Virus record (IMG/VR): IMGVR_UViG_3300036715_004471
Span: 382,542-446,541 of that record
Strand: one strand, 5' to 3'
Length of the DNA stretch: 64,000 nucleotides
In this document: positions 1 through 64,000 of the stretch, one piece after another
How positions within the stretch are numbered: the first letter of the stretch is position 1
Layout of the letters: the number at the start of each line of letters is the position of its first letter
Program-made: the position numbers and the translations under genes
The notes under the pieces: generated by a model
What the model saw: only the letters and a program-made list of their open reading frames with translations
What the model was told of the DNA's origin: nothing
Databases searched by the model: none

Positions 1-24
1 GTTTGGTAGCTACCAAACTCACAT

Positions 25-936
25 TTAATTCCTCGGGAAAAAGACAGCGCTGGACTTGTTGTACAGTTTACTATCCAATGTAACTAGTTTATCAAAATCT
101 TCTACTTCGAAAAATGATTTATCGATATCTTTCAAACTAGATTTAGCACCGAACAATGCGCCAACAATGGCAGCAGTTGTATCAGTGTCTCCGCCAGCTT
201 TAATTGCTGCCAACACTGCATCATAATAATTATCGAATCTTAAAACGCAATAGATAGCAGCCGGAACGGTTTCTCTTACATTTGCGCCCGTTCCAAGAAG
301 TGCCAATGACATTGTTGTTGATGCGCCGGCGCTGATAAGAACATGCAGTTTACTTAATTTGTGTTTGACGCAGGAATCAGGCAAATGAACCATGATTTTA
401 TCAATCAAATTGTCAGTGTCATGATTGGCAATATAAGCTGTCGCCAACGCAATCGCCAATGCTCCTGCCTCGGCATCATGCGACTGATGGGTGATAGCGC
501 TGTCAATTTTAACCGATTCAACTAGTTTTGCAATATCATGCCTGAAATAGATTCCAAAGGGTGCAGCTCTCATAGCTGTTCCATTACCATAAGAACCTGG
601 AACTCCCGATTCGGACCAATGAATTCCTTTTTGTAGTTTTTCCACTGCCATAAAAGTAGTTCTGCCGTATCCTCTAGCACGACCAGAAACAATCCAATCT
701 ACATAACGAGCGCACAAATCTTCGGGAACAAATCCATTGTTTTCGATTAAAGATTCAGCAACCATTAATGACATTTGGGTGTCATCTGAATATTGGGCGG
801 GAAGCAATCCATGATGTTTGCTGCCCAAATAAGATTTACCATCCCAATTGACCAGTAGAGGATTATCTCCCCGCATTGTTTCAAATGGAACGCCCAATGC
901 ATCGCCAATAGCAGTTCCAACAAGAACATTACTCAT
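25..936 (-). CDS. ADP-ribosylglycohydrolase (DraG/ARH family)
   Basis: GDALG, YSDDTQM, GNGTAMR and GGDTDTTAAI motifs. Confidence 0.93.
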   Translation of the reverse strand: MSNVLVGTAIGDALGVPFETMRGDNPLLVNWDGKSYLGSKHHGLLPAQYSDDTQMSLMVAESLIENNGFVPEDLCARYVDWIVSGRARGYGRTTFMAVEKLQKGIHWSESGVPGSYGNGTAMRAAPFGIYFRHDIAKLVESVKIDSAITHQSHDAEAGALAIALATAYIANHDTDNLIDKIMVHLPDSCVKHKLSKLHVLISAGASTTMSLALLGTGANVRETVPAAIYCVLRFDNYYDAVLAAIKAGGDTDTTAAIVGALFGAKSSLKDIDKSFFEVEDFDKLVTLDSKLYNKSSAVFFPRN

Positions 937-1565
937 TTTCGAAATCCTTTTGATTTAGGAGCCAAGTTTCTGAACTCTGACATTTTGTTATTATGGAGTT
1001 CATGGTATTTATCTTTGTACGAATCCCATTCCTCCGAATCATCATTCTTAATCTCTTCCCACAAGGAATTACAAGAAGCATAATCTACAATTTTGGAATG
1101 TTGTGCAATTTGCATACCAAAATCAATTATTCTAAATGAATGGAATAATGACTTCTTAGCAATGTAAACATTCTTATCTTGTTCTACTTCTAACTTCTTT
1201 TTTGCTTTCACCCAAGAATGAGAGGCTTTTTCGGAAATACTTGAACGAAGCTTTTCTTTGTCCAAAGAAAAGCTTATCTTCAATCTATTTTTCAAAAGCA
1301 ATTCTTTTGGCAAAAAGATACATTCTAAAGCGGCAATCTTATGTTGAAAACATTGTGTTAAAAAATCATCTATTGAATAAAGATGAACATTGATATTTCC
1401 ATCATTCGATGTAAGAGAAAATTCTTTAACATCTTTATCCATAACTATAATAAAATCATAATCAGAAGATTCAGAATGTGTTCCATAAACACGTGAGCCA
1501 TAAGAATAAATATTCAAAACTTCTTTCTCGTCGAGCCCAAAACTTTTGATGATTAGGTCTTTCAT
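933..1565 (-). CDS. Pol-beta superfamily nucleotidyltransferase
   Basis: YGSRVYGT..SDYDF (GS-x-DxD) motif. Confidence 0.8.
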   Translation of the reverse strand: MKDLIIKSFGLDEKEVLNIYSYGSRVYGTHSESSDYDFIIVMDKDVKEFSLTSNDGNINVHLYSIDDFLTQCFQHKIAALECIFLPKELLLKNRLKISFSLDKEKLRSSISEKASHSWVKAKKKLEVEQDKNVYIAKKSLFHSFRIIDFGMQIAQHSKIVDYASCNSLWEEIKNDDSEEWDSYKDKYHELHNNKMSEFRNLAPKSKGFRK

Positions 1566-2089
1566 AATATTTCATTGTGAACAGAATGATTTCCAGTCAG
1601 TTTAACGATTGGTTTGATAATTTCGTCCAAAAGTGGTTCGAAAACAATATATTTACCTTTTATATTTTCTTTTTCAAGTAACTCATGCCAACTTAATTTG
1701 AAATCATCAAGAACCGGCTCATCATCAAAATGAACTAAAATATCTTGTCTGCCGGGCATTTTGCTATTCAAATAACATTCACAAAAATTAGGTCCACGTT
1801 TACTTTTACGTTCAGACAATGTTCCTTTACCTTTTGCTTTGGGCGCATTTAGTAAAGGTTCATTCCTTTTTGAATCAAAATCTAAAATTAATTTTCTTTT
1901 AGAATCTGCCTCCTCATAAGAATCAAAAACATAAGTTCTTGCTTTAAGAGTTTTAGAATTTAATTTAATTTTTACTCTAATGCCGACTTTTCTTACAGTT
2001 ACCCGTGATTCATCAACATATGATGTCCATATTTTTTCCATCTCTTCTTTGGAATGAGAGGCATAAATTTGAGACATAACTGACATCAA
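1562..2089 (-). CDS. hypothetical protein (true start probably ~2216, separated by a 1-nt frameshift)
   Basis: Frame stays open to ~2212; AAGGAG-ATG upstream lies 1 nt out of frame. Confidence 0.6.
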   Translation of the reverse strand: MMSVMSQIYASHSKEEMEKIWTSYVDESRVTVRKVGIRVKIKLNSKTLKARTYVFDSYEEADSKRKLILDFDSKRNEPLLNAPKAKGKGTLSERKSKRGPNFCECYLNSKMPGRQDILVHFDDEPVLDDFKLSWHELLEKENIKGKYIVFEPLLDEIIKPIVKLTGNHSVHNEIL

Positions 2090-2262
2090 TTTTTGTTCAG
2101 CATATACTTTTATTCTTGTATCTTTGTTTCCAAAAATTGCTTTGCGTTCTTTACTATTATAATCTGATGAATAATGAAATACCCTACCAATTGCCTGAGT
2201 GTAGTTCTGTGATCATACTCCTTATATATCACAGAACTACAAGAGTTTAATGTCGCGGAGCG

Positions 2263-3651
2263 TTATTTTGTACGTTCTCTGATTCTTTCCAGAGAATCAT
2301 CAATCAGTAGTTCTCCATTTTCATAGACAGTCTTTAACGCCGAGAATTCGTTAGCATTCTCGCTATCGGACAAAGAAATTGTCTGCCAAATTCCGTTTGG
2401 CCATTTTACCAAATCTAATCTACCTGGTTTGGACTTTTTGCCGTGATCGGTGATTGGGTCTTTGAAGACTGGTCTGGTTTTACCATCGACCGTAATAGAT
2501 GAACATTTCATGGCGAATTTAAGAGTATCTCTATTCAAACCCTGAATTAAAGCCCCGCCCATTCCAAATCCTACATTGGTGGCAGAATAGCCATAATTCA
2601 ACAGATTTTCTAGAATTGCCCCAATAGAATGCTCATCAACACCATCGCCCTGAATAACCCTTACATTATTCAAGACTTTATATCCCTTTGTATTGGTAGT
2701 GCTACCAAACTTACTATCCAAAATCTGAACAGTTTTCAACACTACATCAGGGGGATTTCCGCTGTCTGGTCTAATAACCACTGTAGCGCCAGAATCAATT
2801 ACTTCCTGTTTTAACTGCCCACCCCATAATTTCTCGCAGGCATTATACAAATCATAAGAGTCAGAAACACAAGCAACCATCGATCCGGGTTTCGCGAACT
2901 GGTTCAGCATATTTCTATAAGCTTCAGCTTCATTCTCTTTACCCCAACTGGTAATCGAAGAGTGTTCCGATGCAGGGATACTAAATCCTGACATAGGACA
3001 ATTATAGTATTCGTTAGCGCAGAGAACTCCTGCTGCCGTATCTGAACCTAAGAAATTGACTAAATGAGCAGCATCACCAATCATTGCTGATTCCTGACTG
3101 CTATTTCCTCTGGCTCCGAATCCATGCAGCTTGAAGTTAATCTCTGCGGCAGGATCATCAGATGACTTGTTCAAAGCATCAAGAATAATCTGTTTAATTG
3201 TATAGCTGCGTGTGGCTACTGTAATTGGATACCAAATCCTAAGTAACATAGTTTCTAGCCATGAAACAATCCAAAATACGTTTGGATCTGTGGATTCAAT
3301 ACTAACTAGAATGTTGTGACCCGAAACGACTGTTCCTTCCGGAACCGCACGAATTCTAACAGGAAGTTTGCCGCCTAATTCTTTGGCAATATACATCCAG
3401 CCTTCATAGTTGAAAGGCTCTCCGTGAGCAGTCCAAAACTCTCTAGCTCTTTCTACTTCTTCTACGGTTACGCGATGCGATAGATACTCTTTCAGATAAT
3501 ACTGTAAGCCGAAAAATACTGTCTTATCATATTCTCCGCCACGACTTTCGATATAACTAAACATCGAAGTGGTCCCCGGCGGATACTGAAGATAATGCGA
3601 AACCTTGTATGAATCAGTATCAAAGAGATAGCTAAATCTAATTGTTTTCAT
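2263..3651 (-). CDS. nadV: nicotinamide phosphoribosyltransferase (NAMPT/NadV-like)
   Basis: TDSYKVSH, FGARG, SIPASEHS, VSDSYD, IRPDSG, IQGDG, KKSKPG motifs. Confidence 0.93.
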   Translation of the reverse strand: MKTIRFSYLFDTDSYKVSHYLQYPPGTTSMFSYIESRGGEYDKTVFFGLQYYLKEYLSHRVTVEEVERAREFWTAHGEPFNYEGWMYIAKELGGKLPVRIRAVPEGTVVSGHNILVSIESTDPNVFWIVSWLETMLLRIWYPITVATRSYTIKQIILDALNKSSDDPAAEINFKLHGFGARGNSSQESAMIGDAAHLVNFLGSDTAAGVLCANEYYNCPMSGFSIPASEHSSITSWGKENEAEAYRNMLNQFAKPGSMVACVSDSYDLYNACEKLWGGQLKQEVIDSGATVVIRPDSGNPPDVVLKTVQILDSKFGSTTNTKGYKVLNNVRVIQGDGVDEHSIGAILENLLNYGYSATNVGFGMGGALIQGLNRDTLKFAMKCSSITVDGKTRPVFKDPITDHGKKSKPGRLDLVKWPNGIWQTISLSDSENANEFSALKTVYENGELLIDDSLERIRERTK

Positions 3652-3667
3652 ATAATCTCTCTTTCTA

Positions 3668-4711
3668 TCAACTAAAAACTAAAAACTTCTTAATGTCAAA
3701 GAGTTTAGTATCTTCGGCTTCAAATGGGTAAAGATTCAAACGCTCCGAATTATATGCAACTTCGTTTTCCAGATATGTTGCAGATGGCTTGGCGTAATTT
3801 TTATCCATTGGCATGTGACCAGTGTATTGAAGAAGTTTGTGTTTTATTTCTTTCTGTGCTTTCTCACGTAGGAAAGTGACGATACTTGATAGGTCAACGT
3901 CCACATGACCAACCTTTTCAATATAAGGATGAGATTTTTTGACATCAAACTTGTAATTTGATTCTGGTTTTAACATTGTGTCAATGTTTTCTTCCAGAGA
4001 ACCATATCTTACTCCATAGAAAAGCATAGATTTTTTAACTGGTTTTTTCTCAAATTCAAAAGTAGCATCTTTTCTATTGTAGTATGGAGTTTTGTCTTTG
4101 AGACTAAAAAGTGTAGTATTTACATATCCCAAAAAGATTGCTTTATTTTTCTTTCTGTCTTGATAAATTCCACCAACTTCTAATTTTTTCTTTCCAACAG
4201 GTTTAACATCTTTGTTTTCTTCAAACTCCATAATTAATCTATGTAGCTCAGATCCAATTCTTATTAGGCTTATGCGGCTTCCGATTTTTGCCCAAATGAA
4301 TTCTCCTTGTAAAACTCCACCTGGAGCGATACCAACTTGTAACATGGTATCCATCAAAACATCTCCCGGCAAGTCTACGTAATATTTATCGATCAAGGCT
4401 TTGAAAGTTTTTCCCCTATATCCAGCAGAAATAACTCTAATATTTGAAATTGGTTTATTTTCCATTTCAACAGTTATTGGAACAGCTTGACCATTCCATC
4501 CGCTTGCTGTCTTTTTAATTTTCGTAAGACTTTTTACGTTCGTATCAGTAACCCACACTGGCAATACTTTTTCTTTTTCGTATTTGCTTATATGTTTCTT
4601 TTCATCATATGAATATTCACTATCCCAAGAAGAACCCACTAATACTTCGCTCTCCTTAGTATAAGTATAAGTAATCTTTTCGGGAATACTTCCAACTACA
4701 ACTTTTGTCAT
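3668..4711 (-). CDS. hypothetical protein
   Basis: 347-aa ORF, operon-like spacing. Confidence 0.75.
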   Translation of the reverse strand: MTKVVVGSIPEKITYTYTKESEVLVGSSWDSEYSYDEKKHISKYEKEKVLPVWVTDTNVKSLTKIKKTASGWNGQAVPITVEMENKPISNIRVISAGYRGKTFKALIDKYYVDLPGDVLMDTMLQVGIAPGGVLQGEFIWAKIGSRISLIRIGSELHRLIMEFEENKDVKPVGKKKLEVGGIYQDRKKNKAIFLGYVNTTLFSLKDKTPYYNRKDATFEFEKKPVKKSMLFYGVRYGSLEENIDTMLKPESNYKFDVKKSHPYIEKVGHVDVDLSSIVTFLREKAQKEIKHKLLQYTGHMPMDKNYAKPSATYLENEVAYNSERLNLYPFEAEDTKLFDIKKFLVFS

Positions 4712-4809
4712 AAACTTTCACCTTGAAAATGAAAAAGGTGAGTGACACTTGGTTCACTCACCTTTAGGTTAGATGTAGCTACACTTAGCTACTTGATGGG
4801 ATGACTGCC

Positions 4810-5745
4810 TCAAAATCTAGTAAAGACTGACTCTGAAACAGCGCGTTTTACTCTTTTGTTTTGAGCCGGAACCCTTGGAGTGCTTTTAATATCCATAATC
4901 TTAAATTCTTTGTCACCTGGGAAACCGGATGGATGAGCGTCTTTAGGAGATTGTTCCTTCAACTTAGCAACAAGTTCATCCCACCAAAGATATCTTACTC
5001 TAATAGATTCTGCAAATTTTGGCTTGATCAAGCCGGTTACATACATAATCTTTTGATCAATGTGTTCGCCTGCGCCCACAGAAACTAAACTTTCCAAACT
5101 TCTATTATCAGATGAGTTATTGCAATTTACTGAAACAGAATCTGTATAACAAAGACTCAAACTTTGAGGTTCAATCACGCCTTTTGTTAAGGACTTAGAT
5201 CTGGATCTACGAAAATCACCTTTAGGTGTACCTAAAGAATTATAACTTCCAGAATATCCAGAGCTTATGCCACCGCTACCAATTGTGCCAGAACCACCAG
5301 ACCAATCTCCTCCAAAAGAAAAATCAAATCTAATTGGCTCTACATGACCTTCTTCATATACAGCAGCAGCAATAATTCCACGATGGCTTAAATCTCCATG
5401 GGTATGCAAAGCAACGCTTTTATCAGCGCTAGTAAATACAAATCCAGCCCCACCATTATTTGTTTCTGGCCAAGCTTTCAATGATAAAGTACCGTATCCG
5501 TTGACAAGCCACATTCCACTTTCTAAATCAGTAGAAGCTGGCTTACCAGTTAAAACATCGGTACCATCAATAGATAGTTTGACTTGAACTTTGGCGGAGG
5601 AATTGTTTTTAAATCTAAGCTCGAACGGCTCGTTGCCCCATGCACCCACAGTTTGAATATCATCAATAAGATGTTTCTTCAACGATCTGTTGACAAACTG
5701 TGGGTGATGACTAATGATATCTAACGAATATTTTGAGTATGACAT
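4810..5745 (-). CDS. hypothetical protein with Gly/Ser-rich linker
   Basis: 311-aa ORF with GGAG RBS. Confidence 0.75.
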   Translation of the reverse strand: MSYSKYSLDIISHHPQFVNRSLKKHLIDDIQTVGAWGNEPFELRFKNNSSAKVQVKLSIDGTDVLTGKPASTDLESGMWLVNGYGTLSLKAWPETNNGGAGFVFTSADKSVALHTHGDLSHRGIIAAAVYEEGHVEPIRFDFSFGGDWSGGSGTIGSGGISSGYSGSYNSLGTPKGDFRRSRSKSLTKGVIEPQSLSLCYTDSVSVNCNNSSDNRSLESLVSVGAGEHIDQKIMYVTGLIKPKFAESIRVRYLWWDELVAKLKEQSPKDAHPSGFPGDKEFKIMDIKSTPRVPAQNKRVKRAVSESVFTRF

Positions 5746-5845
5746 ATAATCTCCTGCGGAGTGAAATTAAACTCCGCAATTATATATATCATATCTTTCA
5801 TAGAATTATCGTTTTTTATCAATAATTTCTTTTTGAAGCGTGAAA

Positions 5846-7000
5846 TTAGTATTCACTATCTTCTTCATCTTGGGCGTCATAAGCATCAGGTTTTTCATGA
5901 ACAACTACTTCATGTTTTCTAGATTCTGGATTCCAGCCATGTTCTCTAGCAACAGAATAGATTTCTGCCAATGTAAACGGCTTATCTTCCTCAATTGAAA
6001 AGATAGTATCAGCCACATTAGCAAGACCAGGAACCAATTTGTTGAATATAAATTGTGATTTGGAAGCGCTCAATGCTCCAACCTTGATATCTTTGCTTAA
6101 TCTGCCGGGGCGCATGATTGCGGCTTCCATTTCCAATTTCTGAGCGTTGGTTGTGGCAATAATACGTAAATCCAACATCGAACCAAGAATACCATCTCCC
6201 AAATTCAACAAAGATTGAATTGAGTTAATATTCTCATTACCCCTAGTTACCAATACTTTATCAGCATCTTCTAAGACCAAAATGATTGGTCCGGATGCAT
6301 GATGCCTATTATCAATCAATAGCGGTAACAGTTCTGGTCCACCCAATGAAGAAACCATCTCTGGTGGAACCAAAACGAACATAGCATCTGGAACCTCCAA
6401 AAGCATCGCTCTTACTAAATGGGTCTTACCAGTACCGGGCTCACCTTCCATGATTACGATTCTTCCAGAAGGTTGATTGGAATTCAAATCTTTGATAACG
6501 AAATCATAATCTTTGATAACTTCATCACTGTAATTATCTCTAACTAATCGTATGCTTGCGTTACCCAATGAGCTAAGAGAAAGATTACCATATTGTTTGG
6601 TAATTGCGAAGACATGCCCTTTTTTCTTCTCTGGAACAATTAAAGGAGCAACAAAATCTCTAATTGTTTCAACTAGTTTTTGATCCTTTGAGGCGGCAGC
6701 AACAGTTACATAGGAACCAGACAAACCATATTCCGCCATGCCGTCCTTCCAAATCCAAACCAAAGATTCCGGTTTACCAATGAAATTATAGACAAGTCTT
6801 CCACCAAGAGCCGTCATTTTTGCCTTAATGGATTCCAGATTATCTGAATCTACATTTCCGTAAATGTAACACTCAGATATATGCCCACTATCGTTTTCCA
6901 ACACATTTCTCAGAAGTGTAGACATGCCCAAAGCATTGACGCTAATTTCTGGTTTGCGACCAAGTTCAATCCAATTCATACCATTTCTCCAGATACTCAT
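5846..7000 (-). CDS. AAA+ ATPase
   Basis: Walker A GEPGTGKT, Walker B LVLEDAD, sensor TTN, RPGR arginine finger. Confidence 0.9.
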   Translation of the reverse strand: MSIWRNGMNWIELGRKPEISVNALGMSTLLRNVLENDSGHISECYIYGNVDSDNLESIKAKMTALGGRLVYNFIGKPESLVWIWKDGMAEYGLSGSYVTVAAASKDQKLVETIRDFVAPLIVPEKKKGHVFAITKQYGNLSLSSLGNASIRLVRDNYSDEVIKDYDFVIKDLNSNQPSGRIVIMEGEPGTGKTHLVRAMLLEVPDAMFVLVPPEMVSSLGGPELLPLLIDNRHHASGPIILVLEDADKVLVTRGNENINSIQSLLNLGDGILGSMLDLRIIATTNAQKLEMEAAIMRPGRLSKDIKVGALSASKSQFIFNKLVPGLANVADTIFSIEEDKPFTLAEIYSVAREHGWNPESRKHEVVVHEKPDAYDAQDEEDSEY

Positions 7001-7008
7001 CTAAATCC

Positions 7009-7623
7009 TCATGCTAATCTGTTAAAGAGTGCTTCATTATCCTTACAATGTTCTTTCAACTTATCTAGCCAAGCTTGGCTTTTAATCTTGAACATAATAG
7101 GCATATTAGTTTTTTTATCATTAGTGCCCTTACACACTACACCCTCCATAGTCATACCAGGAAGAGTGGACTGCTTAACGGCATCAAACAATTCTACGCT
7201 TACTTGTCCTTCGTAAAGGACTCGTGGGATATCCAAATGACTAAACAATTTTAGAAATTCATCTGGTGTTAAGATTCCTTGTTTATATGGATTGACATCA
7301 ATTAAAGTAACATCCATTTTTTCTTCAAAGTTATGTGAGCCCGCAAAGGAGCTTGGTCCCCAATATTCAAAAAAGCACAAAGCATCAGACCACTTATTGT
7401 CTTTGAATACTTTAGAAAGACTTTCTGAATATTTCTCTTGAATTAAAGTAATGGCTCCATTAAAAGGACTTGTGCGATCAATCAATTCGGTACGAGAACC
7501 AAACTTATAAAAACCCTTTTTGGAGTTCCACTCGGCTCTCATATTAGAGCCATCTAGCTTATCAAAAGCATAGATGTAAACATCTTTTCTGACGTCTTTG
7601 GTAATAGACGGATACATTTTCAT
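7009..7623 (-). CDS. ATP-dependent RNA ligase-like nucleotidyltransferase domain
   Basis: Motif I DKLDGSN, FFEYWG, EGVVCK, FKIK. Confidence 0.75.
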   Translation of the reverse strand: MKMYPSITKDVRKDVYIYAFDKLDGSNMRAEWNSKKGFYKFGSRTELIDRTSPFNGAITLIQEKYSESLSKVFKDNKWSDALCFFEYWGPSSFAGSHNFEEKMDVTLIDVNPYKQGILTPDEFLKLFSHLDIPRVLYEGQVSVELFDAVKQSTLPGMTMEGVVCKGTNDKKTNMPIMFKIKSQAWLDKLKEHCKDNEALFNRLA

Positions 7624-8228
7624 AAAAATACTTTCAATGTATGAGGAATAAATCTAACCCATTTCGTATGATTATATTGTTTAGTTGGCTTATGTTCTTC
7701 ACAACAACACCATTCAGTAAACTCATCATAATAATATTTTGTATACAAAGCTTTGTTAGGACAATCTTTATCGAGATTACACAAACCATTCATATAGGCT
7801 TGATGATCGCCACCGGTATTTAACCAAATACTATATTCATAAGATTTTTGATCTCTGTCCCAGCCAACTTCTTTCACACAATCTCCATTGAGATTAAGGT
7901 TATAAACCTCTGGTTTTATCTTGCAAGATACGAATAATTTTCTCAAACATTCTTCGCAAAGAGAAAAAACATATGCATTCAGATCGAGTAGATGAATTGA
8001 ATCATATCCACCAATTACTTTGGCTTTATGTAAACCAAATGGTATTTGATCATTGTATCCTTCCGGATGACACATGCCGCCGCCGCACAAATTACATAAT
8101 ATGGTTAATGGATTTTGAACTTGAAGTGAATTTGCACAATGGGTACAAACATGTTTATTGCGAGTGTCTTCGCTCCAATGGTCACAACTTTTGCAAACAA
8201 CAAAATCTTCGATTACTTCATTCGACAT
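7620..8228 (-). CDS. Cys-rich hypothetical protein
   Basis: Multiple CxxC pairs. Confidence 0.65.
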   Translation of the reverse strand: MSNEVIEDFVVCKSCDHWSEDTRNKHVCTHCANSLQVQNPLTILCNLCGGGMCHPEGYNDQIPFGLHKAKVIGGYDSIHLLDLNAYVFSLCEECLRKLFVSCKIKPEVYNLNLNGDCVKEVGWDRDQKSYEYSIWLNTGGDHQAYMNGLCNLDKDCPNKALYTKYYYDEFTEWCCCEEHKPTKQYNHTKWVRFIPHTLKVFL

Positions 8229-8286
8229 ATAAAAGAAAATGCGAAGCTGTTGGAACAGCTTCGCATCAGTAGAATTATTGATTAAC

Positions 8287-8574
8287 TTACTTAATGATAC
8301 AGAGGACCTGATCTTCTCTCAAAAGAAAATTAGAAACACCATCAACTTTAACTTCGGTCAAGAAGTTTTTATTGAAAGCCACTCTGTCACCAACACTAAC
8401 TTCTAGTGGAATTGATTTGCCGCTGGCATCCAATCTTCCACTACCAACTGCCAGTACCGTGCCAGTTGTAACTTTTTCCTCAGCAGTCTGGGGAACAAAT
8501 AACCCGCCGGCGGTTTGTGTTACTGGCTCATCTTTTGAAACAACTACGAAATCTCTTAGAGGTTGAACTGTCAT
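8287..8574 (-). CDS. groES: co-chaperonin GroES
   Basis: QPLRDFVVV, TAGGLFVP, GTVLAVGSG, VGDRV, LLREDQVL. Confidence 0.95.
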   Translation of the reverse strand: MTVQPLRDFVVVSKDEPVTQTAGGLFVPQTAEEKVTTGTVLAVGSGRLDASGKSIPLEVSVGDRVAFNKNFLTEVKVDGVSNFLLREDQVLCIIK

Positions 8575-8598
8575 AATATCTCCTGTACCACAAATATA

Positions 8599-9117
8599 TC
8601 ATTCGCTGTCTGCTTCGATGATTCTAATAAGTTGCTCAAAACAAAACTTTATCTTTTTTCTTTCGCAAGCATCATTAAACTTTATTTCAAATTGAAATTG
8701 TTTTTCATAGTCAGAGAAATCCATATTTTTTATTCGAAGAATTTGACAAGCTTGATTAATGATTTCTATCGGAATAGCTTTGTCTTCTTTGAGACATTCT
8801 TCTTTGGCTATATTAAGTACTTTAATTCTCAAATTATTGAAATACATTTTTTTGTATTTCAATAATTTGATTTCATCAAAATTGAATCCTTTAACATATT
8901 CAAAAAATGGTTTATTTCCTCTGCTATTGTTACATTCATAACAAGATACAGTTAAGTTGGTTGTATTGAAAGTTCCTCTTTTACTGTCGGGAACAATATG
9001 TTCCATAGTAATTGTTTCTGAAGTTAACAGTTTTTGACAATAACAACAAACTGGTCTGTCTCTGTTTACAACGTATTCTTTGATCTTTTTTTGTCTTTTA
9101 CGTTCCTGGGCGCCCAT
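8599..9117 (-). CDS. HNH endonuclease
   Basis: CCYC..TMEHIVP..NLTVSCYECN. Confidence 0.85.
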   Translation of the reverse strand: MGAQERKRQKKIKEYVVNRDRPVCCYCQKLLTSETITMEHIVPDSKRGTFNTTNLTVSCYECNNSRGNKPFFEYVKGFNFDEIKLLKYKKMYFNNLRIKVLNIAKEECLKEDKAIPIEIINQACQILRIKNMDFSDYEKQFQFEIKFNDACERKKIKFCFEQLIRIIEADSE

Positions 9118-9123
9118 AATACA

Positions 9124-9813
9124 TTAAACCTCGAGATGAAAACAATCATTTACATTCAGTAATCTCCATCCTTCGGGACCGAAATACAATCTAGTCACCG
9201 AAGTATTATCAATTTGAACTTTCCAGGTGAAACCTCTGTCAAATCCAGTAACGTATTGAAGCAGACATTTAATAGTCATGCCATGGCTAAAACATCCAAT
9301 ATTCAACATTGGTAGTTTATTAGCTTTTCTATAGTTGGCTTGTTCAATCATCTTGGGATTATATAGAATTTCATTTTCTACCCAAGCGGAAGATCTGCGC
9401 TCTACCATAGTAAAAGATTCTCCGTTGGGCGGCAAAAATGCTTGATTCAAATAGTTCATTTTTGCTTTAACAGTATCGGTCATTGTAGCAGATCGACTCG
9501 CGCCGGTCCAATCTCCTGCATCATATTCACGAATGTCAGGGACTACAATAATATCTTGATGAATGTCTGCACAAGCTAGTTTAGCAGTTTCTAATGCCCT
9601 ATCATAGCTTGACGAATAAACATAATCGAACTTCTCTCCTCTTTTAAGGAGTCTAAGACCTAAACGTCGCGCTTGATCTTTACCCTTTTCGGTCAGTTTA
9701 ACATGAGCCGTCTGTCCCATGATGTCAGGGGTCGCATTCACCTCAGATTCGCCATGACGAATCAGAGAAAGAATAAATTCATTATCTTGAATCATTCTGA
9801 GTTGTCCTTCCAA
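9124..9813 (-). CDS. histidine phosphatase (phosphoglycerate mutase family)
   Basis: IRHGES, SS..RALETA, GES, SHG, N..HL. Confidence 0.9.
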   Translation of the reverse strand: MEGQLRMIQDNEFILSLIRHGESEVNATPDIMGQTAHVKLTEKGKDQARRLGLRLLKRGEKFDYVYSSSYDRALETAKLACADIHQDIIVVPDIREYDAGDWTGASRSATMTDTVKAKMNYLNQAFLPPNGESFTMVERRSSAWVENEILYNPKMIEQANYRKANKLPMLNIGCFSHGMTIKCLLQYVTGFDRGFTWKVQIDNTSVTRLYFGPEGWRLLNVNDCFHLEV

Positions 9814-10183
9814 TAGTTAAATGGAAACCGTATCTTGGCTCTTTTGAAAGTCCATAATTTTCCCTTAAGTTTAACAAATAGGGACATTGAACCTTAAGCC
9901 AATAATACTCTCCGTTATCTTGTACTCCCCCTTCATATTCAAATTCAATTATTTTGTGTTCGTCCATCCTCCATAAATTGTAATTGGGAATTCTTTCTCC
10001 CCTAATAACGGAAATATGAGCACCCCATACTGGTCGGGTTAATTTCCCCAACCAAGGAGTCTCACTATAGAATAAGCTTCTGTAATATCGTGATATCTCA
10101 TCATCACACATGATTACTAACCACTTGTTGCTCGACGACAGATGGGTGCGCGGCGAATATACCATCTTACCAATAGATTTCAT
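9782..10183 (-). CDS. 2H phosphoesterase family protein
   Basis: Two HxS/T motifs: AHISV and FHLTI. Confidence 0.75.
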   Translation of the reverse strand: MKSIGKMVYSPRTHLSSSNKWLVIMCDDEISRYYRSLFYSETPWLGKLTRPVWGAHISVIRGERIPNYNLWRMDEHKIIEFEYEGGVQDNGEYYWLKVQCPYLLNLRENYGLSKEPRYGFHLTIGRTTQNDSR

Positions 10184-10186
10184 ACA

Positions 10187-10693
10187 TTATTTCTTTTTCG
10201 ACTTTCCAGCATAAGTATCGGTTTGAGAGTGACAATTAGGACATAATATTCTTAAATTGTCCAACCTATTATCATTAGGCTGACCATTTATATGGTCAAT
10301 TTGTAACGATAATTTTTTATTATTCCATTCTGGACCAATACCACATTCGTAACATGAATTTTTCAACAAGCCGAGAGCAAGTAATCTTTTCTTCAAAGTT
10401 GTACGAGAATAAGAAGAGTTAATAACTAAAATTTCTTCTATGGATGATACATATTTGGATTTTTGTTTTCTGCCGCAATTAGCATTTGATCCTAGTTTAA
10501 TATGAGAAAAATCTATATTCTCTTGTTTTAATCTAGTTTTCAATGCCAGATAACTTCCACTTGAAGGGTTTATACTGTATTTCACCAATACAGTATTCAA
10601 ACTGAAATTATTTTTGATAATTTCACGCAACTCTTCCGTTGGAATTGACCAAATTTTTGATCTCTTTTTCCTAGGTAATTTTCTATAATCCAT
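10187..10693 (-). CDS. HNH homing endonuclease
   Basis: LQIDHING..NLRILCPNCH. Confidence 0.9.
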   Translation of the reverse strand: MDYRKLPRKKRSKIWSIPTEELREIIKNNFSLNTVLVKYSINPSSGSYLALKTRLKQENIDFSHIKLGSNANCGRKQKSKYVSSIEEILVINSSYSRTTLKKRLLALGLLKNSCYECGIGPEWNNKKLSLQIDHINGQPNDNRLDNLRILCPNCHSQTDTYAGKSKKK

Positions 10694-10764
10694 AATTAAC
10701 TCTCTAATAGTTTATTGTTTTATCAATAAATTATATCTACCATTAGAGAAATTTTCAATATAAG

Positions 10765-10837
10765 CTCAGGAGATCCGATTCGGACGGATATTTCATAGAG
10801 TCGGAAACTATGCGACCTACCATTAGTCGACTCCTGA
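10765..10837 (-). pseudogene. degenerate tRNA (Gln-like body, 9-nt anticodon loop, no CCA)
   Basis: Cloverleaf folds by eye; loop TTTCCGACT; T-loop TCCGAAT. Confidence 0.6.
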
Positions 10838-10840
10838 ATG

Positions 10841-10914
10841 TGGTTGGGAAACTGAGACTCGAACTCAGATAAACGGATTCAGAGTCCGTTGTCCTGCCGT
10901 TGAACGATTTCCCA
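10841..10914 (-). tRNA. tRNA-Gln(CTG)
   Basis: Cloverleaf, loop CTCTGAA, CCA. Confidence 0.92.
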
Positions 10915-10958
10915 ATAACAGGGTAGGTCACCATTGCCTACCCTCATATATCAGACTA

Positions 10959-11315
10959 TTAGTTGATTGATACCACTACTGCGGCACCAACATCTGATAC
11001 GTGGGAGGCTCTATTATCCGTTAGATAACGAGATAATGTTTCCACCGGATTCTCTGGTAGAGGATTCTCTACAATGAATTTTTCTGCTAACTCTCTCAAA
11101 GCTACAGTTAAGTCCGGATTATGAACCGAACAAACTACTTCCTTCTCACCAGAAACCCAACGAACAATAGAAACGTAATACGTTTCACGTGCGCGAGATA
11201 ACCAAGCAACAGTTAGTCCTGGCGCAGTACCATCAGATTGGTACGCGAAGTTAATAGCCTTGGTGATCTTATCAATTAACGTTTGTGTGTCCATTTTACT
11301 TATCTCTCCATTCAA
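10959..11315 (-). CDS. hypothetical protein
   Basis: ORF coupled to tsf. Confidence 0.6.
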   Translation of the reverse strand: MNGEISKMDTQTLIDKITKAINFAYQSDGTAPGLTVAWLSRARETYYVSIVRWVSGEKEVVCSVHNPDLTVALRELAEKFIVENPLPENPVETLSRYLTDNRASHVSDVGAAVVVSIN

Positions 11316-12300
11316 AATTTGAATTATTTAAAACGCCTTTTTCAAAATTTGGATCTGGCGTAGCAGGAACACCTGACAACTTAGCAACTTCATCAGAGAA
11401 ATTGCCTTTAGTTTGCTGTTCTATTCCTTCACCAACTTGACAACGAATGAAATTCACAATCTCAATCTTGCCACCTAATTGAGCTGCATATTGTGTGTCA
11501 ATAAGTTGCTCTATACTTTTCTTAGGAACCACTACTGATTCCTGTTTAGTCAAACAAACCTCAGTATACCATTTATTAAGCTTGCCTTCAATAATTCTAG
11601 CCCATTGTACTTGAGGTTTTCCAAGCCCTTCTACTTGAGCTTGAAAAATATCTTTTTGTCGATTAAGCACATCTTCTGGTAACTTATCTGGTGATATTGC
11701 TATCGGATTCATTGCCACAATTTGCATTGCTAAATCGTAACCAATTTGTGCAAATGCTTCTGAATTAGCAATTTCTACAGATGGAGCTTTCAATGTAACT
11801 ATTGAAGCTAGTTTATCAGCAGGATGATGTACATATCCAAACACGCGACACGTGTCGTCGATGGGCTCCTCGATCCACCAACGATTGAATACGCATTTTT
11901 CTTTAACTTTAGCAGACAATTCTGTTTGTGCCGTAAGCGCCTCACCATTTGTTAATTTATCGAATGGTAATCCCACCACATGAACTGCGGCAATACTAAA
12001 CCACACTTCTTCCGCGAACCCTCTAAATTCCGGGCTTCTAGCTACAAAATCAGTTTCACAATTTACTTCTAACATCAAAACAGCTTTACTACCAACTGGT
12101 AATTGTACAGGTCCCGCCAATACAATACCTTCAGCGGCGATTTTACCCTCTCTACCAGAAACAATATTCTGTCCCTTGGTTTTGATAATATCAACGGCTT
12201 TTTGTAGATCATCGCCCGCCTCTTTCAAAGCATCATTACAATCTTTCATACCAGCTTGGGTAAGGGCGCGTAATTCTTTTAATAATTCTGATTTATTCAT
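11296..12300 (-). CDS. tsf: translation elongation factor Ts
   Basis: KELRALTQAGMKDC, AAEG, EVNCETDFVA, LAMQIVAMNP, IIEGKL, FIRCQVGEGI. Confidence 0.95.
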   Translation of the reverse strand: MNKSELLKELRALTQAGMKDCNDALKEAGDDLQKAVDIIKTKGQNIVSGREGKIAAEGIVLAGPVQLPVGSKAVLMLEVNCETDFVARSPEFRGFAEEVWFSIAAVHVVGLPFDKLTNGEALTAQTELSAKVKEKCVFNRWWIEEPIDDTCRVFGYVHHPADKLASIVTLKAPSVEIANSEAFAQIGYDLAMQIVAMNPIAISPDKLPEDVLNRQKDIFQAQVEGLGKPQVQWARIIEGKLNKWYTEVCLTKQESVVVPKKSIEQLIDTQYAAQLGGKIEIVNFIRCQVGEGIEQQTKGNFSDEVAKLSGVPATPDPNFEKGVLNNSNFEWRDK

Positions 12301-12316
12301 GACTTCACCTTAAATA

Positions 12317-12610
12317 CTACATCCATAATATGACTATATCTTTTACAAACCCAAACTCAGCCATTGGATTAGTTTTGACAATAAAACCATCTAATTCTAG
12401 CATAGCTTTTACTTTAATAAAGACTGTGTTTCTAATCTTTTTCTTATATAAATCATTATGATGGCTTGCACTCGGATAATGAAGACTGAATTGACCATTA
12501 ACTGCCGAGTTTCTACAACAATCTATAATATGTTTATAGAGCTCATATTCTTCGGTCTTATAAAAATTCATTCGTTCAGCTAATTCTTTAAATTCTTCAG
12601 CTTTATTCAT
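12317..12610 (-). CDS. hypothetical protein
   Basis: ORF in operon. Confidence 0.6.
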   Translation of the reverse strand: MNKAEEFKELAERMNFYKTEEYELYKHIIDCCRNSAVNGQFSLHYPSASHHNDLYKKKIRNTVFIKVKAMLELDGFIVKTNPMAEFGFVKDIVILWM

Positions 12611-12613
12611 AAT

Positions 12614-12997
12614 TTACCTAACTTCTAAATACCAGCGCATGTTGTTAACATAAAGCGAATGACGTAACGAATATTTATAAAGAGGATCATAAATTTTCTT
12701 AGATACAGGATCCCAAACCACTGCATGACCCGATTTTCTACCTGTTTTCCAAACAATAGATAGTATTGCAGCAGTTTTGATATCAGTTAATTTTTTAACT
12801 GGAGCCTTAACCGTTACTGACAATTTGATTTTGTTTAATAAACGTTTACAATCTTTCAGAAAAAATGATTTGTATTTAGAACCTTTTTTATGATTTGGAT
12901 AAGCTATTTTTATTATTTCATTATGCGGAATGTCTTTGATCATCGCCACACAAGTAGGGAAACAATCGCCGTAAAATCTTTGTCTTAATTTACGCAC
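12614..12997 (-). CDS. peptidase C39-like protein
   Basis: Q..DCFPTCVAM, GHAVVW, YDP. Confidence 0.6.
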   Translation of the reverse strand: MRKLRQRFYGDCFPTCVAMIKDIPHNEIIKIAYPNHKKGSKYKSFFLKDCKRLLNKIKLSVTVKAPVKKLTDIKTAAILSIVWKTGRKSGHAVVWDPVSKKIYDPLYKYSLRHSLYVNNMRWYLEVR

Positions 12998-13203
12998 TGA
13001 TATACTCCAATTGAGTAAAGAATTACAGCAGCAATGCTAACACTGCTTTAATAAAGCAATAACAACTAAAAATTAAAATAACAACAGACACCCAATGTCT
13101 GTTGTTTCTTTTTTCATATGATTTCTTTACTCTTGCAAAGAACAAAGAAGATAGAATTATCCAAAACCAAAATATCAATAGCATTTGAATCTCTAATCAA
13201 AAT

Positions 13204-13277
13204 TGGAGCGGGCGCCGGGAATCGAACCCGGATAGCTAGCTTGGAAGGCTAGAGCACAACCACTATGCCACGCCCGC
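13204..13277 (-). tRNA. tRNA-Gly(TCC)
   Basis: Cloverleaf, loop CTTCCAA, U73-CCA. Confidence 0.93.
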
Positions 13278-13309
13278 ATACCTGAACTTATATATCAGGT
13301 TATGCACAA

Positions 13310-13809
13310 TTATCCGATCCAAGATTCTATAAAAATTTTGGGCTCTCCTACATCAATACCAAATTCTTTTTCTAATTTGCTTTTCAATTCCAAAAGTTTT
13401 TCTTTATTCTGTTCGATCCAAGAAATAGGAACCACAGTATTGGAAACTACAACCCCGCCACATTTAATTGCTTCGGATTGAGGAAATTCCAAATAGAAAT
13501 TAATATCAGCAACATCTCCGGCGGCATCAAATGGGATAGAAATTTCACAATCAAACTTTTTGTGAAAGAAATCAGTTTCTTGCACTAATGCCCAAAGGTC
13601 TTCGTAAGTTTCGCCTTCGTAATCTACCAACAGGTAAAACCCGCCAACCTCATCCATTATCTTTACTGGCTTAAGTTTTTTCCACTCTTAGGATCAAAAC
13701 GATCTTCGTAATGAAATTTCTCTTCATGTAGAGAAGAATATGGTTTCATGACATCATCTTGATTTAAGGTATAACCAACTCTTAAATAAAAAGTATAATC
13801 AATTCCCAT
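13310..13809 (-). CDS. hypothetical protein split by an apparent 1-nt deletion in an A6 run (~13680)
   Basis: Upstream ORF MGIDYTFYLRVG..PKSGK joins 13310..13657 frame if one A is added. Confidence 0.55.
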
Positions 13810-14057
13810 ATTTATTCCGTCTGACAACCCAGACTTTCACAATAACCATTGATACAATCAACAGTTAAACATCCCGCCGCAACAATGCAGTCATTAGGCT
13901 GAATACATGTTACTCCGGGCTCAATCTTGCATCCAGTATTAGGTCCTTCCACCTTACAATCACTACTGCTACAATTAATCACAAAGAGCAGCAAAATGCC
14001 CAATATTAATTTATTCATTATTTTTCTTTCTAAATCTAAAATATTAATGACTGATAA

Positions 14058-14132
14058 TGGTAGGCGATAAGGGATTCGAACCCCTGACTTCCTGCGAGTC
14101 AAGCAAGCACTCTACCACTGAGTTAATCGCCC
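14058..14132 (-). tRNA. tRNA-Val(GAC)
   Basis: Cloverleaf, loop TTGACTC, CCA. Confidence 0.9.
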
Positions 14133-14156
14133 ATAAATTATTTACACTTTTCTAAT

Positions 14157-14230
14157 TGGTAGGACCTGATGGAATCGAACCATCGAGTTAGCCTTGTAAA
14201 AGCTACATTATACCATTTAATTAAGGTCCC
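14157..14230 (-). tRNA. tRNA-Val(TAC)
   Basis: Cloverleaf, loop TTTACAA, CCA. Confidence 0.88.
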
Positions 14231-14289
14231 AAAAGCCGGTCTCTCCCTACTTGTCACACCACTATGGTAAGGTGTCACCCTAGTTTAAT

Positions 14290-14364
14290 TGGTCGTCGGT
14301 GAGGGATTCGAACCCACGACTTACACGGTGTAAACGTGTCACTCTACCGCTGAGTTAACCGACG
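14290..14364 (-). tRNA. tRNA-Val(TAC)
   Basis: Cloverleaf, loop TTTACAC, CCA. Confidence 0.9.
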
Positions 14365-14367
14365 ATG

Positions 14368-14443
14368 TGGTCCCGGATGTGGGAGTCGAACCCACTAAAA
14401 ATCGCGTATGAAACGACCGCTCAATCCGATAAGCATATCCGGG
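14368..14443 (-). tRNA. tRNA-Met/Ile2(CAT)
   Basis: Cloverleaf, loop TTCATAC, CCA. Confidence 0.8.
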
Positions 14444-14538
14444 AAAGTACTGTATATATATCACATTATGTATGTCTGATATTTAATAATTCAATTATAT
14501 GATTTTTAAATCATATAATTACAAACCAAGGAGTTATA

Positions 14539-15480
14539 ATGCCTACTTTAAATCCGCCAAAATGTTTCAATTCAACTATGTCATCAAAACCTGGCACCGG
14601 ACCAGTACTAGTAAACAATGTTAACTATCCAGTAAATAGTATGTATACAAATAATACATATTTATGGGATGGCACTAATTGGTCAACAACATCTAGTAAT
14701 GTTATTGATGCATCCGGACCGCTTCCTACAAGACAAAATAGTTGTTCTTCTGAGTTTTTTGGTGCTTCTGGCACAAATCATAATACTGTAATGGTATTTG
14801 GTGGTCAAAGCAGCTCTTCTTTATTAAGAGACACATGGGTATTTGATGGGACTAGTTGGACAAACCCAACACAATCCGGGTCTCCTAGTGCAAGGTACTC
14901 AGCAGCTATGTCATGTGGTTTTTCCGCATTATCAAAAGTTTTGTTATTTGGTGGAAAAAATGAACATGATGTTTTGGGTGACACTTGGTTATGGGATGGA
15001 CATACTAATACATGGGCACAAAAAACACTTGACGTATCACCATCTGCCAGATATGGAGCCAAATTAGTGGGCGGAATTTCTGCTGGAAGAAACTCTATAT
15101 TATTTGGAGGCGCTAATAATTTTGAGCTTTTAAATGATACATTTAGATGGAATGATGCCGCAGAAACTTGGGTAAAATTAACCCCTACGCACTCACCATC
15201 AGCAAGATTTGACCATGTTATGGGAAAAGATGCCGCAAATAGTAACGTTATTGTATTATTTGGCGGATTAAATCAAGACTCTGTACTTTCAGATACATGG
15301 GTTTTTAATGGTACTGATTGGACACAACAGTCTCCCGCAAGTTCTCCATCTGCACGTTATGGCGCTCATATGAGTTATGATGTCACTTCAGGGGCATTAA
15401 TATTATTTGGTGGCACAAATGGATCCACAGTATTTAATGATACTTGGAAATGGACCGGCACAAATTGGGTTCAACTATAA
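14539..15480 (+). CDS. Kelch-repeat beta-propeller protein
   Basis: Repeated SPSAR....LFGG....DTW.WDG..W units. Confidence 0.9.
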   Translation: MPTLNPPKCFNSTMSSKPGTGPVLVNNVNYPVNSMYTNNTYLWDGTNWSTTSSNVIDASGPLPTRQNSCSSEFFGASGTNHNTVMVFGGQSSSSLLRDTWVFDGTSWTNPTQSGSPSARYSAAMSCGFSALSKVLLFGGKNEHDVLGDTWLWDGHTNTWAQKTLDVSPSARYGAKLVGGISAGRNSILFGGANNFELLNDTFRWNDAAETWVKLTPTHSPSARFDHVMGKDAANSNVIVLFGGLNQDSVLSDTWVFNGTDWTQQSPASSPSARYGAHMSYDVTSGALILFGGTNGSTVFNDTWKWTGTNWVQL

Positions 15481-15497
15481 TCTGATATAAGGCTCAT

Positions 15498-15532
15498 AAT
15501 ATGACCCGCATATTTTATATGCGGGTCATATT
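15498..15532. terminator. bidirectional intrinsic terminator
   Basis: Inverted repeat ATATGACCCGCATA/TATGCGGGTCATAT between convergent genes. Confidence 0.8.
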
Positions 15533-16092
15533 TATACGTCTTCTTTTAATTCTAATACCTGAGAAAATCTTGGCAATGCCAAACCAGTTCCATAACTCCA
15601 AGTGTGATCCCCGAACTGACGGTAACCATAAGATCCTAATTCAATGCCTTTACACATCAAATCATAACCTTCGATTGTTTTAACAACACTGATTTTGCAG
15701 TCTCCAAGACTTTCCATGAGAGCGCGGGCGCTATCCATAATTTCAAATACATTTTTAGAATTAGGATTTACTTCAATTAATTCAACCTTAAAAAAGTATA
15801 AACCATGCCATTCATCAACCTGCTCATCTCTGAAACAAGGAGAGGCAGCACAATATTTACCCTTTGGTAATTTATTTTCTACCATCATTTGAATAAAACC
15901 TTGTTCGGCAGAGCCGACTAAATATCCAGGATTTTTGTTTGGATGATCCAACTTAAATCCATATCTATTGTAAGGAAGAGTAACCTCAATGGCTGAGAAT
16001 GGAACAATCCAAGGAGCCTCCATATATGTAAACTCATTGTCCACAAAATGTTGAACAGCTTTGCCTACCCAAACCCAATTGATGGGAGTCAT
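15532..16092 (-). CDS. stand-alone class II aminoacyl-tRNA synthetase-like catalytic domain
   Basis: GSAEQ, motif 2 SPCFRDE, FFKVEL, ELGS, motif 3 GTGLALPR; only 186 aa. Confidence 0.7.
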   Translation of the reverse strand: MTPINWVWVGKAVQHFVDNEFTYMEAPWIVPFSAIEVTLPYNRYGFKLDHPNKNPGYLVGSAEQGFIQMMVENKLPKGKYCAASPCFRDEQVDEWHGLYFFKVELIEVNPNSKNVFEIMDSARALMESLGDCKISVVKTIEGYDLMCKGIELGSYGYRQFGDHTWSYGTGLALPRFSQVLELKEDV

Positions 16093-16334
16093 TTTCGTTT
16101 ACCTTCCCTAAATGCCGATGATGTCATTTCCGACATCTGTTTAATGTCTATCATAGTCATGCCATACTTAGATTGTAAATAACCCTCAATGGCGCCATAC
16201 AAATCAGATAATTCTACCAACTCAAGAATCTTACCACCTTGTTCATGAGCATCCAGTAATTCCTCCCACTCTTCTTGAATTTTGGAAAAGTCTCCGAAAC
16301 TACCTTTTGTTATCTCACGAATATGATATCCTAT
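16089..16334 (-). CDS. small MazG/HisE-like all-alpha NTP pyrophosphatase (ATA start; absent from ORF track)
   Basis: Manual translation IGYHIREITKGSFGDFSKIQEEWEELLDAHEQGGKILELVELSDLYGAIEGYL..; EExxE..ELSD; GAGG upstream; ATGA overlap with next gene. Confidence 0.65.
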   Translation of the reverse strand: MGYHIREITKGSFGDFSKIQEEWEELLDAHEQGGKILELVELSDLYGAIEGYLQSKYGMTMIDIKQMSEMTSSAFREGKRK

Positions 16335-16344
16335 ACAGCCTCAC

Positions 16345-17229
16345 TTAAAGATGTTTCATTATAATACTATAGAATTCCTCTAGGTTAACGTGATCAGGAA
16401 GTCCTGCCGAACCACCATCATTCACTTCAATGACCCACCATTTATCATCTTCAGCTTGAACAATATCCAAAGCCACAAATGGACTCTTGATTCTTTTACC
16501 AATTTCAATCAACCAACTCATTGGAGGAAATTCTACATTCTCAGGATAAACAGCATCATTGCCCCAATAAGGAGTAGTAAATACTGGCGTTCCTTTTACA
16601 AAGAAAGTTCTAAACTCTACTGGTAAGGGCATTCTGCTTTTTGGATGAAGCCCAATCTTTTTCAAAGAAAGAAAATCTCGACAAACTAATCCGCCGTAGA
16701 AGTCTCTACCCTGTAACTTAAAGAAGTTGCTCATGACACGTAACGACTCTTTTTGATCAGATGCGTCTCTAATGAAACACGCGTCATACCATTCATGTTT
16801 ACGGCTTTTCAAGTAATCTTTAATCAAGATTGATTTGTCATTAAATTCTTCTGCAATCTTCTTAGAAATGGCTGGAAGACCGGCATTTGCAATATCATCA
16901 GCCGGAATAATCATTGAATATGGAGTGTATTCTTTCAGTTCTACGTACCATTCTGGAAAATTATAAGACCACATATAGTCTTGATAAGAGTTAACCAACT
17001 CCGCGCCCAAACTATCCATCTCTTGGTAAACGGAAGGTTTAACAATCCATCCTCGATAAAGAGTAGGAGTTTGTTTATTGAAAATAGACATTGGGGATCC
17101 GAAATGACTTTCACTTAGAATACTCACACCAAACCCAACGGATCCGGCAGCTCCCGCTTCGTTCTGCCAAAAACTGTCTACTTGGCGCGGAGAACTAAGA
17201 TTAGTAGGGAATAAGATATTCATTTTCAC
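16345..17229 (-). CDS. ATP-grasp domain protein (DUF4343/R2K-like)
   Basis: LYRGW, IKDYLKSRKHEW, EFRTF, FVALD, VIEVNDG. Confidence 0.8.
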   Translation of the reverse strand: MKMNILFPTNLSSPRQVDSFWQNEAGAAGSVGFGVSILSESHFGSPMSIFNKQTPTLYRGWIVKPSVYQEMDSLGAELVNSYQDYMWSYNFPEWYVELKEYTPYSMIIPADDIANAGLPAISKKIAEEFNDKSILIKDYLKSRKHEWYDACFIRDASDQKESLRVMSNFFKLQGRDFYGGLVCRDFLSLKKIGLHPKSRMPLPVEFRTFFVKGTPVFTTPYWGNDAVYPENVEFPPMSWLIEIGKRIKSPFVALDIVQAEDDKWWVIEVNDGGSAGLPDHVNLEEFYSIIMKHL

Positions 17230-17882
17230 TCGTTAACTGGAATGTTCATTCCTTCAAAAACTTTTAACTTGTATGACAACCTATGTAGCGGACTGTATCC
17301 ATACTTGGTAATACCCGCAATGTGTTGACCATCTGCACCATAATAACCAACATTGTTGACCCAATCATAATGAGGATACTTAAGATGATAATCTCTCATT
17401 TTTTTGTCACGGTACGTCTTAGCAAGAATACTTGCCGCCATGACTGATGGGACTAGCGTGTCCGCTTTAACGAGCGAGACCTTATCATAGTCATCCACGC
17501 CTAAATTGTCAAATTTTAGATTTCCATCGCAAATTAATAATGATTCGTCAGTGTATAAAGATTTGAAATTTTCAACGTAACAATCTTTCAAAGCGACGCT
17601 AACACCGAATTTATCAATCTCAGCATTGGTTCTTTCTGCCAAATGAAATTTAATAGTACCAGCCTCAATGATTTTCATCAATTGATCTCGCATCACATTG
17701 CGACGGTTCTCACTCAATTTTTTTGAGTCGTTCAACCCAGCCAAAGTCCATCCTTTAGGGGCGCGAACACCGCAAACAACTAATGGTCCGGCAATAGATC
17801 CATAGCCAACCTCATCACAACCTACAATAGAGGTTTTCTTTTCTAAGAGGCTTTTCAATTCTTCATATTTAATTTGTGCCAT
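17226..17882 (-). CDS. rnhB: ribonuclease HII
   Basis: GCDEVGYG..AGP, DSKKL, DG, KAD, AASILAK, HRLS. Confidence 0.93.
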   Translation of the reverse strand: MAQIKYEELKSLLEKKTSIVGCDEVGYGSIAGPLVVCGVRAPKGWTLAGLNDSKKLSENRRNVMRDQLMKIIEAGTIKFHLAERTNAEIDKFGVSVALKDCYVENFKSLYTDESLLICDGNLKFDNLGVDDYDKVSLVKADTLVPSVMAASILAKTYRDKKMRDYHLKYPHYDWVNNVGYYGADGQHIAGITKYGYSPLHRLSYKLKVFEGMNIPVNE

Positions 17883-17888
17883 AACGGA

Positions 17889-18119
17889 TCACCAAAACAC
17901 TTTGTTTTTGATTAACTTATCACAGAATACAATTACTCTCTTCAATTTTTCATCAAGAGAATCCAATTTATCTATTCCTTCCCAACATACCCCATTTTCG
18001 GATAAAGGAAATCTAAATAACCTTCTGCCACGAGAAAAAGAATTAACATCCCAAATGGCAACAGAGAATTTGGCTACTACAACCAAATACCCTTCCACTT
18101 CGTATTCTTTATTATCCAC
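17889..18119 (-). CDS. small protein with C-terminal ..NKVFW motif
   Basis: ORF in operon; shared C-terminus. Confidence 0.65.
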   Translation of the reverse strand: MDNKEYEVEGYLVVVAKFSVAIWDVNSFSRGRRLFRFPLSENGVCWEGIDKLDSLDEKLKRVIVFCDKLIKNKVFW

Positions 18120-18855
18120 GCGCCACTGTCCCTTCCATACAATCTAATACAGAATCAGGATCGCACTGATAAATACCAGATGCCCAAATAGGATTAGTTT
18201 CAATTACTGCCCAACCTTTGTTGGGAATAATTCCTACATCAATCACACACCCGGGCACAGGATCAATCTCCTTGAGAAGATTGTTAACGAATTCATCTGG
18301 TCTAATGTGATCGCCAGGAATCATATATTGATATCGAGGATCATTTATCTCCCCAAAGAACAGATAATTCGACCAAGTTTTAACTCGATTGTCTTTAACA
18401 AAGCATCTATATTCTACGTCCCATTGAACCACGTCTGATACCAAAACTGGACAATCATCCGCAATTAATTCATTGGGCTGAAACTCACCGGCTTCATAAA
18501 CTTTGGCATCGAAACATTTATCATCTGCTGGTTTGATAAATTTCTTGACATTGATTTTCTTAGCGTCAGCCAAGGTCATGAAATCTACCCGACGCTTAAG
18601 ATAATGACGAGGTACTTTAGTCAACCAATCAAATGAATTTTGATGAAGCTTCCATCCCATTTGCTGAGCGATAACTTCACAAAAGATTTGCGAACCATAT
18701 GGAATTCCAACTTGATGAGTTTGAATCAATTCATCATCCAAACGCCAGCCACCTGGTGCAGGAATAACTTCCCACCCCTTTTCTCTGGCAGACATTTGTA
18801 AAGCAATAATCTCATTGTGAGACGTGCCCACACGCGGCTGAGTAATGAATAACAT
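18112..18855 (-). CDS. ATP-grasp domain protein (DUF4343-like)
   Basis: FIKPADDKCF, EYRCF, VIDVG, WAVIETN. Confidence 0.8.
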   Translation of the reverse strand: MLFITQPRVGTSHNEIIALQMSAREKGWEVIPAPGGWRLDDELIQTHQVGIPYGSQIFCEVIAQQMGWKLHQNSFDWLTKVPRHYLKRRVDFMTLADAKKINVKKFIKPADDKCFDAKVYEAGEFQPNELIADDCPVLVSDVVQWDVEYRCFVKDNRVKTWSNYLFFGEINDPRYQYMIPGDHIRPDEFVNNLLKEIDPVPGCVIDVGIIPNKGWAVIETNPIWASGIYQCDPDSVLDCMEGTVARG

Positions 18856-18864
18856 AATTTTAAA

Positions 18865-19113
18865 TCACCAAAATGCTCTGTTTTTTATAAAACGTTCGCA
18901 GATTTTTTTAATTTGAACGGGTATTTCTTCCCCAAACCAGGTAAAATTACCATCTCGAAAATCCGCAGCCGCCAAATACAACCAATAACTATAGATAGTT
19001 AAAGATTCTTCACCATATTTCCAAACATACACTGTGTGCTTATCATCTGTTAAAATGTGCATGTCGTCTATCTTATAGATATCTTTATCTATTGAATAAA
19101 TAATTGGTTCCAT
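18865..19113 (-). CDS. small protein ending ..NRAFW
   Basis: Paralog of 19135..19389 (YKID..YVWKY..YW.Y.A). Confidence 0.7.
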   Translation of the reverse strand: MEPIIYSIDKDIYKIDDMHILTDDKHTVYVWKYGEESLTIYSYWLYLAAADFRDGNFTWFGEEIPVQIKKICERFIKNRAFW

Positions 19114-19134
19114 TTTTATTTCTTTTGAAAATAA

Positions 19135-19389
19135 TTACCAAAATGCTTTATTTGCCAAAGTTCTTGTACAAAATTTTGCCAATTCTAATGGAATAAAACG
19201 TTCCCAATTGTAACCTAATTTACCATTTTTGATTTTGGAACTAGCAACATAAACCCAAAATCCTAACTTATCAGACACAGGATTGTATTTCCAGATGTAT
19301 AATAAGTTAGGACTAAAATCAATTTTGTAATTATCATTACCTATTGAAAGAGAAAGTTGCTTTTTTATTTCTGAGATATTTTTTGACAT
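19135..19389 (-). CDS. small protein ending ..NKAFW
   Basis: Paralog of 18865..19113. Confidence 0.7.
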   Translation of the reverse strand: MSKNISEIKKQLSLSIGNDNYKIDFSPNLLYIWKYNPVSDKLGFWVYVASSKIKNGKLGYNWERFIPLELAKFCTRTLANKAFW

Positions 19390-19451
19390 GAATCACCACA
19401 AATGCGAAGAGGCGGAAAAACCGCCTCTTCAATCAAGAATCACTAACATTT

Positions 19452-19799
19452 TCAGTTCACTTGAGTATTAGTTACCTTATGTTGCAATTCGTATTCTTCA
19501 ATTAAGAAGATACAATCATATGCTTGACTTACCGCATCTCCAAAATAAGCATTCTTACAAATGCTCTGTAAGAAACTCTTAATATGTGGTAAAGACTCCA
19601 TCTTTACATAACCAGCCTCAATGGCTTGCGCAACACCAGTATCCAGAATAGTTTCTACTTGATTTTGAATTTGCCAACCTAATTTATTGTATTCTCTACA
19701 AATATTGATTATGTCAGAAATATCTAGTGGGATACTGTATTCTTCATCATTAGCGCTATTATTGACAATATTTGTCAATTTCAAATCTTGGGCAGTCAT
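19452..19799 (-). CDS. hypothetical protein
   Basis: GGAG RBS; followed by hairpin ~19406-19430. Confidence 0.7.
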   Translation of the reverse strand: MTAQDLKLTNIVNNSANDEEYSIPLDISDIINICREYNKLGWQIQNQVETILDTGVAQAIEAGYVKMESLPHIKSFLQSICKNAYFGDAVSQAYDCIFLIEEYELQHKVTNTQVN

Positions 19800-19904
19800 A
19801 AATACTCCATCTTAAGAAAGTATGAAAATCATATAATAATACGAATCTAAGTGAACCTCCAGGTTAATCGAACATATACAATATATCAAATTAAACACTA
19901 ATGA

Positions 19905-20306
19905 TCACTGAAATACTTTCATTCTCGATAAGCGCGCAGTAAATTTCATCATCTCCAAAAGTACATCTGGAGATACAATTGCGGCACTTCTGGGATCTTT
20001 CTGGAAAAACTCTGTCCAATCCACACCGACAAATCTTTGATCATTCTTAGGATATAAGAGACCAAATGTTTTGTTACGCCCATGAGATTCATACAAATGG
20101 ACTCTTAATTCATTGATTTCATCTGCTGGAACGTCTTGTGGAGCGTAAACGCTAAAAGAAAACATATTCTCAACAGAGAAACAAAATAGAACCCAGCGTT
20201 TTGAATCGAACTCTTTTTCTGCCTGAAAAGGATAAAGCACAACTAATTCTTTTAATAGATTATTTTTGGTGAGGGATCTCACATCATCGAACGTTAGATT
20301 TTTCAT
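19905..20306 (-). CDS. hypothetical protein ending ..RMKVFQ
   Basis: ORF in operon. Confidence 0.65.
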   Translation of the reverse strand: MKNLTFDDVRSLTKNNLLKELVVLYPFQAEKEFDSKRWVLFCFSVENMFSFSVYAPQDVPADEINELRVHLYESHGRNKTFGLLYPKNDQRFVGVDWTEFFQKDPRSAAIVSPDVLLEMMKFTARLSRMKVFQ

Positions 20307-20629
20307 AGCTTTAGACTAGCTTTCTTAGCTTTCTCTAGGGAAGATTTGATTGCAGTATACAAATCCTCAATTGAAAAACCTGGAACAGCGGTTCCGGTAG
20401 AGTGAAATTCTTCTGCTTTCTTGTGGCACTCTTCACATAATGAAATACCATTTTCCTTAACATACCCACCATTTGGTAATTCATTTCTATCTGTTATGTG
20501 GTGGGCATCCAATTCTTGTTCGGCTTTTTGAAAAGATGATTTATATCCACAAGTCACACAACTGTAACTGTCTCTTCTAAAGCAATCATCTCGGAATTTT
20601 TGACGAACAAATTTCTTTTGGGCACTCAT
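20303..20629 (-). CDS. HNH endonuclease
   Basis: CVTCG..LDAHHI..NGISLCEECH. Confidence 0.85.
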   Translation of the reverse strand: MSAQKKFVRQKFRDDCFRRDSYSCVTCGYKSSFQKAEQELDAHHITDRNELPNGGYVKENGISLCEECHKKAEEFHSTGTAVPGFSIEDLYTAIKSSLEKAKKASLKL

Positions 20630-20630
20630 A

Positions 20631-21047
20631 TTAAAAATATGATGCCAGACGGCTAAGTCTGGACAAATGTTGCATGATTTTATGTAATTCTCTTAAAGGC
20701 ATTTTAAATATTCTTTGAGATGAATCAAAATATGACATCCATGGTTGTGACAAAAACCAATCGTCTTCAGATAATTGATTTAGTTGAAAATCAAAATCTA
20801 TATTCAAAATCCAAAAACGCACAACTCTTTCTAAAGTATCAGAATATTGTATTTCATATTCATATTCCACTCCACAAATATATGGACCAACCATGAAAAT
20901 CAATACGTTTGATGGCAAATTAACAGATAGATAAAGTTCCAAAAAACTATTGCACTCATCCTCGGAAGGATCTTGTGATAATAGTTTAGGAACTTCATCT
21001 TTTGAAAAACCCAACTCTTCTAAATAATCTAACTTTTTCGGAAACAT
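20631..21047 (-). CDS. hypothetical protein
   Basis: ORF in operon. Confidence 0.6.
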   Translation of the reverse strand: MFPKKLDYLEELGFSKDEVPKLLSQDPSEDECNSFLELYLSVNLPSNVLIFMVGPYICGVEYEYEIQYSDTLERVVRFWILNIDFDFQLNQLSEDDWFLSQPWMSYFDSSQRIFKMPLRELHKIMQHLSRLSRLASYF

Positions 21048-21048
21048 G

Positions 21049-21342
21049 TTACCAAAACGCTATTACTTTCTTATAACGAGAACAAATCTCATCTATTTCT
21101 TGATTGAGTTCCTGTAACGTTTCATCTGACATAGATGAGTCGCAGTCAGCGAGTCGAATAACGTAGCAATTTAATGGTTTCTCACAAACCATTGATAATG
21201 ATCTTAGTGATGGTCTAACATAATATAAGCTACTACTGTTAGCATACCAATTGATAAATGTTGATTTCCGCATTATGGGGGATTCATTATATCGCACTAA
21301 TATCTCATAGATTTCAGAAAATATCGTAGACAAAACAGACAT
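21049..21342 (-). CDS. hypothetical protein ending ..VIAFW
   Basis: AAGGTG RBS. Confidence 0.6.
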   Translation of the reverse strand: MSVLSTIFSEIYEILVRYNESPIMRKSTFINWYANSSSLYYVRPSLRSLSMVCEKPLNCYVIRLADCDSSMSDETLQELNQEIDEICSRYKKVIAFW

Positions 21343-21409
21343 ATCACCTTACTGATACCTAAGTACCATAGCACTTGGTTAAGGGTTAATTAAAGGTGAG
21401 AAGTCTAGA

Positions 21410-21901
21410 TCAACCGTCTAATTCTTCATAGATCAGATTAAATCCAAACTCCTCATACAAAACATCAAGGCTTTCTTTTACTTCTGGAAATCTAGCCGAA
21501 AGATTCGTGACAGCATTTTTACCATCATGAACTTCATAGAAAATATCTTGAAGAATGTTTCTTCCACAAATTTTTTCCAATCTATCTAATTCAGAAATAA
21601 GAAATTCCAAATCTACCGATTCAGATTCTTCCACCGAAGAATCTTCTTTGATTACAATTGCCGCCGGTACTACCGGAACAACAGGTTTGGAGACAGAATA
21701 TTGGTTTGATTGTGATGCCGCATAATGGAATAAAACATGATATCCACCAATCATTTGTGGAACACTTCCAATGAAATTGATGTCAAATTCATAGACATAA
21801 ACCACAAGTCTATTGTATCGATCAAACTCAACGTCACAGAACCAATCATATTGATCAAGTGTCGACACAAATTGTTGTAGCTCTTCGTTGAGCGAATTCA
21901 T
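21410..21901 (-). CDS. hypothetical protein (start likely at internal MNSL)
   Basis: AAGGA RBS before ATG at 21901. Confidence 0.6.
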   Translation of the reverse strand: MNSLNEELQQFVSTLDQYDWFCDVEFDRYNRLVVYVYEFDINFIGSVPQMIGGYHVLFHYAASQSNQYSVSKPVVPVVPAAIVIKEDSSVEESESVDLEFLISELDRLEKICGRNILQDIFYEVHDGKNAVTNLSARFPEVKESLDVLYEEFGFNLIYEELDG

Positions 21902-21997
21902 AATCCTTTTTCCTTCCAAACGAAATAAATATACCCTTTTGATCGGGCAAGGTCCTGCGCTTCTGACAAAAGACAAGTCAAGGGATTTTTAATCTGA

Positions 21998-22324
21998 TCA
22001 GGGCAGATTATTCTCAAATCTAGCGATGGGTGTCCCGATAAGCCTTTTGAACTTATAAGCTTCATAAGATGATTCTTCAACATCGCAACACAAACAAATT
22101 CTATGTTCGGGATGTTCATCTTCATAATCATATGAATGAGAACCATCATACGCAGAACGTAAAACAACAATAGAATTCTCATGATCACATGATGATTTCA
22201 ATCTTCCCAAAAGCAATGACGCCTCTTTTCTCAAAGAAGCGTCGGTTGACTTAGAATCTGTTTCATTAGCTAGTTTAATACATGCCCTGTAATCATTACG
22301 GAGCTGTAGAATGATTTCATTCAT
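21998..22324 (-). CDS. hypothetical protein
   Basis: ORF. Confidence 0.6.
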   Translation of the reverse strand: MNEIILQLRNDYRACIKLANETDSKSTDASLRKEASLLLGRLKSSCDHENSIVVLRSAYDGSHSYDYEDEHPEHRICLCCDVEESSYEAYKFKRLIGTPIARFENNLP

Positions 22325-22357
22325 AATATGTAACTTTCAATGAAGAATAAAAGAATT

Positions 22358-22431
22358 TGGCAGGGGCAGAAGGAATTGAACCTTCATTAGCCGTTTTGGA
22401 GGCGGCAGTCCTACCGTTGAACGATACCCCT
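22358..22431 (-). tRNA. tRNA-Trp(CCA)
   Basis: Cloverleaf, loop CTCCAAA, CCA. Confidence 0.92.
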
Positions 22432-22434
22432 ATA

Positions 22435-22527
22435 ATTGTAAAATAAAGAGGACTCGAACCCCATATCCTATCGGATGCCCGAACCTCATCGGTTCGTGAT
22501 AGCGCCCGCTATCTTCATATTTTACAA
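22435..22527 (-). ncRNA. non-canonical tRNA-like RNA (extended closing stem, T arm, no CCA)
   Basis: TTGTAAAATA/TATTTTACAA stem, three internal hairpins, GGGG-TTCGAGT-CCTC. Confidence 0.55.
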
Positions 22528-22617
22528 TGGCGGAAAGTACAGGATTCGAACCTGTGGAGGTTGTTACACCTCAATTGTTTAGCAAACAATCACCATAGAC
22601 CACTCGGACAACTTTCC
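22528..22617 (-). tRNA. tRNA-Ser(GCT)
   Basis: Type II cloverleaf, G73-CCA. Confidence 0.92.
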
Positions 22618-22636
22618 ATGATCTGATACCTATATA

Positions 22637-23002
22637 TCAGATATTATTAATAGATAAATGTTTCTTGTCTTTACAATGCTTATACCAAACATCATAATCA
22701 TTACCGAACACTTCTTGTGCTCTTTTAACCATATCTGCCAGAATTACTTGTTCTTCCTCAACAACTACCCAGGGACTTTTATGTTCATTAAGAACATACT
22801 CTTCTTGTTCTACGATAGCGTTAAATACTCCCCAAGCCGAGAATTGCTGATAATCCATGCCAGCTATCTTGCCGCCAACACTTGGTTCATCTAACTGGAC
22901 TTCTTCAAGTGCATTAGCAAAATCTTCAAGAGCATAAGCTCGATTCTCTAAGTAAGTCTGTCTAACGTCTTCTAATTCTTTCTTTTTTTCTTTCTTCTTC
23001 AT
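22637..23002 (-). CDS. hypothetical protein
   Basis: ATGA-coupled ORF. Confidence 0.65.
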   Translation of the reverse strand: MKKKEKKKELEDVRQTYLENRAYALEDFANALEEVQLDEPSVGGKIAGMDYQQFSAWGVFNAIVEQEEYVLNEHKSPWVVVEEEQVILADMVKRAQEVFGNDYDVWYKHCKDKKHLSINNI

Positions 23003-23920
23003 GACTCTTTTATATCAAAGAGCGAAGCAAGCTCTAAATCTAAAGAATGAAGCATTTCAAAATTCTCTACTTGCTCTTTATATTCTTCTGGAATTTCATC
23101 CAAACCATAAAGAGTTCCCGCCATACCACCAGCAATAGCAGCGGTAGTATCAGTGTCGCCACCTGCTTTGACCGCCATCACAACAGTATCCCTAAAATTA
23201 TCATTCACCAACAAACAATAGAAGGCGGCGCCAACAGTTTCAGGAACATATCCCTGTGAACCAATGTCGGCTAAAGCAACATCAACATCTGTTCCAGATT
23301 CTAAATGTTCTAACACTAAAGACAATTTCTTATTGACAATTGTGTCTCCAGTTACTGCAATGACTGATTTTAATACAACCAATGGATCAATACCAGATGC
23401 TAATCTGTGCAGTTCCTAATGCTATTGCAATTGATCCGTTGATGGGTTCAGAAGAATTGTGAGTGATAATGGCATCTTCCGAAGCATGTTTCATACATGT
23501 TAAGAAATCATTTCTATAAGCGAGACCCAATGGAGTGGCACGCATTGCGGTTCCGTTTCCACCAATATTATCACCTACAACACCACTCTTATCCCAAGAC
23601 AAACCGTGTTGCAAGTTAACCATAGCACGAGCTGTAGTTCCACCGATACCACGAGTATTTTTTGATTCATACCAGGCTAAATACTCCCTAGCCACATCAG
23701 CAGGGTTAAAACCTTTACAACGTACAAGGCTTCTAGCCAGCCCAAGACTCATTAGAGTATCATCAGTGTATTGACCTGGCTGACCCCACCAAAAAGTTCC
23801 ACCCTCTTTAAATTTACCATCCCACTCACGCAATGGTTGATAAGAAGATAGCTTTGTTTCAAAAGGATTGCCCAATGCATCACCAATAGCGCATCCGACT
23901 AATGTTGCAAATTTACTCAT
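22999..23920 (-). pseudogene. second ADP-ribosylglycohydrolase, frameshifted near 23400 (or sequencing indel)
   Basis: N-half GDALG/YTDDT/GNGTAMR in 23387..23947; C-half GGDTDTTAAI in 22999..23382. Confidence 0.85.
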
Positions 23921-23978
23921 AAAATTTATTAAACCTAATGGGGGCAAAGTATCATATCATTAATACTTTGCCCTAATT

Positions 23979-24536
23979 TCAAAAGAAAGTGACCTGATAG
24001 CCAACATGGACAGTAGTAATTGGTCCCTTCCACAAGGAAGTTGCCATATAAGCTACATGACCCTCTGCAATTATACCATGGCGTTCTGTTATATATCCAT
24101 TAATATTTAACACCCCGCCAGGCGTCCACCCACCAAGTTTGGCGCACTGATCATCATTAGAACATACTGTCATAAAATATGTTCCAATTGCAGGACCAGC
24201 TTCAATTCCAAAATGTTTAGATGGAAGCCAACCTAGTTCTAGCGCATGCATATCATAAATTCCAATACCTTTTAAGGATCGGAATGTAGATAGATAAGCA
24301 GAATTGCGATATACAAATGTCCAGCCAGTTGTTTCTTGACCGCCCCTATATCCAACAACGCCACCACCTAGAAATGCAAATCCTCCAGATGGATGTTTAT
24401 CTCCAACTACTAACATACCAAAACCAACTTGGGCGCCCAATCTAAATGGACCTGTACCAGTATCATCAGCATATGCTGATTGAGATGATAATAGTACAGC
24501 TATCAACATTGCCATTACAGCAAATATTTTTTTCAC
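23979..24536 (-). CDS. secreted/outer-membrane beta-barrel-like protein
   Basis: Signal peptide (..SAYA), Gly/aromatic strands, terminal Phe. Confidence 0.55.
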   Translation of the reverse strand: MKKIFAVMAMLIAVLLSSQSAYADDTGTGPFRLGAQVGFGMLVVGDKHPSGGFAFLGGGVVGYRGGQETTGWTFVYRNSAYLSTFRSLKGIGIYDMHALELGWLPSKHFGIEAGPAIGTYFMTVCSNDDQCAKLGGWTPGGVLNINGYITERHGIIAEGHVAYMATSLWKGPITTVHVGYQVTFF

Positions 24537-25123
24537 TTACCATTTCCTCCAGGCTGAGCACCACTACCAGGTACGGGACCAGGATCTACAGTACCAGGAT
24601 CACCAGGAGCTGGCAAATCATTTCCACCATTAAACCCTTCCATTGAACAAGTAAGTGGCGGTTTATTGGCAAATGTTTCTTCGCAATGAACATTATCTAC
24701 TGTAATTTTATCTGCTGGAGACGTGTTCCATCCATTCTTGATCAAGAATAAATCAATATTATCCCTGCTACTCAAAAAGCCATTTTTAAAAAATATTTTG
24801 GCTAAATCCATAGCTAAAGCTCGCCAAGCTCCAAATGTTTTAGCAAACATCCCTTGATACAAAGCTTTTGTAGTAATATCTATTCCTGATTGCTTAATAA
24901 AACCTTCAAAAAATTTCCCTGCACCATTAGTTACCGCGACACGCGCCGTGCAATCAAAACTAAATTGCTTATCATTTGGCGCCTGGTTTCCAACCCATTC
25001 GGAATCAGGACTAATTTGAACATCCTCTACTGCCGGGAATTTATTACAATCCGGCGCAGAGCAATTTAAACTCATAATACTACACATCAAAGCAGCAATA
25101 AATACTTTTGCATTTTTAATCAT
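24533..25123 (-). CDS. putative lipoprotein with Pro/Gly-rich tail
   Basis: Hydrophobic N-terminus followed by Cys. Confidence 0.55.
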   Translation of the reverse strand: MIKNAKVFIAALMCSIMSLNCSAPDCNKFPAVEDVQISPDSEWVGNQAPNDKQFSFDCTARVAVTNGAGKFFEGFIKQSGIDITTKALYQGMFAKTFGAWRALAMDLAKIFFKNGFLSSRDNIDLFLIKNGWNTSPADKITVDNVHCEETFANKPPLTCSMEGFNGGNDLPAPGDPGTVDPGPVPGSGAQPGGNGK

Positions 25124-25414
25124 CTTTATGACTTTCTTGTTTTAATAATAATCACCTATTAAGTGATTGTTTGTAATCGTAAATATAAATTGGAGGAAGC
25201 AGTCTTACTAATAAATTACTCTTCATCATGAATTGAAAAATCACAATCTTTTAAATTAAGTTTAGGTAATTCTTTTGCAATTTCTCTTTTTACAATTTTA
25301 ATAGCATTATTTTTGTCAACGCACAAAACATGGTGTGTAGAAGTTTCAGTACCTGCACTGGCGATCCAATAATCGTTCTCTAACGCGTCCATATCAATTA
25401 TTTCTTTTTTTACT

Positions 25415-25873
25415 TTAATTTTTATCATAATGTTCTTCCGCATGACAATTAGGGCAAATCAATTGCAAATTATCTAATTCATCTGAACCTCCATCACATT
25501 GTCTTATTATGTGATGAACTTCCAATATTTTCGTATTAGGATATTTACATTTTTCACAACTAGAACCTTTTAAATCAATTAATCTTATTTTAAGAGCTTT
25601 TCTAGTTTTTACTTTATCTTTACTGGGTCTGCCAGTTTTATATTTAGAGCCTATCCTTAATTTATTAGAACACTCTCTATTACAGGTATTTTTATTCAAA
25701 CCTGATTTCAAATCAGCGCCGCAATTCAAACATTGAATTAAAATAGTACAAGATTTACCATAACATTCCTGGCTACAATAAACATGACCCTTTTCAATTT
25801 CAGAAGGTCTTTTATAAATATATTTATTACAAATCTTGCAATTAAAATTTGGTTTTCTTTTGTATGTTTCCAT
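25415..25873 (-). CDS. HNH endonuclease with Zn-finger repeats
   Basis: LEVHHI..NLQLICPNCH; paralog of 26087..26560. Confidence 0.9.
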   Translation of the reverse strand: METYKRKPNFNCKICNKYIYKRPSEIEKGHVYCSQECYGKSCTILIQCLNCGADLKSGLNKNTCNRECSNKLRIGSKYKTGRPSKDKVKTRKALKIRLIDLKGSSCEKCKYPNTKILEVHHIIRQCDGGSDELDNLQLICPNCHAEEHYDKN

Positions 25874-25911
25874 GTCTAATTATATATCAGACACTCGTGC
25901 AGTTAACCAGT

Positions 25912-25999
25912 TGGCGGAAGCCAGAATATTCGAAATCCATACCGATCAAGGTACCATCAGTTTTCAAGGCTGCGTTCGCTCCTCGCGAATTTAACTTCC
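25912..25999 (-). tRNA. tRNA-Ser(TGA)
   Basis: Type II cloverleaf, loop CTTGAAA, CCA. Confidence 0.8.
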
Positions 26000-26008
26000 A
26001 TTAATAAT

Positions 26009-26100
26009 TGGAGGAATGAGAGGGATTCGAACCCTCGGAACCCTTACGAGTCCACAACCTTTCCAGGGTTGCCGTTTCAGCCAAACTCACGCACCATTCC
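26009..26100 (-). tRNA. tRNA-Ser(GGA)
   Basis: Type II cloverleaf, loop CTGGAAA, CCA. Confidence 0.88.
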
Positions 26101-26560
26101 CTAATCTTCTTAAATAATGTTCTTCTGCATGACAATTAGGACATATCAATTCCAAATTATCTATATCATCAGAACCACCTTTTGATTTTTCTATTTTGTG
26201 ATGAATTTCCAAAATTTCTAGTTTTGAATAATTACATCTCTCACATTTATATCCTCGTAAATCAACTATTCTTTTTCTTAATTCACTAAGACTTTTTACT
26301 TTATCTTTTATTGGTCTTCCAGTTTTATATGTTGACCCAATTTTTTGTTTATTCGCACAAGCCCTACTACATGTTTTCTTATGTAAACCAGATTTAATTT
26401 GGTTATCACACATAGTGCATTTGTGTAATTTTTGCTGTGCTTTTCCCTTGCAATCATGAGAGCAATATACAGGACCTTTTGCTATTTGAAATGGTCTTCT
26501 ATAAATTTCCATAAAACAAACACTGCATGTACAATTTGGTTGACGTTGATATTTTTCCAT
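26087..26560 (-). CDS. HNH endonuclease with Zn-finger repeats
   Basis: LEIHHK..NLELICPNCH; stop codon inside tRNA-Ser. Confidence 0.9.
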   Translation of the reverse strand: MEKYQRQPNCTCSVCFMEIYRRPFQIAKGPVYCSHDCKGKAQQKLHKCTMCDNQIKSGLHKKTCSRACANKQKIGSTYKTGRPIKDKVKSLSELRKRIVDLRGYKCERCNYSKLEILEIHHKIEKSKGGSDDIDNLELICPNCHAEEHYLRRLGNGA

Positions 26561-26600
26561 ATCAAACTATATATCAACCACTCATGCATTAAACCATTTT

Positions 26601-26677
26601 TGGAGTCGTCGGTTCGATTCGAACAAACGAATACGAGTTTTGCAGACTCGCCCCTTAAGCCTCTTGGGTACAACGAC
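26601..26677 (-). tRNA. tRNA-Cys(GCA)
   Basis: Loop CTGCAAA, U73-CCA. Confidence 0.88.
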
Positions 26678-26701
26678 ATGTGCTTCTATATATCAGATTA
26701 T

Positions 26702-26971
26702 TCACAAGAATGATTTCAGATTTATCATTCTTAACATACCGGACTCTTTGAGATTTTTTCCGTGAAGTCGGTAAGTTACACTACCATCACGATATTCGTA
26801 AGCAATAACATTATCTACTGGCGGATATCCACTACCATCATGTTCTCCATGAAAATAGATAACAATATTCCCACCTTGACTATGAAGTGTTCTACTTTTT
26901 ATTTCTTTACCATTAGTGGTACAAAAATTCAAAATATCTTTATGAAGAGGATAATTATCTTGAGTGTTCAT
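26702..26971 (-). CDS. small protein ending ..NLKSFL
   Basis: ORF. Confidence 0.6.
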   Translation of the reverse strand: MNTQDNYPLHKDILNFCTTNGKEIKSRTLHSQGGNIVIYFHGEHDGSGYPPVDNVIAYEYRDGSVTYRLHGKNLKESGMLRMINLKSFL

Positions 26972-27491
26972 GTAATTTTTTATTGGCTAAGTTGAAATTA
27001 TTAAATCTTTTATCAGAAGTTACCTCTTCCACAATTTTAAGGTACGGAGGCAACTCTACTTTTTGATTCTTATCTTCTAATTCAATTTCAAGAATAGCAA
27101 GTCCTTTTAAAGCACTTTTGAAAACATCTAGCTCAAAAACCTGCTCATTATATTTGAAAACAAATCTGGTTTTATCTATGGTGACTTTATCTGGATGAGA
27201 TTTTTGCAAATACTTCTCGTATTGCTTTTCAGAAATCTCATGTTCTTTTTCTTCGTTGACACCATCTTCAACAAAGACTTTCTTATTAAAATGATAAACC
27301 GTCTCTTTATCACCCGTCAAACCTTCGACGGTTTTACGAACTCTAGCAGAAGGCTCTTTACCTTCCGGTTTGAGATAAGTCTGACTGATTCTTTTTACAT
27401 CAACCAACTCATCAAACATTTCTGCTAACTCGGACCAGTAAGATGGAAAGTTAACCAAAAATTTTCTTTCTATTTCTAATTGTTTTGCCAT
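26955..27491 (-). CDS. CYTH domain protein (triphosphate tunnel metalloenzyme)
   Basis: EIERKFLV, QTYL, RVR, KTR, ELD, LEIEL. Confidence 0.88.
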   Translation of the reverse strand: MAKQLEIERKFLVNFPSYWSELAEMFDELVDVKRISQTYLKPEGKEPSARVRKTVEGLTGDKETVYHFNKKVFVEDGVNEEKEHEISEKQYEKYLQKSHPDKVTIDKTRFVFKYNEQVFELDVFKSALKGLAILEIELEDKNQKVELPPYLKIVEEVTSDKRFNNFNLANKKLHEHSR

Positions 27492-27555
27492 TTTTCCCTT
27501 TTGAAATGAGCAAGATGCTCTCTTCAAAAGGACCGAACAAACGGTCCGAAAACAC

Positions 27556-27912
27556 TCAGTCTTCTGAATCCTCAGTAGGTTCGACTAGAGCAATCGATGG
27601 GTCGCGGGCGACCGATACTGTTTTGGAAGTTGTGGACTTAGCTAATTTAGCTGGCTTTGCTGTCTTCACCCCCTTTATAACGCCACCGTTCTTACCACGG
27701 GTTACATAAGCAATATCGCTGTTGTGTACGAAGTGATTTACAAAACCTAGCACGTGCTTTGGCTCCATAGCTACAGCAAGTCCTACAGTTTGTGCCAACT
27801 CCTTCAACTGAAGTCTTTCGCCATCATTCATCGAATCAACAGTTGCATGCGTTGCTTCAAAAATTCTTTCTACGGTTTCCAACATATTAGAGATACTTTT
27901 ATTCTTACTCAT
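27556..27912 (-). CDS. hypothetical, possible winged-helix protein (paralog of 62068..62496)
   Basis: IFEAT..YVTRGKNGGV vs VFAAT..HVTRGAHGGI. Confidence 0.6.
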   Translation of the reverse strand: MSKNKSISNMLETVERIFEATHATVDSMNDGERLQLKELAQTVGLAVAMEPKHVLGFVNHFVHNSDIAYVTRGKNGGVIKGVKTAKPAKLAKSTTSKTVSVARDPSIALVEPTEDSED

Positions 27913-27963
27913 TCTTATTCTCCAAAATTGCGGCACCCAAATCGGCGCCATTTGATAAATGGA

Positions 27964-27991
27964 ATATTAACCACCCCGCGACAAGCGTCAA
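27964..27991 (-). promoter_or_regulatory. sigma70-like promoter
   Basis: TTGACG-N16-TAATAT upstream of the 27912 start. Confidence 0.45.
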
Positions 27992-28058
27992 GCCTCCCCA
28001 AACATAAAAAATTAACAGACACAAAATCGCTTGGATAAGTGCCAGCGAGTTAAAAACT

Positions 28059-28415
28059 CTAAGCTTTACCTTTATGATTAGTGGGGGTAAATTTTGTAAT
28101 TGATTCAAACTTAATTGCTGGCGTAGTAGAAAGATGATTTCCTAATTGACAAGATTTGCCTTTATGTAAACCTGAATTGTTTTGCCAGAAACGCAAATAT
28201 TGTTCACGATCTTGAGTAGACTCAAACTTTAAAATAGTTGCCTGAGCCTGCTTACCGTCAGCGGCTTGAACGCCGGCGTATTTTATAACATTCTCCCGAG
28301 AGCAAGAGGGGCACTCGTTGATTCGACCTCCTGCTGCGCGTTTGGCAGAAGAAGATAAGTCAAATTCATCCTCACAATGAACACAAAAAACAATATTCTT
28401 CACTCTTTTTTCCAT
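28059..28415 (-). CDS. Zn-ribbon protein
   Basis: CxxC..CxxC. Confidence 0.6.
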   Translation of the reverse strand: MEKRVKNIVFCVHCEDEFDLSSSAKRAAGGRINECPSCSRENVIKYAGVQAADGKQAQATILKFESTQDREQYLRFWQNNSGLHKGKSCQLGNHLSTTPAIKFESITKFTPTNHKGKA

Positions 28416-28596
28416 TCACGATCTTCAATTAAAAGATCAAGCAATTGAGCCTCAAAAGATTCTGGAAGCCCTATTCTTTCTTTTATCAAATCTTGTTGAG
28501 TAGGTAACACATTATTTGATCTGTAGAAAGCATCTTCATCTAAACCTTCTTTGAAAATAAAAAGAAGGATATCTTTTATTTTTTCAGTCAGCATAT

Positions 28597-29136
28597 TTAT
28601 AGATTCCTTTTAAGGATATCCAGCTCTTCTGGAGAAAGTTTTTTCTTTAACTCACTCATCATCTTAATATCCTCAACAGATCTAAGAGCTTCTTTTTGTT
28701 TCTTCTTTTCTTTTTTCTCTTTTAATTGCAACTTACGCAATTTTTCTTTCTCATCAAACTTTTGTTTGCCCTCTATAAGTTCATCTTCAAAATCTTCAAA
28801 TAACCAACGAGATGGAAGAAGACCTTCATAAGACCATTCGGAACCATCTTTAAGCAAATAACTATATTCTTATATACCGCCATTACATTCAGTAACTATA
28901 GAATATATAGTATCGCCACTTATATGATTTCTTAAATTTCCTACTTCTCCTTCGGCAGCACCGTCAAAATACCAAGTACTTAACTTTGCTGACTCAAAAT
29001 CAAAAATAAAATTTAAAATATAATGTATACGATCAGTAATTTGTCCTTCTAATTCATCTGCTTCGCCTCGTTTTTGTTCCCAACGACTTGGCAAATCATT
29101 AGCTATTGGATCTATTTTTTCAATTGTTTTTTTCAT
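28597..29136 (-). CDS. hypothetical protein interrupted by in-frame TAA at 28870
   Basis: 28870..29136 and 28597..28857 are in the same frame (GGI*EYSYLLKDG). Confidence 0.5.
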
Positions 29137-29150
29137 AATTTTTATAAAAT

Positions 29151-29500
29151 GGAAGAGTTATTCTATAATCCGGGTTCTGTTATTTCAAACAATCATTAAT
29201 CTTGGCGAATAGTCACCTATTCGCTCCAGCACCAACCCGTAAACATCGGGCGAGTAACCCTCAAACGTTTACTATTTGGCTTGCTTCAAATGGGGTTTGC
29301 CGTGCCATGTTTGTTACCAAACATGCGGTGGGCTCTTACTCCACCATTTCACCCTTACCGGAAGCCGAAGCTTCTTAGGCGGTATCTTTCTGTTGCACTT
29401 TCCGTCGTGTCACCACGCCCAGCCGTTAACTGGCATTCTACTCTACGAAGCCCAGAATTTCCTCAGTCTTGCGACCGCGATTGCTCAAACAACTCTTTCC
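29151..29500 (-). ncRNA. rnpB: RNase P RNA (bacterial type A-like)
   Basis: GAGGAAATTCTGGGC, GGAAAGTGCAACAGAAA, AAGGGTGAAA, GGTAAC, AAACCCC..GAAGCAAG, ACAGAACCCGGATTAT; P1 GAGTTGTT/AATAACTC. Confidence 0.93.
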
Positions 29501-29814
29501 AAAGCTTTACGATAATGATGCGCTATTACATTTTTCAAATAAGAAAGAAATTTAGGAGGATAAGGCATTAGATCAATTCTAGACAAAATGTTGTCTCTTA
29601 CCAAAGATAACACGGGATTTTTAACTCTTCTATCAGAAATAACACTAATGCCTTTGAATTGGCAAGTAGCCATGTTGATAAAAGATAATACTCTATGTTT
29701 TTCGTAAGCGGGGATTAGATCTTGATTCATCAAATCCGCCAATACTTCACAAGCTTTGGTTCCGCCAAATGTATGCGGCTCTACATAAATGTATGTAGAC
29801 CAAGCCCTACTCAT
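29485..29814 (-). CDS. hypothetical protein
   Basis: ORF; stop overlaps 5' end of rnpB. Confidence 0.55.
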   Translation of the reverse strand: MSRAWSTYIYVEPHTFGGTKACEVLADLMNQDLIPAYEKHRVLSFINMATCQFKGISVISDRRVKNPVLSLVRDNILSRIDLMPYPPKFLSYLKNVIAHHYRKALERVV

Positions 29815-29817
29815 AAA

Positions 29818-30492
29818 TCAACCCTTCTTTTTGAAAGAAACATTCAATCCTACACTCACCTTAGCAGCGCCAGGAGTAATGTCAATAGCATCATCTGCCG
29901 CCATTTCATCATCTTGAATCATGCGCGCAGCAGCCAACTTGGCGCCAGCTGGAGCAACAGGTCGTTTAGAATCGCTGTATGTTGCTTCCCAACTCTCAAT
30001 CTCATAATCCGCCGCACTCAATCCCAACACATCGCATTCATCAGCAAATCTCTCTGTCACTTTCTTCCAAGCATTCTTAAGCGCCTTTTTGTTAAGACGA
30101 TCAGTGCTCTTCAATTGAAATGAAGGAGAGTGCAAAGTAACTTCATGCAGATTAGAAAGCGCTTCATAAATCTGATTGATTTTGTCCATAGACTCAACCT
30201 GAAATGATAAAGTATATGTTCCAGTAAATCCATCATTGATGCGGTTGTTATTGTTATCCCAATGATATTTGGGCTGAACATTCATATTAGTTCGCGTAGA
30301 ATCTTTTACTAGTTTAACCTTCAAGTTATCAATAACAAATTTGAGAGTATCTTCTAGCTCATCAATCTTAGTCTTTAATCTTAGCTTGACTCCAGGTACA
30401 AGAGTATCCTCAGCCGTCAAAACCAATGAAAAGGTGGCAAGATCGTACTTGCCCTCTGTTTCACCCGTAGCTGACACAGTAGTTACAATCAT
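29818..30492 (-). CDS. SIMPL (DUF541) domain protein
   Basis: VSATG..DLA, VQPKY, ALKNA..A, ITPG..V.V.F. Confidence 0.75.
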   Translation of the reverse strand: MIVTTVSATGETEGKYDLATFSLVLTAEDTLVPGVKLRLKTKIDELEDTLKFVIDNLKVKLVKDSTRTNMNVQPKYHWDNNNNRINDGFTGTYTLSFQVESMDKINQIYEALSNLHEVTLHSPSFQLKSTDRLNKKALKNAWKKVTERFADECDVLGLSAADYEIESWEATYSDSKRPVAPAGAKLAAARMIQDDEMAADDAIDITPGAAKVSVGLNVSFKKKG

Positions 30493-30520
30493 TTTATCTT
30501 CCTCAATTTAGAATAATTTT

Positions 30521-31081
30521 TTATTCCCAAATATCACACAAATAATCAATTAACTCATCTCCACTAAAAGGAAATGCAGTTGCTACTACATATTTTCTTT
30601 TGTAGTATTCGCTATCTATAGCCTGCTGACTATCTAGTTTATCTATTAGTTTCAGCTGTAACATACGACTATATTTGCCAGCACACCCTCTGGAACAGAA
30701 TGGACCGGCTTTATTTTTCTTAGCTTTATCTCTAATCAGTCTAGGACTACGTTCAAATTCCTTATCACACCATGCACAATTGAATTTAACCAATTTTACA
30801 CGACGAGTATCGTCTCCAGAATGCTGAGAGCGCTCAACTAATCTCAAATTATTGAGATCATTGTTTTCAAAATTGCTATCAATATGATCAACAGTTTCTA
30901 GATTAGGATCTAATTTCCTTCCTAAATGAAGTTCCATAATCCATTTAGGATAGGAAACGGTCCTTCTCTTGCCCTTACGATCCACAACAATTACTATTTG
31001 TCTTGAATCTCTACGGCGATAAGGTCCAAAAACTTTGAATTTATCTGCATATTCCATACCATTATATGGTTTTATATGCAT
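30521..31081 (-). CDS. HNH endonuclease
   Basis: TVDHIDSN..NDLNNL. Confidence 0.85.
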   Translation of the reverse strand: MHIKPYNGMEYADKFKVFGPYRRRDSRQIVIVVDRKGKRRTVSYPKWIMELHLGRKLDPNLETVDHIDSNFENNDLNNLRLVERSQHSGDDTRRVKLVKFNCAWCDKEFERSPRLIRDKAKKNKAGPFCSRGCAGKYSRMLQLKLIDKLDSQQAIDSEYYKRKYVVATAFPFSGDELIDYLCDIWE

Positions 31082-31271
31082 TATGAAACGGAATAATTAT
31101 CCGGTGATAAGCGAGACATTCTCCTTCAAACAAAGTCTTGGACCTGGTTCTCCATCAATTTGAACTACAACCCTGCCATGCACAAATTCAATTACCGTTC
31201 CCGGACTAGAACCATTAGTAGAAATTGTGACTCTATCACCAATTTTAAATACATTGTTTTTCATATCAATC

Positions 31272-32189
31272 TCAATAATAGTAATAAGAATTATATTTTG
31301 GTCTCAGATTTTCTGGATAAGTTGGAGAACGCTCCAATACCTTGGTCTGAACCCACGCAGGCATAGAATTCCAGAAAACCATTTCTTTATCGTTCAACTT
31401 ACGATCTTGACGCAAAGATGGGATGCCGCCAGATTTCCAAACTGGTTTGTAACTAGTGATAACAAGAATGCCTTCTTTGTTCTTCTCATAGACTGGTTCA
31501 TCGTAAGAATACAAAAAAGAGAAACCATTGTACCAATTGTAAAAATTGTTACGGACATTGCCCCATTCGATTTTCCATTTACGATTGGTGCCGCCATATT
31601 TTTTGGTTTTGTTTGCGGGAACAAACCAAAACAACTTATCACCAACTTTTCCTACCATACGCCCGCTCAACCAATTAGCAACAGCTTGAGTGTTGAACTT
31701 GGGAGTCTTGGGGTGACGAGGGCGCATGATCTTGGCGCGCAAAACGCCACCATCATCCACATAAAAATCGTTCTCGTAATTGGTGGTGATGTAATCTTCT
31801 TCGCTTTTGTAGAAACGACCAAATCTCAGATCTGGAACTTCTTCCACAGAAGAGAGCAAATGATCATAAAGAATGTGACGACCTGCGGTGGTGCGAGAAT
31901 CGAATTTCTTGCAAACATCGGATTTCACATCATTCCAAAGTCGACCAACCTGACAATGAAGCCAACGATACATAGGACCGAGCTTATCATCAAATTCCTT
32001 ACGAACTTTTTCTTTTTTGGTGATGACAATATTATCTTCATCAGAAAAATCTGGATTATCTTTCAAGAAGTGACAGTAATCTCTTTCAGAGGCTCTTTCA
32101 ACAGTGAAGGAATTACGACGTTCCCACTTGTTGAAACGAGCGCGACCACCCTCGATGGTGGTTTTAGCAAGATTCTTTTTAGACATAAC
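31272..32189 (-). CDS. hypothetical protein
   Basis: Long ORF co-oriented with neighbours; GGAG RBS before MSKK. Confidence 0.7.
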   Translation of the reverse strand, partial: VMSKKNLAKTTIEGGRARFNKWERRNSFTVERASERDYCHFLKDNPDFSDEDNIVITKKEKVRKEFDDKLGPMYRWLHCQVGRLWNDVKSDVCKKFDSRTTAGRHILYDHLLSSVEEVPDLRFGRFYKSEEDYITTNYENDFYVDDGGVLRAKIMRPRHPKTPKFNTQAVANWLSGRMVGKVGDKLFWFVPANKTKKYGGTNRKWKIEWGNVRNNFYNWYNGFSFLYSYDEPVYEKNKEGILVITSYKPVWKSGGIPSLRQDRKLNDKEMVFWNSMPAWVQTKVLERSPTYPENLRPKYNSYYYY

Positions 32190-32211
32190 ATTCTCCAGTG
32201 GAGACAAATTT

Positions 32212-32589
32212 TTATTGAAACGTTAACATAACTTTTAACTTGTTGACGATCTTATTCATATCGCCATCTAAAAAATCAAAAGCTAATGTTGGCAAATCAT
32301 TAAACTCTGAAGTACAAATATATTTATCTTCATTATCATAAACAACAACCAATACATCGTTATTGTTTAGATACTGAGTAATTTCATACTTTTTATGATT
32401 GAAACGAATTCTAATCATTTCCTCATCTCCGGCAATAAAATCATTGCCGAATTTGAATGCGTAATGTGCATTTCCGAACAGCGCACATTTATAGGTGACA
32501 AGCGTACTTGCTTTGAAATCAACCCGCTCTTTCTTCAAAAGAGCCTGGCAGATGGGGCAGCGCTTGGCATCTAAGTTTTTCATAATCAA
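32212..32589 (-). CDS. Zn-binding hypothetical ending ..MLTFQ
   Basis: Paralog of 32586..32987. Confidence 0.65.
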   Translation of the reverse strand: MIMKNLDAKRCPICQALLKKERVDFKASTLVTYKCALFGNAHYAFKFGNDFIAGDEEMIRIRFNHKKYEITQYLNNNDVLVVVYDNEDKYICTSEFNDLPTLAFDFLDGDMNKIVNKLKVMLTFQ

Positions 32590-32987
32590 CTGAATGTAAA
32601 AACAGTTCTTATTCTATTGATTGCTTTGTCAACATTGAATTTTGAAAAGTCAAAAAGTTCTTTGTCGAGGGTAAAAGCATTGTTCTTAAAACTAAAATTG
32701 ACCCTACCCTCCGCATCCACCTTAAAAACCATAATCTCGGTTTTAACAGATGTTGCTGGCGCAGAGTCATATTTCTTAGTCAACCTATACTTATGTTTAT
32801 CATCGTAGATATTAACTATCTCGGAAAACAATTGAGGAATACCAAAATCGTTTCTCATAATTGAGATAACATAATGATCTAGATCGCTAACGCAACCGTA
32901 TCCTGACTTGCGGTCAATCATATCAATCTGACATTGGCAAGTTGGGCATTTGAGACTATTTAATAGTTTCTTTAACAGGGGATCCAT
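32586..32987 (-). CDS. Zn-binding hypothetical ending ..VFTFS
   Basis: CP.CQ..C..HY..KY..T..FDF shared with neighbour. Confidence 0.65.
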   Translation of the reverse strand: MDPLLKKLLNSLKCPTCQCQIDMIDRKSGYGCVSDLDHYVISIMRNDFGIPQLFSEIVNIYDDKHKYRLTKKYDSAPATSVKTEIMVFKVDAEGRVNFSFKNNAFTLDKELFDFSKFNVDKAINRIRTVFTFS

Positions 32988-33203
32988 TCTCTTATGAATA
33001 TATCTTGTTAATGCCTGTTCATATCATTTCTAGTGATGCGCCAATACACCAAACTTGCAATTTGACGATGTGACATGCCCTCTGTATGAAGTTTTAAGGA
33101 ACGAGCAAGTCTCAATAAGTTTTCTGTCTTTGCTCGTCTCAAATCTAAGCGCAAGACATTTGCATATTTAGCTTTCCATAAATGTCTATGACTTATTTCC
33201 ATA

Positions 33204-33281
33204 TGGCTGAGGAGGTAGGATTCGAACCTACATTACATCGTGATTCAAAGTCACGGATTCTGCCAGTTAAATTACTCCTCA
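33204..33281 (-). tRNA. tRNA-Gln(TTG)
   Basis: Loop CTTTGAA, CCA. Confidence 0.88.
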
Positions 33282-33763
33282 ATATTCGCGTTATCTAATG
33301 CCGAAAAAATGGCAGAATCTTCTGCTGCCAAAATATCACTTTTGCATTTATCTATTAAATCAAACCTTCTCTTCTTTATGTCACTTATTCTGATCGTAGG
33401 ATTAGAATAAATTTCAAAAAGCGGCATCCTTACTCTAACTCCCCTTGGAAAAGAGTTTCGTTTATTAAGCCTACCACTAGAATTTATAACTAGCTCACGA
33501 TGTTTATAAGCACCAACATTGAGTACAATGTTACAAACACCGGGCTCTTTATCATAGATCGGTAAAGCCCCAGAAGGTAATTGATCAATCAGAAAAGTTT
33601 TTCTGGCTATACCTTGATAATCTATTCTGGTTCTTAATGGCTGAATCATTGATTGCGCCAGCCTCATACGACCAGCCGCACTTGACAAGTAACTTCCAAT
33701 AAAACCAGGTTTAGTTCTTTTGTAGAGAGCGCCATCGGATGATATGAGAACAGGATGCTTCAT
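33272..33763 (-). CDS. truncated major-capsid-protein-like protein
   Basis: LAQSMIQPLRTRIDY..RKTFLIDQLPSGALPIYDKEP..PLFEI.SNP.I....IK.RRFDLI resembles large-phage HK97-fold MCPs (from memory; unverified). Confidence 0.55.
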   Translation of the reverse strand: MKHPVLISSDGALYKRTKPGFIGSYLSSAAGRMRLAQSMIQPLRTRIDYQGIARKTFLIDQLPSGALPIYDKEPGVCNIVLNVGAYKHRELVINSSGRLNKRNSFPRGVRVRMPLFEIYSNPTIRISDIKKRRFDLIDKCKSDILAAEDSAIFSALDNANIEE

Positions 33764-33769
33764 GTAGTA

Positions 33770-33973
33770 TCATATATCATCTTTGTTTTCTACTGAATCC
33801 GACCAGGCTAAAATATCTTTCCAGTCAGCCTCACTCATAAAGATTCTGGAAGGCTTGAGCGGTGCATTAAAAATTTTATTGAAAGACCTCTTGAAGGATC
33901 TGGTTACATTACCAACCGGGTCATTTACATTTATTAATTCACCATCTGAATCAATAACAATGGGATGCTTCAT
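33770..33973 (-). CDS. small protein sharing MKHP..I.SDG.L leader with neighbour
   Basis: N-terminal similarity; both starts read GGATGCTTCATGTAG on + strand. Confidence 0.6.
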   Translation of the reverse strand: MKHPIVIDSDGELINVNDPVGNVTRSFKRSFNKIFNAPLKPSRIFMSEADWKDILAWSDSVENKDDI

Positions 33974-34021
33974 GTAGAAGCATATAACCTGTCACTAATC
34001 TTATTAATCCAAAAATAAAAA

Positions 34022-34097
34022 TGGTGGAGCTAAAGGGAGTCGAACCCTTAACCTCATCGCAGCCAGCGACGCGCTCTCCCAGTTGAGCTATAGCCCC
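34022..34097 (-). tRNA. tRNA-Ala(GGC)
   Basis: G3:U70, loop CTGGCTG, CCA. Confidence 0.92.
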
Positions 34098-34600
34098 AAT
34101 GTTCTTCTATTTATTCTTCTATTTTTGGTCCATCTCTCTTTAGATCTTCTATCAGCAATTGGAACACCAATATCAATCTCAACTACCGATGGACTCATCG
34201 ATAATTCTTTAATCTCATTCTTCATCAATCTCATTCTTGAAACTGAACTAGACAGTTTTACATTCACATCAAACGGACCTTCACTTTCTTGAAAAGCAAG
34301 GCACAAAAGAACAGTTAATTTGTCTAAGTTCATATACTGTTTAAGTTGAGAATCTTAATGAAAATTTGATAGTTCATAGCAGCCTTATATTATCAATTAT
34401 GACAGCTCGGCTCACAATCTTCATTGTGACAAACACCATCTGCAAGCCCCGCATCAGCAGTAAAATTACATACTGTGCCATCGCTTTTGCCCTGACATTG
34501 ATCGTCATTATATGTTACATCAGGAAATGTACAACCAACCAATGCAAAAAGCAAAATAACATTTAATAATTTCATCATAAATCTTTCTTAATGAATTCTA

Positions 34601-34676
34601 TGGTGGAGCTGGAGAGATTCGAACTCTCAACTTTTTGCTTGCAAAGCAAACACGCTGCCAATTGCGTCACAGCCCC
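34601..34676 (-). tRNA. tRNA-Ala(TGC)
   Basis: G3:U70, loop TTTGCAA, CCA. Confidence 0.9.
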
Positions 34677-35016
34677 ATAATCCTGCATGTATTTCTCTAT
34701 GACAATTAGAACACAATAGCAAACATTTATCAAGTTCTAATTTTGCTTTTTCTAAACCCCAATATCTCATACTTTGAAAAGTAGGGTCTTTATATTCGGG
34801 ATCTATATGATGAAATTCTAATGCCTCCATACATTTTGAATAATCACATTTTTGACACTTACCACCCTTATACTCGACATATAAAGATTTGTTTGTACGA
34901 CCCCTACTTATTGTATTTGTGTTGTGACAATTTTTGCATAAAGTTAAGCATTTTCTGCCCTGACCTTTATTCATCATTTTGTCAGGATCTGACTCCCCAC
35001 AAATTTTACATTTCAT
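34627..35016 (-). CDS. HNH endonuclease
   Basis: ALEFHHIDP..ELDKC.LLCSNCHRE; runs 50 nt into tRNA-Ala. Confidence 0.88.
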   Translation of the reverse strand: MKCKICGESDPDKMMNKGQGRKCLTLCKNCHNTNTISRGRTNKSLYVEYKGGKCQKCDYSKCMEALEFHHIDPEYKDPTFQSMRYWGLEKAKLELDKCLLLCSNCHREIHAGLWGCDAIGSVFALQAKS

Positions 35017-35018
35017 TT

Positions 35019-35100
35019 TGGTGGATTTGGAGAGAATCGAACTCTCAAACTCTGAAACTCTGAATGCAAATCAGAAATTATCCCATTTAATTACAAGCCC
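35019..35100 (-). tRNA. tRNA-Ala(TGC), atypical (8-nt duplication in variable region)
   Basis: G3:U70, loop TTTGCAT, AAACTCTG tandem repeat, CCA. Confidence 0.65.
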
Positions 35101-35304
35101 ATACAGTCTTATTTATATCAGTTTATGCATAATTATTTAATTCCACATATTTTATATATTATTTTCAAGAATCTTTTACTTTTCTTTTTATTAATTGATT
35201 CTAATAAATAATTCAAATCTGCATTATTATTAAACATGTTATGTTCTGCCTTTGCAAGCAAATACCCAATCATATGTTTCATATTAAAAATCTCATTCAA
35301 TTTT

Positions 35305-35389
35305 TGGTGGATCTGGAGGGACTCGAACCCGCGTAGGCTTTCGCCGAGAGCTTAAAAGGCTCTTGTCATTGCCGCTAGACAACAAATCC
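35305..35389 (-). tRNA. tRNA with Lys anticodon (TTT) and long variable arm
   Basis: AGAGC-CTTTTAA-GCTCT, V-arm GGC-GAAA-GCC, CCA. Confidence 0.8.
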
Positions 35390-35402
35390 ATATTTCGTAA
35401 TT

Positions 35403-35479
35403 TGGTAGGTTTACTTGGATTCGAACCAAGACTGAGCAGATTAAAAGTCTGCTGTGCTAGCCATTAACACTATAAACCC
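35403..35479 (-). tRNA. tRNA-Lys(TTT)
   Basis: Cloverleaf, CCA. Confidence 0.88.
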
Positions 35480-35511
35480 ATGAAGGAGATTATAACATCT
35501 CCTTTTTTTTA

Positions 35512-35907
35512 TTAGGCAGTAGTTGGTGCTAAGACCCAACAATTACCTGTGCGTGGTTGTGCTTGAGGAACACTTACAAAAAATCCACCAGTTGGTGCAC
35601 TTGGTCCATATGCTTCACCAGTTAAGGTTCCATCCGTATTTTTTACTAACTTAGCTGGCGCTTTAACTGTTGGATCAGTAGTTGGGAAATAACAACCAAC
35701 CGTAACTCCACCATCAGAATCTAGTCCCCCAAAATCAGCGGCGCAAGGAGCTTGAGCTAACTCTCCCTTAGCAACTCCTGATACAACTTTTAAAGTTCCC
35801 TTGCCCGTGTCTACAACTATTGTAGCAACACCATCAGAATCAACACTAGTAACAAATCCAAAACTCATATCATCATCAGAAAAATACATAACGTAAAAAG
35901 GTTTCAT
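35512..35907 (-). CDS. hypothetical protein
   Basis: AGGAG RBS before MKPF; hairpin plus A/T run downstream. Confidence 0.6.
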   Translation of the reverse strand: MKPFYVMYFSDDDMSFGFVTSVDSDGVATIVVDTGKGTLKVVSGVAKGELAQAPCAADFGGLDSDGGVTVGCYFPTTDPTVKAPAKLVKNTDGTLTGEAYGPSAPTGGFFVSVPQAQPRTGNCWVLAPTTA

Positions 35908-35984
35908 TTTAGCTCCTAAAATAACAATCCCAGTTATATAAGCCAAAATGCATACATTATTCTATAATGTATTTTTTATTCATG

Positions 35985-36392
35985 TCACGCTTGATTTTGA
36001 GCAAATGCGTGGCGAATTTTTCCACTTTTACTGACGAAAACAAAACCTTTGAAAGTATCACCCTCATCCACTACTTCACAGTCAAACATAAACTGAATCA
36101 TGTTTGGATTTTCATTTCCTCTGACAGCCATCAGTTTCCAATGCTCTGGTTTGGCTGATTCATTTTTTAGAAAGTCTGCCATGTCGTCATTATCTTCCAG
36201 AAGACCGCCATAGTCGCCTGATGGGGCGATGTTGACAAACTCGTGAGTTAACTCTTCTGAATTCTTCTTGATCCATTCGCAAATTGCGTTTTGCAAATCA
36301 TTTATCTTAAGTCCCAATTTTTCTTGAAGTTGCTCTTCCCATTTTTCGATACTAGCACCTTCTTCAAGACCAAGATCATCTAGAACGTCCAT
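35985..36392 (-). CDS. hypothetical acidic protein
   Basis: ORF with RBS. Confidence 0.65.
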   Translation of the reverse strand: MDVLDDLGLEEGASIEKWEEQLQEKLGLKINDLQNAICEWIKKNSEELTHEFVNIAPSGDYGGLLEDNDDMADFLKNESAKPEHWKLMAVRGNENPNMIQFMFDCEVVDEGDTFKGFVFVSKSGKIRHAFAQNQA

Positions 36393-36404
36393 GATAACTT
36401 TCCT

Positions 36405-36653
36405 TCAATGGAAAACCCATAAGTTAGAATTCAAAATCTTTTTCAACTCTGCATAAATCTTGTCTATGCAACCACGACAATAATATCCTAAAATACCAGG
36501 TTCAGTGCCACCTGCCCCATATACAGTAATGGTTGCACAAGTTGTACCCTTTTTTATTTTGCCATTTTCTCCAACATATTGAGGATCTTTATCACATTCA
36601 TGATAACGACATTTTTTTCTACCAGACTTATCTACTTCTAGTCCAACTCTCAT
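36405..36653 (-). CDS. PARP-type Zn-finger-like small protein
   Basis: EVDKSGRKKC...C..IKKG..YCRGC. Confidence 0.45.
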   Translation of the reverse strand: MRVGLEVDKSGRKKCRYHECDKDPQYVGENGKIKKGTTCATITVYGAGGTEPGILGYYCRGCIDKIYAELKKILNSNLWVFH

Positions 36654-37017
36654 TCTGAAAGCATCCTTTCCAAACGAGCGTGAAGTCTTTCAGCTTCATA
36701 TCTAGTCAAAGCAATAAGCGCATCTTCTTCAACAGCTTTTGCGCCTACTTCCATGATTTGATCGTCCCAATTACTGTATCGGAAATCTTCAAAATCTTCT
36801 TTTGAATCTGGTCCCTCTACAGAATAAGAATCTTCAATAGTTTGAAGAGGAGTATTGACGTTAACAACATGAATGTAAAAAATCTTATTCTTACTTGAAG
36901 AATCTTTTGCTTTATGTCTTTTCACAACACACCATTTAATAAAAATTGAAACAACAAGAATTGGAAAGACTATTTTTCGCGTGTTACCATTACACCACAC
37001 TGCAATGTTTAATTTCT

Positions 37018-37092
37018 TGGTTGCAGTGGAGGGAATCGGACCCCCTTCTCGTTCTTATAATGAAATGTAATCCTTCACAGGCATTTGTTTCA
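37018..37092 (-). ncRNA. chimeric Y-RNA 5' half / tRNA 3' half
   Basis: AATGC..AAGGATTACAT followed by T arm and CACTGCA-ACCA. Confidence 0.5.
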
Positions 37093-37215
37093 TGGTCTCT
37101 CAAGTAGGGTTTACGCCTACAACATCCCTTTAATTCAGGAGTTTTACACATTACTTTTCATAATTAAGTTAAGTTAACTGCCCTTAATATGAATTTCACT
37201 TAAACTATCGAGAGA
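37093..37215 (-). pseudogene. degenerate tRNA-like element with ~50-nt AT-rich insert in D-loop
   Basis: TCTCTCGA/TTGAGAGA stem + CCA; GTAGG/CCTAC T stem. Confidence 0.45.
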
Positions 37216-37217
37216 TA

Positions 37218-37292
37218 TGGAGGGTTCGGAGGGACTTGAACCCTCAACAAACTGGTTAAAAGCCAGCTACTCTGCCATTGAGTTACGAACCC
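37218..37292 (-). tRNA. tRNA-Lys(TTT)
   Basis: Cloverleaf, loop CTTTTAA, CCA. Confidence 0.92.
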
Positions 37293-37294
37293 AT

Positions 37295-37558
37295 TTATAC
37301 GCCGTTAATCTTCTTAGAAGTCCAATCATGGAAATCAAAAGTCGATTTACACGGAAAAACTCCAATCAAAGGATGTGCAATGCAATTATGCACAAACCAC
37401 CAACTATGATGTTTGTAGACAGGCTTCTCTTCCTGCTTATATCCTTCGATACGTTTATGAAACCTCATTTCGGCTCCCGACTCATCAGAGTTTGGGAATT
37501 CCTTTTCTTCCTTCTTCGGTTTCACTTCGCCATCTTCTTCATCATATTCCCAAAACAT
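37295..37558 (-). CDS. hypothetical protein
   Basis: WWFVHNCIAHPL..FHDWT. Confidence 0.6.
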   Translation of the reverse strand: MFWEYDEEDGEVKPKKEEKEFPNSDESGAEMRFHKRIEGYKQEEKPVYKHHSWWFVHNCIAHPLIGVFPCKSTFDFHDWTSKKINGV

Positions 37559-37602
37559 TTTATTATCTTTCTATGTTTGTGGTTTGGTAGGGCAACGGGT
37601 AT

Positions 37603-38394
37603 GTGAAAATATATTTTCACATATCAATATTATCATACATATGTATGTTTCAACTATTTACACAAGAGCAATTACAAACTTCCAGATCAAATGATTTGTT
37701 ACCATTAAAATGTCAACAATGCTCTAAAACATTTTTAATATCTAAAAAGTACATAACACAAGTTCTCAATGGTAAATCTAGCCGAGGGTATAAACTACAT
37801 TTTTGTAGTTCTAAATGTTCACAATTGTCAAGAACTACTTCTGAAATTTTTTCATGCACTTTTTGTGATAATCCATTAAAAATGAAATTATCACAAAAAC
37901 AAAGATCAAAATCTGGAAATATTTTTTGTTCTAAATCGTGCGCAGCTAAATATAATAACACTCATAAAACTAAAGGTAGCAGGCGTTCTAAACTTGAAAT
38001 TTGGTTAGAGCAACAACTTTTATCATCTTACCAACAATTAAAAATACAATTCAATTGCAAAGAAACTATCAATTCTGAATTAGATATTTATATTCCAAGT
38101 TTAAAATTAGCATTTGAGTTAAATGGCATCTTTCATTATGAGCCAATTTATGGTTCAGAAAAATTGGCTTCCATTCAAAATAATGATAACAGGAAATTTC
38201 AAGCCTGTTTAGAACAAGACATTGAGCTTGTTATTATAGATACGTCATCTCAAAAATATTTTAAAGAAAAAACATCACAAAAATATCTTAAAATTATAAA
38301 AGATATAATTGATAATAAACTAAATTACTGGTCGTCCCCCCGAGATTCGAACTCGGCACCTCTGCCTTATCAGAGCAGCGTTCTAACCAAATGA
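37603..38394 (+). CDS. Zn-finger + PD-(D/E)xK/Vsr-like endonuclease
   Basis: FCSxxC repeats; ELDIYIPSLKLAFELNGIFHY. Confidence 0.8.
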   Translation: MKIYFHISILSYICMFQLFTQEQLQTSRSNDLLPLKCQQCSKTFLISKKYITQVLNGKSSRGYKLHFCSSKCSQLSRTTSEIFSCTFCDNPLKMKLSQKQRSKSGNIFCSKSCAAKYNNTHKTKGSRRSKLEIWLEQQLLSSYQQLKIQFNCKETINSELDIYIPSLKLAFELNGIFHYEPIYGSEKLASIQNNDNRKFQACLEQDIELVIIDTSSQKYFKEKTSQKYLKIIKDIIDNKLNYWSSPRDSNSAPLPYQSSVLTK

Positions 38395-38405
38395 ACTAGA
38401 GGACG
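38329..38405 (-). tRNA. tRNA-Ile(GAT)
   Basis: Loop CTGATAA, CCA. Confidence 0.9.
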
Positions 38406-38410
38406 GTTAT

Positions 38411-38504
38411 TGTGGATACACAGGGAATCGAACCCTACGCTAGCCTGCTTTCGACTCCTTTCTACCCACCTTGGTAGGTGGACAATGGCGGGCTCTCTAT
38501 ACCC
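38411..38504 (-). ncRNA. D-armless tRNA-like RNA with G3:U70
   Basis: GGGTATA/TGTATCC acceptor, T arm, long central stem. Confidence 0.55.
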
Positions 38505-38508
38505 AAGT

Positions 38509-38586
38509 TGGTGGACACATTGGGAGTCGAACCCAATTTTTCCCGACAATTGTCCGAGCTTTTCATAGGGACGGGTTACTGTGCCC
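38509..38586 (-). ncRNA. D-armless tRNA-like RNA with G3:U70, A73-CCA
   Basis: GGGCACA/TGTGTCC-ACCA, TTGGG-TTCGACT-CCCAA. Confidence 0.6.
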
Positions 38587-38793
38587 AAAATCTTAAACAC
38601 TAAAAATGAGTACGATATCTTCTCCGCCTTCCTTAATAAAAGCATCATAACTCATACTACACGGAGCGTTGAACCAAACATAATTGTTATTATCAATAGT
38701 CCATGTCAACTTTCTATCAGGATTAAATCTAACTTCTTTATCATCTTCCATGATATAAGTGCCAAATTTGTCCATCTTGATCTGTCTTTTCAT

Positions 38794-38869
38794 TGGTGGT
38801 ACCTAACAGGATCGAACTGTTTTCGTCCGCTTTTCAGACGGCGGTCTTGACCACAAATACGAAGGTACC
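38794..38869 (-). tRNA. tRNA-Phe(GAA)
   Basis: Loop CTGAAAA, CCA; weak D and AC stems. Confidence 0.75.
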
Positions 38870-38878
38870 ATATTTGTC

Positions 38879-38953
38879 TGGTGGCTCCTGTTGGTATCGC
38901 GCCAACATTTCCTGCTCTTCAGGCAGGCGCTAATCTATTTCAGCTAAGGAGCC
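38879..38953 (-). tRNA. tRNA-Phe(GAA)
   Basis: Loop CTGAAGA, CCA; atypical T-loop. Confidence 0.8.
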
Positions 38954-38958
38954 ATGTT

Positions 38959-39033
38959 GTAGTTTAATAAGGGCTCGAACCTTAATATATTTTTGTATAT
39001 CGTTTCCACGAGTACTCATAAACATTAAACTAC
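38959..39033 (-). ncRNA. tRNA-like RNA with extended closing stem, no CCA
   Basis: GTAGTTTAAT/ATTAAACTAC, TAAGG-TTCGAGC-CCTTA. Confidence 0.5.
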
Positions 39034-39111
39034 TGGTCGGGCGAGTGGGGATCGAACCCACCTCAAGGTGCTTATAAGACACCCGGATGCAACCAGCTTA
39101 CCTTTCACCCG
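39034..39111 (-). tRNA. tRNA-Ile(TAT)
   Basis: GGTGT-CTTATAA-GCACC, CCA. Confidence 0.82.
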
Positions 39112-39117
39112 GTTGAC

Positions 39118-39291
39118 TCACCAAAGATTATAGTGGCAGGCGAAACATTCGAATAAAAATGTTGAAGATTTTGGTTTTTCTTTAACCATTACTACTTCAT
39201 CATCTTCATTATTTTCATAATGACCGCTCACCATTCTCTTGCAACGATGGCATTCATAAGTAAAATCGCAAGACTTCTCTTCGTTTTCCAT
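39118..39291 (-). CDS. 57-aa Zn-ribbon protein (below ORF-track cutoff)
   Basis: MENEEKSCDFTYECHRCK..FECFACHYNLW. Confidence 0.55.
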   Translation of the reverse strand: MENEEKSCDFTYECHRCKRMVSGHYENNEDDEVVMVKEKPKSSTFLFECFACHYNLW

Positions 39292-39309
39292 GTTGTTTCT
39301 TTCTTTGGC

Positions 39310-39385
39310 TGGCAGGTGTAACGGGTGCTGCCCCCGCTTGGTCTTGCTCGACAGGCAAGTGCAATTGCTGAATTGCTATACACCT
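39310..39385 (-). tRNA. tRNA-Asp(GTC)
   Basis: Loop CTGTCGA, G73-CCA; atypical T-loop. Confidence 0.8.
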
Positions 39386-39388
39386 ATA

Positions 39389-39463
39389 TGGCACCCCCGA
39401 GCGGACTCGAACCGCCCTCATCTGCGTGACAAGCAGACCGCCTCACCCGATGCGTACGGGGGT
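39389..39463 (-). tRNA. tRNA-Asp(GTC)
   Basis: Loop TTGTCAC, G73-CCA. Confidence 0.87.
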
Positions 39464-39483
39464 ATGTTATACAATATATCACT

Positions 39484-39885
39484 TTATTCGTAGATGAAAG
39501 GTCTTTCTAATCTCCCAATTGTTAAATGAAACCAAGGCTTAAACGGAAAGCCTAACATTTCTCTGACTGCCGACAATTCTTCTGAATAAACATCAATCCG
39601 GGCATGGATTCCATTTTCGAATCTTATCACATGGTTGTAATAAAAATCTACTTCGTATCCCTCCAACTTACCCCAGGCTGATGGGTCAGTGACGGTCTCG
39701 CCGCGAACAACTGAGATATGTGTTCCCCACAACCCTTTTGGATTAGATTCTATTCCATATTTTTTCAAATGCCAAGAATAATACTCAGCAATTTGATCGT
39801 CACACGAAAGTAAACACCACCAAGGTTCAAATTGTTTAGATCCTTTTTTCAAATCGAAATGAAGTGTTCCAGATGAACTAAACAT
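39484..39885 (-). CDS. 2H phosphoesterase family protein (paralog of 9782..10183)
   Basis: WGTHISVVRGE..FHLTIGR. Confidence 0.75.
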   Translation of the reverse strand: MFSSSGTLHFDLKKGSKQFEPWWCLLSCDDQIAEYYSWHLKKYGIESNPKGLWGTHISVVRGETVTDPSAWGKLEGYEVDFYYNHVIRFENGIHARIDVYSEELSAVREMLGFPFKPWFHLTIGRLERPFIYE

Positions 39886-39906
39886 GGCTTGTGTCTTTCA
39901 AAAATT

Positions 39907-40076
39907 TGATGACTAGAAATCGTAAAGACGAAGTTTATTGAATTGAATGACCAATCAACAATAATATGGTATTACAGTTTTAACCTTCTGATAATAATAC
40001 AGGACATTCTATTTATTCTCTTAGAAATGCTTGGAGGTTATTGTTATTATTTATGTAGTCCTTACTGCATTCATCA
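39907..40076 (-). ncRNA. Y-RNA-like module with long AT-rich insert
   Basis: TGATG-AATGC-AGTAAGG-ACTACAT..CTTTAC-GATTTCTAGT-CATCA. Confidence 0.65.
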
Positions 40077-40155
40077 TGGTCCGCCCCGCCGGGGTTTCAC
40101 CAGCATTTCCGCCTCATGGCAGCGTCTTGACTATTTAGACGATGGATAGATATTA

Positions 40156-40231
40156 TGGCGATACGTGTGGGAATCGAACCCACCGTCATCCGCTTAACAG
40201 GCGGGCGCTGCACCAAGCCAGCTAACGTACC
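40156..40231 (-). tRNA. tRNA-Asn(GTT)
   Basis: Loop CTGTTAA, CCA. Confidence 0.85.
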
Positions 40232-40356
40232 ATTTAGTTATGTTAGAGTCGGTTACGGTAGATCTTTGCCGTCACTCTCTCTAATCCTAGAGTCAAAGTC
40301 TAGATGCTCTTACATTACATAACAAGGTAACATATTTTCGAAGATATGTTTTCCTT

Positions 40357-40432
40357 TGGCTCATCCCCTCAGATTCGAACTGAGATATCACGAGTTAACA
40401 GCCCGCCTCACGACCAATTGTGATAAGGATGA
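40357..40432 (-). tRNA. tRNA-Asn(GTT)
   Basis: Loop CTGTTAA, CCA. Confidence 0.8.
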
Positions 40433-40435
40433 ATA

Positions 40436-40583
40436 TATTGACGAGAATTGTAAAGATTCGCTGCGCCCTGCACTTTTGTCTTGCGACCCACTTGTGCTAC
40501 CACTCATGCGAGTCTTTGAGTGGATGGGATTCGATACCCATACCATCGAGCATTTTCTATGTAATCCTTAACGTATTCACTAT
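40436..40583 (-). ncRNA. YrlA-like Y RNA (Ro stem + permuted T/acceptor/D arms)
   Basis: Conserved stem plus ATGGG-TATCGAAT-CCCAT, CCACTCA/TGAGTGG closed acceptor, D-like arm. Confidence 0.75.
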
Positions 40584-40586
40584 CAA

Positions 40587-40740
40587 CAATAAACTGAGAG
40601 GAACAGCTCTGACAATAATAACCCTCTTGCCAGTCAGCGGAGCTCGTTTACGTTTTACTTCAAACACGAACAAATTGAAGGTTTTCGGTAATCCATTTCA
40701 ACCGAGACTGTTTTAACCCATTCCTAATCGCAGCTTACTG
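40587..40740 (-). ncRNA. unknown structured RNA
   Basis: CAGTAAGCTG/CAGTTTATTG and AGGAATGG/CTGTTCCT closing helices with 3 internal hairpins. Confidence 0.45.
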
Positions 40741-40741
40741 C

Positions 40742-40817
40742 TGGCTCCGTGGGTACGATTCGAACGTACATATCATTGGTTAACAGCCAATTTCATTGCC
40801 AGTTATGATACCACGGA
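40742..40817 (-). tRNA. tRNA-Asn(GTT)
   Basis: Loop CTGTTAA, CCA. Confidence 0.87.
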
Positions 40818-40926
40818 ATGATGCCAGCGATATGAGTTTAAGCCCACATTCTATTGTCCCCTATATGGACATACTGACAAAGAAAAGTCAACGAGTATAT
40901 ATATCTAGAATAATAGTCATTGACGT

Positions 40927-41142
40927 CTAGTCTTCAACTTTCATTTCATCGATTATGAGATATCTTCCCTGAGATACCCATAACGTTGATCTGTCTCTGG
41001 TCCAAGGACTTGCATGTGGTAAGTCCTTGCAATCTTGCTCGATATATTCTTCAACGTATTTCTCGGCTGATTCGAAAGATTTGAATGCCTTTTGAATATC
41101 ACTACCTTCGTAATCATAGCCCAAAGATACTAAAAAGATCAT
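40927..41142 (-). CDS. hypothetical protein
   Basis: 71-aa ORF inside tRNA array. Confidence 0.55.
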   Translation of the reverse strand: MIFLVSLGYDYEGSDIQKAFKSFESAEKYVEEYIEQDCKDLPHASPWTRDRSTLWVSQGRYLIIDEMKVED

Positions 41143-41156
41143 AAATCAACTTTCTT

Positions 41157-41232
41157 TGGTCGGGGACACGGGATTTGAACCCACACCACATGATTCCGGA
41201 TCACGTACGCTACCAAGTTACGCCAATCCCCG
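41157..41232 (-). tRNA. tRNA-Pro(CGG)
   Basis: C1:G72, A73; loop TCCGGAA. Confidence 0.8.
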
Positions 41233-41234
41233 AT

Positions 41235-41310
41235 ATCAAAATACGTCAGGAATCGAACCTGAACTGTGGGGTGATTACCCCAATCCTGCCCTTAGACGAC
41301 ATATTTTGAT
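41235..41310 (-). ncRNA. tRNA-like RNA with extended closing stem, 6-nt loop, no CCA
   Basis: ATCAAAATATG/CGTATTTTGAT, TGGGG-TAATCA-CCCCA, TCAGG-TTCGATT-CCTGA. Confidence 0.55.
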
Positions 41311-41386
41311 TGGTCGGGGAACTCAGATTTGAACTGAGACTACATGCTTCCTGAGCACGGATGCTACCAGATTACAACATTCCCCG
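41311..41386 (-). tRNA. tRNA-Pro(AGG)
   Basis: C1:G72, A73; loop TCAGGAA. Confidence 0.78.
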
Positions 41387-41389
41387 ATT

Positions 41390-41465
41390 TTGACGACAAA
41401 ATGAAATAAGTTATTTTGATTCGGTTTATAAGACTGAAATGTAAACCTAATTTCTCATTCGTCAA
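41390..41465 (-). ncRNA. short Y-RNA-like module
   Basis: TTGACG-AATGA..AGG-TTTACAT..ATTTTGT-CGTCAA. Confidence 0.7.
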
Positions 41466-41466
41466 T

Positions 41467-41542
41467 TGGTCGGGAATGCCGGATTTGAACCGACACAAGA
41501 TGATTCCAGATCACCGAGACTACCAAATTATCATAATTCCCG
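41467..41542 (-). tRNA. tRNA-Pro(TGG)
   Basis: Loop TCTGGAA, CCA. Confidence 0.78.
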
Positions 41543-41563
41543 AAAATATAACCCCATGGTTAT

Positions 41564-41648
41564 TGGCGGATCTGGAGAGACTCGAACTCTCGATGGGTTT
41601 CCCCGACTGGTTAAGAGCCAGCTGTTATTGCCACTAAACGACAGATCC
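41564..41648 (-). tRNA. tRNA with Lys anticodon (CTT) and long variable arm
   Basis: GCTGG-CTCTTAA-CCAGT, V-arm GGG-GAAA-CCC, G73-CCA. Confidence 0.82.
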
Positions 41649-41656
41649 ATTCTTAA

Positions 41657-41804
41657 AGACAACAAAAATTGAAAGTTATCACGCCTTTCGGCTTCAACGC
41701 GTTTGCCTTTTCGCCACCACCAACAGTAAGTCGATGGGAGGGACTCGAACCCTCAAACCTTTTCAGATATTGATTTTAATATGTAAACCTTCTGACATTT
41801 GTCT
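41657..41804 (-). ncRNA. YrlA-like Y RNA
   Basis: Conserved stem plus GAGGG-TTCGAGT-CCCTC, CCATCGAC/GTTGGTGG closed acceptor, TGGCGAAAAGGCAAACGC D arm. Confidence 0.8.
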
Positions 41805-41813
41805 AGAAGAAGC

Positions 41814-41889
41814 TGGTCGAGCATATTGGATTTGAACCACCCTACATCGCCCCAAACGACGTGTGCAACCAGGCTACACTTTATGCTCG
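41814..41889 (-). tRNA. tRNA-Pro(TGG)
   Basis: Loop TTTGGGG, CCA. Confidence 0.78.
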
Positions 41890-42236
41890 ATTAATTTTTC
41901 TTCATAATGCTCTATTCTGTGGCAATTTGCACACAGAACTTTACATTTAGAAATCTCATTCATAATCTTTTCTTTAGACTTACCACTTTGTACTAGATTA
42001 GTTACTTCTGTAAGTTTTTGTGTTGGATCTATGTGATGGAAATCTAAAACTCTCCAATCACTAATCTCACATTTGAGTAACTTCCTATACTCTATAAACC
42101 ATTCTCTTTTTTCTTTACGAATACGATATTTCGTGGCTTTATCTTTTTTCTTATAATCTTCTCTGTGCTTATTGTTTTCATACCATTGTCTCCAATAAGC
42201 TCGTCTTTCTTCAACGCTGTTAAATTTCTTAGCCAT
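41874..42236 (-). CDS. HNH endonuclease
   Basis: VLDFHHIDP..EISKCKVLCANCHR; stop inside tRNA-Pro. Confidence 0.85.
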   Translation of the reverse strand: MAKKFNSVEERRAYWRQWYENNKHREDYKKKDKATKYRIRKEKREWFIEYRKLLKCEISDWRVLDFHHIDPTQKLTEVTNLVQSGKSKEKIMNEISKCKVLCANCHRIEHYEEKLIEHKV

Positions 42237-42254
42237 GCTAAGAATATATCAGCT

Positions 42255-42333
42255 TGGTCGGGCATGCTGGATTTGAACCAGCAAAATCTCCTGTACCCAA
42301 AACAGGCGCGATACCAGATTACGCTAATGCCCG
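42255..42333 (-). tRNA. tRNA-Pro(TGG)
   Basis: Loop TTTGGGT, CCA. Confidence 0.88.
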
Positions 42334-42386
42334 ATCTATATTGTTTCATTCCCGCATCAAAAAGCGCAGAAACAATTAAACTGCCT

Positions 42387-42473
42387 TGGTCCCCCATAGT
42401 GGAATCGAACCACATAGCACATAGGCACTCGTTTTACAGACGAGGGATCCTCCCAGGGATCTAGTTACAGGGG
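42387..42473 (-). tRNA. tRNA-Tyr(GTA), atypical C1:G72
   Basis: CTCGT-CTGTAAA-ACGAG, CCA. Confidence 0.75.
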
Positions 42474-42562
42474 ATAATTTCAACTGATTGTGTGGCGCCC
42501 GACATTCAGTAGGAGCACATAATCGCCTGGTGTCCCTACTTATTCAATTGAAGTTAAACTTA

Positions 42563-42619
42563 GCTGACAAAAATTGATAAGTTTTTACAACCCAAATGTA
42601 AACCTATCGAGCATTCAGC
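42563..42619 (-). ncRNA. minimal Y-RNA-like module
   Basis: GCTG-AATGC-TCGATAGG-TTTACAT..CTTATC-AATTTTTGT-CAGC. Confidence 0.7.
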
Positions 42620-42695
42620 TGGAGTCGAAAGTAGGAATCGAACCTACTGTGACAGTTTTGCAGACTGTTCCTCAAAGCCATCGAGGACTTTCGAC
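42620..42695 (-). tRNA. tRNA-Cys(GCA)
   Basis: Loop CTGCAAA, U73-CCA. Confidence 0.85.
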
Positions 42696-42747
42696 TTATC
42701 AAGGCTCTCGCCTTGGTCCAACCACCGAAGTGAATTGGGGGATGTTA

Positions 42748-42809
42748 GACGACAAAAATTGAATAAGATGTTGTTTATCCTAAAATGTAATCCTATTCTA
42801 GCATTCGTC
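42748..42809 (-). ncRNA. minimal Y-RNA-like module
   Basis: GACG-AATGC-TAGAATAGG-ATTACAT..CTTATTC-AATTTTTGT-CGTC. Confidence 0.7.
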
Positions 42810-42810
42810 A

Positions 42811-42884
42811 TGGTTGGGATGTATGGATTCGAACCATAATAAGAAGATTCAAAGTCTTCTGTCCTGCCGTTGAACGACACCCCA
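42811..42884 (-). tRNA. tRNA-Gln(TTG)
   Basis: Loop CTTTGAA, CCA. Confidence 0.92.
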
Positions 42885-42888
42885 ATAA

Positions 42889-43329
42889 TTATCTACCCAA
42901 TCTCCACCAACCAAAATCTTTAGCAGTTTTTCTTCTGTGACAATTTGCGCATCTAACAACACATTTAGATATTTCTAAAGCTATTTTATCTAAGGATGCG
43001 CAATCATTAATCATACTGGAAATGCTGCATTCTTTATTTTCAAGATGATCAAAATCCAAAACAATCAAATCTTTTTCACCACAATCCACACAACCATTTT
43101 TTAGATGTGAAACAATAAAATCTTGTATTAAAGGCTTTAATGTTTCTTTTCTATTATAAATACGTTGTTTTACTTTTTCAGTATTAAGTAAGTAATGTTT
43201 CTTACCATTTTCTAAATTGCACAACTTACAAAGATTTTGTCTTCCATCTTTAGATAATTTCTTTTTGTTAAAATCATCTAGCGATTTTTTATCTTTACAG
43301 ATTGTACAAACTTTGAATTCTTCACTCAT
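42889..43329 (-). CDS. HNH endonuclease
   Basis: CVDCGE..VLDFDH..EISKCVVRCANCHR. Confidence 0.88.
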   Translation of the reverse strand: MSEEFKVCTICKDKKSLDDFNKKKLSKDGRQNLCKLCNLENGKKHYLLNTEKVKQRIYNRKETLKPLIQDFIVSHLKNGCVDCGEKDLIVLDFDHLENKECSISSMINDCASLDKIALEISKCVVRCANCHRRKTAKDFGWWRLGR

Positions 43330-43365
43330 AACTTTGATATCAAAGTATTAGTAGTTTTCAAAGTT

Positions 43366-43437
43366 TGGTTGCGACGGCAAGATTCGAACTTGCGGGGGCT
43401 GGCTTATGAGACCTGCTTGAATCCAATTCTCATCACA
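43366..43437 (-). tRNA. tRNA-Met(CAT), short D arm
   Basis: Loop CTCATAA, CCA. Confidence 0.7.
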
Positions 43438-43441
43438 ATAG

Positions 43442-43530
43442 TGGTTGCAACAGTAAGACATTACCACTTACGGTCTCCCCCAGATGAACGGGAGGCGGGA
43501 GGCGGGATATGTATTCTTCCCTATATTGCA
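43442..43530 (-). pseudogene. degenerate tRNA-Met-like
   Basis: TGCAATA/TGTTGCA-ACCA, TTCAT loop, CGCCTCC duplication, aberrant T-loop. Confidence 0.5.
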
Positions 43531-43608
43531 TGGTTGCGGGGGCTGGAGTCGAACCAACTATTACAAGGCTTATGAGACCTGTGTGATATTCCGTTTCACT
43601 CTCCCACA
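43531..43608 (-). tRNA. tRNA-Met(CAT)
   Basis: Loop CTCATAA, CCA. Confidence 0.85.
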
Positions 43609-43612
43609 ATAT

Positions 43613-43689
43613 TGGGGTGTCGTACGAGTTTCGATCTCGCCTAAGATTGATTCACAGTCAATCGGGGTCACCAGCTCCCTCACGACACC
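43613..43689 (-). tRNA. tRNA-His(GTG)
   Basis: G-1:C73, loop CTGTGAA, CCA. Confidence 0.85.
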
Positions 43690-43785
43690 ATAATATTTAA
43701 AAAAGTACTTCATGAACACCCGCAATTTATAACTGCTCAGTTTGTAACAAGATATCCTTGTTCACCACACCTTTTTTAAATACAG

Positions 43786-43853
43786 CAGGATGGGAGGGAA
43801 TCGAACCCTCTTCCAGAGGGTTGGAGGCTCTGTTGCGCCCTGCACTCCATCCT
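43786..43853 (-). tRNA. tRNA-Trp(CCA), short D arm, no encoded CCA
   Basis: Loop CTCCAAC, canonical T arm. Confidence 0.6.
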
Positions 43854-43908
43854 ATATCGTCTCTCCGATTGTCATGCCTAGATCGATTGATCGGCGGCAT
43901 TCCCTTGA

Positions 43909-43983
43909 TGGTGGGGCAGCTTGGACTTTAACCAAGGACCTCAACTCTTACTGAGTTGCGCTCTTTCGCTGAGCTAATGCCCC
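43909..43983 (-). tRNA. tRNA with aberrant anticodon loop (CAGTAAG); identity unclear
   Basis: Good acceptor and D arms, CCA; no U33; T-loop TTAAAGT. Confidence 0.5.
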
Positions 43984-43987
43984 ATTG

Positions 43988-44059
43988 CACCTCTAGTAGG
44001 ACTCGAACCTACAACATTCGGTTTAGAATACCGACACTCTTCCATTGAGTTATAGAGGC
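43988..44059 (-). tRNA. tRNA-Arg(TCT), no encoded CCA
   Basis: TCGGT-ATTCTAA-ACCGA. Confidence 0.75.
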
Positions 44060-44064
44060 ATATC

Positions 44065-44169
44065 GTATTGACGAATATTGAAGAAATTTTTTCCTGTCAC
44101 CGGACATCACGGAGTCGAACCGTCACGGATTGTTTCCTATACAATGTAATTCCCTCGAGCATTCAATAC
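44065..44169 (-). ncRNA. Y-RNA-like module with T-arm insert
   Basis: GTATTG-AATGC..ATTACAT..ACGG-TTCGACT-CCGT..AATATTCGT-CAATAC. Confidence 0.7.
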
Positions 44170-44258
44170 AAACTTTTTAAAATCTGTGTATCTACTATAT
44201 CATCTTATTGATATGTTGGAACGTTTTTTGTTTTCTTTCGTCGTCCCAGGTGACTCAT

Positions 44259-44286
44259 ACTATAACACCGTTGATGGGACCGTCAA
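44259..44286 (-). promoter_or_regulatory. sigma70-like promoter heading the tRNA/Y-RNA array
   Basis: TTGACG-N16-TATAGT with TGn extended -10. Confidence 0.6.
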
Positions 44287-44392
44287 CATCCGGCTTATTT
44301 TTTTCTTTTTCGTCGGCGTCTCCGCCGCGTCGTTGCATCAACCGCCCGGCGACCGTAGTTGATGGGAGCCGACGGGCGTCCGAAAATTTCAA

Positions 44393-44872
44393 TCAACCTT
44401 TTAGATGAGTGATTTTAGATACCAGTTTTTCTAATTCTTGTTCTGCAAGATATAACTGATACTTCTTATCAGCCTCGACATATTCTGCATATTTGCGCTG
44501 ATACTCTTCTTCTTCTGCATCATGTGCGGCTTGCCAGGCTTGAGCATCTACTTGTGTTCTATGTTCAACAGAAATCCCAACATGAATTATATCCCTATCT
44601 CTTGATAGAGATATAATTATATCTTTGGGGTTTTTGCCTTTAGCTAAATCAAGTAAGTCTTGTAAAGTATACAAGTTAGTATCATAATTCCATGCATGTA
44701 CGCCGGCAGGAAGTTCATCATTATTGCGATAATTATCGTAATCTTCTTCGCTTTCTATCCAACGTTCTATACATTCAGGATGAACATAAGTTTTACTGTC
44801 TAATGTCTCAGACTCATATTCTGGCAAACAAATATATTTACAAGATTTGAATGGTTCTTTAGGTTTTTCCAT
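44393..44872 (-). CDS. hypothetical protein
   Basis: ORF. Confidence 0.65.
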   Translation of the reverse strand: MEKPKEPFKSCKYICLPEYESETLDSKTYVHPECIERWIESEEDYDNYRNNDELPAGVHAWNYDTNLYTLQDLLDLAKGKNPKDIIISLSRDRDIIHVGISVEHRTQVDAQAWQAAHDAEEEEYQRKYAEYVEADKKYQLYLAEQELEKLVSKITHLKG

Positions 44873-44889
44873 GTATACTTTACCAAATC

Positions 44890-45564
44890 TTAAATATCAC
44901 ATTTATGTAAACTAGCAGCAAACTCTTTCAAATCATCTAAACTACCAACAAACACATCACGATCAACATTGCCATGAATACCTGGTACATGAAGTATAGT
45001 ATCACCAGCAGCAGCTTGATCACCACTTCTTTGCCAAAACTTCCAGCTCAAATCTTTCCAAACACTTGGCACATATTTATCCGGATTTTTCGTATAAGCA
45101 GCCAACCATAATGGAAAATGTGACAACCTAGTTATTTCATCCTCGCTTGGATTACCATCATGAGAACTCCAAAATGGTCCGCCAGTATAAACTATTGGAG
45201 TCACTCCAGTTTGAGATTCTACTCTTTCTAGCCATGCAAGATTCCATTGTACAAATGATTCTCCGGCAATTGAAGAAGTTTCTACATCTAAAACTAACAT
45301 GTCTGTTGGATCAAGATCACCTAAAACAGACAAAAAATGATCTGCCTCAGCTACTGGATCATTTTTTAATCTAGCAAAATGATAGGCGCCCCTAACAAAA
45401 CCACGGTCCTTGACCGCCTGCCAATTCTTCTGAAATTGAGGATCAACAAAAGTAACACCTTCAGTAGTCTTACAAAATACATAGTTAACCAATTGGGATG
45501 CGACAACCGTATCCCAATTGATTGTACCTTGAGCACTTGATACATCAATACCTATTAAATCCAT
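44890..45564 (-). CDS. GH25 muramidase (endolysin-like)
   Basis: GIDVS..QG.INW, KTTEG, GAYHF, LDVE, LWLAAY, FWQ, VDRD. Confidence 0.92.
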   Translation of the reverse strand: MDLIGIDVSSAQGTINWDTVVASQLVNYVFCKTTEGVTFVDPQFQKNWQAVKDRGFVRGAYHFARLKNDPVAEADHFLSVLGDLDPTDMLVLDVETSSIAGESFVQWNLAWLERVESQTGVTPIVYTGGPFWSSHDGNPSEDEITRLSHFPLWLAAYTKNPDKYVPSVWKDLSWKFWQRSGDQAAAGDTILHVPGIHGNVDRDVFVGSLDDLKEFAASLHKCDI

Positions 45565-45606
45565 ATCTATTCTCCTTAGAGTAGATACGAATAATTTCAT
45601 AGATTA

Positions 45607-46299
45607 TCAGGGATTAAAAAATCCTGAACCACCACCAACACGGAATCTAGTAGTAGCTGCTGACGATGTAGCATACAGTTTTTTGGTTCCAGCAGAAGTA
45701 GCCTCATATTGCAATGTATTGTCCTTAGCTACCCCTAATGAGGCGCCAGCACCGAAAGCATCAATATTAGCTCCCATGAACACAAATTCCCAATTATACT
45801 TAGATTTTTGATGATCAATCATTTCCTTAATGCGCTCAAGAGGATATTTCAAATCATTAAAACGAGGAACAGATCCGTTCTTATAGAATCCTTTAGAAGG
45901 CATAGCCACGGCACCATCTTTAAGAAGATGGCTAGAATTTTCCTCACCATCAGTAATGATCAAGAATAAAATCTTAGATGGTCTGTCTTCTTCTTTCATA
46001 TTGGATAATTTTTCGCCCAACTTATCAACAGATAAGCCAACAGCATCTAATAATGCAGTTCCTCCAGAAGCTTTATAAGTTTTATTGTTTAATAGTGGAA
46101 CAGAAGCTAGTGGAATATAATCGTGCACGATATCTGGCTTTGTATTGAAAATACAAAGCGAAACCATTGCTTCACCTGGCGCCGCTTGCTGATCTGTAAG
46201 AAATTGGTTCACTCCACCAATAGTATCATTAACTAATGGTGCCATTGAACCACTACCGTCTAGAAGAATATTAATTGAAGTTAAATTTGGTTTTGTCAT
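45607..46299 (-). CDS. vWA domain protein
   Basis: LDGSGSM, GGTALLDA, ITDGEENSS, FMGAN. Confidence 0.88.
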   Translation of the reverse strand: MTKPNLTSINILLDGSGSMAPLVNDTIGGVNQFLTDQQAAPGEAMVSLCIFNTKPDIVHDYIPLASVPLLNNKTYKASGGTALLDAVGLSVDKLGEKLSNMKEEDRPSKILFLIITDGEENSSHLLKDGAVAMPSKGFYKNGSVPRFNDLKYPLERIKEMIDHQKSKYNWEFVFMGANIDAFGAGASLGVAKDNTLQYEATSAGTKKLYATSSAATTRFRVGGGSGFFNP

Positions 46300-46832
46300 A
46301 TTATTCCTTTGTTGTTTGACAGATCTTCTATAGCTTCTGTCATATGGTAATATAAAGTATCTTTTTTGTCAGCGTATGAGTTTTTATCCTGCATCCACTG
46401 TCTTATGATTTTATCTTTTTGTTTTTCAACAGCCTTGAATACCCATTCAGGCGTTTGATAATAATTACAATATTCTTGCAATTCAATTGCTGGTAAAGTA
46501 TATTCAGCTCGTCCCTGAGCCCACATTTTTATCTGTAAGTTGACCGAAGCTTTACAAGTAAGCAATTCAACCAACAACTGAGGCTCCGAACATGAACCAC
46601 ATTTACCTTCACTATCTATTTTGTAAAAACATATCTTGGCATTCTTGCCGGCTTCAGAATAAGTAATATTAAATGGAATTTCTTTTTCTTCTTCATCAAG
46701 CCCGGGTAAATCTCCTGGAAATTGAATACCAAAATCAGATTTAATGTCGGATCCAGAAAAAGTAAAAGTATCTTTTTGAGAGAGATAAAACTGGTAATCT
46801 CTTTCAAACTGTGGACTAAATTTGATTTTCAT
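46296..46832 (-). CDS. hypothetical protein
   Basis: ORF. Confidence 0.6.
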   Translation of the reverse strand: MKIKFSPQFERDYQFYLSQKDTFTFSGSDIKSDFGIQFPGDLPGLDEEEKEIPFNITYSEAGKNAKICFYKIDSEGKCGSCSEPQLLVELLTCKASVNLQIKMWAQGRAEYTLPAIELQEYCNYYQTPEWVFKAVEKQKDKIIRQWMQDKNSYADKKDTLYYHMTEAIEDLSNNKGII

Positions 46833-46875
46833 AATCTAGTTTCTTAATTTCATATCAATAAATACATATATAACT

Positions 46876-47487
46876 ATGAATAGTAGAAAAATAAAAGAAG
46901 ATATTCTTGGTTATAAATTTGGCAAACTTACTGTTTTAGAATTTATTGGCTCCAAAACACGAAACAATAAATACCACAAACTACTTAGATTTTACAAATG
47001 TTTATGCGATTGTGGATCTATCTGTGAAAAATTTGGGACAGATTTGAAATCTGGAACAGTAACAAGTTGTGGTTGTTGGCGTAAAGAAATACAAATAAAA
47101 ATTCATACCGGTCAAATCTCTAAAATGAGATATGCTGCTGGCGCATCAAAAAGAACAGCTAAAGATATTTGGAAAAGTTCTTATTCTGATGGATTGCCTC
47201 TTGATGATTTTTTAATCTTATCACAACTTAATTGTCATTATTGCGGCGTCCCACCATCAAATAAATCTAATAAAATTAATCCTAAATCATGCAGTAAAGA
47301 ATGGTATGATCAAGGTTGGTGGACATACAATGGTTTGGATCGTATTGATAGTTCACAAAATCATAATAAAAACAATGTTGTTCCATGTTGTTGGAAATGT
47401 AATAGAGGCAAAAGCTCTATGACACATGAAGAATTCATGGAATGGATTTCTCTTGTGTACAATCATAATCAGACAAAGAAAACTTAA
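46876..47487 (+). CDS. HNH homing endonuclease
   Basis: KFGKLTV, CLCDCG, SCGC, CHYCG, NGLDRIDS..NVVPCCWKCN. Confidence 0.88.
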   Translation: MNSRKIKEDILGYKFGKLTVLEFIGSKTRNNKYHKLLRFYKCLCDCGSICEKFGTDLKSGTVTSCGCWRKEIQIKIHTGQISKMRYAAGASKRTAKDIWKSSYSDGLPLDDFLILSQLNCHYCGVPPSNKSNKINPKSCSKEWYDQGWWTYNGLDRIDSSQNHNKNNVVPCCWKCNRGKSSMTHEEFMEWISLVYNHNQTKKT

Positions 47488-47710
47488 GTTTATCTTCTCT
47501 TGGAAGAGATTTTATTTTTAACTCTATTCTGAGGGCACAACTTTTGTTATCTACTTCAAAAGATTTGATCAATACAACGGGGAGACGACCTTTTGTATAT
47601 TTGGCGCCTTTTCTTTTGTTATGGGTCTCAATTCTTTTTTCAAGATTGTTCGTAATTCCACAATATAAAGAATCATCAGAACACCTGAGAAGATAAACAA
47701 ACCATTTCAT
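47435..47710 (-). CDS. GIY-YIG nuclease (UPF0213/YhbQ-like)
   Basis: VYLLRCSDDSLYCGITNNLEKR..H...GAKYT. Confidence 0.9.
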   Translation of the reverse strand: MKWFVYLLRCSDDSLYCGITNNLEKRIETHNKRKGAKYTKGRLPVVLIKSFEVDNKSCALRIELKIKSLPREDKLKFSLSDYDCTQEKSIP

Positions 47711-48537
47711 TCTAAACAATTCTTTTGGAAAATGTTTAAGAAAGGTTTCTCTTCATTGTTTTCATAAATAGCAAAACATACTTCATCAAAATCTGGAACT
47801 TTATCCAAGGCTGCCATAAATGCTTTAGATACCATTTCTGGATCATTTCCAAAAGCACCACAACCCCAAGCTCCCAACACTATGTTTCGATGACCATGAG
47901 CGCTTGCTATTCTCAAAATCTTAATCGACCTGCGCAATAGGATTTCTTTTAAATCCTTCGGATCAACTTCATCCAAGGCTCTAACATTTGGAGCCGGAGC
48001 TGTAATTACTGAGACAAGAAATGGTTGTTCTAGTAGTAATAAATGTTCATCTCTAATGAACGGCACCTTAGGAGAATAAATCATATTATCTGTATACAAC
48101 GAATTATCTGCTAGAATATTTTCATTATAGAAAATTGGTTTAGTTTTGATACAGGTATACAAACCAGAACATCTACACAAGTCTTCTTCTTGAGCCATTG
48201 CGCCAGCTAAGAATCCGCCGCCAGGATTTCTGGCAGAAGCAAAATTCAAAACCACTATGTCTTTACCAGCTTCACAATAACGTCTGGCTGCTTGACCAGA
48301 CGTTTCTGGAGTAACTTCTACTTTTGCTTCAGTCTTTTTAACTTGAGTATGCGGCTCATCTTTATAGAGAATAGTTCCTTTTACAGCTTTGTCAAGGTCG
48401 TCAGAAAAATCTACAATAACACTAGATCTTGTAAGATAATTTCCTTCTTTTACAATAGCAAGAGTTTCTTTACCAATAGCTACATTATTGGTTCGCGCAT
48501 TCATTAATGCAACGCCATTCTTTTTAATCATATTCAT
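47707..48537 (-). CDS. bacterial-type PARG / TIGR02452 family macrodomain protein
   Basis: LNFASARNPGGGF..GAMAQEEDLCR, LGAWGCGAFGNDP. Confidence 0.9.
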   Translation of the reverse strand: MNMIKKNGVALMNARTNNVAIGKETLAIVKEGNYLTRSSVIVDFSDDLDKAVKGTILYKDEPHTQVKKTEAKVEVTPETSGQAARRYCEAGKDIVVLNFASARNPGGGFLAGAMAQEEDLCRCSGLYTCIKTKPIFYNENILADNSLYTDNMIYSPKVPFIRDEHLLLLEQPFLVSVITAPAPNVRALDEVDPKDLKEILLRRSIKILRIASAHGHRNIVLGAWGCGAFGNDPEMVSKAFMAALDKVPDFDEVCFAIYENNEEKPFLNIFQKNCLE

Positions 48538-49153
48538 TCTCGATAATCGTTATAAATTTCTAATATACCCAATTGGTTAATAATTAAATCATGCCCCAGA
48601 ATTTCTGGCATATGAAATAAATCTTCCAATGAATCAATTTCTAATTCGTAAATCGGTGGCTTAGGTTCATTGCCATCATATTCCATTTCTGATGGTACAG
48701 CTAATATTCCCAATTTTTCTAGAATCTCTTTTGCGTCGCCCGAAGTGCTAGATACCAATATTTTCATATTATTTTCTTTCAAAACAACGTTTTGAGCCAT
48801 GTAATAACCAAGAACAGCACTCATTACAATCAAAACAATGAAGTGGTCCTATCAAATTTCCGGAACATAATGCTTTGATTATTTTCCACCACCTACCAGA
48901 AGATTCTAATACTTTCATAAAATCAACCTCCACACCAGCCACAGCCGCCAGGAATATAGCCACATTTTCTGCAAAGTGTTCTTTTACAATGTCCACAATA
49001 ACTATATGGTTCTTGAATTAAATCTTTTTTGCACGCAATGCATTTGAGATTTTTCCACCAATCATTATTTTCTGCCTTATTGTTTTTTAATCTTTGTAGT
49101 AAACTTGCTAATATTTTCACACTGAACTCCAAATAATTTTGAACCAGAAACAC

Positions 49154-49188
49154 GATTTGCCGGCAGGGAATAACCCTGCCGGCAAATC
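49154..49188 (-). terminator. strong hairpin after rsr
   Basis: GATTTGCCGGCAGGG/CCCTGCCGGCAAATC. Confidence 0.7.
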
Positions 49189-49193
49189 ATATA

Positions 49194-50756
49194 TCAGATT
49201 TGAACAGACTCAATGGTTGAGACCCATAGGTCTTTGTTGTTACCAAGTTCAAGGAACTTTGCAATTACATCAAAAACTTGATCACTAAAACCACCTACGT
49301 TAAGGATATTCTCCTTATCGTAAGCTTGAGTAGAGGTATTCGGAGTAAGATCAATACAAACAAGCTTTGCTTTCTTGTTACGAGCTTTGAACTCAGTCCA
49401 AGCTTTCATCGTAGCGGTACCACGACTTCTGCCTGAATCAACCCAAGACTCGTTATCGCTTACATAAATGACTAGATCGCCCATGGCTTTTCTACGATTC
49501 AACTCTTCCATTGGAAGCGAACAGTTAGTGCCACCTCCGCCAAATCCTGCTAGGATCTTGGCGTTAGTCATAATTGAATCCATTGGATTCAGCTTATGAG
49601 CATGAACTCTAGTATCGAATGGTAATACTTCTACATCAGAATTTCTGCGCATAATAGCTGCGGCAACCAGGGCTGCCACATCAATACAACGCATCTTGCT
49701 GGATACATTTCCACGATTTCCGGTGACCGGAGAATTCATGGATCCAGAAGTATCTACCATTACATAAACCTTTTTGTTTTCAAACTCTGGAATGTTCTCC
49801 AACGCATGCTCAGCAGCCTTTTGCAAAGCTACAGAAACCTTAGCAGGAACACTTGCATCCATATTCAAAAACGTAGTGAACAACTGGTACGGGAATACCT
49901 TTGCTCTCTTAACTTGCTCCTTATCCTCCAACTTGGCACAGATAAGCCCTAACAGATCACGATCTGCTAACACATTATGACGAGCAAATGTGTTAAGGTT
50001 CTGTCTAATCTGGTTCCAAGTTGCATTGACTGCAATCTTTTTCCAGTGTTCAGCAGTCAATGGTAAAGCCGTAAGCTTTTGGAAAGGTACATGCGGGATT
50101 TCTTTTGACATATCTTTCTTGAAGTCTTCAAACTGCTTAACTAGAGCACACAAGTCTTCCTTTGCATACTCCTTATCTAGCAAGTACCCAAATATAGCAG
50201 AACGTTGCTTATTGGTTGGCTTCGGATGAACCAACTTGATGATATCTTGCAATGACGGATCATTACCAACATCTGCCGCAAACAACTGCTCATCATTCAA
50301 AGATTCCAAATACTTTTGGATTAATCTTTTAGGGCGAGTACCTAAAGACTTACGTCCAGTAGCCCCTGAACGAATAACCTGCACGAAATTTCTCAACATC
50401 TTTGGAGAATCAACTACCTTATCAAAGATTTTGGACAAAAGCTCGGAGTCCTTTCCAGCAACTACCGCAGCCAAAACCGCAGGCATATCTTTCATTAAAC
50501 CCTCTTGACGAGAGTATACTGCCAAGCGAGCAACGTACTCAGCCGGCAACTTGTTAGCTAACTCTAACACTTTCTTAAGTTGATCTTCATCAGATACATA
50601 ATATGTTCCGTTAAAACAACCAGTCATAGCTAATTGAGCCAATGCGGCTTTGTCAGACAAACTATAAGCTTGTCCACCAGCATTGTTAACTACATTGGTC
50701 GGCTTTACAGCCTTTGAAGACACAAACTTGCTAGCAAATAATTTCTTTGATGACAT
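49194..50756 (-). CDS. rsr: Ro60/Rsr TROVE + vWA RNA-binding protein
   Basis: NNAGGQAY, LAQLAMTG..GTYY, MKDMP, HPKP, VFPYQL, DTSGSM, GGGTNC, VSDNESW, VGGFSD. Confidence 0.93.
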   Translation of the reverse strand: MSSKKLFASKFVSSKAVKPTNVVNNAGGQAYSLSDKAALAQLAMTGCFNGTYYVSDEDQLKKVLELANKLPAEYVARLAVYSRQEGLMKDMPAVLAAVVAGKDSELLSKIFDKVVDSPKMLRNFVQVIRSGATGRKSLGTRPKRLIQKYLESLNDEQLFAADVGNDPSLQDIIKLVHPKPTNKQRSAIFGYLLDKEYAKEDLCALVKQFEDFKKDMSKEIPHVPFQKLTALPLTAEHWKKIAVNATWNQIRQNLNTFARHNVLADRDLLGLICAKLEDKEQVKRAKVFPYQLFTTFLNMDASVPAKVSVALQKAAEHALENIPEFENKKVYVMVDTSGSMNSPVTGNRGNVSSKMRCIDVAALVAAAIMRRNSDVEVLPFDTRVHAHKLNPMDSIMTNAKILAGFGGGGTNCSLPMEELNRRKAMGDLVIYVSDNESWVDSGRSRGTATMKAWTEFKARNKKAKLVCIDLTPNTSTQAYDKENILNVGGFSDQVFDVIAKFLELGNNKDLWVSTIESVQI

Positions 50757-51143
50757 ATGAATAACTCCTTTTGAACAAAAGTTTCAGGAAATAATAACCA
50801 GGATGGTTGAAGATTACAATTCACCAACATCAAGTTTACTATTTATTCTGGAGAATTTTTAATGAAAATAGCTTTCCCCTCGCTATCTCGAATCTACTAT
50901 ATAACCGTCTTAATTTATCTTTTCAATTTTCTAAATAAAAATATTTTCAATCTCGTAAAACTTTAGAATGTGATCCACATGGACATTCTAATACAATTTT
51001 ATCTTCCTGTACCTTTTCTATATCGATGTGCTCGTCGAACTCAACGCTTACTATCATCTGACAATCTTCGCAACGAAACAAAAATTTTCTTAATTCCTTC
51101 ATATCAATATATGTTTTATATGCATTATGTGATATGATTTATC

Positions 51144-51725
51144 ATGACAATCACGCAACAATGTACTAGATGTGGTGTTACAAAATCATCTTTAGAATTT
51201 CTAAAGAATCCATTACATAATGACATTCTATACAAAAATTGTATTTCTTGCACGGAAAAACAAAAGACATATAGAAAAAAACATAAGAACGAATCAAAAA
51301 TAGCAAGACAAACCTATTACAAAAAGAACAAAGAAAAAATAATCAAGATTAGACAAAAACGTTTTGATACGTTAAACGGTAGATTAAAAAACATTTTGTC
51401 AAACATAAAAAACAGATCTAAATTTCATGAATATGATTTGGATATTGATTTTCTTATTTCATTATTCAAATCACAAAATGGTAAATGCGCTTTAACCAAC
51501 ATAGAAATGTCTCTAACAAATAAATCTAATCATAGATCAGATCCATTTGTGGTTTCTGTTGATCGAATTAATCCATCAATAGGATATTTGAAATCTAATG
51601 TTCGACTTGTTTGTACAGTTGTGAACTATGCTCTCAATGAATTTGGAGAAGATGTTTTTCAAACTATTTGTATAGCTTATATCCAACAACTTCAAAAAAA
51701 GAAAATTTCACAGGAAACATTTTAA
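51144..51725 (+). CDS. HNH-like endonuclease
   Basis: QNGKCALT, SVDRINP..GY..SNVRLVC..VN. Confidence 0.8.
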   Translation: MTITQQCTRCGVTKSSLEFLKNPLHNDILYKNCISCTEKQKTYRKKHKNESKIARQTYYKKNKEKIIKIRQKRFDTLNGRLKNILSNIKNRSKFHEYDLDIDFLISLFKSQNGKCALTNIEMSLTNKSNHRSDPFVVSVDRINPSIGYLKSNVRLVCTVVNYALNEFGEDVFQTICIAYIQQLQKKKISQETF

Positions 51726-51998
51726 TTTCGATATTCGTCCATAGAAATTTTCTACTTCATTTTTAATGTCCGAACCAATTTTTGAATGTTTTTTCGTCCA
51801 TTGTGGTATTTGATCTTTAAATACCAAATCAAAAACTTTTTCTTTGTATGAAGAATTGATTATTTGACCACTAGGTATAGTAATCCATGCTTTATGGATT
51901 CCGAAAAATTCTACCCAAAAATCTTTTCCAGAACTCTCATCTTTCAAATAAAATGACAGTCTGTTTTCAAAATTAGAAGAAAGTTGACTAATCTTCAT
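51708..51998 (-). CDS. small protein ending ..KLKCFL
   Basis: ORF. Confidence 0.55.
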   Translation of the reverse strand: MKISQLSSNFENRLSFYLKDESSGKDFWVEFFGIHKAWITIPSGQIINSSYKEKVFDLVFKDQIPQWTKKHSKIGSDIKNEVENFYGRISKLKCFL

Positions 51999-52408
51999 TA
52001 TTCTTTAACTTTCCACCACATTTTAGAAGAATTTCTTAATTCTTGCAAACAATCTTTACTATCACATAATGTAAATAAATAATATCCACATTTTGTACAA
52101 TAATGATCATGTTGATTCAACGAATACATTGGCTCAACATGCCAGCCAAGTGTACAAATGTGACAAAAAATTTGTTTTAAATTCATAATAAATCTAACCA
52201 ATCCGTGGTAATTCTAATACCTTTGAATTTTTCCTTAAGAACCCATTTTCTATTAATGTAGTAATGAGTCTTATCATACAATCTTTGTTCTTTTAATTCT
52301 TTATCCGCAATTCTTTGGAAATAATACAAATATAGAAATAAAAAAATAAGCGAAAGAACAGAATCAATTGCACTCATATTGTGATGTATAAAATATGATA
52401 TAATATTT

Positions 52409-53296
52409 TCAATTAGAAATTTTTAAGCAATGCGGAGAAAAATATATGACTTCTTTGTTTGCATTTTCTTTTCCTCTGCCGCTTCCTAATGCTGACATGC
52501 CGCCTCCCGTTTTCCAAGCATAAGTTTGCCAAGTGTCAGGAATCCCATGATCACCATCGTAACCGCACAATACAATTCTCATGCGCGGATGTGATCCATT
52601 CTCGATAGCCCACTTACAAACTTGTTTAAAAATATCTTTATCTTCTTTATACACTTTATCTCTAACACTAGCTTCATACGGAGGATCTAAAAAAACACCC
52701 GTAATATCTTTATCACCTAATCCTTTACTAGCATAAGTAATACTTGGCGTTACTACTCTAGACCAATCACCACAAGCTACTCTAACGCGCCTGAGTCTGG
52801 TTTGCAATTTCCGAAAATCTTCTTTAATATTGTAAGTTAAACCATGAACCCCGCCGCCAGCAGAAGAAAGCATGGGCAAAGCTTTAAGTCCTTTTTGTTG
52901 AAGCCAATTGTTTCCTACACTAGCACATTGCCCCCAAACCCAATATCCAGCCATTCGAGCATCAAAAAAATCTGGATCCGAATCCATATTCTTTCTAAAA
53001 TCATCTGTTAATCTTTCAATTAACCATTTATGCTTGGCATGTAAATCAGTTTCATTAACTGGATAATCTGTCCATTTAGCTACTTCATCAGGAGAATTAG
53101 AAATTGCTCTCCAAAAATTGGATAACCCACAATCTAAATCATTTATTGTTTCTATTTTAGGAATTTTTGGATTTGATAAAAGTACTGCCAAAGAACCAGC
53201 GAAAGGTTCAACATAATTGGAAACTTCCCCCAAACCCGACCAAACTACCTTGGCGACCTTACTTTTACCACCAAACCAACTGAACGGAGATTTCAT
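52409..53296 (-). CDS. Dam-like (D12 class) DNA adenine methyltransferase
   Basis: WFGGKS, EPFAGS, IND, LDPPY. Confidence 0.9.
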   Translation of the reverse strand: MKSPFSWFGGKSKVAKVVWSGLGEVSNYVEPFAGSLAVLLSNPKIPKIETINDLDCGLSNFWRAISNSPDEVAKWTDYPVNETDLHAKHKWLIERLTDDFRKNMDSDPDFFDARMAGYWVWGQCASVGNNWLQQKGLKALPMLSSAGGGVHGLTYNIKEDFRKLQTRLRRVRVACGDWSRVVTPSITYASKGLGDKDITGVFLDPPYEASVRDKVYKEDKDIFKQVCKWAIENGSHPRMRIVLCGYDGDHGIPDTWQTYAWKTGGGMSALGSGRGKENANKEVIYFSPHCLKISN

Positions 53297-53323
53297 TGAT
53301 ATATACCTTTCTGTGAGGTATAT

Positions 53324-54013
53324 ATGTTATTATGTAAAAAATGCAATCAAGAAAAAATAGAAACAGATTTTTCTGAGAAAAGAAAAGATTGGTGCAAATT
53401 GTGTGTCAAAGACTATAATGCTATCTATAGACAAAATAACAAAGAAAAATATAAACAATACAAACAAACAGAAGAATACAAACAAAAAGCAAAAGAATAT
53501 AAACAAAAAACCAAACAACACATCCAAGATTGGGGTAAAGAATATTTTGTAAAAAATAAAGACAGGATCATGGAATATCGACAAGAAAATAAAGAGAAAA
53601 TATTAGAAACCAATAGAAAAAGAGAGATGAAGAGATTATCTACTGAACCAAACTATAAATTACGAAAAGTTATTTCAGCATATTTACATGCTACATTCAA
53701 AAAGAAAAATGGAGAATCAATGTTAAAACATCTTCCATATACATTAGAAGAATTAAAAAAACACCTTGAAAATCAATTTGAGTCATGGATGAATTGGAGT
53801 AATCATGGCAGGTATAGTCCAAAAACTTGGAATGACGATGATTCGTCAACTTGGACTTGGCAAATAGATCATATAGTTCCTCACTCAATATTTAAGTATG
53901 AATCCATACAGGAAGAAAATTTCAAAAAGTGTTGGGCACTGGAAAACCTAAGACCACTGTCTGCCAAACAAAATATATTGGATGGCATCTATAAAATCAG
54001 ACACAATCAATAA
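53324..54013 (+). CDS. HNH-like endonuclease
   Basis: LKKHLE.QF..WMNW.NHG..WQIDHIVP..NLRPL. Confidence 0.8.
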   Translation: MLLCKKCNQEKIETDFSEKRKDWCKLCVKDYNAIYRQNNKEKYKQYKQTEEYKQKAKEYKQKTKQHIQDWGKEYFVKNKDRIMEYRQENKEKILETNRKREMKRLSTEPNYKLRKVISAYLHATFKKKNGESMLKHLPYTLEELKKHLENQFESWMNWSNHGRYSPKTWNDDDSSTWTWQIDHIVPHSIFKYESIQEENFKKCWALENLRPLSAKQNILDGIYKIRHNQ

Positions 54014-54058
54014 TTTTACATAAGATTGAACACTTAACCAGGTTATATAATAAAAGCT

Positions 54059-56209
54059 ATGTCAAAACTATCAAACTTACTTGAAAACGTAGATCACTTC
54101 TATAATACAGCTGTGAACGAGTATCGACTTTCTAAATTAGCTGCCGAACCGCCTCAAACTTGGAGCATGCCCGATGATCCTGATGAAGATGGAGACGGTC
54201 CACCAACAAACAAAGCTGGTGGTCAAAATGATTTGTTTAATCAAGTACAAGAGGCTGCCCGTGCAGTCAGAGATCCAGATGCAATTTCTGAAGCTCTATT
54301 AGTTGCAAATTTATATCGTAAAGCTGTTCAGCTAAACGATGGTTTCAATTTCGTTGTTCAAAAAATCAAAGCAGCTTTGAATGCAATAGAAGTTGAAGAC
54401 CCAGATGACGAAGAAGATCCGACAAATTTATTGGTTGAAAGCTTGATGGCAATGAGCGTTGATGCCACTAAAAGAGCTAAACAAGCTGGTGGTGGTATGA
54501 ATAAAGGAGATTCTGATGCGGGTGCCAAAGCACTAAAGAATCTTCAACAAACAATGAATACCGATGAAAGAGATAGAGATTTATCTCGAGCTGGCAGAAG
54601 TACAAGTGATTTATCAGATTACGAAGAAAATGCCAAAGACGTATTCGATATGACTGGTGGAGTAGGTATGGAAGCCGCTCAGCAGGGCTCTGGTAGAGGA
54701 TATTTCGTAAGAAACCGTAAGGATCCAAAAGATTGGATCAAAACTTACGAAAATGAAAAACAAATATTGATGGAAGAACTTCCTCATGATACCGATCGAA
54801 ACATCGTTAAAAAGAAACAACAACTTATTGAACTTCTTGAAAGATTGAAAAGAGCAACTGCTGTTGAGGCTGCAACCTCCGAAAAAATTCAAACTACTAC
54901 TGGTTGGACTGAAAAAGATGATGGAGAAGGTGGAAAAACTCAAGTAGCAGTAAGACCAGAAGATCAGGCAGAAATTACTCGTGCTAGAGCAGAACTTAGA
55001 GAATTAAAAGATCAAAGGTCTTCTTTGAAGACATCTTTACGTAAGGATGTTTTGGGTCGTCAACAAGATAAACTTTTTGATGAATTAAAAGGCGCCAAAG
55101 ATACTAAAGGAAAGATAGTTGCTACTCAAAAATTATTGTTGCTTAAAAACTTAATTAGTCAAGACAAGAATAAGGGCGCAGAAACTAAAGCTAGAAAGCA
55201 ATTGATTGCTTATTTAGAAAATGGTGGCACAACTGAATCTGAAGTTGGTAAAGTAACTTATCAAAAATTGTTAGCAAATATTAAAGCCGCTGAAGAAAAA
55301 AAGATTACAATTGAAGACTATCATGTAGAACAAGCCGAGATAATTCGTGATGTTAAAAGTAGTGGTGATTTTAGCGCTGCATTTTATACGCTAAATCAGC
55401 ACGTATTTATGAATTTACGATCTGCTGATGTTAAACAATTTTTTGATAAATGGAGAGAGGAAATGATTAAACAAGCTTCAGATCAGGAGCTTACTGTTTT
55501 TGGTAAATACTTGCAACCATTAATCGAAATAAAAAAACAAAATCCAAGACTAACTGTTACACAAATGAAAAGTTTGCCACAAATGAGAGCATTATGGCAA
55601 GCAATGAAAGATCTCTTATATTTATTTGAGAGTAAGGCAAAAATAGTCGCCGAAAGAAAAGACCATACTAATAAACAAATGAAAGATATAGAAGAGTGGT
55701 TGCACGCCATACAAAACATGGCGACGGGAAAATTTATATTTGAACTTGTGACATTAGAAGGAGAAAATGCCAAAGTAAAAGCTCCGACTTTTAAACCAAA
55801 ATTAACAATGGAAGAAGTTGGCGTAGCCAAAACATTAATGGGTCAAATAACAGAATTTTCTAAAAGACAATATCCAAATCCATTTTCTGGTAAAGAAAGA
55901 GACAATACTAAAAAATTCTTAAATAATATGGCAGATGCAATGATTCGAGCTATTATGGGGGCGGGGAAAACAGTAGAAGATCCATTATGGACAAAACATC
56001 TTAAAAAGATAGAAGCCCCAACCTCAGCTCCAAATCCAAAAAATTTAGAACAAATTATGGATGAAATTACTGGTGAGGTTATATGGAAAGATAAATCTAC
56101 TGGCATATTATATGAAAAAGATATAAACGATAATTTTATTATCAGAAAAGATTCTTCACACAAAATAAGAATGTTTAAACTTCATCAAATTAAACTAGGT
56201 ACCAAATGA
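54059..56209 (+). CDS. large hypothetical coiled-coil protein
   Basis: 716-aa ORF. Confidence 0.8.
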   Translation: MSKLSNLLENVDHFYNTAVNEYRLSKLAAEPPQTWSMPDDPDEDGDGPPTNKAGGQNDLFNQVQEAARAVRDPDAISEALLVANLYRKAVQLNDGFNFVVQKIKAALNAIEVEDPDDEEDPTNLLVESLMAMSVDATKRAKQAGGGMNKGDSDAGAKALKNLQQTMNTDERDRDLSRAGRSTSDLSDYEENAKDVFDMTGGVGMEAAQQGSGRGYFVRNRKDPKDWIKTYENEKQILMEELPHDTDRNIVKKKQQLIELLERLKRATAVEAATSEKIQTTTGWTEKDDGEGGKTQVAVRPEDQAEITRARAELRELKDQRSSLKTSLRKDVLGRQQDKLFDELKGAKDTKGKIVATQKLLLLKNLISQDKNKGAETKARKQLIAYLENGGTTESEVGKVTYQKLLANIKAAEEKKITIEDYHVEQAEIIRDVKSSGDFSAAFYTLNQHVFMNLRSADVKQFFDKWREEMIKQASDQELTVFGKYLQPLIEIKKQNPRLTVTQMKSLPQMRALWQAMKDLLYLFESKAKIVAERKDHTNKQMKDIEEWLHAIQNMATGKFIFELVTLEGENAKVKAPTFKPKLTMEEVGVAKTLMGQITEFSKRQYPNPFSGKERDNTKKFLNNMADAMIRAIMGAGKTVEDPLWTKHLKKIEAPTSAPNPKNLEQIMDEITGEVIWKDKSTGILYEKDINDNFIIRKDSSHKIRMFKLHQIKLGTK

Positions 56210-56420
56210 ATTCAAAAAATAGAAAAAAAATGTTAAACATACTTCTAAAAGAAGGATTTCTAGATCAAACAAAATTACCCGATAACTATGATGCAATTTT
56301 TAATGATCCTACATTGGGGACAATACAAGACCCAAATGAACTTATGCATCAAATTTTTCTTAAAATGTTATCTCAGATAGATGAGGGCATGAAAACTATT
56401 ACATCAGAAATAGATAAAAA

Positions 56421-57353
56421 ATGATTACATTTTGTGATCTATTTGCCGGAATTGGCGGCTTTAGACTTGCTTTAGAATCACTTGGGGCAAAATGTGTATT
56501 TACTAGTGAAATAAACAAATATGCTCAGCAAGTTTATGCCGCCAATTTTACTGGCGAAATTCATGGTGACATTACCCAAATTAAAGAGTCTGATATTCCT
56601 GCCCACGATATTCTTTGTGGTGGATTTCCATGTCAGACTTTTTCTACTTGTGGAAATGGAAAAGGATTTAGTGATCCTCGCGGGACTTTATTCTTTGATA
56701 TCTTAAGAATCGCTGAACACCACAAACCAAAAATCATTTTCTTGGAAAATGTAAAAGGCTTGTTATCTCATAATCAAGGTGATACTTTCGAAACAATAAA
56801 AAATTGTTTAACCAAATTAAGATATACAATTAATTGGAAAGTACTAAAAGCTACCATGTTTGACGTTCCGCAATTAAGAGAACGTGTTTATATTGTAGCT
56901 GTTAGAAATGATATTGAAAAAACTTTTCAATATCCCGTAGGGAAATTAACCGATAAAAGATTGATTGATATTAAAGAATCTAATGTTGAGGCTTGTCATT
57001 TTCTAACAGAAGATAGAAATGAAAAGATTAAACAAAATAGAATTCTCAAGAGAGGCGGATTTGGATATCATTTGGTTAAAGACCAAGATTTTGTTTTCAC
57101 CTTGTTACGTGAAAAATATGAATTCAATCTTATTGTAGATAAAAGCAAACCAGTAAATCTAAAGTCCAGAAAGAATCCAATCAATTCAGAAAAGGTGCGT
57201 CGACTTACTCCTAAAGAATATGCTAGACTACAAGGCTTTCCAGAAGATTTTAAGGTTCCGGTTTCTAATAAACAAAAATATTATATGTTTGGAAACTCTG
57301 TAGCAGTTCCCGTTATCAGAGCCATTGGTCAAGAGATAATGAAGATTATTTAA
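56421..57353 (+). CDS. DNA (cytosine-5) methyltransferase
   Basis: DLFAGIGG, GFPCQ, ENV, Q.RER, RLQGFP, GNSV. Confidence 0.95.
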   Translation: MITFCDLFAGIGGFRLALESLGAKCVFTSEINKYAQQVYAANFTGEIHGDITQIKESDIPAHDILCGGFPCQTFSTCGNGKGFSDPRGTLFFDILRIAEHHKPKIIFLENVKGLLSHNQGDTFETIKNCLTKLRYTINWKVLKATMFDVPQLRERVYIVAVRNDIEKTFQYPVGKLTDKRLIDIKESNVEACHFLTEDRNEKIKQNRILKRGGFGYHLVKDQDFVFTLLREKYEFNLIVDKSKPVNLKSRKNPINSEKVRRLTPKEYARLQGFPEDFKVPVSNKQKYYMFGNSVAVPVIRAIGQEIMKII

Positions 57354-58078
57354 TCTTTCTCTAATCTTTCTCTTGCTTTCTGACAATAATCCTCAGAAAC
57401 ATCTATTCCAATATAATCCTTACCTAATTGTTTGGCTGCTAGTGCTGTGGTACCACTGCCAGAAAAAGGATCCATTATTAATTTGCCTGGAGTTAATTCA
57501 CAGCATCTTTTAGCTAAATCCAATGGAAATGGAGCGGGATGCCAAGATTTAGTTTCTTGGTGAATACGCCAAACGTCTCCATACTTATTGGTACCAGGAG
57601 CCAATTTGAATCCTGGCTTAGTAATAAGATAAATTACTTCGTAAGTTGGCAATAAATGAGTTTCAGCAAAATTTACCCCGCCTGACTTTGCCCAAATGAT
57701 AATTTGTCTTAAAGGTAACCCCTCAACAATTTCCATTCGTTGTTGAATCAACTTATTTTGTACACGCCATCTAGTGTTGTAAAGAATGGCGCCATCATTC
57801 TTAATGAGACGCATACATTCTTTTAATACATTCTTTTGCCAAGTTACGTATTCTTCTTCTGTCATGTAGTCATTATGTTTATCGTAACCCGCAGCTTGCA
57901 ATTTAGAATTATTGGTCTTCCCCTTCCACTTCTGGGTATTACCAAATGTTTTTCTAATAGCCAAATTGTATGGGGGCGAAGTAACTACCAGATCAAGACA
58001 TTCATCTGGCATTTGCTTCATGACCCCCATACAATCACCACAAATTATTTTATTAACGAAATCATTCGGAAATTCCAT
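57350..58078 (-). CDS. N4-cytosine/N6-adenine DNA methyltransferase (beta class)
   Basis: VTSPPY, HPAPFP, DPFSGSGTT. Confidence 0.92.
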   Translation of the reverse strand: MEFPNDFVNKIICGDCMGVMKQMPDECLDLVVTSPPYNLAIRKTFGNTQKWKGKTNNSKLQAAGYDKHNDYMTEEEYVTWQKNVLKECMRLIKNDGAILYNTRWRVQNKLIQQRMEIVEGLPLRQIIIWAKSGGVNFAETHLLPTYEVIYLITKPGFKLAPGTNKYGDVWRIHQETKSWHPAPFPLDLAKRCCELTPGKLIMDPFSGSGTTALAAKQLGKDYIGIDVSEDYCQKARERLEKD

Positions 58079-58550
58079 GAGACACCTTGTTGAAATAATC
58101 TACAAGGTATGATATAACCGCATCAATTGATTTCACTAACAAAACAGTATTATGCATTCCCAATTTTTTGATTATCTTATTACTGGGATCTCCAGGAATA
58201 GCAAAATTAAATTCCATCCATTGCTCTTTCTTAAGCAATTTACTAGAAGCTAACCAAAAACAATAATCTCTTGTTACTGAAACAGCGATGTTCTGATTAT
58301 CTTTGTACTCAGCATCATTGTCAACTCTGTTCAGAAAAATAACTACATCTTTGTTGGGATCAAACAAAGTAACAAAAATCCTAGGATTCAAAATATTATC
58401 AATGATTACAGAGTCAGTAACCGATAGTAATTTTTCTAAATCACACATCCATTCTTCTGGATTAAGATATGATATTCCTAAATTACTAGACAATGCTTTT
58501 GCGACAGTTGTTCGCCCACTCGCCGGCAATCCGATAATAAAAATCCTCAT
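58062..58550 (-). CDS. P-loop kinase-like protein
   Basis: IIGLPASGRTT (variant Walker A). Confidence 0.5.
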   Translation of the reverse strand: MRIFIIGLPASGRTTVAKALSSNLGISYLNPEEWMCDLEKLLSVTDSVIIDNILNPRIFVTLFDPNKDVVIFLNRVDNDAEYKDNQNIAVSVTRDYCFWLASSKLLKKEQWMEFNFAIPGDPSNKIIKKLGMHNTVLLVKSIDAVISYLVDYFNKVSHGISE

Positions 58551-59275
58551 ACAATTCCATCATTTAATGTCTAGAAATTATTCATTGTAAATATACCACT
58601 TGAATCTTGGAAATCATTTCTTCTACTTCCATTTCTAAATCTTCTTCATTAATTTCCAAAGACTGACTGGGATCATGATCATTTTTGATTGCTTCTTGCG
58701 TTTTGAATTTTATCAAAGACTTGCGCGTGTTAGTTCGTAATATTGTAAAACAATCTTCCGGAGAATCATAAAATGCGTGCCAACACCAAATAGGCTGACT
58801 AAGCTTTCCAGTTACAGGATGCTTCTCATAAAGTGAAGTAGGTTTACTAATTTTACCTTTCCACTCATCTTCTTTCAACCACAACACTGCAATGTCTTCT
58901 ATAGCAGAAACTTTTTCAAATTCAACTTCAATAATGGAAGTTTGCTTAAAATAGTTGATAATAAACTTTCTCATGATTTTTTCTTATCAGTTCCTAAAAC
59001 CAAAGTTTCTGGGATATCATAAAATCTTTTTCCAAGAAATTTATCATCAATTCCTTGATATTTAACATGAAATCTGCTGATATTCCAGCCCGACATATCT
59101 TGCTCAATGATAATTTTATATGTTTGCATGAACGAATCTATCGCCACAATCGGAAAATTCATAACTTCAATTTTCGAATCTGGTTGTGGTTCACGAATAG
59201 ATAATCTTTTCTTTTTGTTTTTATCAGTCTCGACATTAACAGAAACAAGATCGTCAATTTTGTATTTCATTTTTC

Positions 59276-60202
59276 TCAGAATTTCAGACAGTCAAAGGTA
59301 TTTTTGAACTTTTCCCAAGATTTGTCATTGATAATTGATTCAAATTGCATTATCACAAATTCTTCTTTCAAGGTTGAAAAATCTGCATGTCCTTCTTGGA
59401 TTTCAATTTCTTCTTCTGGAACATTTCTAAATTCAATTAACTGTCTGTTAACACTAAAATTAGCCCTATTCTCTTCAACATTTAAGAAACTTTTGAATTT
59501 ATCTGGTGATGTTACCGTATTCAAAGCTTTCTTGGGAGAAAGAAGCGCCGGAATATTATCCGACTTATCTCCATTCAAAGATTTCCAAGCCACATAAGGA
59601 TAGTCCGGTGATGCCATAAATTCCTTTTTAATAGGATTGTAAATACGACAGCTTTTGTACCCTCTTTGAAGCAATTGAATATAATCAGAATCATTACTGA
59701 GAATTACCAGCTCTTCATCTTTCAAATTGTTACACAATGAACCTATCACATCATCACACTCATACTGAGTAGCACGACAAGTAGTGATTGGCAACAACTG
59801 AATCAATCTTACGATTTCATTCTTGGCTTTATGAAACTTATCTAAGTCTTCTTTTCTAGAAGCTTGTTTGATAATCCTATTAGCTTTATAATCAGCAAAC
59901 AAATCATATCTAAATTGAGGATGACCCTCCAAAACAAAAAAACATTTTTCTGGAGAGAACATCTCTATTATGGGTCGTAGATTTCGGAAAAAATTGAAAA
60001 TAGGAATGAACTCTGGATTTGGTTCTTCTGAACATTTTCCATCAATCCATCTACCGCCGCAGACGCAATGCTCATGCAACATCACAATACATCTATTCTC
60101 ATCACACTCATGACATGAATAATGTTTGTTTTTACCAAATGAAAATGTAGTGTTAGCTCTCCAAATAAAATTCATTCCATCTATCAATAATATTTTATCC
60201 AT
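59276..60202 (-). CDS. 5'-3' exonuclease / T4 RNase H-like flap endonuclease
   Basis: IDG.N, YKANR, ECDD, SNDSD, GDKSDNIP. Confidence 0.9.
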   Translation of the reverse strand: MDKILLIDGMNFIWRANTTFSFGKNKHYSCHECDENRCIVMLHEHCVCGGRWIDGKCSEEPNPEFIPIFNFFRNLRPIIEMFSPEKCFFVLEGHPQFRYDLFADYKANRIIKQASRKEDLDKFHKAKNEIVRLIQLLPITTCRATQYECDDVIGSLCNNLKDEELVILSNDSDYIQLLQRGYKSCRIYNPIKKEFMASPDYPYVAWKSLNGDKSDNIPALLSPKKALNTVTSPDKFKSFLNVEENRANFSVNRQLIEFRNVPEEEIEIQEGHADFSTLKEEFVIMQFESIINDKSWEKFKNTFDCLKF

Positions 60203-60225
60203 ACATAACCTTTGGAGAAGAATTT

Positions 60226-61077
60226 ATGAACACAAGATACGAACATAAAACTGGACATTTAACAAAAGAATTACTACAAACAGAATATAATTCTTTAAAA
60301 TCAATAAGAAAAATTGCTAAAAAATACAATGTACATCATGGAACTATAAGTACATTGTTGCGAAAACATAATATTGTATACATACCAAAAACAAGAGAAA
60401 AAGATGAAACATTTTTTTCACAAGAAAATGAAGCTTCATTTTATCTAGCAGGATTTATTGCGGCAGATGGCAATATTCATCATAGTAATAAAAACTATAA
60501 TTTACATATTAGATTGTCAATACATGATGAAAATCATGTTGTGAAACTACATAACTTATTAAAATCAAATTCAAAAATACAAACCCAATTAAACCATGAA
60601 AGTTACATAAACTCTCAAAAAATAATAAGTTCTACAAAGGGGTTTACAATTTGTTCCAAACAAATTTATGATGATCTTATTAAGAAATTCAACATTACTG
60701 AGAACAAAAGTTTAACCTTGAAATTTCCAGAGCATTTAAAAAATCACAAATTAATACCTCATTTTATTAGAGGGTACTTTGATGGAGATGGTTCTTGGAC
60801 TATTAGAAATCCAAATGAAATTAACAAGCAATCTAAAATAAATATTGGGTTCGAAATTCTAGGAACTGAAAATTTTATATCTAATATACAAGATATTCTA
60901 ATTAGAGATTTGAAACTTAAAACAAATAAGATTGAACAAAAAGAAAATATATACAGACTTAGATATTCTGGAAATCGTTTATCATCTCTTATTGGAGATT
61001 GGATGTATAAAGACGCCACTATCTACTTAAATAGAAAATATGAAAGATACCAATTAGCAAAATCATTATTAACCTAA
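60226..61077 (+). CDS. LAGLIDADG homing endonuclease
   Basis: YLAGFIAADG and FIRGYFDGDG. Confidence 0.92.
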   Translation: MNTRYEHKTGHLTKELLQTEYNSLKSIRKIAKKYNVHHGTISTLLRKHNIVYIPKTREKDETFFSQENEASFYLAGFIAADGNIHHSNKNYNLHIRLSIHDENHVVKLHNLLKSNSKIQTQLNHESYINSQKIISSTKGFTICSKQIYDDLIKKFNITENKSLTLKFPEHLKNHKLIPHFIRGYFDGDGSWTIRNPNEINKQSKINIGFEILGTENFISNIQDILIRDLKLKTNKIEQKENIYRLRYSGNRLSSLIGDWMYKDATIYLNRKYERYQLAKSLLT

Positions 61078-61284
61078 TTCAGTGTTTTGTAATATCAGAA
61101 TTGGTAATATGTTTTGTTAATCTTTCGAACTCAGAAAAGACAGCCAAAGAAACAAGATACATGCCTTTGCGCTCCTCTTTTTTGGCATTTCTAATTAAAT
61201 CTTCAAATAAAATCTTTCTCATTTGAAGTAAACGATCTTTATTCTCTTCATTGAGATTATCTATCTGTAGAAAAGAATCTTCTT

Positions 61285-61791
61285 TCATTGAGATAATTTC
61301 AAAGAGGAAGCTATCTTAAAACAAGATTCTTTTGTGGAAGGATTGTCTTCTGGGCTACCACATAAGATGGATTGCATATTTCCATCTTTAATAATCATCC
61401 ATGTCCAAAGTTTGATTCCATCTTTGGAAGCTTCAATTTGAAGAGCTTTAACACCATTGATTTCAATATCATCAACGGAATTTAACTCGGCGCCGACACT
61501 GATTATACCTTTGATAGCAAATACCATACATTGTGTATATGTCATGCCACATTCTTCTTTAGAAAGAACTAGCAAAGTCTTTTTGGACATGTTAGCATAT
61601 TTCACAATACCCTCTCTGGCAGCCACTTTTACCCAACCTAATGGAATTGTAACTGCCAATTTATCTAAAGTTACTTGTTGATCTATCGGATCAACAGCAG
61701 CAGAAATTGGATGCGGCGCAGAAATACTTGAACAACTTGGGCAAGACATTACACATAAACCTAGTAATAAGCAAGCTAATATTCTATTCAT
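61285..61791 (-). CDS. putative lipoprotein
   Basis: Signal-like N-terminus with Cys. Confidence 0.55.
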   Translation of the reverse strand: MNRILACLLLGLCVMSCPSCSSISAPHPISAAVDPIDQQVTLDKLAVTIPLGWVKVAAREGIVKYANMSKKTLLVLSKEECGMTYTQCMVFAIKGIISVGAELNSVDDIEINGVKALQIEASKDGIKLWTWMIIKDGNMQSILCGSPEDNPSTKESCFKIASSLKLSQ

Positions 61792-62067
61792 TTAATCACC
61801 TTTCAGATCAATTTATATCAATCATCCCGATCTTGAGGATCCCGGAGTGCGGATCTTGAACAAATTCTTTCTTATAGACTTATGTGTAATGTCTAAAAAT
61901 TGCCGCAAGACCAATCCACAAGTCTTTGATTTGCAATAATCCTCTGGTAAGAGGCGTCTCTCGACAAAAGAATGGGGATATATAATAGGGGAAGTAGTTA
62001 TTATCTGATCAGGGGAAAGAAAAAACTCAAGGTAAGCAGATGTTGTGCATCCACCTACCTTAAGTCA

Positions 62068-62496
62068 TCATACATCCGAAAATAGATCATCATTCAAATC
62101 CTCATCTTCGTCATCATCGTTTGATGATGTAGAGGAATTTGAAATAGTATTTGCAATTAATGCAGCTGTTTTGGCTTCTAAAGCAGCTTTCATTTGAATC
62201 TTAGCCGCTTCTTTGGCTGCCTTAGCAGCTTCTTTCTTTTGCTTTTCCGTAGCCCTCATAATGCCACCGTGGGCACCACGGGTTACATGCCAATCGGGAT
62301 GACGTCTAATGTAGAATCTGATCAGTGGATCAGCTTCACGCAATTGTTTATCATTCCAATTTAGCCTGATCGCTATCATGCCTAGTAGGGCTGGGAATTG
62401 AAGATTTCCTTCGCCGCTCCATTCATTCAGCGCCTCATCTGTTGCTGCAAAAACAACAGTTATTTGATCTAATACGGACTCAATGGTTTCACTCAT
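62068..62496 (-). CDS. hypothetical (paralog of 27556..27912) with acidic tail
   Basis: Shared VTRG..GG motif. Confidence 0.65.
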   Translation of the reverse strand: MSETIESVLDQITVVFAATDEALNEWSGEGNLQFPALLGMIAIRLNWNDKQLREADPLIRFYIRRHPDWHVTRGAHGGIMRATEKQKKEAAKAAKEAAKIQMKAALEAKTAALIANTISNSSTSSNDDDEDEDLNDDLFSDV

Positions 62497-62719
62497 GTTA
62501 ACATGGCTCCTGGTTATTTAATAAGTAATCTTAATCTGTGATTGAATGTAATATAGGAATATACTGCGATCGCTGAAATTATCCCTCCCCACAGCGACCA
62601 ATTCCCATATCCTTTAGATAGTAAATGTAACATTATTTCATATGCAACAATCGTTGATATAAACACATTACATAATGTAGTAATCAATATGACAGGAATA
62701 ACTGTCAAAATCTTTTGAA

Positions 62720-63019
62720 TCATGCTTTGACAAAACGACCAGTAACAGTATTTCTTGCCTTATGGTTATTGGTATAGTTTCTAACTTTACCTGGCTTCAC
62801 TGTTTTAACTGTGACTTTTTTAACAACCGTTACTGATTGCATATTGTCAACAGCCGACACCTCGCCTAAAGCAAACACTAAGGTAAGGTTATTTCTTACC
62901 AATTCATTGGCGATAGCCAACACATCAGAGCCGGCATCAATTCTATTCTGAACTTCTTTAGCAAGAGCCTCGATAGCAACTGCTAATTGCTTTACATCAT
63001 CACGAGTAGATGTTTTCAT
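62720..63019 (-). CDS. hypothetical protein
   Basis: ORF. Confidence 0.55.
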   Translation of the reverse strand: MKTSTRDDVKQLAVAIEALAKEVQNRIDAGSDVLAIANELVRNNLTLVFALGEVSAVDNMQSVTVVKKVTVKTVKPGKVRNYTNNHKARNTVTGRFVKA

Positions 63020-63033
63020 TTTTATATTACCTT

Positions 63034-63345
63034 TCAATTAACTGATCCGCCTGAGCCTTTGATTCCACCTAGAATCTTATCCAGGAAATCTGGAGTTTTT
63101 TGAGACTGAGCGGGTTGTTGACTGACGCGCACAATGGTAGAAATATCACCAATCAACATGGTGCTTTCTTGCATCAAGCCCGCCAATAATCCCGAAGCTT
63201 TTGACATTTCAACAACAAAATCAGCAATATCGCCATCATCTGCCTTTTTGATCTGTTCACCAGATTCCATCGAAGCTTCAAACTGTGCAACTAATTTTCT
63301 CAGAATGCTTAGATCGGGAGCAGGTAATTTACCTAATTTAGACAT
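63034..63345 (-). CDS. hypothetical protein
   Basis: GGAG RBS. Confidence 0.6.
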   Translation of the reverse strand: MSKLGKLPAPDLSILRKLVAQFEASMESGEQIKKADDGDIADFVVEMSKASGLLAGLMQESTMLIGDISTIVRVSQQPAQSQKTPDFLDKILGGIKGSGGSVN

Positions 63346-63962
63346 GTTTATTCTCCATTATTTGTGACAATTTGCTTCGGTCAAAATCAATTAACTTGAA
63401 ATTTCCAAACCGATCTTTCATAATATTTCTTGGATGAAGATCCGAATGATCGATTGGTGTCTTTTTTAGATCCTGACATAATTGCAAAACTTTTTTGAGA
63501 TCGAAATCCAATCCCATATTCAAACCATACAACACTTTTTGTAATTGTTGATCTGAATATTTTTTCTTAGCGCCACGATCCTCGTGTGAAAGAATACTGT
63601 GGAATACTTTTTTCTCATCCTCGGAGAGCTTGAAACACTTCTCCATGATGTAATAGTACAGAAAATATTCCTGTGGACCAGAAACGGTTTTTCGAGTGGA
63701 GCGCCCTAGATAGTTAAATCTAAACACACGTGCGTACGTGGATGGGCATGTCTCCGCCAAAAAACTTAATACTTCGTTAATTCTGCAAAATTCTTTTTCC
63801 AAAGGCTCCGAATAATGGTACAGAGTGGAAAACTTAATTACTTTATCTGTAGATCCCTCAATTTCAAAAACTTCACCATCGGCACCATCACCCAATTGAG
63901 AAGATGGTACAACCGGAATTAATTTCGGACAAAGCTCTCGACACAACGAAAGAGATTTCATA
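63338..63962 (-). CDS. protein kinase-like protein
   Basis: LGDGADGEVF, VIK, HSDLHPRNIM, LIDFD. Confidence 0.82.
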
Positions 63963-64000
63963 AAAACCAAAGGGAGCCTGACTAGCAAGCTCCCTTTCAA

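What the first reader, a model, noticed from the sequence alone, without database searches (positions are those of the whole stretch)
3668..51998. Shared C-terminal ...F-x-stop motif on at least 13 otherwise dissimilar proteins
Seen C-termini: IKKFLVFS (3668), HTLKVFL (7620), LIKNKVFW (17889), FIKNRAFW (18865), LANKAFW (19135), LSRMKVFQ (19905), YKKVIAFW (21049), INLKSFL (26702), LKVMLTFQ (32212), IRTVFTFS (32586), NSNLWVFH (36405), ISKLKCFL (51708), and variant LSRLASYF (20631). Most have a basic amphipathic helix ending in a penultimate Phe, while the bodies are mostly unrelated. Inference: a portable C-terminal tag, such as a docking motif for a common hub (the AAA+ ATPase at 5846 is one candidate), a virion-loading signal or a degron.
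Basis: partly seen in the sequence, partly recalled or inferred. Interest (0 to 1): 0.75.

Follow-up and report, generated by a model that had tools for sequence, protein, structure and literature searches.

The report
Shared C-terminal tail on phage ORFans
In one clade of about 350-450 kb phages from mats, sediments and lakes, dozens to about a hundred small, mostly unrelated proteins per genome end in the same 16-20-residue basic helix with Phe as the second-to-last residue, which looks like an address or destruction tag whose reader is still unknown.

Summary
The window lies in a 446,541-bp metagenomic huge phage.

**Enrichment.** Across the genome, Phe is at position -2 in 61 of 658 ORFs (p=3e-8). 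About 45 proteins share a longer tail: h(-12) h(-11) x [KR](-9) h(-8) x K(-6) L(-5) K(-4) A(-3) F(-2) x(-1), then stop.

**Properties of the tail.**
- It occurs only at C-termini; no internal window matches.
- It is selected at the protein level, since codons at the conserved positions vary synonymously.
- It is better conserved between orthologues than the protein bodies (61% against 37% identity).
- It is never extended or shortened.

**Distribution.** Relatives carry 46, 85 and 11 strict-rule copies. A more distant relative carries none.

**Bodies.** Most bodies are unrelated by sequence: 214 tail proteins fall into 114 families. Two AlphaFold models have different secondary-structure make-up. 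Some tandem paralogue families do exist.

Of the 13 termini, 10 are clear members and 3 are weak.

**The proposed hub.** The AAA+ ATPase at 5846 has no orthologue in the two complete relatives, which carry at least as many tails, so it is not the general reader.

**Best reading.** A tag read in trans through the free C-terminus. The likeliest use is a degron for Clp-type proteolysis, since all tail-bearing genomes encode two tandem ClpP genes. Virion loading is second.

The parts
17889..18119 (-). Tail protein, 76 aa (GTG start), ends LIKNKVFW
   Evidence: PSSM 16.0 in the six-frame scan; sequence read
18865..19113 (-). Tail protein, 82 aa, ends FIKNRAFW; paralogue of 19135
   Evidence: PSSM 29.5. 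The body clusters with 19135 and a G001 orthologue that keeps the tail
19135..19389 (-). Tail protein, 84 aa, ends LANKAFW
   Evidence: PSSM 25.2. The G001 orthologue ends ILTNKVFW
19905..20306 (-). Tail protein, 133 aa, ends LSRMKVFQ
   Evidence: PSSM 23.2. Against the G001 orthologue the body is 31% identical and the tail 75%
20631..21047 (-). Tail protein, 138 aa, Tyr(-2) variant, ends LSRLASYF
   Evidence: Fits the rule: R at -9, L at -8, L at -5, Y at -2. A G001 protein with a near-identical tail, LHRLSSLSIFG, has Phe at -2
21049..21342 (-). Tail protein, 97 aa, ends YKKVIAFW
   Evidence: PSSM 27.6. The G001 orthologue ends FYRVKVFW
26702..26971 (-). Tail protein, 89 aa, ends INLKSFL
   Evidence: PSSM 15.1
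32212..32589 (-). Tail protein, 125 aa, type-2 tail, ends LKVMLTFQ
   Evidence: PSSM 26.0. Member of the 59-protein divergent superfamily
32586..32987 (-). Tail protein, 133 aa, type-2 tail, ends IRTVFTFS. It has an N-terminal CxxC..C..H motif, a beta body and a C-terminal helix
   Evidence: PSSM 21.6. Eleven homologues keep the tail; F at -2 and T at -6 are invariant. AlphaFold2 pLDDT 87, helix at residues 119-132
51708..51998 (-). Tail protein, 96 aa, ends ISKLKCFL
   Evidence: PSSM 27.2
3668..4711 (-). Possible minimal tail, 347 aa, ends KKFLVFS
   Evidence: PSSM 2.8, so it fails the full motif. The G004 orthologue, 41% identical, ends QKYLLFS
7620..8228 (-). Possible minimal tail, 202 aa, ends HTLKVFL
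   Evidence: PSSM -7.4. The G004 orthologue ends NNLKVFI
36405..36653 (-). Possible minimal tail, 82 aa, ends NLWVFH
   Evidence: Fails the motif. The G001 and G004 orthologues end NLWVFH and KLWIFK

Best explanation
The tail is a 16-20-residue basic amphipathic helix. Its consensus is h(-12) h(-11) [EN](-10) [KR](-9) [LIYF](-8) x K(-6) L(-5) K(-4) A(-3) F(-2) [LSIWT](-1)-COOH. I read it as a recognition tag that one common partner reads in trans, with the free C-terminus as part of what is read.

It marks a large, fast-evolving repertoire of small, soluble proteins with no known relatives, in one clade of huge phages. Counts by the strict rule are 34, 46, 85 and 11 in four genomes (45, 56, 101 and 12 by rule or PSSM).

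Shown:
- the motif itself and its fixed register to the stop codon;
- selection on the protein rather than the DNA;
- conservation above that of the bodies;
- restriction to one clade;
- bodies that are mostly unrelated.

Inferred: that a partner reads the tail.

My split within this reading:
- About 0.3: a C-terminal degradation tag. The last residues, A-F-x-COOH, would be engaged like the end of the ssrA tag, and the upstream K/R-bearing face like an adaptor site. The proteins would then be fed to Clp-type proteolysis. Every tail-bearing genome encodes two tandem ClpP genes but no recognisable ClpX/ClpA-type partner, so the unfoldase would be the host's or an unrecognised one.
- About 0.2: a signal that loads the proteins into the virion or capsid.
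- About 0.1: docking to some other hub.
For: Register and enrichment:
- Zero of 127,046 internal windows match, against 41-47 C-termini.
- The rule-based enrichment is 45- to 80-fold in three genomes.
- 46 of 51 homologous pairs between genomes keep F/Y at -2 with no change in length. The exceptions are F-to-L changes in the same register, or false positives.

Protein-level selection:
- TTT/TTC is 31/12 at -2, against 64% TTT genome-wide.
- K/R at -9 is written with seven different codons.
- The DNA downstream of the stop is not conserved.

Conservation:
- In 24 orthologue pairs the tail is 61% identical and the body 37% (Wilcoxon p=1.7e-6).
- Control small proteins show the opposite: 34% for the last 16 residues, 57% for the body.
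- Charged positions (-9, -6, -4) are conserved across unrelated bodies. Packing inside one protein would not require that.

Bodies:
- 214 tail proteins fall into 114 families after iterated HMM searches, and 129 families of 200 proteins once 40 residues are removed.
- The two AlphaFold2 models differ: alpha/beta against a beta meander.
- One tail protein's body is homologous to part of a conserved 300-321-aa protein without a tail, which is also present in the tail-less relative.

Clade restriction: G006 has 8/387 Phe at -2 and no motif.

For the degron sub-case:
- Two true ClpP genes sit in tandem in all four tail-bearing genomes.
- Hydrophobic C-termini are generally avoided in bacteria and go with susceptibility to proteolysis (PMC10862746).
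- In the P0013 model the helix ends at -4, leaving A-F-V outside it.
- Only 1% of tail proteins have a transmembrane-like segment, against 12% of all ORFs.
Against: - No partner was identified.
- The tail helix has high pLDDT in both monomer models (78-93). It may therefore be packed on its own body, whereas degrons and docking peptides are usually flexible.
- ClpP is also present, in one copy, in the tail-less G006.
- No ClpX/ClpA-type small domain, MIT domain, proteasome/HslV or DnaN is encoded.
- Tagging up to a fifth of all ORFs (G004) for destruction would be costly.
- Part of the repertoire is made of true paralogues, so shared ancestry explains some of the sharing.
- No tail protein carries a credible known domain, so portability onto known folds is not shown.
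Confidence: 0.55

Rival explanations
1. Virion or capsid loading signal. This is a sub-case of a tag read in trans. The tail would dock small, fast-evolving proteins to the scaffold, coat or portal so that they are packaged and injected with the DNA. It would work like the T4 capsid targeting sequence on internal proteins, or like the basic C-terminal coat-binding helix of phage scaffolding proteins.
For: - A conserved short signal on variable, fast-evolving small proteins is the pattern known for T4 internal proteins (my own knowledge).
- The tail is basic and amphipathic, like scaffold coat-binding helices.
- One tail protein's body is related to a conserved protein encoded next to the terminase and portal genes.
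Against: - 45 to about 100 different cargo proteins would be unprecedented.
- No tail gene lies in the structural module at 167-268 kb. They sit in arrays of small ORFs among tRNA genes.
- No proteomic data exist.
Confidence: 0.2
2. A purely structural element. All tail proteins would descend from one ancestral small fold ending in a beta strand, a loop and a helix. The bodies diverged beyond recognition, and the last helix stayed because it caps the fold. No common partner would exist.
For: - Both models end in strand, loop and helix, with high pLDDT for the helix.
- Tandem arrays and real paralogue families exist, and iterated HMMs merge 59 proteins.
- hhalign links the tandem 106-117-aa genes at 77-80% probability.
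Against: - A structural helix need not end exactly one residue after Phe in about 200 proteins.
- It also need not keep exposed K/R at -9, -6 and -4 across families.
- The tail is the best-conserved part of each protein, while the bodies drift fast.
- The two modelled bodies differ in secondary-structure class and share no fold hits.
- Most bodies show no profile similarity to one another.
Confidence: 0.2
3. A membrane-targeting amphipathic helix of the MinD or FtsA type, which would bring the proteins to the inner membrane.
For: - The tail is a C-terminal, basic, amphipathic helix with aromatic residues.
- The proteins have no transmembrane segments of their own.
Against: - The hydrophobic moment is only slightly above that of other C-termini: 0.33 against 0.28.
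- Lipid binding does not need an invariant Phe at exactly -2 or K/R at exactly -9.
- The helix is modelled confidently rather than left free.
Confidence: 0.07
4. The tail acts as a nascent chain inside the ribosome at termination. The fixed distance to the stop codon would reflect the geometry of the exit tunnel and peptidyl-transferase centre. The phage's own RF2 would be functionally tied to these genes.
For: - An RF2 gene (SPF and GGQ motifs) sits inside the ancestral array of tail genes in all four tail-bearing genomes. No RF2 was found in the 71%-complete G006.
- The clade also encodes IF-1, EF-Ts, a PTH2-like protein (by eye) and 56 tRNAs.
- A fixed register to the stop codon is what arrest peptides show (my own knowledge).
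Against: - The bodies are conserved, folded proteins of 50-210 aa, not leader peptides.
- The stop codon after the tail is not special: TAA 25, TGA 19.
- These genomes are collinear overall, so conserved gene order is weak evidence.
Confidence: 0.05
5. The AAA+ ATPase at window 5846-7000 is the hub that reads the tail.
For: It is a classic-clade AAA+ with an uncharacterised 170-residue N-domain. Two genes with F-x ends flank it.
Against: - It has no orthologue in G001 or G004, which carry at least as many tails.
- The flanking genes do not carry the full motif.
Confidence: 0.03
6. A DNA- or RNA-level signal, such as a promoter, terminator, ribosome-binding site or coupling element, that happens to lie in the last codons.
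For: The genes are tightly packed and several stops overlap the next start.
Against: - Conserved positions are written with many synonymous codons.
- The flanking DNA is not conserved.
- The pattern is kept between genomes of 31-39% GC.
Confidence: 0.01

Closest known systems
ssrA-type and MuA-type C-terminal degrons read by ClpX (my own knowledge; C-terminal tag screen in PMC10862746)
   Same: - A short signal at the extreme C-terminus, where the free carboxylate and the last hydrophobic residues matter.
- It could be bipartite, like the adaptor site plus the LAA end of ssrA.
- The MuA tag, like this tail, is basic and then hydrophobic.
   Different: - The ends differ: A-F-[LSIWT] here, not L-A-A or K-K-A-I.
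- This signal is longer and helical.
- It is encoded in the genes, on 45 to about 100 phage proteins.
- No degradation has been shown.
T4 capsid targeting sequence on internal proteins (my own knowledge)
   Same: One short conserved peptide on otherwise variable, fast-evolving small phage proteins, encoded outside the main structural cluster.
   Different: - The T4 signal is N-terminal and is cut off by the prohead protease; this one is C-terminal.
- T4 has a handful of such proteins, not dozens.
HbYX motif (hydrophobic-Tyr-X-COOH) of proteasome activators (my own knowledge)
   Same: A hydrophobic, aromatic, any-residue tripeptide in fixed register with the free C-terminus. Here it is [AVIT]-F-x, with Tyr in 5% of copies.
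   Different: - It is carried by small proteins with no known relatives, not by ring ATPases.
- It has Phe, not Tyr.
- No proteasome or HslV is encoded in these phages.
ESCRT-III MIM1 helix, (D/E)xxLxxRLxxL(K/R), bound by the MIT domain of Vps4 (my own knowledge)
   Same: The spacing of hydrophobic and basic residues is the same: h(-12), R/K(-9), h(-8), h(-5), K(-4). Both are C-terminal amphipathic helices.
   Different: - No MIT domain is encoded.
- The carriers are not ESCRT-III proteins.
- MIM1 does not need a fixed distance to the C-terminus or a penultimate Phe.
Encapsulin cargo-loading peptides and microcompartment encapsulation peptides (my own knowledge)
   Same: Short terminal peptides that send unrelated cargo proteins to one shell. 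The microcompartment peptides are amphipathic helices of about 18 residues.
   Different: - The sequences differ.
- No shell partner is known here.
- Those systems have a few cargo proteins each.

Membership tests
ClpX-type C-terminal degron (ssrA-like or MuA-like) | The signal lies at the extreme C-terminus in fixed register | tested here: met
   No internal matches; 46/51 homologue pairs keep the register
ClpX-type C-terminal degron (ssrA-like or MuA-like) | The terminal residues are L-A-A or a basic run followed by A-I | tested here: not met
   The consensus end is K-L-K-A-F-[LSIWT]
ClpX-type C-terminal degron (ssrA-like or MuA-like) | The tag causes ATP-dependent degradation | not testable with these tools
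   Two ClpP genes are present, but no ClpX/ClpA-type small domain. No assay was possible.
HbYX motif | Hydrophobic-Tyr-X at the free C-terminus | tested here: inconclusive
   The same register, but Phe in 95% and Tyr in 5% of copies
HbYX motif | A 20S proteasome or HslV-type ring as the receptor | tested here: not met
   PF00227 has no match above its cut-off in any of the five genomes. The host is unknown.
MIM1-MIT (ESCRT-III and Vps4) | LxxRLxxL(K/R) spacing in a C-terminal helix | tested here: met
   h(-12), K/R(-9), h(-8), L(-5), K(-4)
MIM1-MIT (ESCRT-III and Vps4) | A partner with an MIT domain | tested here: not met
   PF04212 has no match above its cut-off. The AAA+ proteins show no MIT domain.
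T4 capsid targeting sequence | An N-terminal peptide removed by the prohead protease | tested here: not met
   The motif is strictly C-terminal
Clamp-binding or PIP-like C-terminal motif | Qxx[LIM]xx[FY][FY] or QL[SD]LF, with a sliding clamp as partner | tested here: not met
   There is no Gln at -8, and position -1 is often not aromatic. No DnaN is encoded.
MinD/FtsA-type membrane-targeting sequence | A strongly amphipathic terminal helix with no need for fixed residues | tested here: inconclusive
   Hydrophobic moment 0.33 against 0.28 for other termini. Invariant F(-2) and K/R(-9) go beyond what lipid binding needs.
One ordinary paralogous protein family | Homology detectable along the whole proteins | tested here: not met
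   - blastp links 2 pairs of 44.
- 114 clusters of 214 proteins remain after iterated HMM searches.
- It is met only for subsets: a 59-member superfamily and the G004 tandem families.
Any Pfam or PHROGs family | A significant profile match | tested here: not met
   None for the 44 G000 tail proteins. The three matches in relatives were false positives of the loose rule.

The most novel reading that the evidence does not exclude
The tail does not act on the finished protein. It acts as a nascent chain in the ribosome at the stop codon, and the RF2 gene embedded in the ancestral tail-gene array is its dedicated counterpart. The phage would then gate the release of dozens of its own proteins through its own termination factor.
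Probability: 0.05. Interest if true: 0.95.

Novelty: new variant of a known kind. Interest (0 to 1): 0.8.

Why it matters
Huge phages are mostly made of small genes with no known relatives and no clue to their function. Here a single tail marks 5-14% of the called ORFs by motif, and in one 448-kb genome a fifth of ORFs have Phe at -2.

- This sorts a large part of the unknown genes into one functional class that shares one reader.
- It gives a direct experimental handle: a 20-residue peptide for pull-downs, reporter fusions and complex screens.
- If the tail is a degron, it would be a phage-encoded programme of timed self-destruction on a scale not described before.
- If it is a loading signal, it would define an injected arsenal comparable to the effector sets of secretion systems.
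- The tail is also a compact tag that could be reused for engineering.

Three full-text searches found no description of it.

Tried and rejected
**Rejected**
- DNA-level signal: ruled out by codon diversity.
- AAA+ at 5846 and the Kelch protein at 14539 as general hubs: both are absent from G001 and G004.
- R2K ATP-grasp next to the tail cluster: present in G001, absent from G004.

**No answer**
- Complex prediction of the conserved YjoB-like AAA+ (G000 301294-302610; PDB 7w42, E=6e-35) with the P0013 tail protein gave no verdict, neither for nor against binding.

**Nothing found**
- Pfam and PHROGs on the tail proteins.
- The NTPase, glycosyltransferase and CHC2 zinc-finger hits among relatives' 'tails'. 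These were chance matches of my loose rule: a Tyr or an atypical end, or a helix that belongs to the known domain.
- Fold searches of both models in PDB and AlphaFold DB by Foldseek.
- VIA-align against 48,161 chains: best Z 5.6 and 3.8.
- ESM Atlas: only weak leads, with scores of 0.77-0.81, to CesT/YbjN-like and beta-rich clusters.
- The two MoxR-like ATPases (345674, 353958) are not Clp unfoldases.
- MIT, proteasome/HslV, DnaN and ClpB_D2-small families: none above cut-off.
- Phyletic profiling left 104 candidate genes shared with G001 and G004 but not found in G006, which is too many to name a reader. The further 40-gene subset also lacking from G005 is not a reader list, because G005 itself carries tails.
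- No homologues of the 82-aa window protein beyond itself.
- No RNA run clearly holds the phage, and laying contigs gave no evidence of expression.

**Failed technically**
- Two full all-against-all hhalign runs timed out. A reduced run over 21 families worked.
Full report
**What the window is.** The window is bases 382,542-446,541 of a single 446,541-bp virus record with 38.7% GC. The record encodes:
- a gpA-type large terminase, a portal protein and a DnaE-type polymerase;
- in the window, EF-Ts, NAMPT, a Kelch propeller, an R2K ATP-grasp enzyme, a Ro-like protein and 38 tRNA genes.

No close relative is in the GenBank phage collection; the best terminase match there is 24% identical. Near-identical DNA is found in microbial-mat, sediment and aquatic metagenomes, with weaker traces in lake-water and wastewater runs. 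IMG/VR holds a clade of relatives.

**The observation.**
- All 13 termini read as reported.
- I built a simple ORF set: longest ORFs of at least 50 aa, chosen greedily, covering 92% of the genome. A C-terminus depends only on the stop codon, so the choice of start codon does not matter.
- In that set Phe is at -2 in 61 of 658 ORFs against 4.3% overall (p=2.8e-8), and Trp at -1 is 2.8-fold enriched. In the window alone, 14 of 125 ORFs have Phe at -2 (p=0.001).
- The Phe termini share a longer pattern. A 16-residue PSSM splits the ORFs cleanly: 41 score 15 bits or more, and the next best scores 6. A six-frame scan finds 47 such stops.
- That matrix was trained on the same data, so I checked it in two independent ways:
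  - A fixed rule (F/Y at -2, hydrophobic at -5 and -8, K/R at -9) hits 34 C-termini where 0.75 are expected from its rate at internal positions.
  - The same matrix and rule were applied to other genomes, as described below.
- No internal window of any protein reaches 15 bits (0 of 127,046). The motif is strictly C-terminal.

**The motif.** Pooled over 165 tails from three genomes, with percentages of copies:

| Position | Residues |
|---|---|
| -16 | E/N/D |
| -13 | K/E |
| -12, -11 | hydrophobic |
| -10 | E/N |
| -9 | K 65, R 35 |
| -8 | L/I/Y/F |
| -6 | K 55 |
| -5 | L 64 |
| -4 | K 53 |
| -3 | A 39 (also V/I/T) |
| -2 | F 95, Y 5 |
| -1 | L 25, S 16, I 15, W 13, T 10 |

- Positions -9, -8, -5 and -2 were fixed by the rule that selected this pool, so only the split among the allowed residues is informative there. 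In the PSSM-derived G000 set, K/R is at -9 in 42 of 44 proteins and Phe at -2 in 43 of 44.
- There are two flavours. Type 1 is [KR]hxxhKAF[WL]. Type 2 is N[KR][IL]KThhxF[SLQ]. Both occur within single paralogue families, so they form a continuum.
- On a helical wheel, positions -12, -8, -5 and -1 form a hydrophobic stripe. F(-2), K/R(-9) and K(-6) lie together beside it. This is my own geometric reading.

**Protein level, not DNA.** Phe at -2 uses TTT 31 times and TTC 12 times, against 64% TTT genome-wide. K/R at -9 uses seven different codons and Ala at -3 uses four. The DNA after the stop is not conserved.

**Other genomes.**

| Genome | Size and status | Phe at -2 | Strict-rule tails |
|---|---|---|---|
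| G001 | 432,844 bp, 32.7% GC, terminase 83% identical | 75/661, p=7e-13 | 46 |
| G004 | 447,763 bp, complete, 31% GC | 146/726 (20%), p=1e-48 | 85; 84 ORFs have PSSM of 8 or more |
| G005 | 353,765 bp, terminase 68% identical | 23/416, p=0.12 | 11, mostly type 2, in one syntenic cluster |
| G006 | 301,007 bp, terminase 44% identical, 71% complete | 8/387 | none |

The tail therefore arose in one clade as a small cluster and expanded to 45 to about 100 genes.

**Conservation.**
- In 24 orthologue pairs between G000 and G001, the last 16 residues are 61% identical and the rest of the protein 37% (p=1.7e-6).
- In 160 small control pairs the pattern is reversed: 34% and 57%.
- Of 51 homologous pairs between genomes, 46 keep F/Y at -2 in the same register. 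The exceptions are F-to-L changes in the same register, or false positives. No tail is extended or truncated.
- Two families collected from public protein sets (7 and 11 members, down to 37% identity) also keep the tail.

**Are the bodies unrelated?** Mostly, but not entirely.
- With the last 20 residues removed, blastp links only 2 pairs among 44 G000 proteins.
- Across four genomes, 214 tail proteins fall into 136 phmmer clusters, and 114 after three rounds of HMM searching. The largest cluster has 59 members: all type-2 proteins plus tandem genes of about 95 aa in G004. With 40 residues removed, 200 proteins still give 129 clusters.
- hhalign among 21 multi-member families links only the tandem 106-117-aa genes, at 77-80% probability.
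- The two AlphaFold2 models differ:
  - The 160-aa family (pLDDT 83) is alpha/beta with a long N-terminal helix.
  - The 133-aa window protein at 32586-32987 (pLDDT 87) has a CxxC..C..H motif and a beta meander.
  - Both end in strand, loop and helix, and the tail helix is modelled confidently.
- Neither model matches a known fold.
- One tail protein (G000 268755-269195) has a body related to part of a conserved, tail-less protein of 300-321 aa, which is also present in G006.
- No tail protein has a credible Pfam or PHROGs match.
- Tail proteins are small (median 113 aa). Only 1% have a transmembrane-like segment, against 12% of all ORFs.
- None lies in the structural module at 167-268 kb.

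**The proposed hub.**
- The AAA+ at 5846-7000 belongs to the classic clade; its AAA core resembles Cdc48 and AFG2.
- It has a paralogue at G000 2136-3350, but no orthologue in G001 or G004.
- The Kelch protein is also absent from both.
- Neither can be the general reader.

**Genes that travel with the tails.** 104 G000 proteins are shared with G001 and G004 but were not found in G006. They include:
- a YjoB-like AAA+;
- two MoxR-like ATPases;
- a PARP-like protein;
- RNA-repair genes;
- IF-1, identified by eye from its sequence;
- RF2.

A complex prediction of the YjoB-like AAA+ with a tail protein gave no verdict. All four tail-bearing genomes carry two tandem true ClpP genes, and G006 carries one. 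No ClpX/ClpA-type small domain, MIT domain, proteasome/HslV or DnaN is encoded.

**Interpretation.**
- These points argue for a tag read in trans through the free C-terminus:
  - the fixed register;
  - the conserved charged face;
  - conservation above that of the bodies;
  - the diversity of the bodies.
- I rank a Clp-directed degron first, for three reasons:
  - The phage carries a ClpP pair.
  - Bacteria generally avoid hydrophobic C-termini because they promote proteolysis (PMC10862746).
  - The last three residues lie outside the helix in one model.
- Virion loading comes second, by analogy with T4 internal proteins.
- The main rival is a structural capping helix in a hyper-divergent family. 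The confident helix placement and the real paralogue families support it. The invariant register and the conserved exposed residues argue against it.
- Membrane targeting, a ribosome-level role tied to RF2, and a DNA-level signal rank lower, for the reasons given with each.

**Novelty.** Three full-text searches found no description of such a tail in large phages. It works like known terminal tags, but it fails the defining sequence or partner features of each one I tested.

Noticed in passing
G000:C1:131157-132305 (L001:5157-6305, minus strand), outside the window: A phage-encoded class-I release factor of RF2 type (PCRF and RF-1 domains, SPF and GGQ motifs). It sits inside the ancestral array of tail genes, and that gene order is kept in G001, G004 and G005. 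No RF2 was found in G006.
   Followed up: partly
G000:C1:15230-15303 and 320811-320884 (complement), outside the window: Two tRNAs with anticodon CTA, that is, amber suppressors (ARAGORN labels them Pyl). Together with RF2 and the rarity of TAG stops (51 of 658), this is the gene set reported for TAG-recoded phages. However, long structural ORFs of up to 2,369 aa are open under table 11, so recoding is not shown. None of the 44 G000 tail genes ends in TAG.
   Followed up: partly
G000:C1:310327-311509 (L132:14327-15509, minus strand): Two tandem ClpP genes that are full-length matches to PF00574 (158-163 bits). They are conserved in G001, G004 and G005; G006 has a single copy. No ClpX/ClpA-type partner is recognisable in any of these genomes.
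   Followed up: partly
window 10764-44059: 38 tRNA genes are scattered among the small ORFs (56 in the whole genome). They include an oddity at 41237-41307 that ARAGORN reads with a two-base anticodon.
   Followed up: no
window 2263-3651, 11296-12300, 14539-15480, 16345-17229, 49194-50756: Cell-like genes: NAMPT, EF-Ts, a Kelch beta-propeller, an R2K-clade ATP-grasp enzyme and a Ro-like RNA-binding protein. The Kelch protein is found in neither G001 nor G004, and the ATP-grasp enzyme is found in G001 only.
   Followed up: partly
L006:7308-8804 (G000 367305-368804), L001:15335-15550 (G000 141335-141550): A PARP-like protein (WGR, PARP regulatory and catalytic domains), and a 71-aa homologue of IF-1 that is 96% identical between G000 and G001. 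The IF-1 identification is by eye, not by a profile search.
   Followed up: no
G004 (L112), about 427,000-433,100: About twenty consecutive genes of 58-127 aa, nearly all ending in the tail. This is a tandem expansion next to the RF2 gene.
   Followed up: partly
G000 154730 (38 codons), 368102 (36 codons), 145327-145491 (54 aa), 269200-385 (61 aa): Very short ORFs that are little more than the tail itself. They could be remnants or minimal members.
   Followed up: no
G000 132302-133021 and orthologues in G001, G004, G005: A family of about 240 aa next to RF2 whose tail has Met or Leu instead of Phe at -2 (for example RLDSWVIMS), in the same register.
   Followed up: no
window 18837-19003: Contigs from two metagenome runs pile up about tenfold here, then continue as unrelated sequence on both sides of about 18851-18891. 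That stretch is the tail-coding end of gene 18865, so other sequences in those samples share it at the DNA level.
   Followed up: no
G000 and G001 records: IMG/VR classes both records of about 440 kb as 'provirus' by their ends. I saw no host flank.
   Followed up: no

What the first reader, a model, noticed from the sequence alone, without database searches (positions are those of the whole stretch)
7009..50756. Possible complete phage tRNA supply, maturation and repair kit
Seen in one window: ~42 tRNAs, RNase P RNA, an RNA ligase-like ORF (7009), two 2H phosphoesterase paralogs (9782 and 39484, the latter inside the array next to a Y module), histidine phosphatase, CYTH enzyme, EF-Ts and Rsr. 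A Pol-beta nucleotidyltransferase lies just upstream (933). Known: 2H enzymes act on 2',3'-cyclic phosphates, and Rsr/Y RNA is linked to RtcB repair in bacteria. Inference: a heal-and-seal system against host anticodon nucleases that uses 2H plus an ATP-dependent ligase rather than RtcB or Pnkp.
Basis: partly seen in the sequence, partly recalled or inferred. Interest (0 to 1): 0.72.

Follow-up and report, generated by a model that had tools for sequence, protein, structure and literature searches.

The report
Megaphage tRNA, RNase P and RNA-repair arm
The window is the translation-support arm of a 446-kb uncultured phage, with about 40 tRNA genes, its own RNase P ribozyme gene, Ro60 with several Y-RNA modules and a small RNA end-repair gene cluster; the phage also encodes RtcB and Pnkp elsewhere, so the proposed "repair without RtcB or Pnkp" does not hold for this genome.

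Summary
ARAGORN finds 38 same-strand tRNA genes and Rfam adds 2. There is a full-length type-A RNase P RNA, a 204-aa RNA-ligase-fold protein, two 133-aa 2H paralogs, a histidine phosphatase, EF-Ts, a Pol-beta nucleotidyltransferase and Ro60/Rsr. No CYTH enzyme was found.

The same 446.5-kb phage genome encodes RtcB, a T4-type Pnkp, a second kinase-phosphatase, RlaP, a CCA-adding-like enzyme and three more RNA ligases outside the window.

The 2H, histidine-phosphatase and mini-ligase genes do form a syntenic cluster. It is kept in most relatives and is missing as a whole from one. An auxiliary end-healing and sealing route that borrows the Pnkp kinase is therefore plausible but unproven. The general idea is already published for jumbo phages (Iyer et al. 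2021).

Three things look new:
- The RNase P RNA is conserved across this phage clade with many compensatory changes, and no rnpA is present.
- At least six Y-RNA-like modules sit in the tRNA array. Five abut a tRNA end.
- The 2H and histidine-phosphatase genes overlap.

No expression or biochemical evidence exists.

The parts
10764..44059 (-). Same-strand array of about 40 tRNA genes for 17 amino acids. 36 of the 38 ARAGORN genes encode the 3'-CCA. The array is interspersed with small ORFs and HNH homing endonuclease genes.
   Evidence: ARAGORN; Rfam; CCA ends; HNH ORFs at 8599, 10187, 25415, 26087 and 30521.
29150..29496 (-). Bacterial type-A RNase P RNA gene inside the tRNA array. No rnpA protein gene is found in the genome.
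   Evidence: RF00010 at 288 bits, model 1-367. No PF00825 match in the genome. Present in 5 of 7 Rsr-carrying relatives at 247-308 bits. 49 of 94 predicted pairs show compensatory changes among six phage copies, including the P4 helix. Only 4 listed differences in the RNA against many more in the flanking ORF in roughly 91%-identical contigs. 14 IMG/VR contigs carry this RNA type, 8 of them with 1-10 tRNA genes in the stretch fetched.
7009..7623 (-). Mini RNA ligase: 204 aa, a covalent nucleotidyltransferase domain only. Motifs: I KLDGSN, III FFEYWG, IV EGVVCK, V FKIK.
   Evidence: PF09414 at 32 bits; PHROG 548 'RNA ligase', E 1e-16. K22, D24, G25, E160 and G161 are invariant; K165, K179 and K181 are kept in at least 90% of rows. 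The AF2 model (pLDDT 66.6) is nearest to the RNA ligases Rnl3, Rnl1, Rnl5, REL1 and Trl1, ahead of DNA ligases. Homologs occur only in huge phages: XacN1, Lak and LR74x/LR75x records.
7620..8228 (-). Cys-rich 202-aa ORF of unknown function between Cpn10 and the ligase. It is present in some relatives and absent in others.
   Evidence: No Pfam or PHROG hit. A 203-aa ORF holds this position in L019/L020; in L021/L022 no ORF is called between Cpn10 and the ligase.
8287..8574 (-). Cpn10/GroES co-chaperonin, syntenic within the cluster.
   Evidence: PF00166, E 4e-24; same position in relatives.
9124..9795 (-). Histidine phosphatase (PGM branch) with the RHG and SHG catalytic motifs. Its likely ATG at 9795 overlaps the end of the 2H gene by 14 nt.
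   Evidence: PF00300, E 1e-39. It is the only copy in the genome. Nearest solved relatives are CobC/alpha-ribazole phosphatases and PhoE. Gene overlap shown; a 7-nt overlap in relatives.
9782..10183 (-). Mini 2H phosphoesterase, paralog a (133 aa), with HIS and HLT motifs.
   Evidence: PF22547 at 30 bits. H56, R107 and H121 are invariant in 55 diverse homologs. AF2 pLDDT 95. The top 38 Foldseek rows are all 2H enzymes, but weak at E >= 0.1. VIA-align gives Z 7.0 to CNPase, 6.2 to Acb1 and 6.0 to a LigT-type protein. The family has 781 clusters at 50% identity, and its matches in the public phage collection are mostly jumbo phages.
39484..39885 (-). Mini 2H phosphoesterase, paralog b (133 aa, 29% identical to a), inside the tRNA/Y-RNA array.
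   Evidence: Second copies sit in the same relative position in G003, G005 and G006.
36945..37091 (-). Long YrlA-like Y RNA module: Ro-binding stem plus T-arm, acceptor-like stem and D-arm.
   Evidence: Rfam YrlA at 25.7 bits, full model, below the gathering score of 69. Orthologous modules in relatives show covarying T and acceptor-like stems.
40435..40583 (-). Second long YrlA-like module. It ends 3 nt before the 5' end of tRNA-Asn.
   Evidence: Rfam YrlA at 16-24 bits; orthologs in L037 and L041; adjacency.
41389..41467 (-). Short Y-stem module that fills the spacer between two tRNA-Pro genes.
   Evidence: Covariance model R1 at 35 bits, E 3e-5; adjacency.
42560..42623 (-). Short Y-stem module starting at the CCA end of tRNA-Cys.
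   Evidence: R1 at 63 bits, E 2e-11; not in the training set.
42745..42813 (-). Short Y-stem module starting at the CCA end of tRNA-Gln.
   Evidence: In the lower stem 4 of 5 pairs have compensatory changes and none is broken in 16 sequences.
44065..44171 (-). Y-stem module with a 41-nt insert. It ends 6 nt before the first tRNA of the array (tRNA-Arg).
   Evidence: R1 at 29 bits, E 6e-4; adjacency.
49194..50756 (-). Ro60/Rsr ortholog (520 aa).
   Evidence: vWA_Ro60 E 1e-18 and TROVE E 2e-7; PHROG 850, E 2e-43; 19 related IMG/VR loci at 66-94% identity.
11296..12300 (-). Elongation factor Ts.
   Evidence: PF00889, E 7e-41; syntenic in relatives.
15532..16092 (-). Short class II aminoacyl-tRNA-synthetase-like protein (186 aa).
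   Evidence: tRNA-synt_2, E 9e-6; PHROG 4806 'histidyl tRNA synthetase', E 1e-41.
933..1565 (-). Pol-beta-fold nucleotidyltransferase whose end overlaps the start of the downstream ADP-ribosylglycohydrolase gene (25-936). It does not qualify as RlaP.
   Evidence: PF01909/PF18765; PHROG 388. Its RlaP match is only 11.9 bits, whereas a true RlaP lies at C1:348439-349446.

Best explanation
The window is the translation-support and counter-defence arm of a roughly 446-kb megaphage from mat, sediment and freshwater metagenomes.

Shown:
- One long same-strand array of about 40 CCA-encoding tRNA genes.
- A clade-conserved type-A RNase P RNA without a phage rnpA gene.
- At least six Y-RNA-like modules, and Ro60/Rsr 5-12 kb upstream of them.
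- EF-Ts.
- A syntenic cluster: 2H, histidine phosphatase, HNH, Cpn10, an optional ORF, then a nucleotidyltransferase-only RNA ligase.

Inferred mechanism:
1. The array is transcribed as long precursors.
2. The phage ribozyme, borrowing the host C5 protein, adds RNase P capacity. It cuts at each tRNA 5' end and so also frees the 3' sides of the Y modules that abut tRNAs.
3. Rsr binds the conserved Y stem.
4. After a tRNA break, the 2H enzyme opens the 2',3'-cyclic phosphate and the translationally coupled histidine phosphatase removes the remaining 2'- or 3'-phosphate.
5. The 5'-OH is phosphorylated by the phage's T4-type Pnkp kinase, which is encoded outside the window.
6. The mini-ligase, or one of three other Rnl paralogs, seals the break.

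This route works beside the phage's own RtcB and Pnkp, not instead of them.
For: Components.

Genome-wide repertoire:
- RtcB.
- Pnkp and a second kinase-phosphatase.
- RlaP.
- A CCA-adding-like enzyme.
- Three more ligases.
- No Tpt1.

Cluster synteny:
- Kept in L019-L022 and in G001, G003, G005 and G006.
- All three genes are absent together from the 97%-complete G004.
- The 2H and phosphatase genes overlap.

Protein evidence:
- 2H: both catalytic histidines invariant, confident 2H fold.
- Ligase: motifs I, IV and V kept in at least 90% of rows (the catalytic lysine is invariant), and the fold is nearest to RNA ligases.

RNA evidence:
- RNase P RNA is conserved with covariation.
- The Y modules share a conserved motif with a covarying stem, are YrlA-like, and lie downstream of Rsr in 19 relatives.
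- 5 of 6 window modules lie within 0-6 nt of a tRNA end, and 21 of 34 modules in relatives follow a CCA.

Published framework: jumbo-phage RNA repair (PMC7824862) and phage YrlA (PMC4201824).
Against: - No expression or activity data. The one soil RNA run laid on the RNase P RNA matched only its conserved core, on short contigs that run on unlike it, so it is probably not this phage.
- The 2H fold does not discriminate RNA end-healing enzymes from Acb1-like signal nucleases.
- T4-type Pnkp can already heal cyclic-phosphate ends (established knowledge; PMC3592404 is listed), so the cassette would be redundant.
- The mini-ligase lacks any substrate-binding accessory domain, and its model is of only moderate confidence.
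- Outside the clade the 2H and mini-ligase families rarely co-occur.
- The gene contexts of distant 2H homologs tell nothing.
- The Y modules score below the Rfam YrlA gathering threshold and lie further than 4 kb from rsr.
Confidence: 0.5

Rival explanations
1. One reading: a self-contained heal-and-seal system built from 2H plus an ATP-dependent ligase, used by the phage in place of RtcB and Pnkp.
For: - Four relatives that carry the 2H, phosphatase and ligase cluster (G001, G003, G005, G006) have no detectable RtcB, including the 100%-complete G003.
- G004 has RtcB and lacks the whole cluster.
Against: - This genome has RtcB, a T4-type Pnkp and a second kinase-phosphatase.
- Every relative that is at least 62% complete has a T4-type PNKP.
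- No 5'-kinase belongs to the cluster, and ATP-dependent ligases need a 5'-phosphate.
Confidence: 0.05
2. The 2H paralogs, with the histidine phosphatase, are counter-defence enzymes. They would destroy nucleotide-derived immune signals or ADP-ribose derivatives (Acb1-like cleavage of cyclic oligonucleotides, or hydrolysis of ADP-ribose 1'',2''-cyclic phosphate) and would not act on RNA ends.
For: - Acb1 is a 2H enzyme and scores Z 6.2 against 7.0 for the best match.
- The same arm is rich in NAD/ADP-ribose counter-defence genes: NAMPT, two ADP-ribosylglycohydrolases and a microbial PARG.
- Relatives carry NadM-Nudix next to NAMPT.
- Phage G's homolog lies near a macro-domain gene.
- Iyer et al. 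raise the signal-clearing role for jumbo-phage 2H enzymes.
Against: - The conserved neighbours are an RNA ligase, EF-Ts and tRNA genes.
- Paralog b sits among tRNA and Y-RNA genes, in relatives too.
- There is no sequence-level similarity to Acb1.
- No Tpt1 is present to generate Appr>p.
Confidence: 0.2
3. There is no functional unit. The genes are independent accessory genes that sit together because this genome arm collects host-derived and mobile cargo. Their synteny in relatives would reflect shared descent only.
For: - The arm is riddled with HNH and LAGLIDADG homing endonucleases.
- The cluster is interrupted by HNH, Cpn10 and an optional ORF.
- G002 has 2H and the ligase but no phosphatase.
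- XacN1 keeps the ligase alone, next to unrelated genes.
Against: - The 2H and phosphatase genes overlap in all close relatives.
- All three genes are lost together in G004.
- The biochemical order of the three activities is coherent.
Confidence: 0.2

Closest known systems
Jumbo-phage RNA repair and tRNA provisioning repertoire (Iyer, Anantharaman, Krishnan, Burroughs, Aravind 2021, PMC7824862)
   Same: The same logic and the same parts list: many tRNAs, RtcB and ATP-dependent RNA ligases, PNK-HAD, 2H phosphoesterases proposed to clear cyclic ends, a ROT/TROVE protein with a tRNA-like RNA partner, the RlaP nucleotidyltransferase and NAD+ salvage.
   Different: That survey mentions neither RNase P nor a histidine phosphatase as the linear phosphatase (0 occurrences each). 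Here the 2H gene overlaps a His_Phos_1 gene, and the ligase next to it is a 204-aa domain-only form.
Phage T4 Pnkp plus Rnl1 repair of PrrC-cut tRNA-Lys (established knowledge)
   Same: Heal-and-seal of 2',3'>p and 5'-OH breaks by a phage. This genome has a T4-type Pnkp (kinase plus HAD_PNKP) and Rnl-family ligases.
   Different: The window cluster uses 2H plus a histidine phosphatase for the 3' end, has no kinase of its own, and its ligase is not Rnl1.
Salmonella rsr-yrlBA-rtcBA operon and bacterial or phage YrlA Y RNAs (Chen et al. 2014, PMC4201824; Hughes et al. 2020, PMC7790460)
   Same: Ro60 ortholog, Y RNAs with a tRNA-like domain, and RtcB in the same genome. YrlA had already been reported in 22 phages.
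   Different: - The modules are multi-copy (at least 6) and embedded in a tRNA array 5-12 kb from rsr.
- Most are bare Ro-binding hairpins flanked directly by tRNAs.
- All score below the Rfam gathering threshold.
- RtcB is present in only 2 of 8 clade genomes.
Xanthomonas phage XacN1 (Yoshikawa et al. 2018, PMC5852040)
   Same: The nearest cultured carrier of the mini-ligase (52% identity). It is a jumbo myovirus with 56 tRNA genes for all 20 amino acids, PNKP and a CCA-adding enzyme.
   Different: XacN1 has no RNase P RNA, no RtcB, no mini-2H and no His_Phos_1. Its ligase homolog sits among unrelated genes.
Fungal and plant tRNA ligase Trl1 (CPD 2H domain plus kinase plus ligase) with Tpt1
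   Same: A 2H cyclic phosphodiesterase feeds an ATP-dependent ligase. Trl1 ligase domains are among the structural neighbours of the mini-ligase.
   Different: The proteins are separate. There is no Tpt1/KptA in the genome. A histidine phosphatase is placed to remove the phosphate instead.
Bacterial type-A RNase P RNA (RF00010)
   Same: Full-length match far above the gathering score. The P4 helix and conserved regions are kept, with compensatory changes.
   Different: It is encoded by a phage inside its tRNA array, without rnpA. None was found in the cultured phages searched, and none is mentioned in the jumbo-phage papers searched. One megaphage study reports only tRNAs and a tmRNA from a full Rfam scan.

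Membership tests
Bacterial RNase P RNA, class A (RF00010) | Full-length covariance-model match above the curated gathering score | tested here: met
   288.2 bits against 100, model 1-367.
Bacterial RNase P RNA, class A (RF00010) | Helices, including P4, maintained by compensatory change among homologs | tested here: met
   Six phage copies: 49 of 94 predicted pairs have compensatory changes. The P4 columns 46-54/383-390 are all paired.
Bacterial RNase P RNA, class A (RF00010) | Partner protein subunit RnpA/C5 available | tested here: not met
   No PF00825 match in the phage genome. A host protein would have to serve, which is an inference.
Bacterial RNase P RNA, class A (RF00010) | Cleaves pre-tRNA 5' leaders | not testable with these tools
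   Needs an in vitro assay.
YrlA-type bacterial Y RNA (RF02553) | Terminal stem with the conserved Ro-binding internal loop, supported by covariation | tested here: met
   Invariant AAUGC, UUAC (within GAUUACAU) and the G-U that closes CAAUUUUUG(U). In the lower stem 4 of 5 pairs are compensatory and none is broken in 16 sequences. Aligned to the YrlA consensus.
YrlA-type bacterial Y RNA (RF02553) | tRNA-like domain (T-arm, acceptor-like stem, D-arm) inside the stem | tested here: inconclusive
   Present in 2 of 6 window modules (36945-37091 and 40435-40583). The other four are bare hairpins.
YrlA-type bacterial Y RNA (RF02553) | Score at or above the Rfam gathering threshold | tested here: not met
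   25.7 and 16-24 bits against 69.
YrlA-type bacterial Y RNA (RF02553) | Encoded next to rsr (within 4 kb in Chen et al. 2014) | tested here: not met
   5.0-12.1 kb downstream of rsr on the same strand. The same layout holds in 19 relatives.
YrlA-type bacterial Y RNA (RF02553) | Binds Rsr | not testable with these tools
   The complex job was not folded.
2H phosphoesterase superfamily | Two HxT/S motifs | tested here: met
   HIS and HLT in both paralogs. H56 and H121 are invariant and T123 is kept in at least 90% of 55 homologs.
2H phosphoesterase superfamily | 2H fold | tested here: met
   AF2 pLDDT 95. The top 38 Foldseek rows are 2H enzymes, but at E >= 0.1. VIA-align Z 7.0 to CNPase.
2H phosphoesterase superfamily | Acts on RNA 2',3'-cyclic phosphate ends rather than on cyclic nucleotides or Appr>p | not testable with these tools
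   CNPase, Acb1 and LigT score alike, Z 7.0, 6.2 and 6.0.
ATP-dependent RNA ligase (PF09414 clan, covalent nucleotidyltransferases) | Motif I lysine (KxDGxN) with motifs III, IV and V | tested here: met
   KLDGSN, FFEYWG, EGVVCK and FKIK. K22, D24, G25, E160 and G161 are invariant; K165, K179 and K181 are kept in at least 90% of rows.
ATP-dependent RNA ligase (PF09414 clan, covalent nucleotidyltransferases) | Pfam match above the cut-off and a fold nearest to RNA ligases | tested here: met
   32.1 bits against 27. The top 36 Foldseek rows are RNA ligases, apart from an Aquifex protein annotated as a putative DNA ligase; the first T7 or T4 DNA ligase appears at rank 37. The model has pLDDT of only 66.6.
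ATP-dependent RNA ligase (PF09414 clan, covalent nucleotidyltransferases) | Accessory substrate-binding domain that defines Rnl1, Rnl2, Rnl3 or Rnl5 | tested here: not met
   204 aa, nucleotidyltransferase domain only. The matched chains are 233-610 residues long, with TM normalised to the target at most 0.46. It is therefore not assigned to Rnl1-5.
   RtcB at E 2e-93. Pnkp kinase plus HAD_PNKP at E 3e-49, and a second kinase plus PNK3P.
Trl1/Tpt1-type 2'-phosphate pathway | RNA 2'-phosphotransferase Tpt1/KptA present | tested here: not met
   No PF01885 match at E <= 0.1.
CYTH (triphosphate tunnel) enzyme | Match to PF01928 | tested here: not met
   No match in the six-frame genome search, while the control search matched in 11 of 14 genomes.
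RlaP (RNA-ligase-associated Pol-beta nucleotidyltransferase) for ORF 933-1565 | Match to PF10127 above the cut-off | tested here: not met
   11.9 bits, E 0.04, for the window ORF. A true RlaP (77 bits) lies at C1:348439-349446.

The most novel reading that the evidence does not exclude
A clade of megaphages carries its own catalytic RNase P RNA without the protein subunit. It would use this RNA to process a polycistronic array in which tRNAs alternate with Ro60-binding Y-RNA hairpins, so one ribozyme would mature both the phage tRNA pool and the ligands of the phage Rsr. This would be a virus-encoded RNase P ribozyme and a tRNA-punctuated way of making Y RNAs. I found neither described in the literature I could search.
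Probability: 0.5. Interest if true: 0.75.

Novelty: new variant of a known kind. Interest (0 to 1): 0.6.

Why it matters
It is already known that jumbo phages bring tRNAs and RNA-repair enzymes to withstand host attacks on translation. This locus adds three testable extensions.

1. **RNase P RNA.** A phage lineage has kept a full RNase P ribozyme gene under structural selection. That suggests 5' maturation of a 40-56-gene tRNA load can be limiting, or is targeted by hosts.
2. **Y RNA production.** Ro60 ligands can be made as tRNA-flanked modules released by tRNA-processing enzymes. That gives a simple system for studying what Rsr and Y RNA do during infection.
3. **A different 3'-end healing pair.** A 2H enzyme overlapping a histidine phosphatase would heal 3' ends with different chemistry from the HAD, metallophosphoesterase or Tpt1 routes. 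The same two domains are fused in animal Sts/UBASH3 proteins (my own knowledge, not tested here).

The finding also serves as a caution. A statement that a pathway is absent, made from one 64-kb window of a 446-kb genome, was wrong.

Tried and rejected
- **Near relatives among public phages.** Megablast of 6 kb around rsr against 50,697 phage records gave no match. Relatives had to be found by protein search.
- **PDB sequence searches.** Searches with the mini-ligase and with 2H gave only noise.
- **CYTH.** No match.
- **Archease or other known partners beside RtcB.** None by Pfam.
- **Tpt1.** None.
- **rnpA.** None.
- **Window nucleotidyltransferase as RlaP.** Rejected.
- **2H sub-family by structure.** Inconclusive; CNPase, Acb1 and LigT all score Z 6-7.
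- **Gene context of 2H homologs** in phage G, RaK2, Phosso and three metagenomic contigs. Uninformative, apart from a CCA-adding enzyme 1.6 kb away in RaK2 and a macro domain nearby in phage G.
- **LR745206.** Its 2H gene lies 11.5 kb from its Rsr gene, but the 28 kb around them holds no tRNA or YrlA. The proximity may be chance.
- **Expression evidence.** The 2025 runs X8, X9 and X11 (library type not on record) gave long, genome-like contigs of roughly 91%-identical relatives. The soil RNA run matched only the conserved core on short contigs that diverge beyond it.
- **Rsr with Y RNA complex prediction.** The job was not folded, so it is no evidence either way.
- **Provirus label.** The 'provirus' class that IMG/VR gives this record was not examined further.

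Full report
**What the sequence is.** The window is the last 64 kb of a single-contig IMG/VR virus record of 446,541 bp (G+C 0.387) that CheckV rates 100% complete. It has no near match among 50,697 deposited phage genomes. It belongs to a populous clade of uncultured megaphages. Hundreds of metagenomic proteins are 70-80% identical to the proteins queried, some of them on contigs of 335-492 kb. DNA of this or close relatives turns up in microbial-mat, sediment, lake and groundwater metagenomes. The nearest cultured carrier of one diagnostic gene is the Xanthomonas jumbo phage XacN1.

**Check of the observation.**
- tRNAs: ARAGORN finds 38 genes, all on the minus strand between 10764 and 44059. 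Rfam adds two. One ARAGORN call is doubtful. 36 of the 38 encode the 3'-CCA.
- The window covers 17 amino acids. Leu, Glu and Thr tRNAs lie elsewhere among the genome's 56 tRNA genes.
- RNase P RNA class A is at 29150-29496(-), 288 bits, full length.
- Pfam confirms:
  - the RNA-ligase ORF at 7009-7623,
  - the 2H ORF at 9782-10183,
  - the histidine phosphatase at 9124-9813,
  - EF-Ts at 11296-12300,
  - Ro60/Rsr at 49194-50756,
  - the Pol-beta nucleotidyltransferase at 933-1565.
- The second 2H ORF (39484-39885) is below the Pfam cut-off. It belongs to the same PHROG as the first and has both HxS/T motifs.
- No CYTH enzyme exists by Pfam anywhere in the genome.

**The central inference fails for this genome.** Six-frame family searches of the whole genome found the following, all outside the window:
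- RtcB at C1:8543-10075 (E 2e-93).
- A T4-type Pnkp at C1:342201-343136, with an AAA_33 kinase and a HAD_PNKP phosphatase (E 3e-49).
- A second kinase plus PNK3P protein at C1:344406-345338.
- A true RlaP at C1:348439-349446.
- A CCA-adding-like enzyme.
- Three more PF09414 ligases of 233, 333 and 408 aa.

The phage therefore has a conventional repair island at about 335-349 kb, plus RtcB. The order of RtcB, Rsr and RNase P RNA in relative G004 suggests that the contig ends adjoin. On that reading RtcB lies about 22 kb upstream of rsr on the same strand. This is an inference.

**What survives: a conserved three-enzyme cluster.**
- In four contigs whose 2H proteins are 72-74% identical to the window's, the order is EF-Ts, then 2H, histidine phosphatase, HNH, Cpn10, an optional ORF and the mini-ligase, with NadM-Nudix and NAMPT further on. 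The 2H and phosphatase genes overlap there. In the window they overlap by 14 nt.
- Among seven Rsr-carrying IMG/VR relatives, G001, G003, G005 and G006 keep all three genes in order within 3-5 kb. G002 keeps 2H and the ligase. G004 (97% complete) lacks all three.
- RtcB occurs only in this genome and in G004. T4-type PNKP occurs in every relative that is at least 62% complete.
- The cluster thus behaves as a unit, but never without a Pnkp kinase in the genome.
- Outside the clade the link dissolves. XacN1 has the ligase alone among unrelated genes. The ligase and 2H families share only 2 of the 20 ligase-positive phage records.

**The proteins.**
- Mini-ligase: 204 aa, a bare covalent nucleotidyltransferase domain. 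Motif I (KLDGSN) is invariant apart from its variable position. Motifs IV (EGVVCK) and V (FKIK) are kept in at least 90% of rows. Its AF2 model is of moderate confidence (pLDDT 66.6). The model matches RNA ligases of the Rnl3, Rnl1, Rnl5, REL1, Trl1 and Rnl2 types ahead of DNA ligases. It has none of the accessory domains that define those families, so I do not assign it to one. In public phage genomes it is confined to huge phages.
- 2H proteins: 133 aa each. They belong to a large family of 781 clusters at 50% identity, whose matches in the public phage collection are mostly jumbo phages. Both catalytic histidines and one arginine are invariant. The AF2 model is confident (pLDDT 95) and has a 2H fold. 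It is about equally distant from CNPase (Z 7.0), Acb1 (6.2) and LigT-type enzymes (6.0). Structure therefore cannot say whether the substrate is an RNA end or a signalling nucleotide.
- Histidine phosphatase: a regular PGM-branch enzyme with the RHG and SHG motifs, closest to CobC/PhoE-type phosphatases. No Tpt1 is present.

**RNase P RNA.**
- The gene is part of the phage. It is flanked by phage genes and tRNAs.
- It is present at 247-308 bits in 5 of 7 relatives but not in XacN1.
- A profile search found it on 14 IMG/VR contigs, 8 of them with 1-10 tRNA genes in the stretch fetched.
- Among six phage copies, 49 of 94 predicted pairs show compensatory changes and P4 stays paired.
- In contigs of roughly 91%-identical relatives, only 4 differences are listed within the RNA, against many more in the adjoining ORF.
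- No rnpA is encoded, so a host C5 protein would be needed. This is an inference.
- BLASTN against the phage collection found only host-like fragments.
- I found no mention of phage RNase P RNA in the jumbo-phage literature searched. One megaphage study that scanned with all Rfam models saw only tRNAs and a tmRNA.
- In five relatives a roughly 230-aa paralog of the mini-ligase (32% identity) lies 0.1-1.3 kb downstream of the RNase P RNA. The window lacks it.

**Y RNAs.**
- Rfam gives two sub-threshold but full-length YrlA alignments at 36945-37091 and 40435-40583. Both show the Ro-binding stem, a T-arm, an acceptor-like stem and a D-arm.
- The same stem motif (AAUGC, GAUUACAU, CAAUUUUUG) recurs downstream of rsr in most of the 19 relatives fetched. 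It occurs as short hairpins and as long modules.
- In an alignment of 16 short modules the lower stem has no broken pair, and 4 of its 5 pairs have compensatory changes.
- A covariance model built from that alignment finds further modules in the window at 42560-42623 (63 bits), 41389-41467 (35 bits) and 44065-44171 (29 bits).
- Five of the six modules lie within 0-6 nt of a tRNA 3'-CCA or a tRNA 5' end. 21 of 34 modules in relatives follow a CCA. This suggests release by tRNA-processing enzymes.
- Phage YrlA as such is known, reported in 22 phages. The multi-copy, tRNA-punctuated layout and the bare-hairpin form are what differ here.

**Mechanism and standing.**
- The composition, synteny and covariation above are shown.
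- The following are inferred: transcription of the array as precursors; the phage ribozyme working with host C5; Rsr binding the modules; and the order 2H, then histidine phosphatase, then Pnkp kinase, then ligase.
- The main rival reading is that the 2H pair clears immune signals or ADP-ribose derivatives. It is favoured by the NAD/ADP-ribose genes in the same arm: NAMPT, two ADP-ribosylglycohydrolases and a PARG.
- The overall concept is already published for jumbo phages.
- I rate the finding as a new variant of a known kind. The RNase P RNA and the Y-RNA layout are its most interesting parts.

Noticed in passing
genome C1:15230-15303 and C1:320811-320884 (outside the window): Two tRNA genes with anticodon CUA (amber suppressors; ARAGORN labels them Pyl). 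Part of this megaphage may read TAG as sense, as in Lak-type phages.
   Followed up: no
window 22999-23947 (-): An ADP-ribosylglycohydrolase gene is split into two adjacent ORFs. 23387-23947 matches profile positions 2-174 and 22999-23382 matches positions 197-287. This is a frameshift, a split gene or an insertion. An intact paralog lies at 25-936.
   Followed up: partly
window 25-3651 and 47707-48537: NAD+/ADP-ribose counter-defence set: ADP-ribosylglycohydrolase (25-936), whose start overlaps the end of the upstream Pol-beta nucleotidyltransferase gene; NAMPT (2263-3651); and a microbial-type PARG (47707-48537) two genes downstream of rsr. Relatives add NadM-Nudix next to NAMPT.
   Followed up: partly
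relatives G001, G003, G004, G005, G006 (for example L046:1889-2566): A roughly 230-aa paralog of the mini-ligase (32% identical) lies 0.1-1.3 kb downstream of the RNase P RNA in five relatives and is absent from the window genome. This may link the ligase family to tRNA processing.
   Followed up: partly
window 8599-9117, 10187-10693, 25415-25873, 26087-26560, 30521-31081, 53324-54013, 60226-61077: Six HNH and one LAGLIDADG homing-endonuclease-like ORFs are scattered through the arm, several directly beside tRNA genes or the 2H/phosphatase pair.
   Followed up: no
window 35019-35100, 35305-35389, 41564-41648, 41237-41307: Three unusually long tRNA genes of 82-85 nt (Ala-UGC, Lys-UUU, Lys-CUU) and one tRNA-like element with a two-base anticodon. 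They could carry insertions or be decoys. The Rfam tRNA-Sec hit at 42623-42696 is the tRNA-Cys(GCA) gene and sits exactly at the gathering score.
   Followed up: no
window 16345-17229 and 18112-18855 (-); 14539-15480 (+): Two R2K-clade ATP-grasp proteins flank an RNase HII gene, with a short class II aaRS-like ORF just downstream. A Kelch-repeat protein is encoded on the opposite strand. RNase HII and the Kelch protein are syntenic in relatives, and one R2K ATP-grasp gene is kept in L019 only.
   Followed up: no
window 52409-58078: Cluster of three DNA methyltransferase genes (a D12-class N6-adenine type, a C5-cytosine type and an N6/N4 type) just beyond rsr.
   Followed up: no
whole window compared with XacN1: XacN1 carries its tRNA genes in 66-kb direct terminal repeats (PMC5852040). 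Here the tRNA arm is the terminal 64 kb of the contig. Whether it is also a collapsed terminal repeat was not tested.
   Followed up: no
LR745206.1 229213-242535 (L106): In a distant 635-kb huge phage the 2H homolog lies 11.5 kb from its Rsr gene, but the 28 kb around them holds no tRNA or YrlA. The proximity may be chance.
   Followed up: yes

What the first reader, a model, noticed from the sequence alone, without database searches (positions are those of the whole stretch)
26009..43329. HNH genes whose stop codons lie inside the downstream tRNA
Seen: 26087..26560 ends 14 nt inside tRNA-Ser, 34627..35016 ends 50 nt inside tRNA-Ala, and 41874..42236 ends 16 nt inside tRNA-Pro. 42889..43329 stops 4 nt before tRNA-Gln. 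Two of them sit between same-anticodon tRNA pairs (Ala-TGC, Pro-TGG). 33272..33763 and 29485..29814 similarly end inside tRNA-Gln and rnpB. Inference: 5' processing removes the stop codon and gives non-stop mRNA, limiting toxic nuclease expression; the flanking pairs suggest tRNA-targeted homing with duplication.
Basis: partly seen in the sequence, partly recalled or inferred. Interest (0 to 1): 0.62.

Follow-up and report, generated by a model that had tools for sequence, protein, structure and literature searches.

The report
Mobile HNH nuclease genes between phage tRNAs
Selfish HNH homing-endonuclease genes have wedged themselves into the gaps of a giant phage's tRNA gene array so tightly that several run on into the next tRNA before reaching a stop codon, an arrangement already known from phages T5 and T4.

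Summary
The coordinates are right. Three HNH genes end 14, 50 and 16 nt inside tRNA-Ser, tRNA-Ala and tRNA-Pro. A fourth stops 4 nt before tRNA-Gln. The window is the end of a 446-kb microbial-mat megaphage record with 56 tRNAs and its own RNase P RNA.

All four HNH genes are optional. Close relatives (G005, G006, and a strain in run X4) have the same flanking tRNAs with no HNH between them. At three loci the downstream tRNA is unusually diverged. The HNH plus tRNA-Ser unit is shared with another 452-kb phage at higher identity than its flanks. This fits freestanding homing endonucleases that co-convert neighbouring tRNA genes.

The Ala-TGC and Pro-TGG pairs also exist in the HNH-free alleles and their members are only 68-70% identical. 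The insertion therefore did not duplicate them.

The stop-in-tRNA overlap is not specific to nucleases:
- Other ORFs here do the same.
- It shifts between orthologues.
- It occurs about as often as an unconstrained stop position predicts.

Phage T5 hegC and hegD overlap tRNAs in the same way. The idea that tRNA processing throttles expression was published for T4 segB and T5 in 2008. No RNA data exist to test it here. Verdict: a new member of a known kind, of modest interest.

The parts
26087..26560 (-). HNH endonuclease gene (PF01844 / phrog_1271 type) filling the tRNA-Cys to tRNA-Ser spacer. Its TGA stop lies 14 nt inside tRNA-Ser(GGA).
   Evidence: Absent from G005, where Cys and Ser are 4 nt apart. 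An 86% identical copy with the same 14-nt overlap is in L111 and L112.
26009..26100 (-). tRNA-Ser(GGA) downstream of the HNH gene. It looks co-transferred with the HNH.
   Evidence: 45.8 bits. 80% identical to the G005 orthologue but 90% to the HNH-linked copy in L111.
26601..26677 (-). tRNA-Cys(GCA), the upstream boundary of the Ser-HNH insertion.
   Evidence: 94% identical to the G005 orthologue.
25415..25873 (-). Second HNH gene of the same type, downstream of tRNA-Ser(GGA).
   Evidence: phrog_1271, 3e-14. Its counterpart L114 also sits just after a tRNA-Ser(GGA).
25911..25999 (-). Degenerate tRNA-Ser(TGA)-like remnant, in the position where G005 has an intact tRNA-Ser(TGA).
   Evidence: Alignment. 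ARAGORN does not call it.
34627..35016 (-). HNH gene (phrog_2255/3106 type) starting 2 nt after the CCA of tRNA-Ala #1. The TGA stop lies 50 nt inside tRNA-Ala #2, so the last 16 residues are encoded by the tRNA.
   Evidence: The 62% homologue L010 ends 4 aa after the HNH motif. AlphaFold pLDDT falls to 62-75 over the tail. Absent from G005.
34601..34676 (-). tRNA-Ala(TGC) #2, downstream of the HNH gene.
   Evidence: 69.6 bits. Only 75% identical to the G005 orthologue.
35019..35100 (-). tRNA-Ala(TGC) #1, upstream of the HNH gene. It is 82 nt long because of a 10-nt tandem duplication.
   Evidence: The G005 orthologue is 72 nt.
41874..42236 (-). HNH gene (phrog_3106/2255 type). It lacks the N-terminal Cys pairs of its paralogues. 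The TAG stop lies 16 nt inside tRNA-Pro #B.
   Evidence: In G006 and in run X4 it is replaced by a 112-116-nt broken tRNA-like gene, with boundaries at 41893 and 42255.
41814..41889 (-). tRNA-Pro(TGG) #B, downstream of the HNH gene.
   Evidence: 31.8 bits. 99% identical to the G006 orthologue.
42255..42333 (-). tRNA-Pro(TGG) #A, upstream of the HNH gene.
   Evidence: 99% identical to the G006 orthologue.
42889..43329 (-). HNH gene (phrog_2255, 3e-30) with its own TAA stop 4 nt before tRNA-Gln.
   Evidence: Absent from G006, where Met and Gln are 12 nt apart. Run X4 skips 42771-43366.
42811..42884 (-). tRNA-Gln(TTG) downstream of the HNH gene, a divergent allele.
   Evidence: 80% identical to the G006 orthologue, with compensatory stem changes. 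The flanking tRNA-Met is 99% identical and the 3' flank about 95%.
43366..43437 (-). tRNA-Met(CAT), the upstream boundary of the Gln-HNH insertion.
33272..33763 (-). Non-nuclease ORF (phrog_2522) ending 10 nt inside tRNA-Gln 33204-33281.
   Evidence: The G005 orthologue ends 1 nt before the tRNA.
29485..29814 (-). ORF with no known family, ending 12 nt inside RNase P RNA.
   Evidence: The junction is identical in G005.
29150..29496 (-). Phage-borne RNase P RNA, bacterial class A.
   Evidence: 288 bits. Also present in G005 and G002.
34088..34333 (-). Non-nuclease 81-aa ORF ending 10 nt inside tRNA-Ala(GGC) 34022-34097.
38370..38648 (-). Non-nuclease 92-aa ORF ending 36 nt inside tRNA-Ile(GAT) 38329-38405.
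   Evidence: No equivalent ORF abuts the tRNA in G005.
30521..31081 (-). A further HNH gene (phrog_14913), upstream of the rnpB neighbourhood.
   Evidence: The region is conserved in G005.

Best explanation
These are freestanding HNH homing-endonuclease genes of two families that have colonised the spacers of a megaphage's tRNA array.

Shown:
- Each gene lies on the tRNA strand and fills the whole gap, from the CCA end of one tRNA to the 5' end of the next.
- The conserved nuclease core ends 7-17 codons before that tRNA, about where homologues normally end.
- Where no stop codon happens to fall in those few codons, the frame runs on to the first in-frame stop inside the tRNA.
- The genes are optional between close relatives.

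Inferred:
- They spread by cutting HNH-less arrays in or near tRNA genes and being copied in during repair.
- The neighbouring tRNA allele is often carried along (co-conversion), with the conserved tRNAs serving as homology arms.
- The stop-in-tRNA overlap is a by-product of this flush packing, not a conserved device.
- Because the genes must be co-transcribed with the tRNAs, 5' maturation of the downstream tRNA would strip the stop codon from some transcripts and probably lowers nuclease output. That is a plausible side effect and nothing here demonstrates it.
For: HNH identity:
- Pfam and PHROG matches.
- The family keeps invariant Cys/Asn/His motif residues.
- The model has pLDDT 86.5 and its only structural neighbours are HNH nucleases, all weak.

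Mobility, from HNH-free alleles with intact flanking tRNAs at all four loci:
- G005: Cys, 4 nt, Ser; and Ala, 73 nt, Ala.
- G006: Pro, 116 nt, Pro; and Met, 12 nt, Gln.
- Run X4 independently joins 41893 to 42255 and 42771 to 43366, while X2 and X3 carry the HNH-plus form.

Linkage to the downstream tRNA:
- Ser is 0.80, Ala 0.75 and Gln 0.80 identical to the orthologue, against a median of 0.94 for other orthologous tRNAs (one-sided p=0.08).
- The window and L111 share HNH plus tRNA-Ser at 84% nt identity, with the tRNA at 90%, but their flanks at 75%. G005 shares the flanks at 84% but lacks the HNH.
- The HNH genes have 28-32% GC against 37.6% for the region. The copy at genome 99.7 kb has 40% GC against flanks of 53-56%.

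Family-wide tRNA association:
- 43/80 and 14/15 IMG/VR loci have tRNAs nearby.
- 20/80 have a tRNA starting within 50 nt of the stop.
- Homologues from cultured phages sit between tRNAs, for example Dandelion and Paradiddles.

Overlap as a by-product:
- The tail after the motif has a median of 13 aa in homologues that are not next to a tRNA.
- The tRNA starts a median of 15 aa-equivalents after the motif in those that are.
- 14/26 run into the tRNA, against 7-18 expected if the stop position is unconstrained.
- Non-nuclease ORFs overlap tRNAs too.

Precedent: T5 hegC and hegD overlap tRNAs by 14 and 23 nt. SegB homing co-converts tRNA genes (PMC2330249).
Against: - No cleavage activity or target site is known for any of these proteins.
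- The Pro-locus HNH lacks the N-terminal zinc-finger cysteines and one core cysteine, and its flanking tRNAs are 99% conserved. It may be inactive, or inserted by another route.
- tRNA alleles also swap where no HNH is adjacent: tRNA-Arg 43987-44059 is only 64% identical to its G006 orthologue.
- The co-divergence test is only suggestive (p=0.08).
- Presence/absence cannot tell gain from loss.
- Foldseek hits are all above E=0.03.
Confidence: 0.8

Rival explanations
1. Placing the stop codon inside the tRNA is a selected throttle. RNase P, possibly the phage's own RNase P RNA, cuts at the tRNA 5' end, the nuclease mRNA becomes non-stop, and trans-translation destroys most of the toxic product.
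For: - Three of four HNH genes in the window, and 15/28 across the family, end inside the tRNA.
- There is no room for a terminator, so the genes must be co-transcribed with the tRNAs.
- The phage carries rnpB.
- The same mechanism was proposed for T4 segB and the T5 F-Tfl genes (PMC2330249).
- The 14-nt Ser overlap is retained in L111 and L112.
Against: - The overlap is not significantly more frequent than in non-nuclease ORFs (p=0.12).
- It matches a neutral expectation.
- Its length ranges from 2 to 146 nt, and many homologues stop 2-30 nt before the tRNA.
- The Gln-locus HNH has its own stop.
- L115 lost the 14-nt stop and reads through the whole tRNA.
- No tmRNA is found in the record.
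- No RNA data exist.
Confidence: 0.15
2. Homing into a tRNA gene duplicated it, creating the same-anticodon pairs that flank the Ala and Pro HNH genes.
For: - Two of four HNH genes sit between same-anticodon tRNAs.
- SegB can drive segmental amplification of tRNA genes (PMC13096335).
Against: - Both pairs exist in the HNH-free alleles of G005 and G006.
- Pair members are 68-70% identical, like any other isoacceptors.
- Chance placement has p=0.16.
Confidence: 0.05
3. The nucleases are domesticated. The phage keeps them because they shuffle or amplify tRNA genes, which helps it escape tRNA-targeting host defences, as shown for SegB.
For: - There are about 17 HNH-like genes in the record, and about 10 are next to tRNAs.
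- The array is mosaic, with many redundant tRNAs and odd tRNA-Lys variants.
- Published SegB precedent (PMC13096335).
Against: - The genes are dispensable in close relatives.
- No amplified segments or recent tRNA duplicates are seen.
- Nothing ties them to a defence system.
Confidence: 0.2
4. Some copies are decaying relics whose own stop codons were lost, and the overlap is simply degeneration.
For: - The Pro-locus copy lacks the N-terminal Cys pairs and one core Cys.
- A split HNH remnant lies at genome 13037-13290.
- The tails are not conserved.
Against: - The frames are intact.
- The catalytic motif residues are invariant in all four.
- The Ser cassette is conserved at 86% aa identity in other phages.
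Confidence: 0.12

Closest known systems
Phage T5 hegC and hegD (the HNH endonucleases of the T5 tRNA gene region, F-Tfl enzymes)
   Same: They are HNH genes on the tRNA strand inside a phage tRNA cluster, and their stop codons lie inside the downstream tRNA. hegC ends 14 nt into tRNA-Ser(GGA) and hegD ends 23 nt into tRNA-Gln. Down-regulation through transcript processing has been proposed for them (PMC2330249).
   Different: There is no specific sequence relationship to the window's Ser-locus HNH (BLASTP E of 0.4 or more). The T5 enzymes carry NUMOD-type domains. The host and phage lineage differ.
Phage T4 SegB, a GIY-YIG homing endonuclease in the tRNA cluster
   Same: It is a freestanding homing endonuclease gene between tRNA genes and is absent from close relatives. 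It targets tRNA genes (the T-psi-C motif) and co-converts flanking tRNA genes. Its stop codon lies at the edge of tRNA-Arg, with a proposed processing cut between the last sense codon and the stop. Its homologues are widely associated with tRNAs.
   Different: It has a GIY-YIG fold, not HNH. In RefSeq segB stops 5 nt before tRNA-Arg and does not end inside it. Its activity and homing are demonstrated experimentally; nothing is demonstrated here.
HNH genes in the tRNA arrays of Mycobacterium cluster C phages and Streptomyces phages
   Same: They belong to the same protein family, at 41-43% identity to 42889-43329. Dandelion gp160 lies between tRNA-Pro(TGG) and tRNA-Trp, and its annotated CDS runs through the whole tRNA-Trp. 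The Paradiddles copy lies between two tRNA-Thr genes. Such genes have been suggested to spread tRNA clusters (PMC6409571).
   Different: These are actinophages of 130-157 kb with one or two matches to this HNH per genome. The window's phage has three copies of this family plus others. No HNH-free alleles were compared for them here.
Mitochondrial tRNA punctuation
   Same: In both, an mRNA is bounded directly by tRNAs, so tRNA excision defines its ends and can remove or truncate the stop codon. This comparison rests on general knowledge.
   Different: In mitochondria polyadenylation completes the stop codon. Only one of the junctions read here (Ala) would allow that (read from the sequence), which is what chance gives.

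Membership tests
Freestanding homing endonuclease gene | Encodes a nuclease of a homing-endonuclease fold (here HNH) | tested here: met
   PF01844 at 1e-13. PHROG HNH families at 1e-20 to 3e-30. Motif residues are invariant.
Freestanding homing endonuclease gene | Intergenic, not inside an intron or intein | tested here: met
   Each gene lies between two complete tRNA genes.
Freestanding homing endonuclease gene | Present or absent at the same locus in otherwise homologous close relatives | tested here: met
   All four loci have HNH-free alleles in G005, G006 or run X4.
Freestanding homing endonuclease gene | Co-conversion of flanking markers | tested here: inconclusive
   The downstream tRNA is diverged at 3 of 4 loci (p=0.08). 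The Ser cassette is shared with L111 above flank identity. However, the Pro locus shows none, and tRNA-Arg swaps without an HNH nearby.
Freestanding homing endonuclease gene | Site-specific cleavage of the HNH-less allele | not testable with these tools
   Needs purified protein and DNA substrates.
T4 SegB-type tRNA-targeting homing endonucleases | GIY-YIG catalytic domain | tested here: not met
   Only HNH families match.
T4 SegB-type tRNA-targeting homing endonucleases | Recognition of the tRNA T-psi-C motif | not testable with these tools
   The differences between HNH-plus and HNH-minus tRNA alleles are spread along the tRNA and point to no single site.
T5 hegC/hegD HNH endonucleases | Sequence homology beyond the HNH motif | tested here: not met
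   BLASTP E=0.38 and 0.99. Only the Ser-locus HNH was compared.
T5 hegC/hegD HNH endonucleases | HNH ORF in the tRNA cluster ending inside the downstream tRNA | tested here: met
   The window overlaps are 14, 50 and 16 nt. The T5 overlaps are 14 and 23 nt.
Non-stop mRNA / trans-translation control | Processed transcripts that lack a stop codon, and tagged protein products | not testable with these tools
   No RNA run holds this phage. No tmRNA is found in the record.

The most novel reading that the evidence does not exclude
The stop-in-tRNA junction is a selected switch. Maturation of the downstream tRNA, boosted by the phage's own RNase P RNA, converts homing-endonuclease mRNAs into non-stop messages. 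Nuclease dosage would then be coupled to tRNA-processing capacity during infection, as a bacterial-virus counterpart of mitochondrial tRNA punctuation.
Probability: 0.12. Interest if true: 0.55.

Novelty: new member of a known kind. Interest (0 to 1): 0.3.

Why it matters
- It extends the T4/T5 picture of homing endonucleases living in phage tRNA clusters to uncultured megaphages, and to an HNH family shared with actinophages.
- It supplies four natural pairs of HNH-plus and HNH-minus alleles with exact insertion boundaries. These are ready-made substrates for mapping cut sites.
- It gives evidence that nuclease plus tRNA units move as cassettes, which would help explain why phage tRNA arrays are so mosaic.
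- It shows that ORFs ending inside tRNAs are a general feature of these packed arrays. Annotators and modellers of expression should expect this and need not treat it as special.

Tried and rejected
- Megablast of the region against GenBank phages found no match.
- DNA comparison with four other huge phage records matched only tRNAs, so they give no usable alleles.
- TAG recoding was checked because the record has two tRNA-CUA genes. TAG is a rare stop, but read-through of TAG-terminated ORFs gave no convincing fused proteins. The standard code was kept, and no other code was used in any search.
- The sigma-70 promoter scan gave chance-level counts. No convincing minus-strand terminator lies between an HNH gene and its tRNA.
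- RNA evidence: no RNA run holds the stretch.
- Foldseek against the PDB returned only weak hits (E of 0.04 or more), all of them HNH nucleases.
- Homology of the Ser-locus HNH to T5 hegC/hegD was rejected.
- Polyadenylation completing a stop after RNase P cleavage would work only at the Ala junction, and was set aside as chance.

Full report
**Setting.** The window is the last 64 kb of a 446,541-bp IMG/VR virus record with 38.7% GC. Public runs place it in microbial-mat and sediment metagenomes. The record carries 56 tRNA genes, all on the minus strand, and 38 of them are in the window. A full-length bacterial class A RNase P RNA lies at 29150-29496 (288 bits). GenBank phages hold nothing similar at the DNA level.

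**Observation.** Every coordinate in the finding is reproduced.

| ORF (minus strand) | Stop | Position relative to the downstream RNA gene |
|---|---|---|
| 26087-26560 | TGA | 14 nt inside tRNA-Ser(GGA) |
| 34627-35016 | TGA | 50 nt inside tRNA-Ala(TGC) |
| 41874-42236 | TAG | 16 nt inside tRNA-Pro(TGG) |
| 42889-43329 | TAA | 4 nt before tRNA-Gln(TTG) |
| 33272-33763 | TAA | 10 nt inside tRNA-Gln |
| 29485-29814 | TGA | 12 nt inside rnpB |

- The first four are HNH nucleases. The Ser-locus gene matches Pfam PF01844 at 1e-13. The other three match PHROG HNH families 2255 and 3106 at 1e-20 to 3e-30.
- The last two are not HNH genes: one matches phrog_2522 and the other matches nothing.
- An AlphaFold model of the Ala-locus protein is confident (pLDDT 86.5) except over the 16 tRNA-encoded residues (62-75). 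Its only structural neighbours are HNH nucleases, all weak.

**The genes are optional.** Two IMG/VR contigs are close, syntenic relatives: G005 (94 kb, 82-90% nt identity) and G006 (33.6 kb, 77-96%).

| Locus | HNH-free relative | Arrangement there | Arrangement in the window |
|---|---|---|---|
| Ser | G005 | tRNA-Cys and tRNA-Ser(GGA) 4 nt apart | 500 nt apart, holding the HNH |
| Ala | G005 | the two tRNA-Ala(TGC) genes 73 nt apart, no HNH | HNH between them |
| Pro | G006 | the two tRNA-Pro(TGG) genes 116 nt apart | HNH between them |
| Gln | G006 | tRNA-Met and tRNA-Gln 12 nt apart | HNH between them |

- Laying contigs of four public runs on 38001-44000 gave independent support. Run X4 holds a 95-99% identical strain that joins 41893 to 42255 with 112 other letters in between, and joins 42771 to 43366.
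- Runs X2 and X3 carry the HNH-containing form letter for letter.
- The Pro-locus insertion therefore runs exactly from the base after the CCA of the upstream tRNA to 4 nt before the downstream tRNA.
- What it replaces in G006 is a broken tRNA-like gene: Rfam tRNA 38.8 bits, a 49-nt insert in the D-loop and a 4-nt anticodon loop.

**Linkage with the downstream tRNA.**
- Orthologous tRNAs of the window and G005/G006 are mostly 0.85-1.00 identical (median 0.94).
- The tRNAs just downstream of the Ser, Ala and Gln HNH genes are 0.80, 0.75 and 0.80 identical. The Gln difference includes compensatory stem changes, while the tRNA-Met upstream is 0.99.
- The Pro locus is the exception, at 0.99.
- The rank test is only suggestive (one-sided p=0.08). 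One tRNA with no HNH beside it, tRNA-Arg at 43987-44059, is also swapped (0.64).
- The clearest case is Ser. A 452-kb record (L111) and a 349-kb record (L112) carry an 86% identical HNH with the same 14-nt overlap and a 90% identical tRNA-Ser.
- That cassette matches the window at 84% nt, but the flank matches at only 75%. G005 matches the flank at 84% yet lacks the HNH and has the 80% tRNA. This incongruence points to horizontal movement of an HNH plus tRNA unit.
- The HNH genes are also AT-rich: 28-32% GC against 37.6% for the region.

**Both families are tied to tRNAs across phages.**
- I retrieved 80 IMG/VR loci of the 2255/3106-type family. Of these, 43 have a tRNA within 2.5 kb and 20 have a same-strand tRNA starting within 50 nt of the stop. 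Nine end inside that tRNA and 14 start within 50 nt after one.
- Of 15 loci of the Ser-type family, 14 have tRNAs close by. All relatives at 45-86% identity sit beside a tRNA-Ser(GGA).
- The nearest cultured homologues (41-43% identity) are in the tRNA arrays of Mycobacterium cluster C phages and Streptomyces phages. The annotated CDS of Dandelion gp160 runs through the whole downstream tRNA-Trp.
- A fourth copy of the family lies at genome 99657-100130 and ends 27 nt inside a tRNA-Lys. It sits in a GC-rich block of the record that may not belong to the same genome.

**Is the stop-in-tRNA overlap special?** The evidence says no.
- In this record seven ORFs of 80 aa or more end inside a tRNA, and three of them are not nucleases.
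- Pooling the record with the 80 loci, 15/28 HNH ORFs and 10/32 other ORFs that abut a tRNA overlap it (Fisher p=0.12).
- Overlap lengths range from 2 to 65 nt in one family. In L115 the frame reads through an entire tRNA.
- Homologues that are not next to a tRNA end a median of 13 residues after the CxxxC[AS]NCH motif. In tRNA-adjacent homologues the tRNA begins a median of 15 residue-equivalents after it. The tRNA starts where the protein would end anyway.
- With an unconstrained stop position, 7-18 of 26 such ORFs should run into the tRNA. The observed number is 14.
- The 62% identical homologue L010, which has no downstream tRNA, ends 4 residues after the motif.
- The G005 orthologue of 33272-33763 ends 1 nt before its tRNA. 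The rnpB overlap is conserved only because the junction sequence is identical.

**The duplication idea.**
- The Ala(TGC) and Pro(TGG) pairs exist in the HNH-free alleles.
- Their members are 68% and 70% identical, no closer than other isoacceptors.
- Because the array is arranged in amino-acid blocks, 7 of 37 adjacent intervals are same-anticodon. Two of four insertions landing in such intervals has p=0.16.
- The insertion did not create the pairs.

**Mechanism.**
- Shown: HNH identity, flush placement, optional presence, family-wide tRNA association, and lability of the stop position.
- Inferred: spread by cleavage of HNH-less arrays and repair from an HNH-bearing genome, with the conserved tRNAs acting as homology arms and the adjacent tRNA often co-converted.
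- Plausible but undemonstrated: 5' processing of the downstream tRNA removes the stop codon from co-transcripts and lowers nuclease yield.
- No RNA run holds the phage. Promoter and terminator scans were uninformative.

**Comparison with known systems.**
- Phage T5 hegC ends 14 nt inside tRNA-Ser(GGA), and hegD ends 23 nt inside tRNA-Gln.
- T4 SegB is a GIY-YIG homing endonuclease in the T4 tRNA cluster. It recognises the T-psi-C motif of tRNA genes and co-converts neighbouring tRNAs.
- Its authors proposed in 2008 that maturation of tRNA-Arg cuts the segB message between the last sense codon and the stop. They noted a similar proposal for the T5 enzymes (PMC2330249).
- In RefSeq segB stops 5 nt before tRNA-Arg.
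- A 2026 study shows that SegB homologues are widely associated with tRNAs and can amplify tRNA genes (PMC13096335).
- The window's Ser-locus HNH is not specifically related to hegC or hegD.
- The finding is therefore a new member of a known kind: the same arrangement and the same hypothesis, in different HNH lineages and in a megaphage.

**Constraints followed.** The standard genetic code was used throughout. The reads call stayed at 6,000 letters. The costly protein searches were not needed.

Noticed in passing
window 29150-29496 (-); G005:80431-80777; G002:80398-80750: The phage carries a full-length bacterial class A RNase P RNA (288 bits) inside its tRNA region. It is conserved in a close relative and present in a more distant 252-kb virus record, but absent from three other huge phage records. 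One full-text literature search listed no paper on phage-encoded RNase P RNA.
   Followed up: partly
window 35305-35389 and 41564-41648 (-): Two 85-nt tRNAs with Lys anticodons (UUU, CUU) have a class-II-like long variable arm, with discriminators A73 and G73. Both are conserved in G005 (94% and 80%). This architecture is unusual for tRNA-Lys. They could be mis-charging tRNAs or nuclease-resistant variants.
   Followed up: partly
genome G000:C1:15230-15303 and 320811-320884 (outside the window): Two tRNAs have the CUA anticodon (amber suppressors). TAG ends only 28 of 449 long minus-strand ORFs. Read-through tests gave no clear sign of recoding.
   Followed up: partly
genome G000:C1: about 27,000-126,000 (outside the window): This block has 45-65% GC, in a record that is otherwise 29-38% GC. 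IMG/VR flags the record as a provirus. The block may be an assembly chimera or a large foreign island. The fourth copy of the HNH family lies in it and is far more AT-rich than its flanks.
   Followed up: partly
L106:9401-9512 (G006); 112 letters in run X4 between window 41893 and 42255: The HNH-free allele of the Pro locus holds a broken tRNA-like gene in place of the HNH: Rfam tRNA 38.8 bits, a 49-nt insert in the D-loop and a 4-nt anticodon loop.
   Followed up: partly
window 35019-35100 (-): tRNA-Ala(TGC) #1 carries a 10-nt tandem duplication in its variable region (82 nt against 72 nt in G005) and a C4-A69 mismatch. It may be impaired.
   Followed up: partly
window 25911-25999 (-): A degenerate tRNA-Ser(TGA)-like sequence that ARAGORN does not call lies where G005 has an intact tRNA-Ser(TGA). 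An HNH gene sits on each side of the tRNA-Ser block.
   Followed up: partly
window 34393-34578 (-): A 61-aa lipoprotein-like ORF follows tRNA-Ala #2 and is absent from G005. The Ala-locus insertion therefore seems to include more than the HNH.
   Followed up: no
window 43987-44059 (-): tRNA-Arg(TCT) is only 64% identical to its syntenic G006 counterpart although no HNH is adjacent. tRNA alleles in this array are also exchanged without a neighbouring nuclease gene.
   Followed up: no
window 41237-41307 and 42620-42695 (-): ARAGORN reports a tRNA with an undetermined two-base anticodon at 41237-41307. The tRNA-Cys at 42620-42695 scores as tRNA-Sec in Rfam, just at threshold (47.2 against 47 bits).
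   Followed up: no
window 39484-39885 (-): A 133-aa protein (phrog_12204) with a weak match to a 2H phosphoesterase domain sits inside the tRNA array. It is 95% conserved in G005 and is a possible RNA-repair or RNA-processing factor.
   Followed up: no
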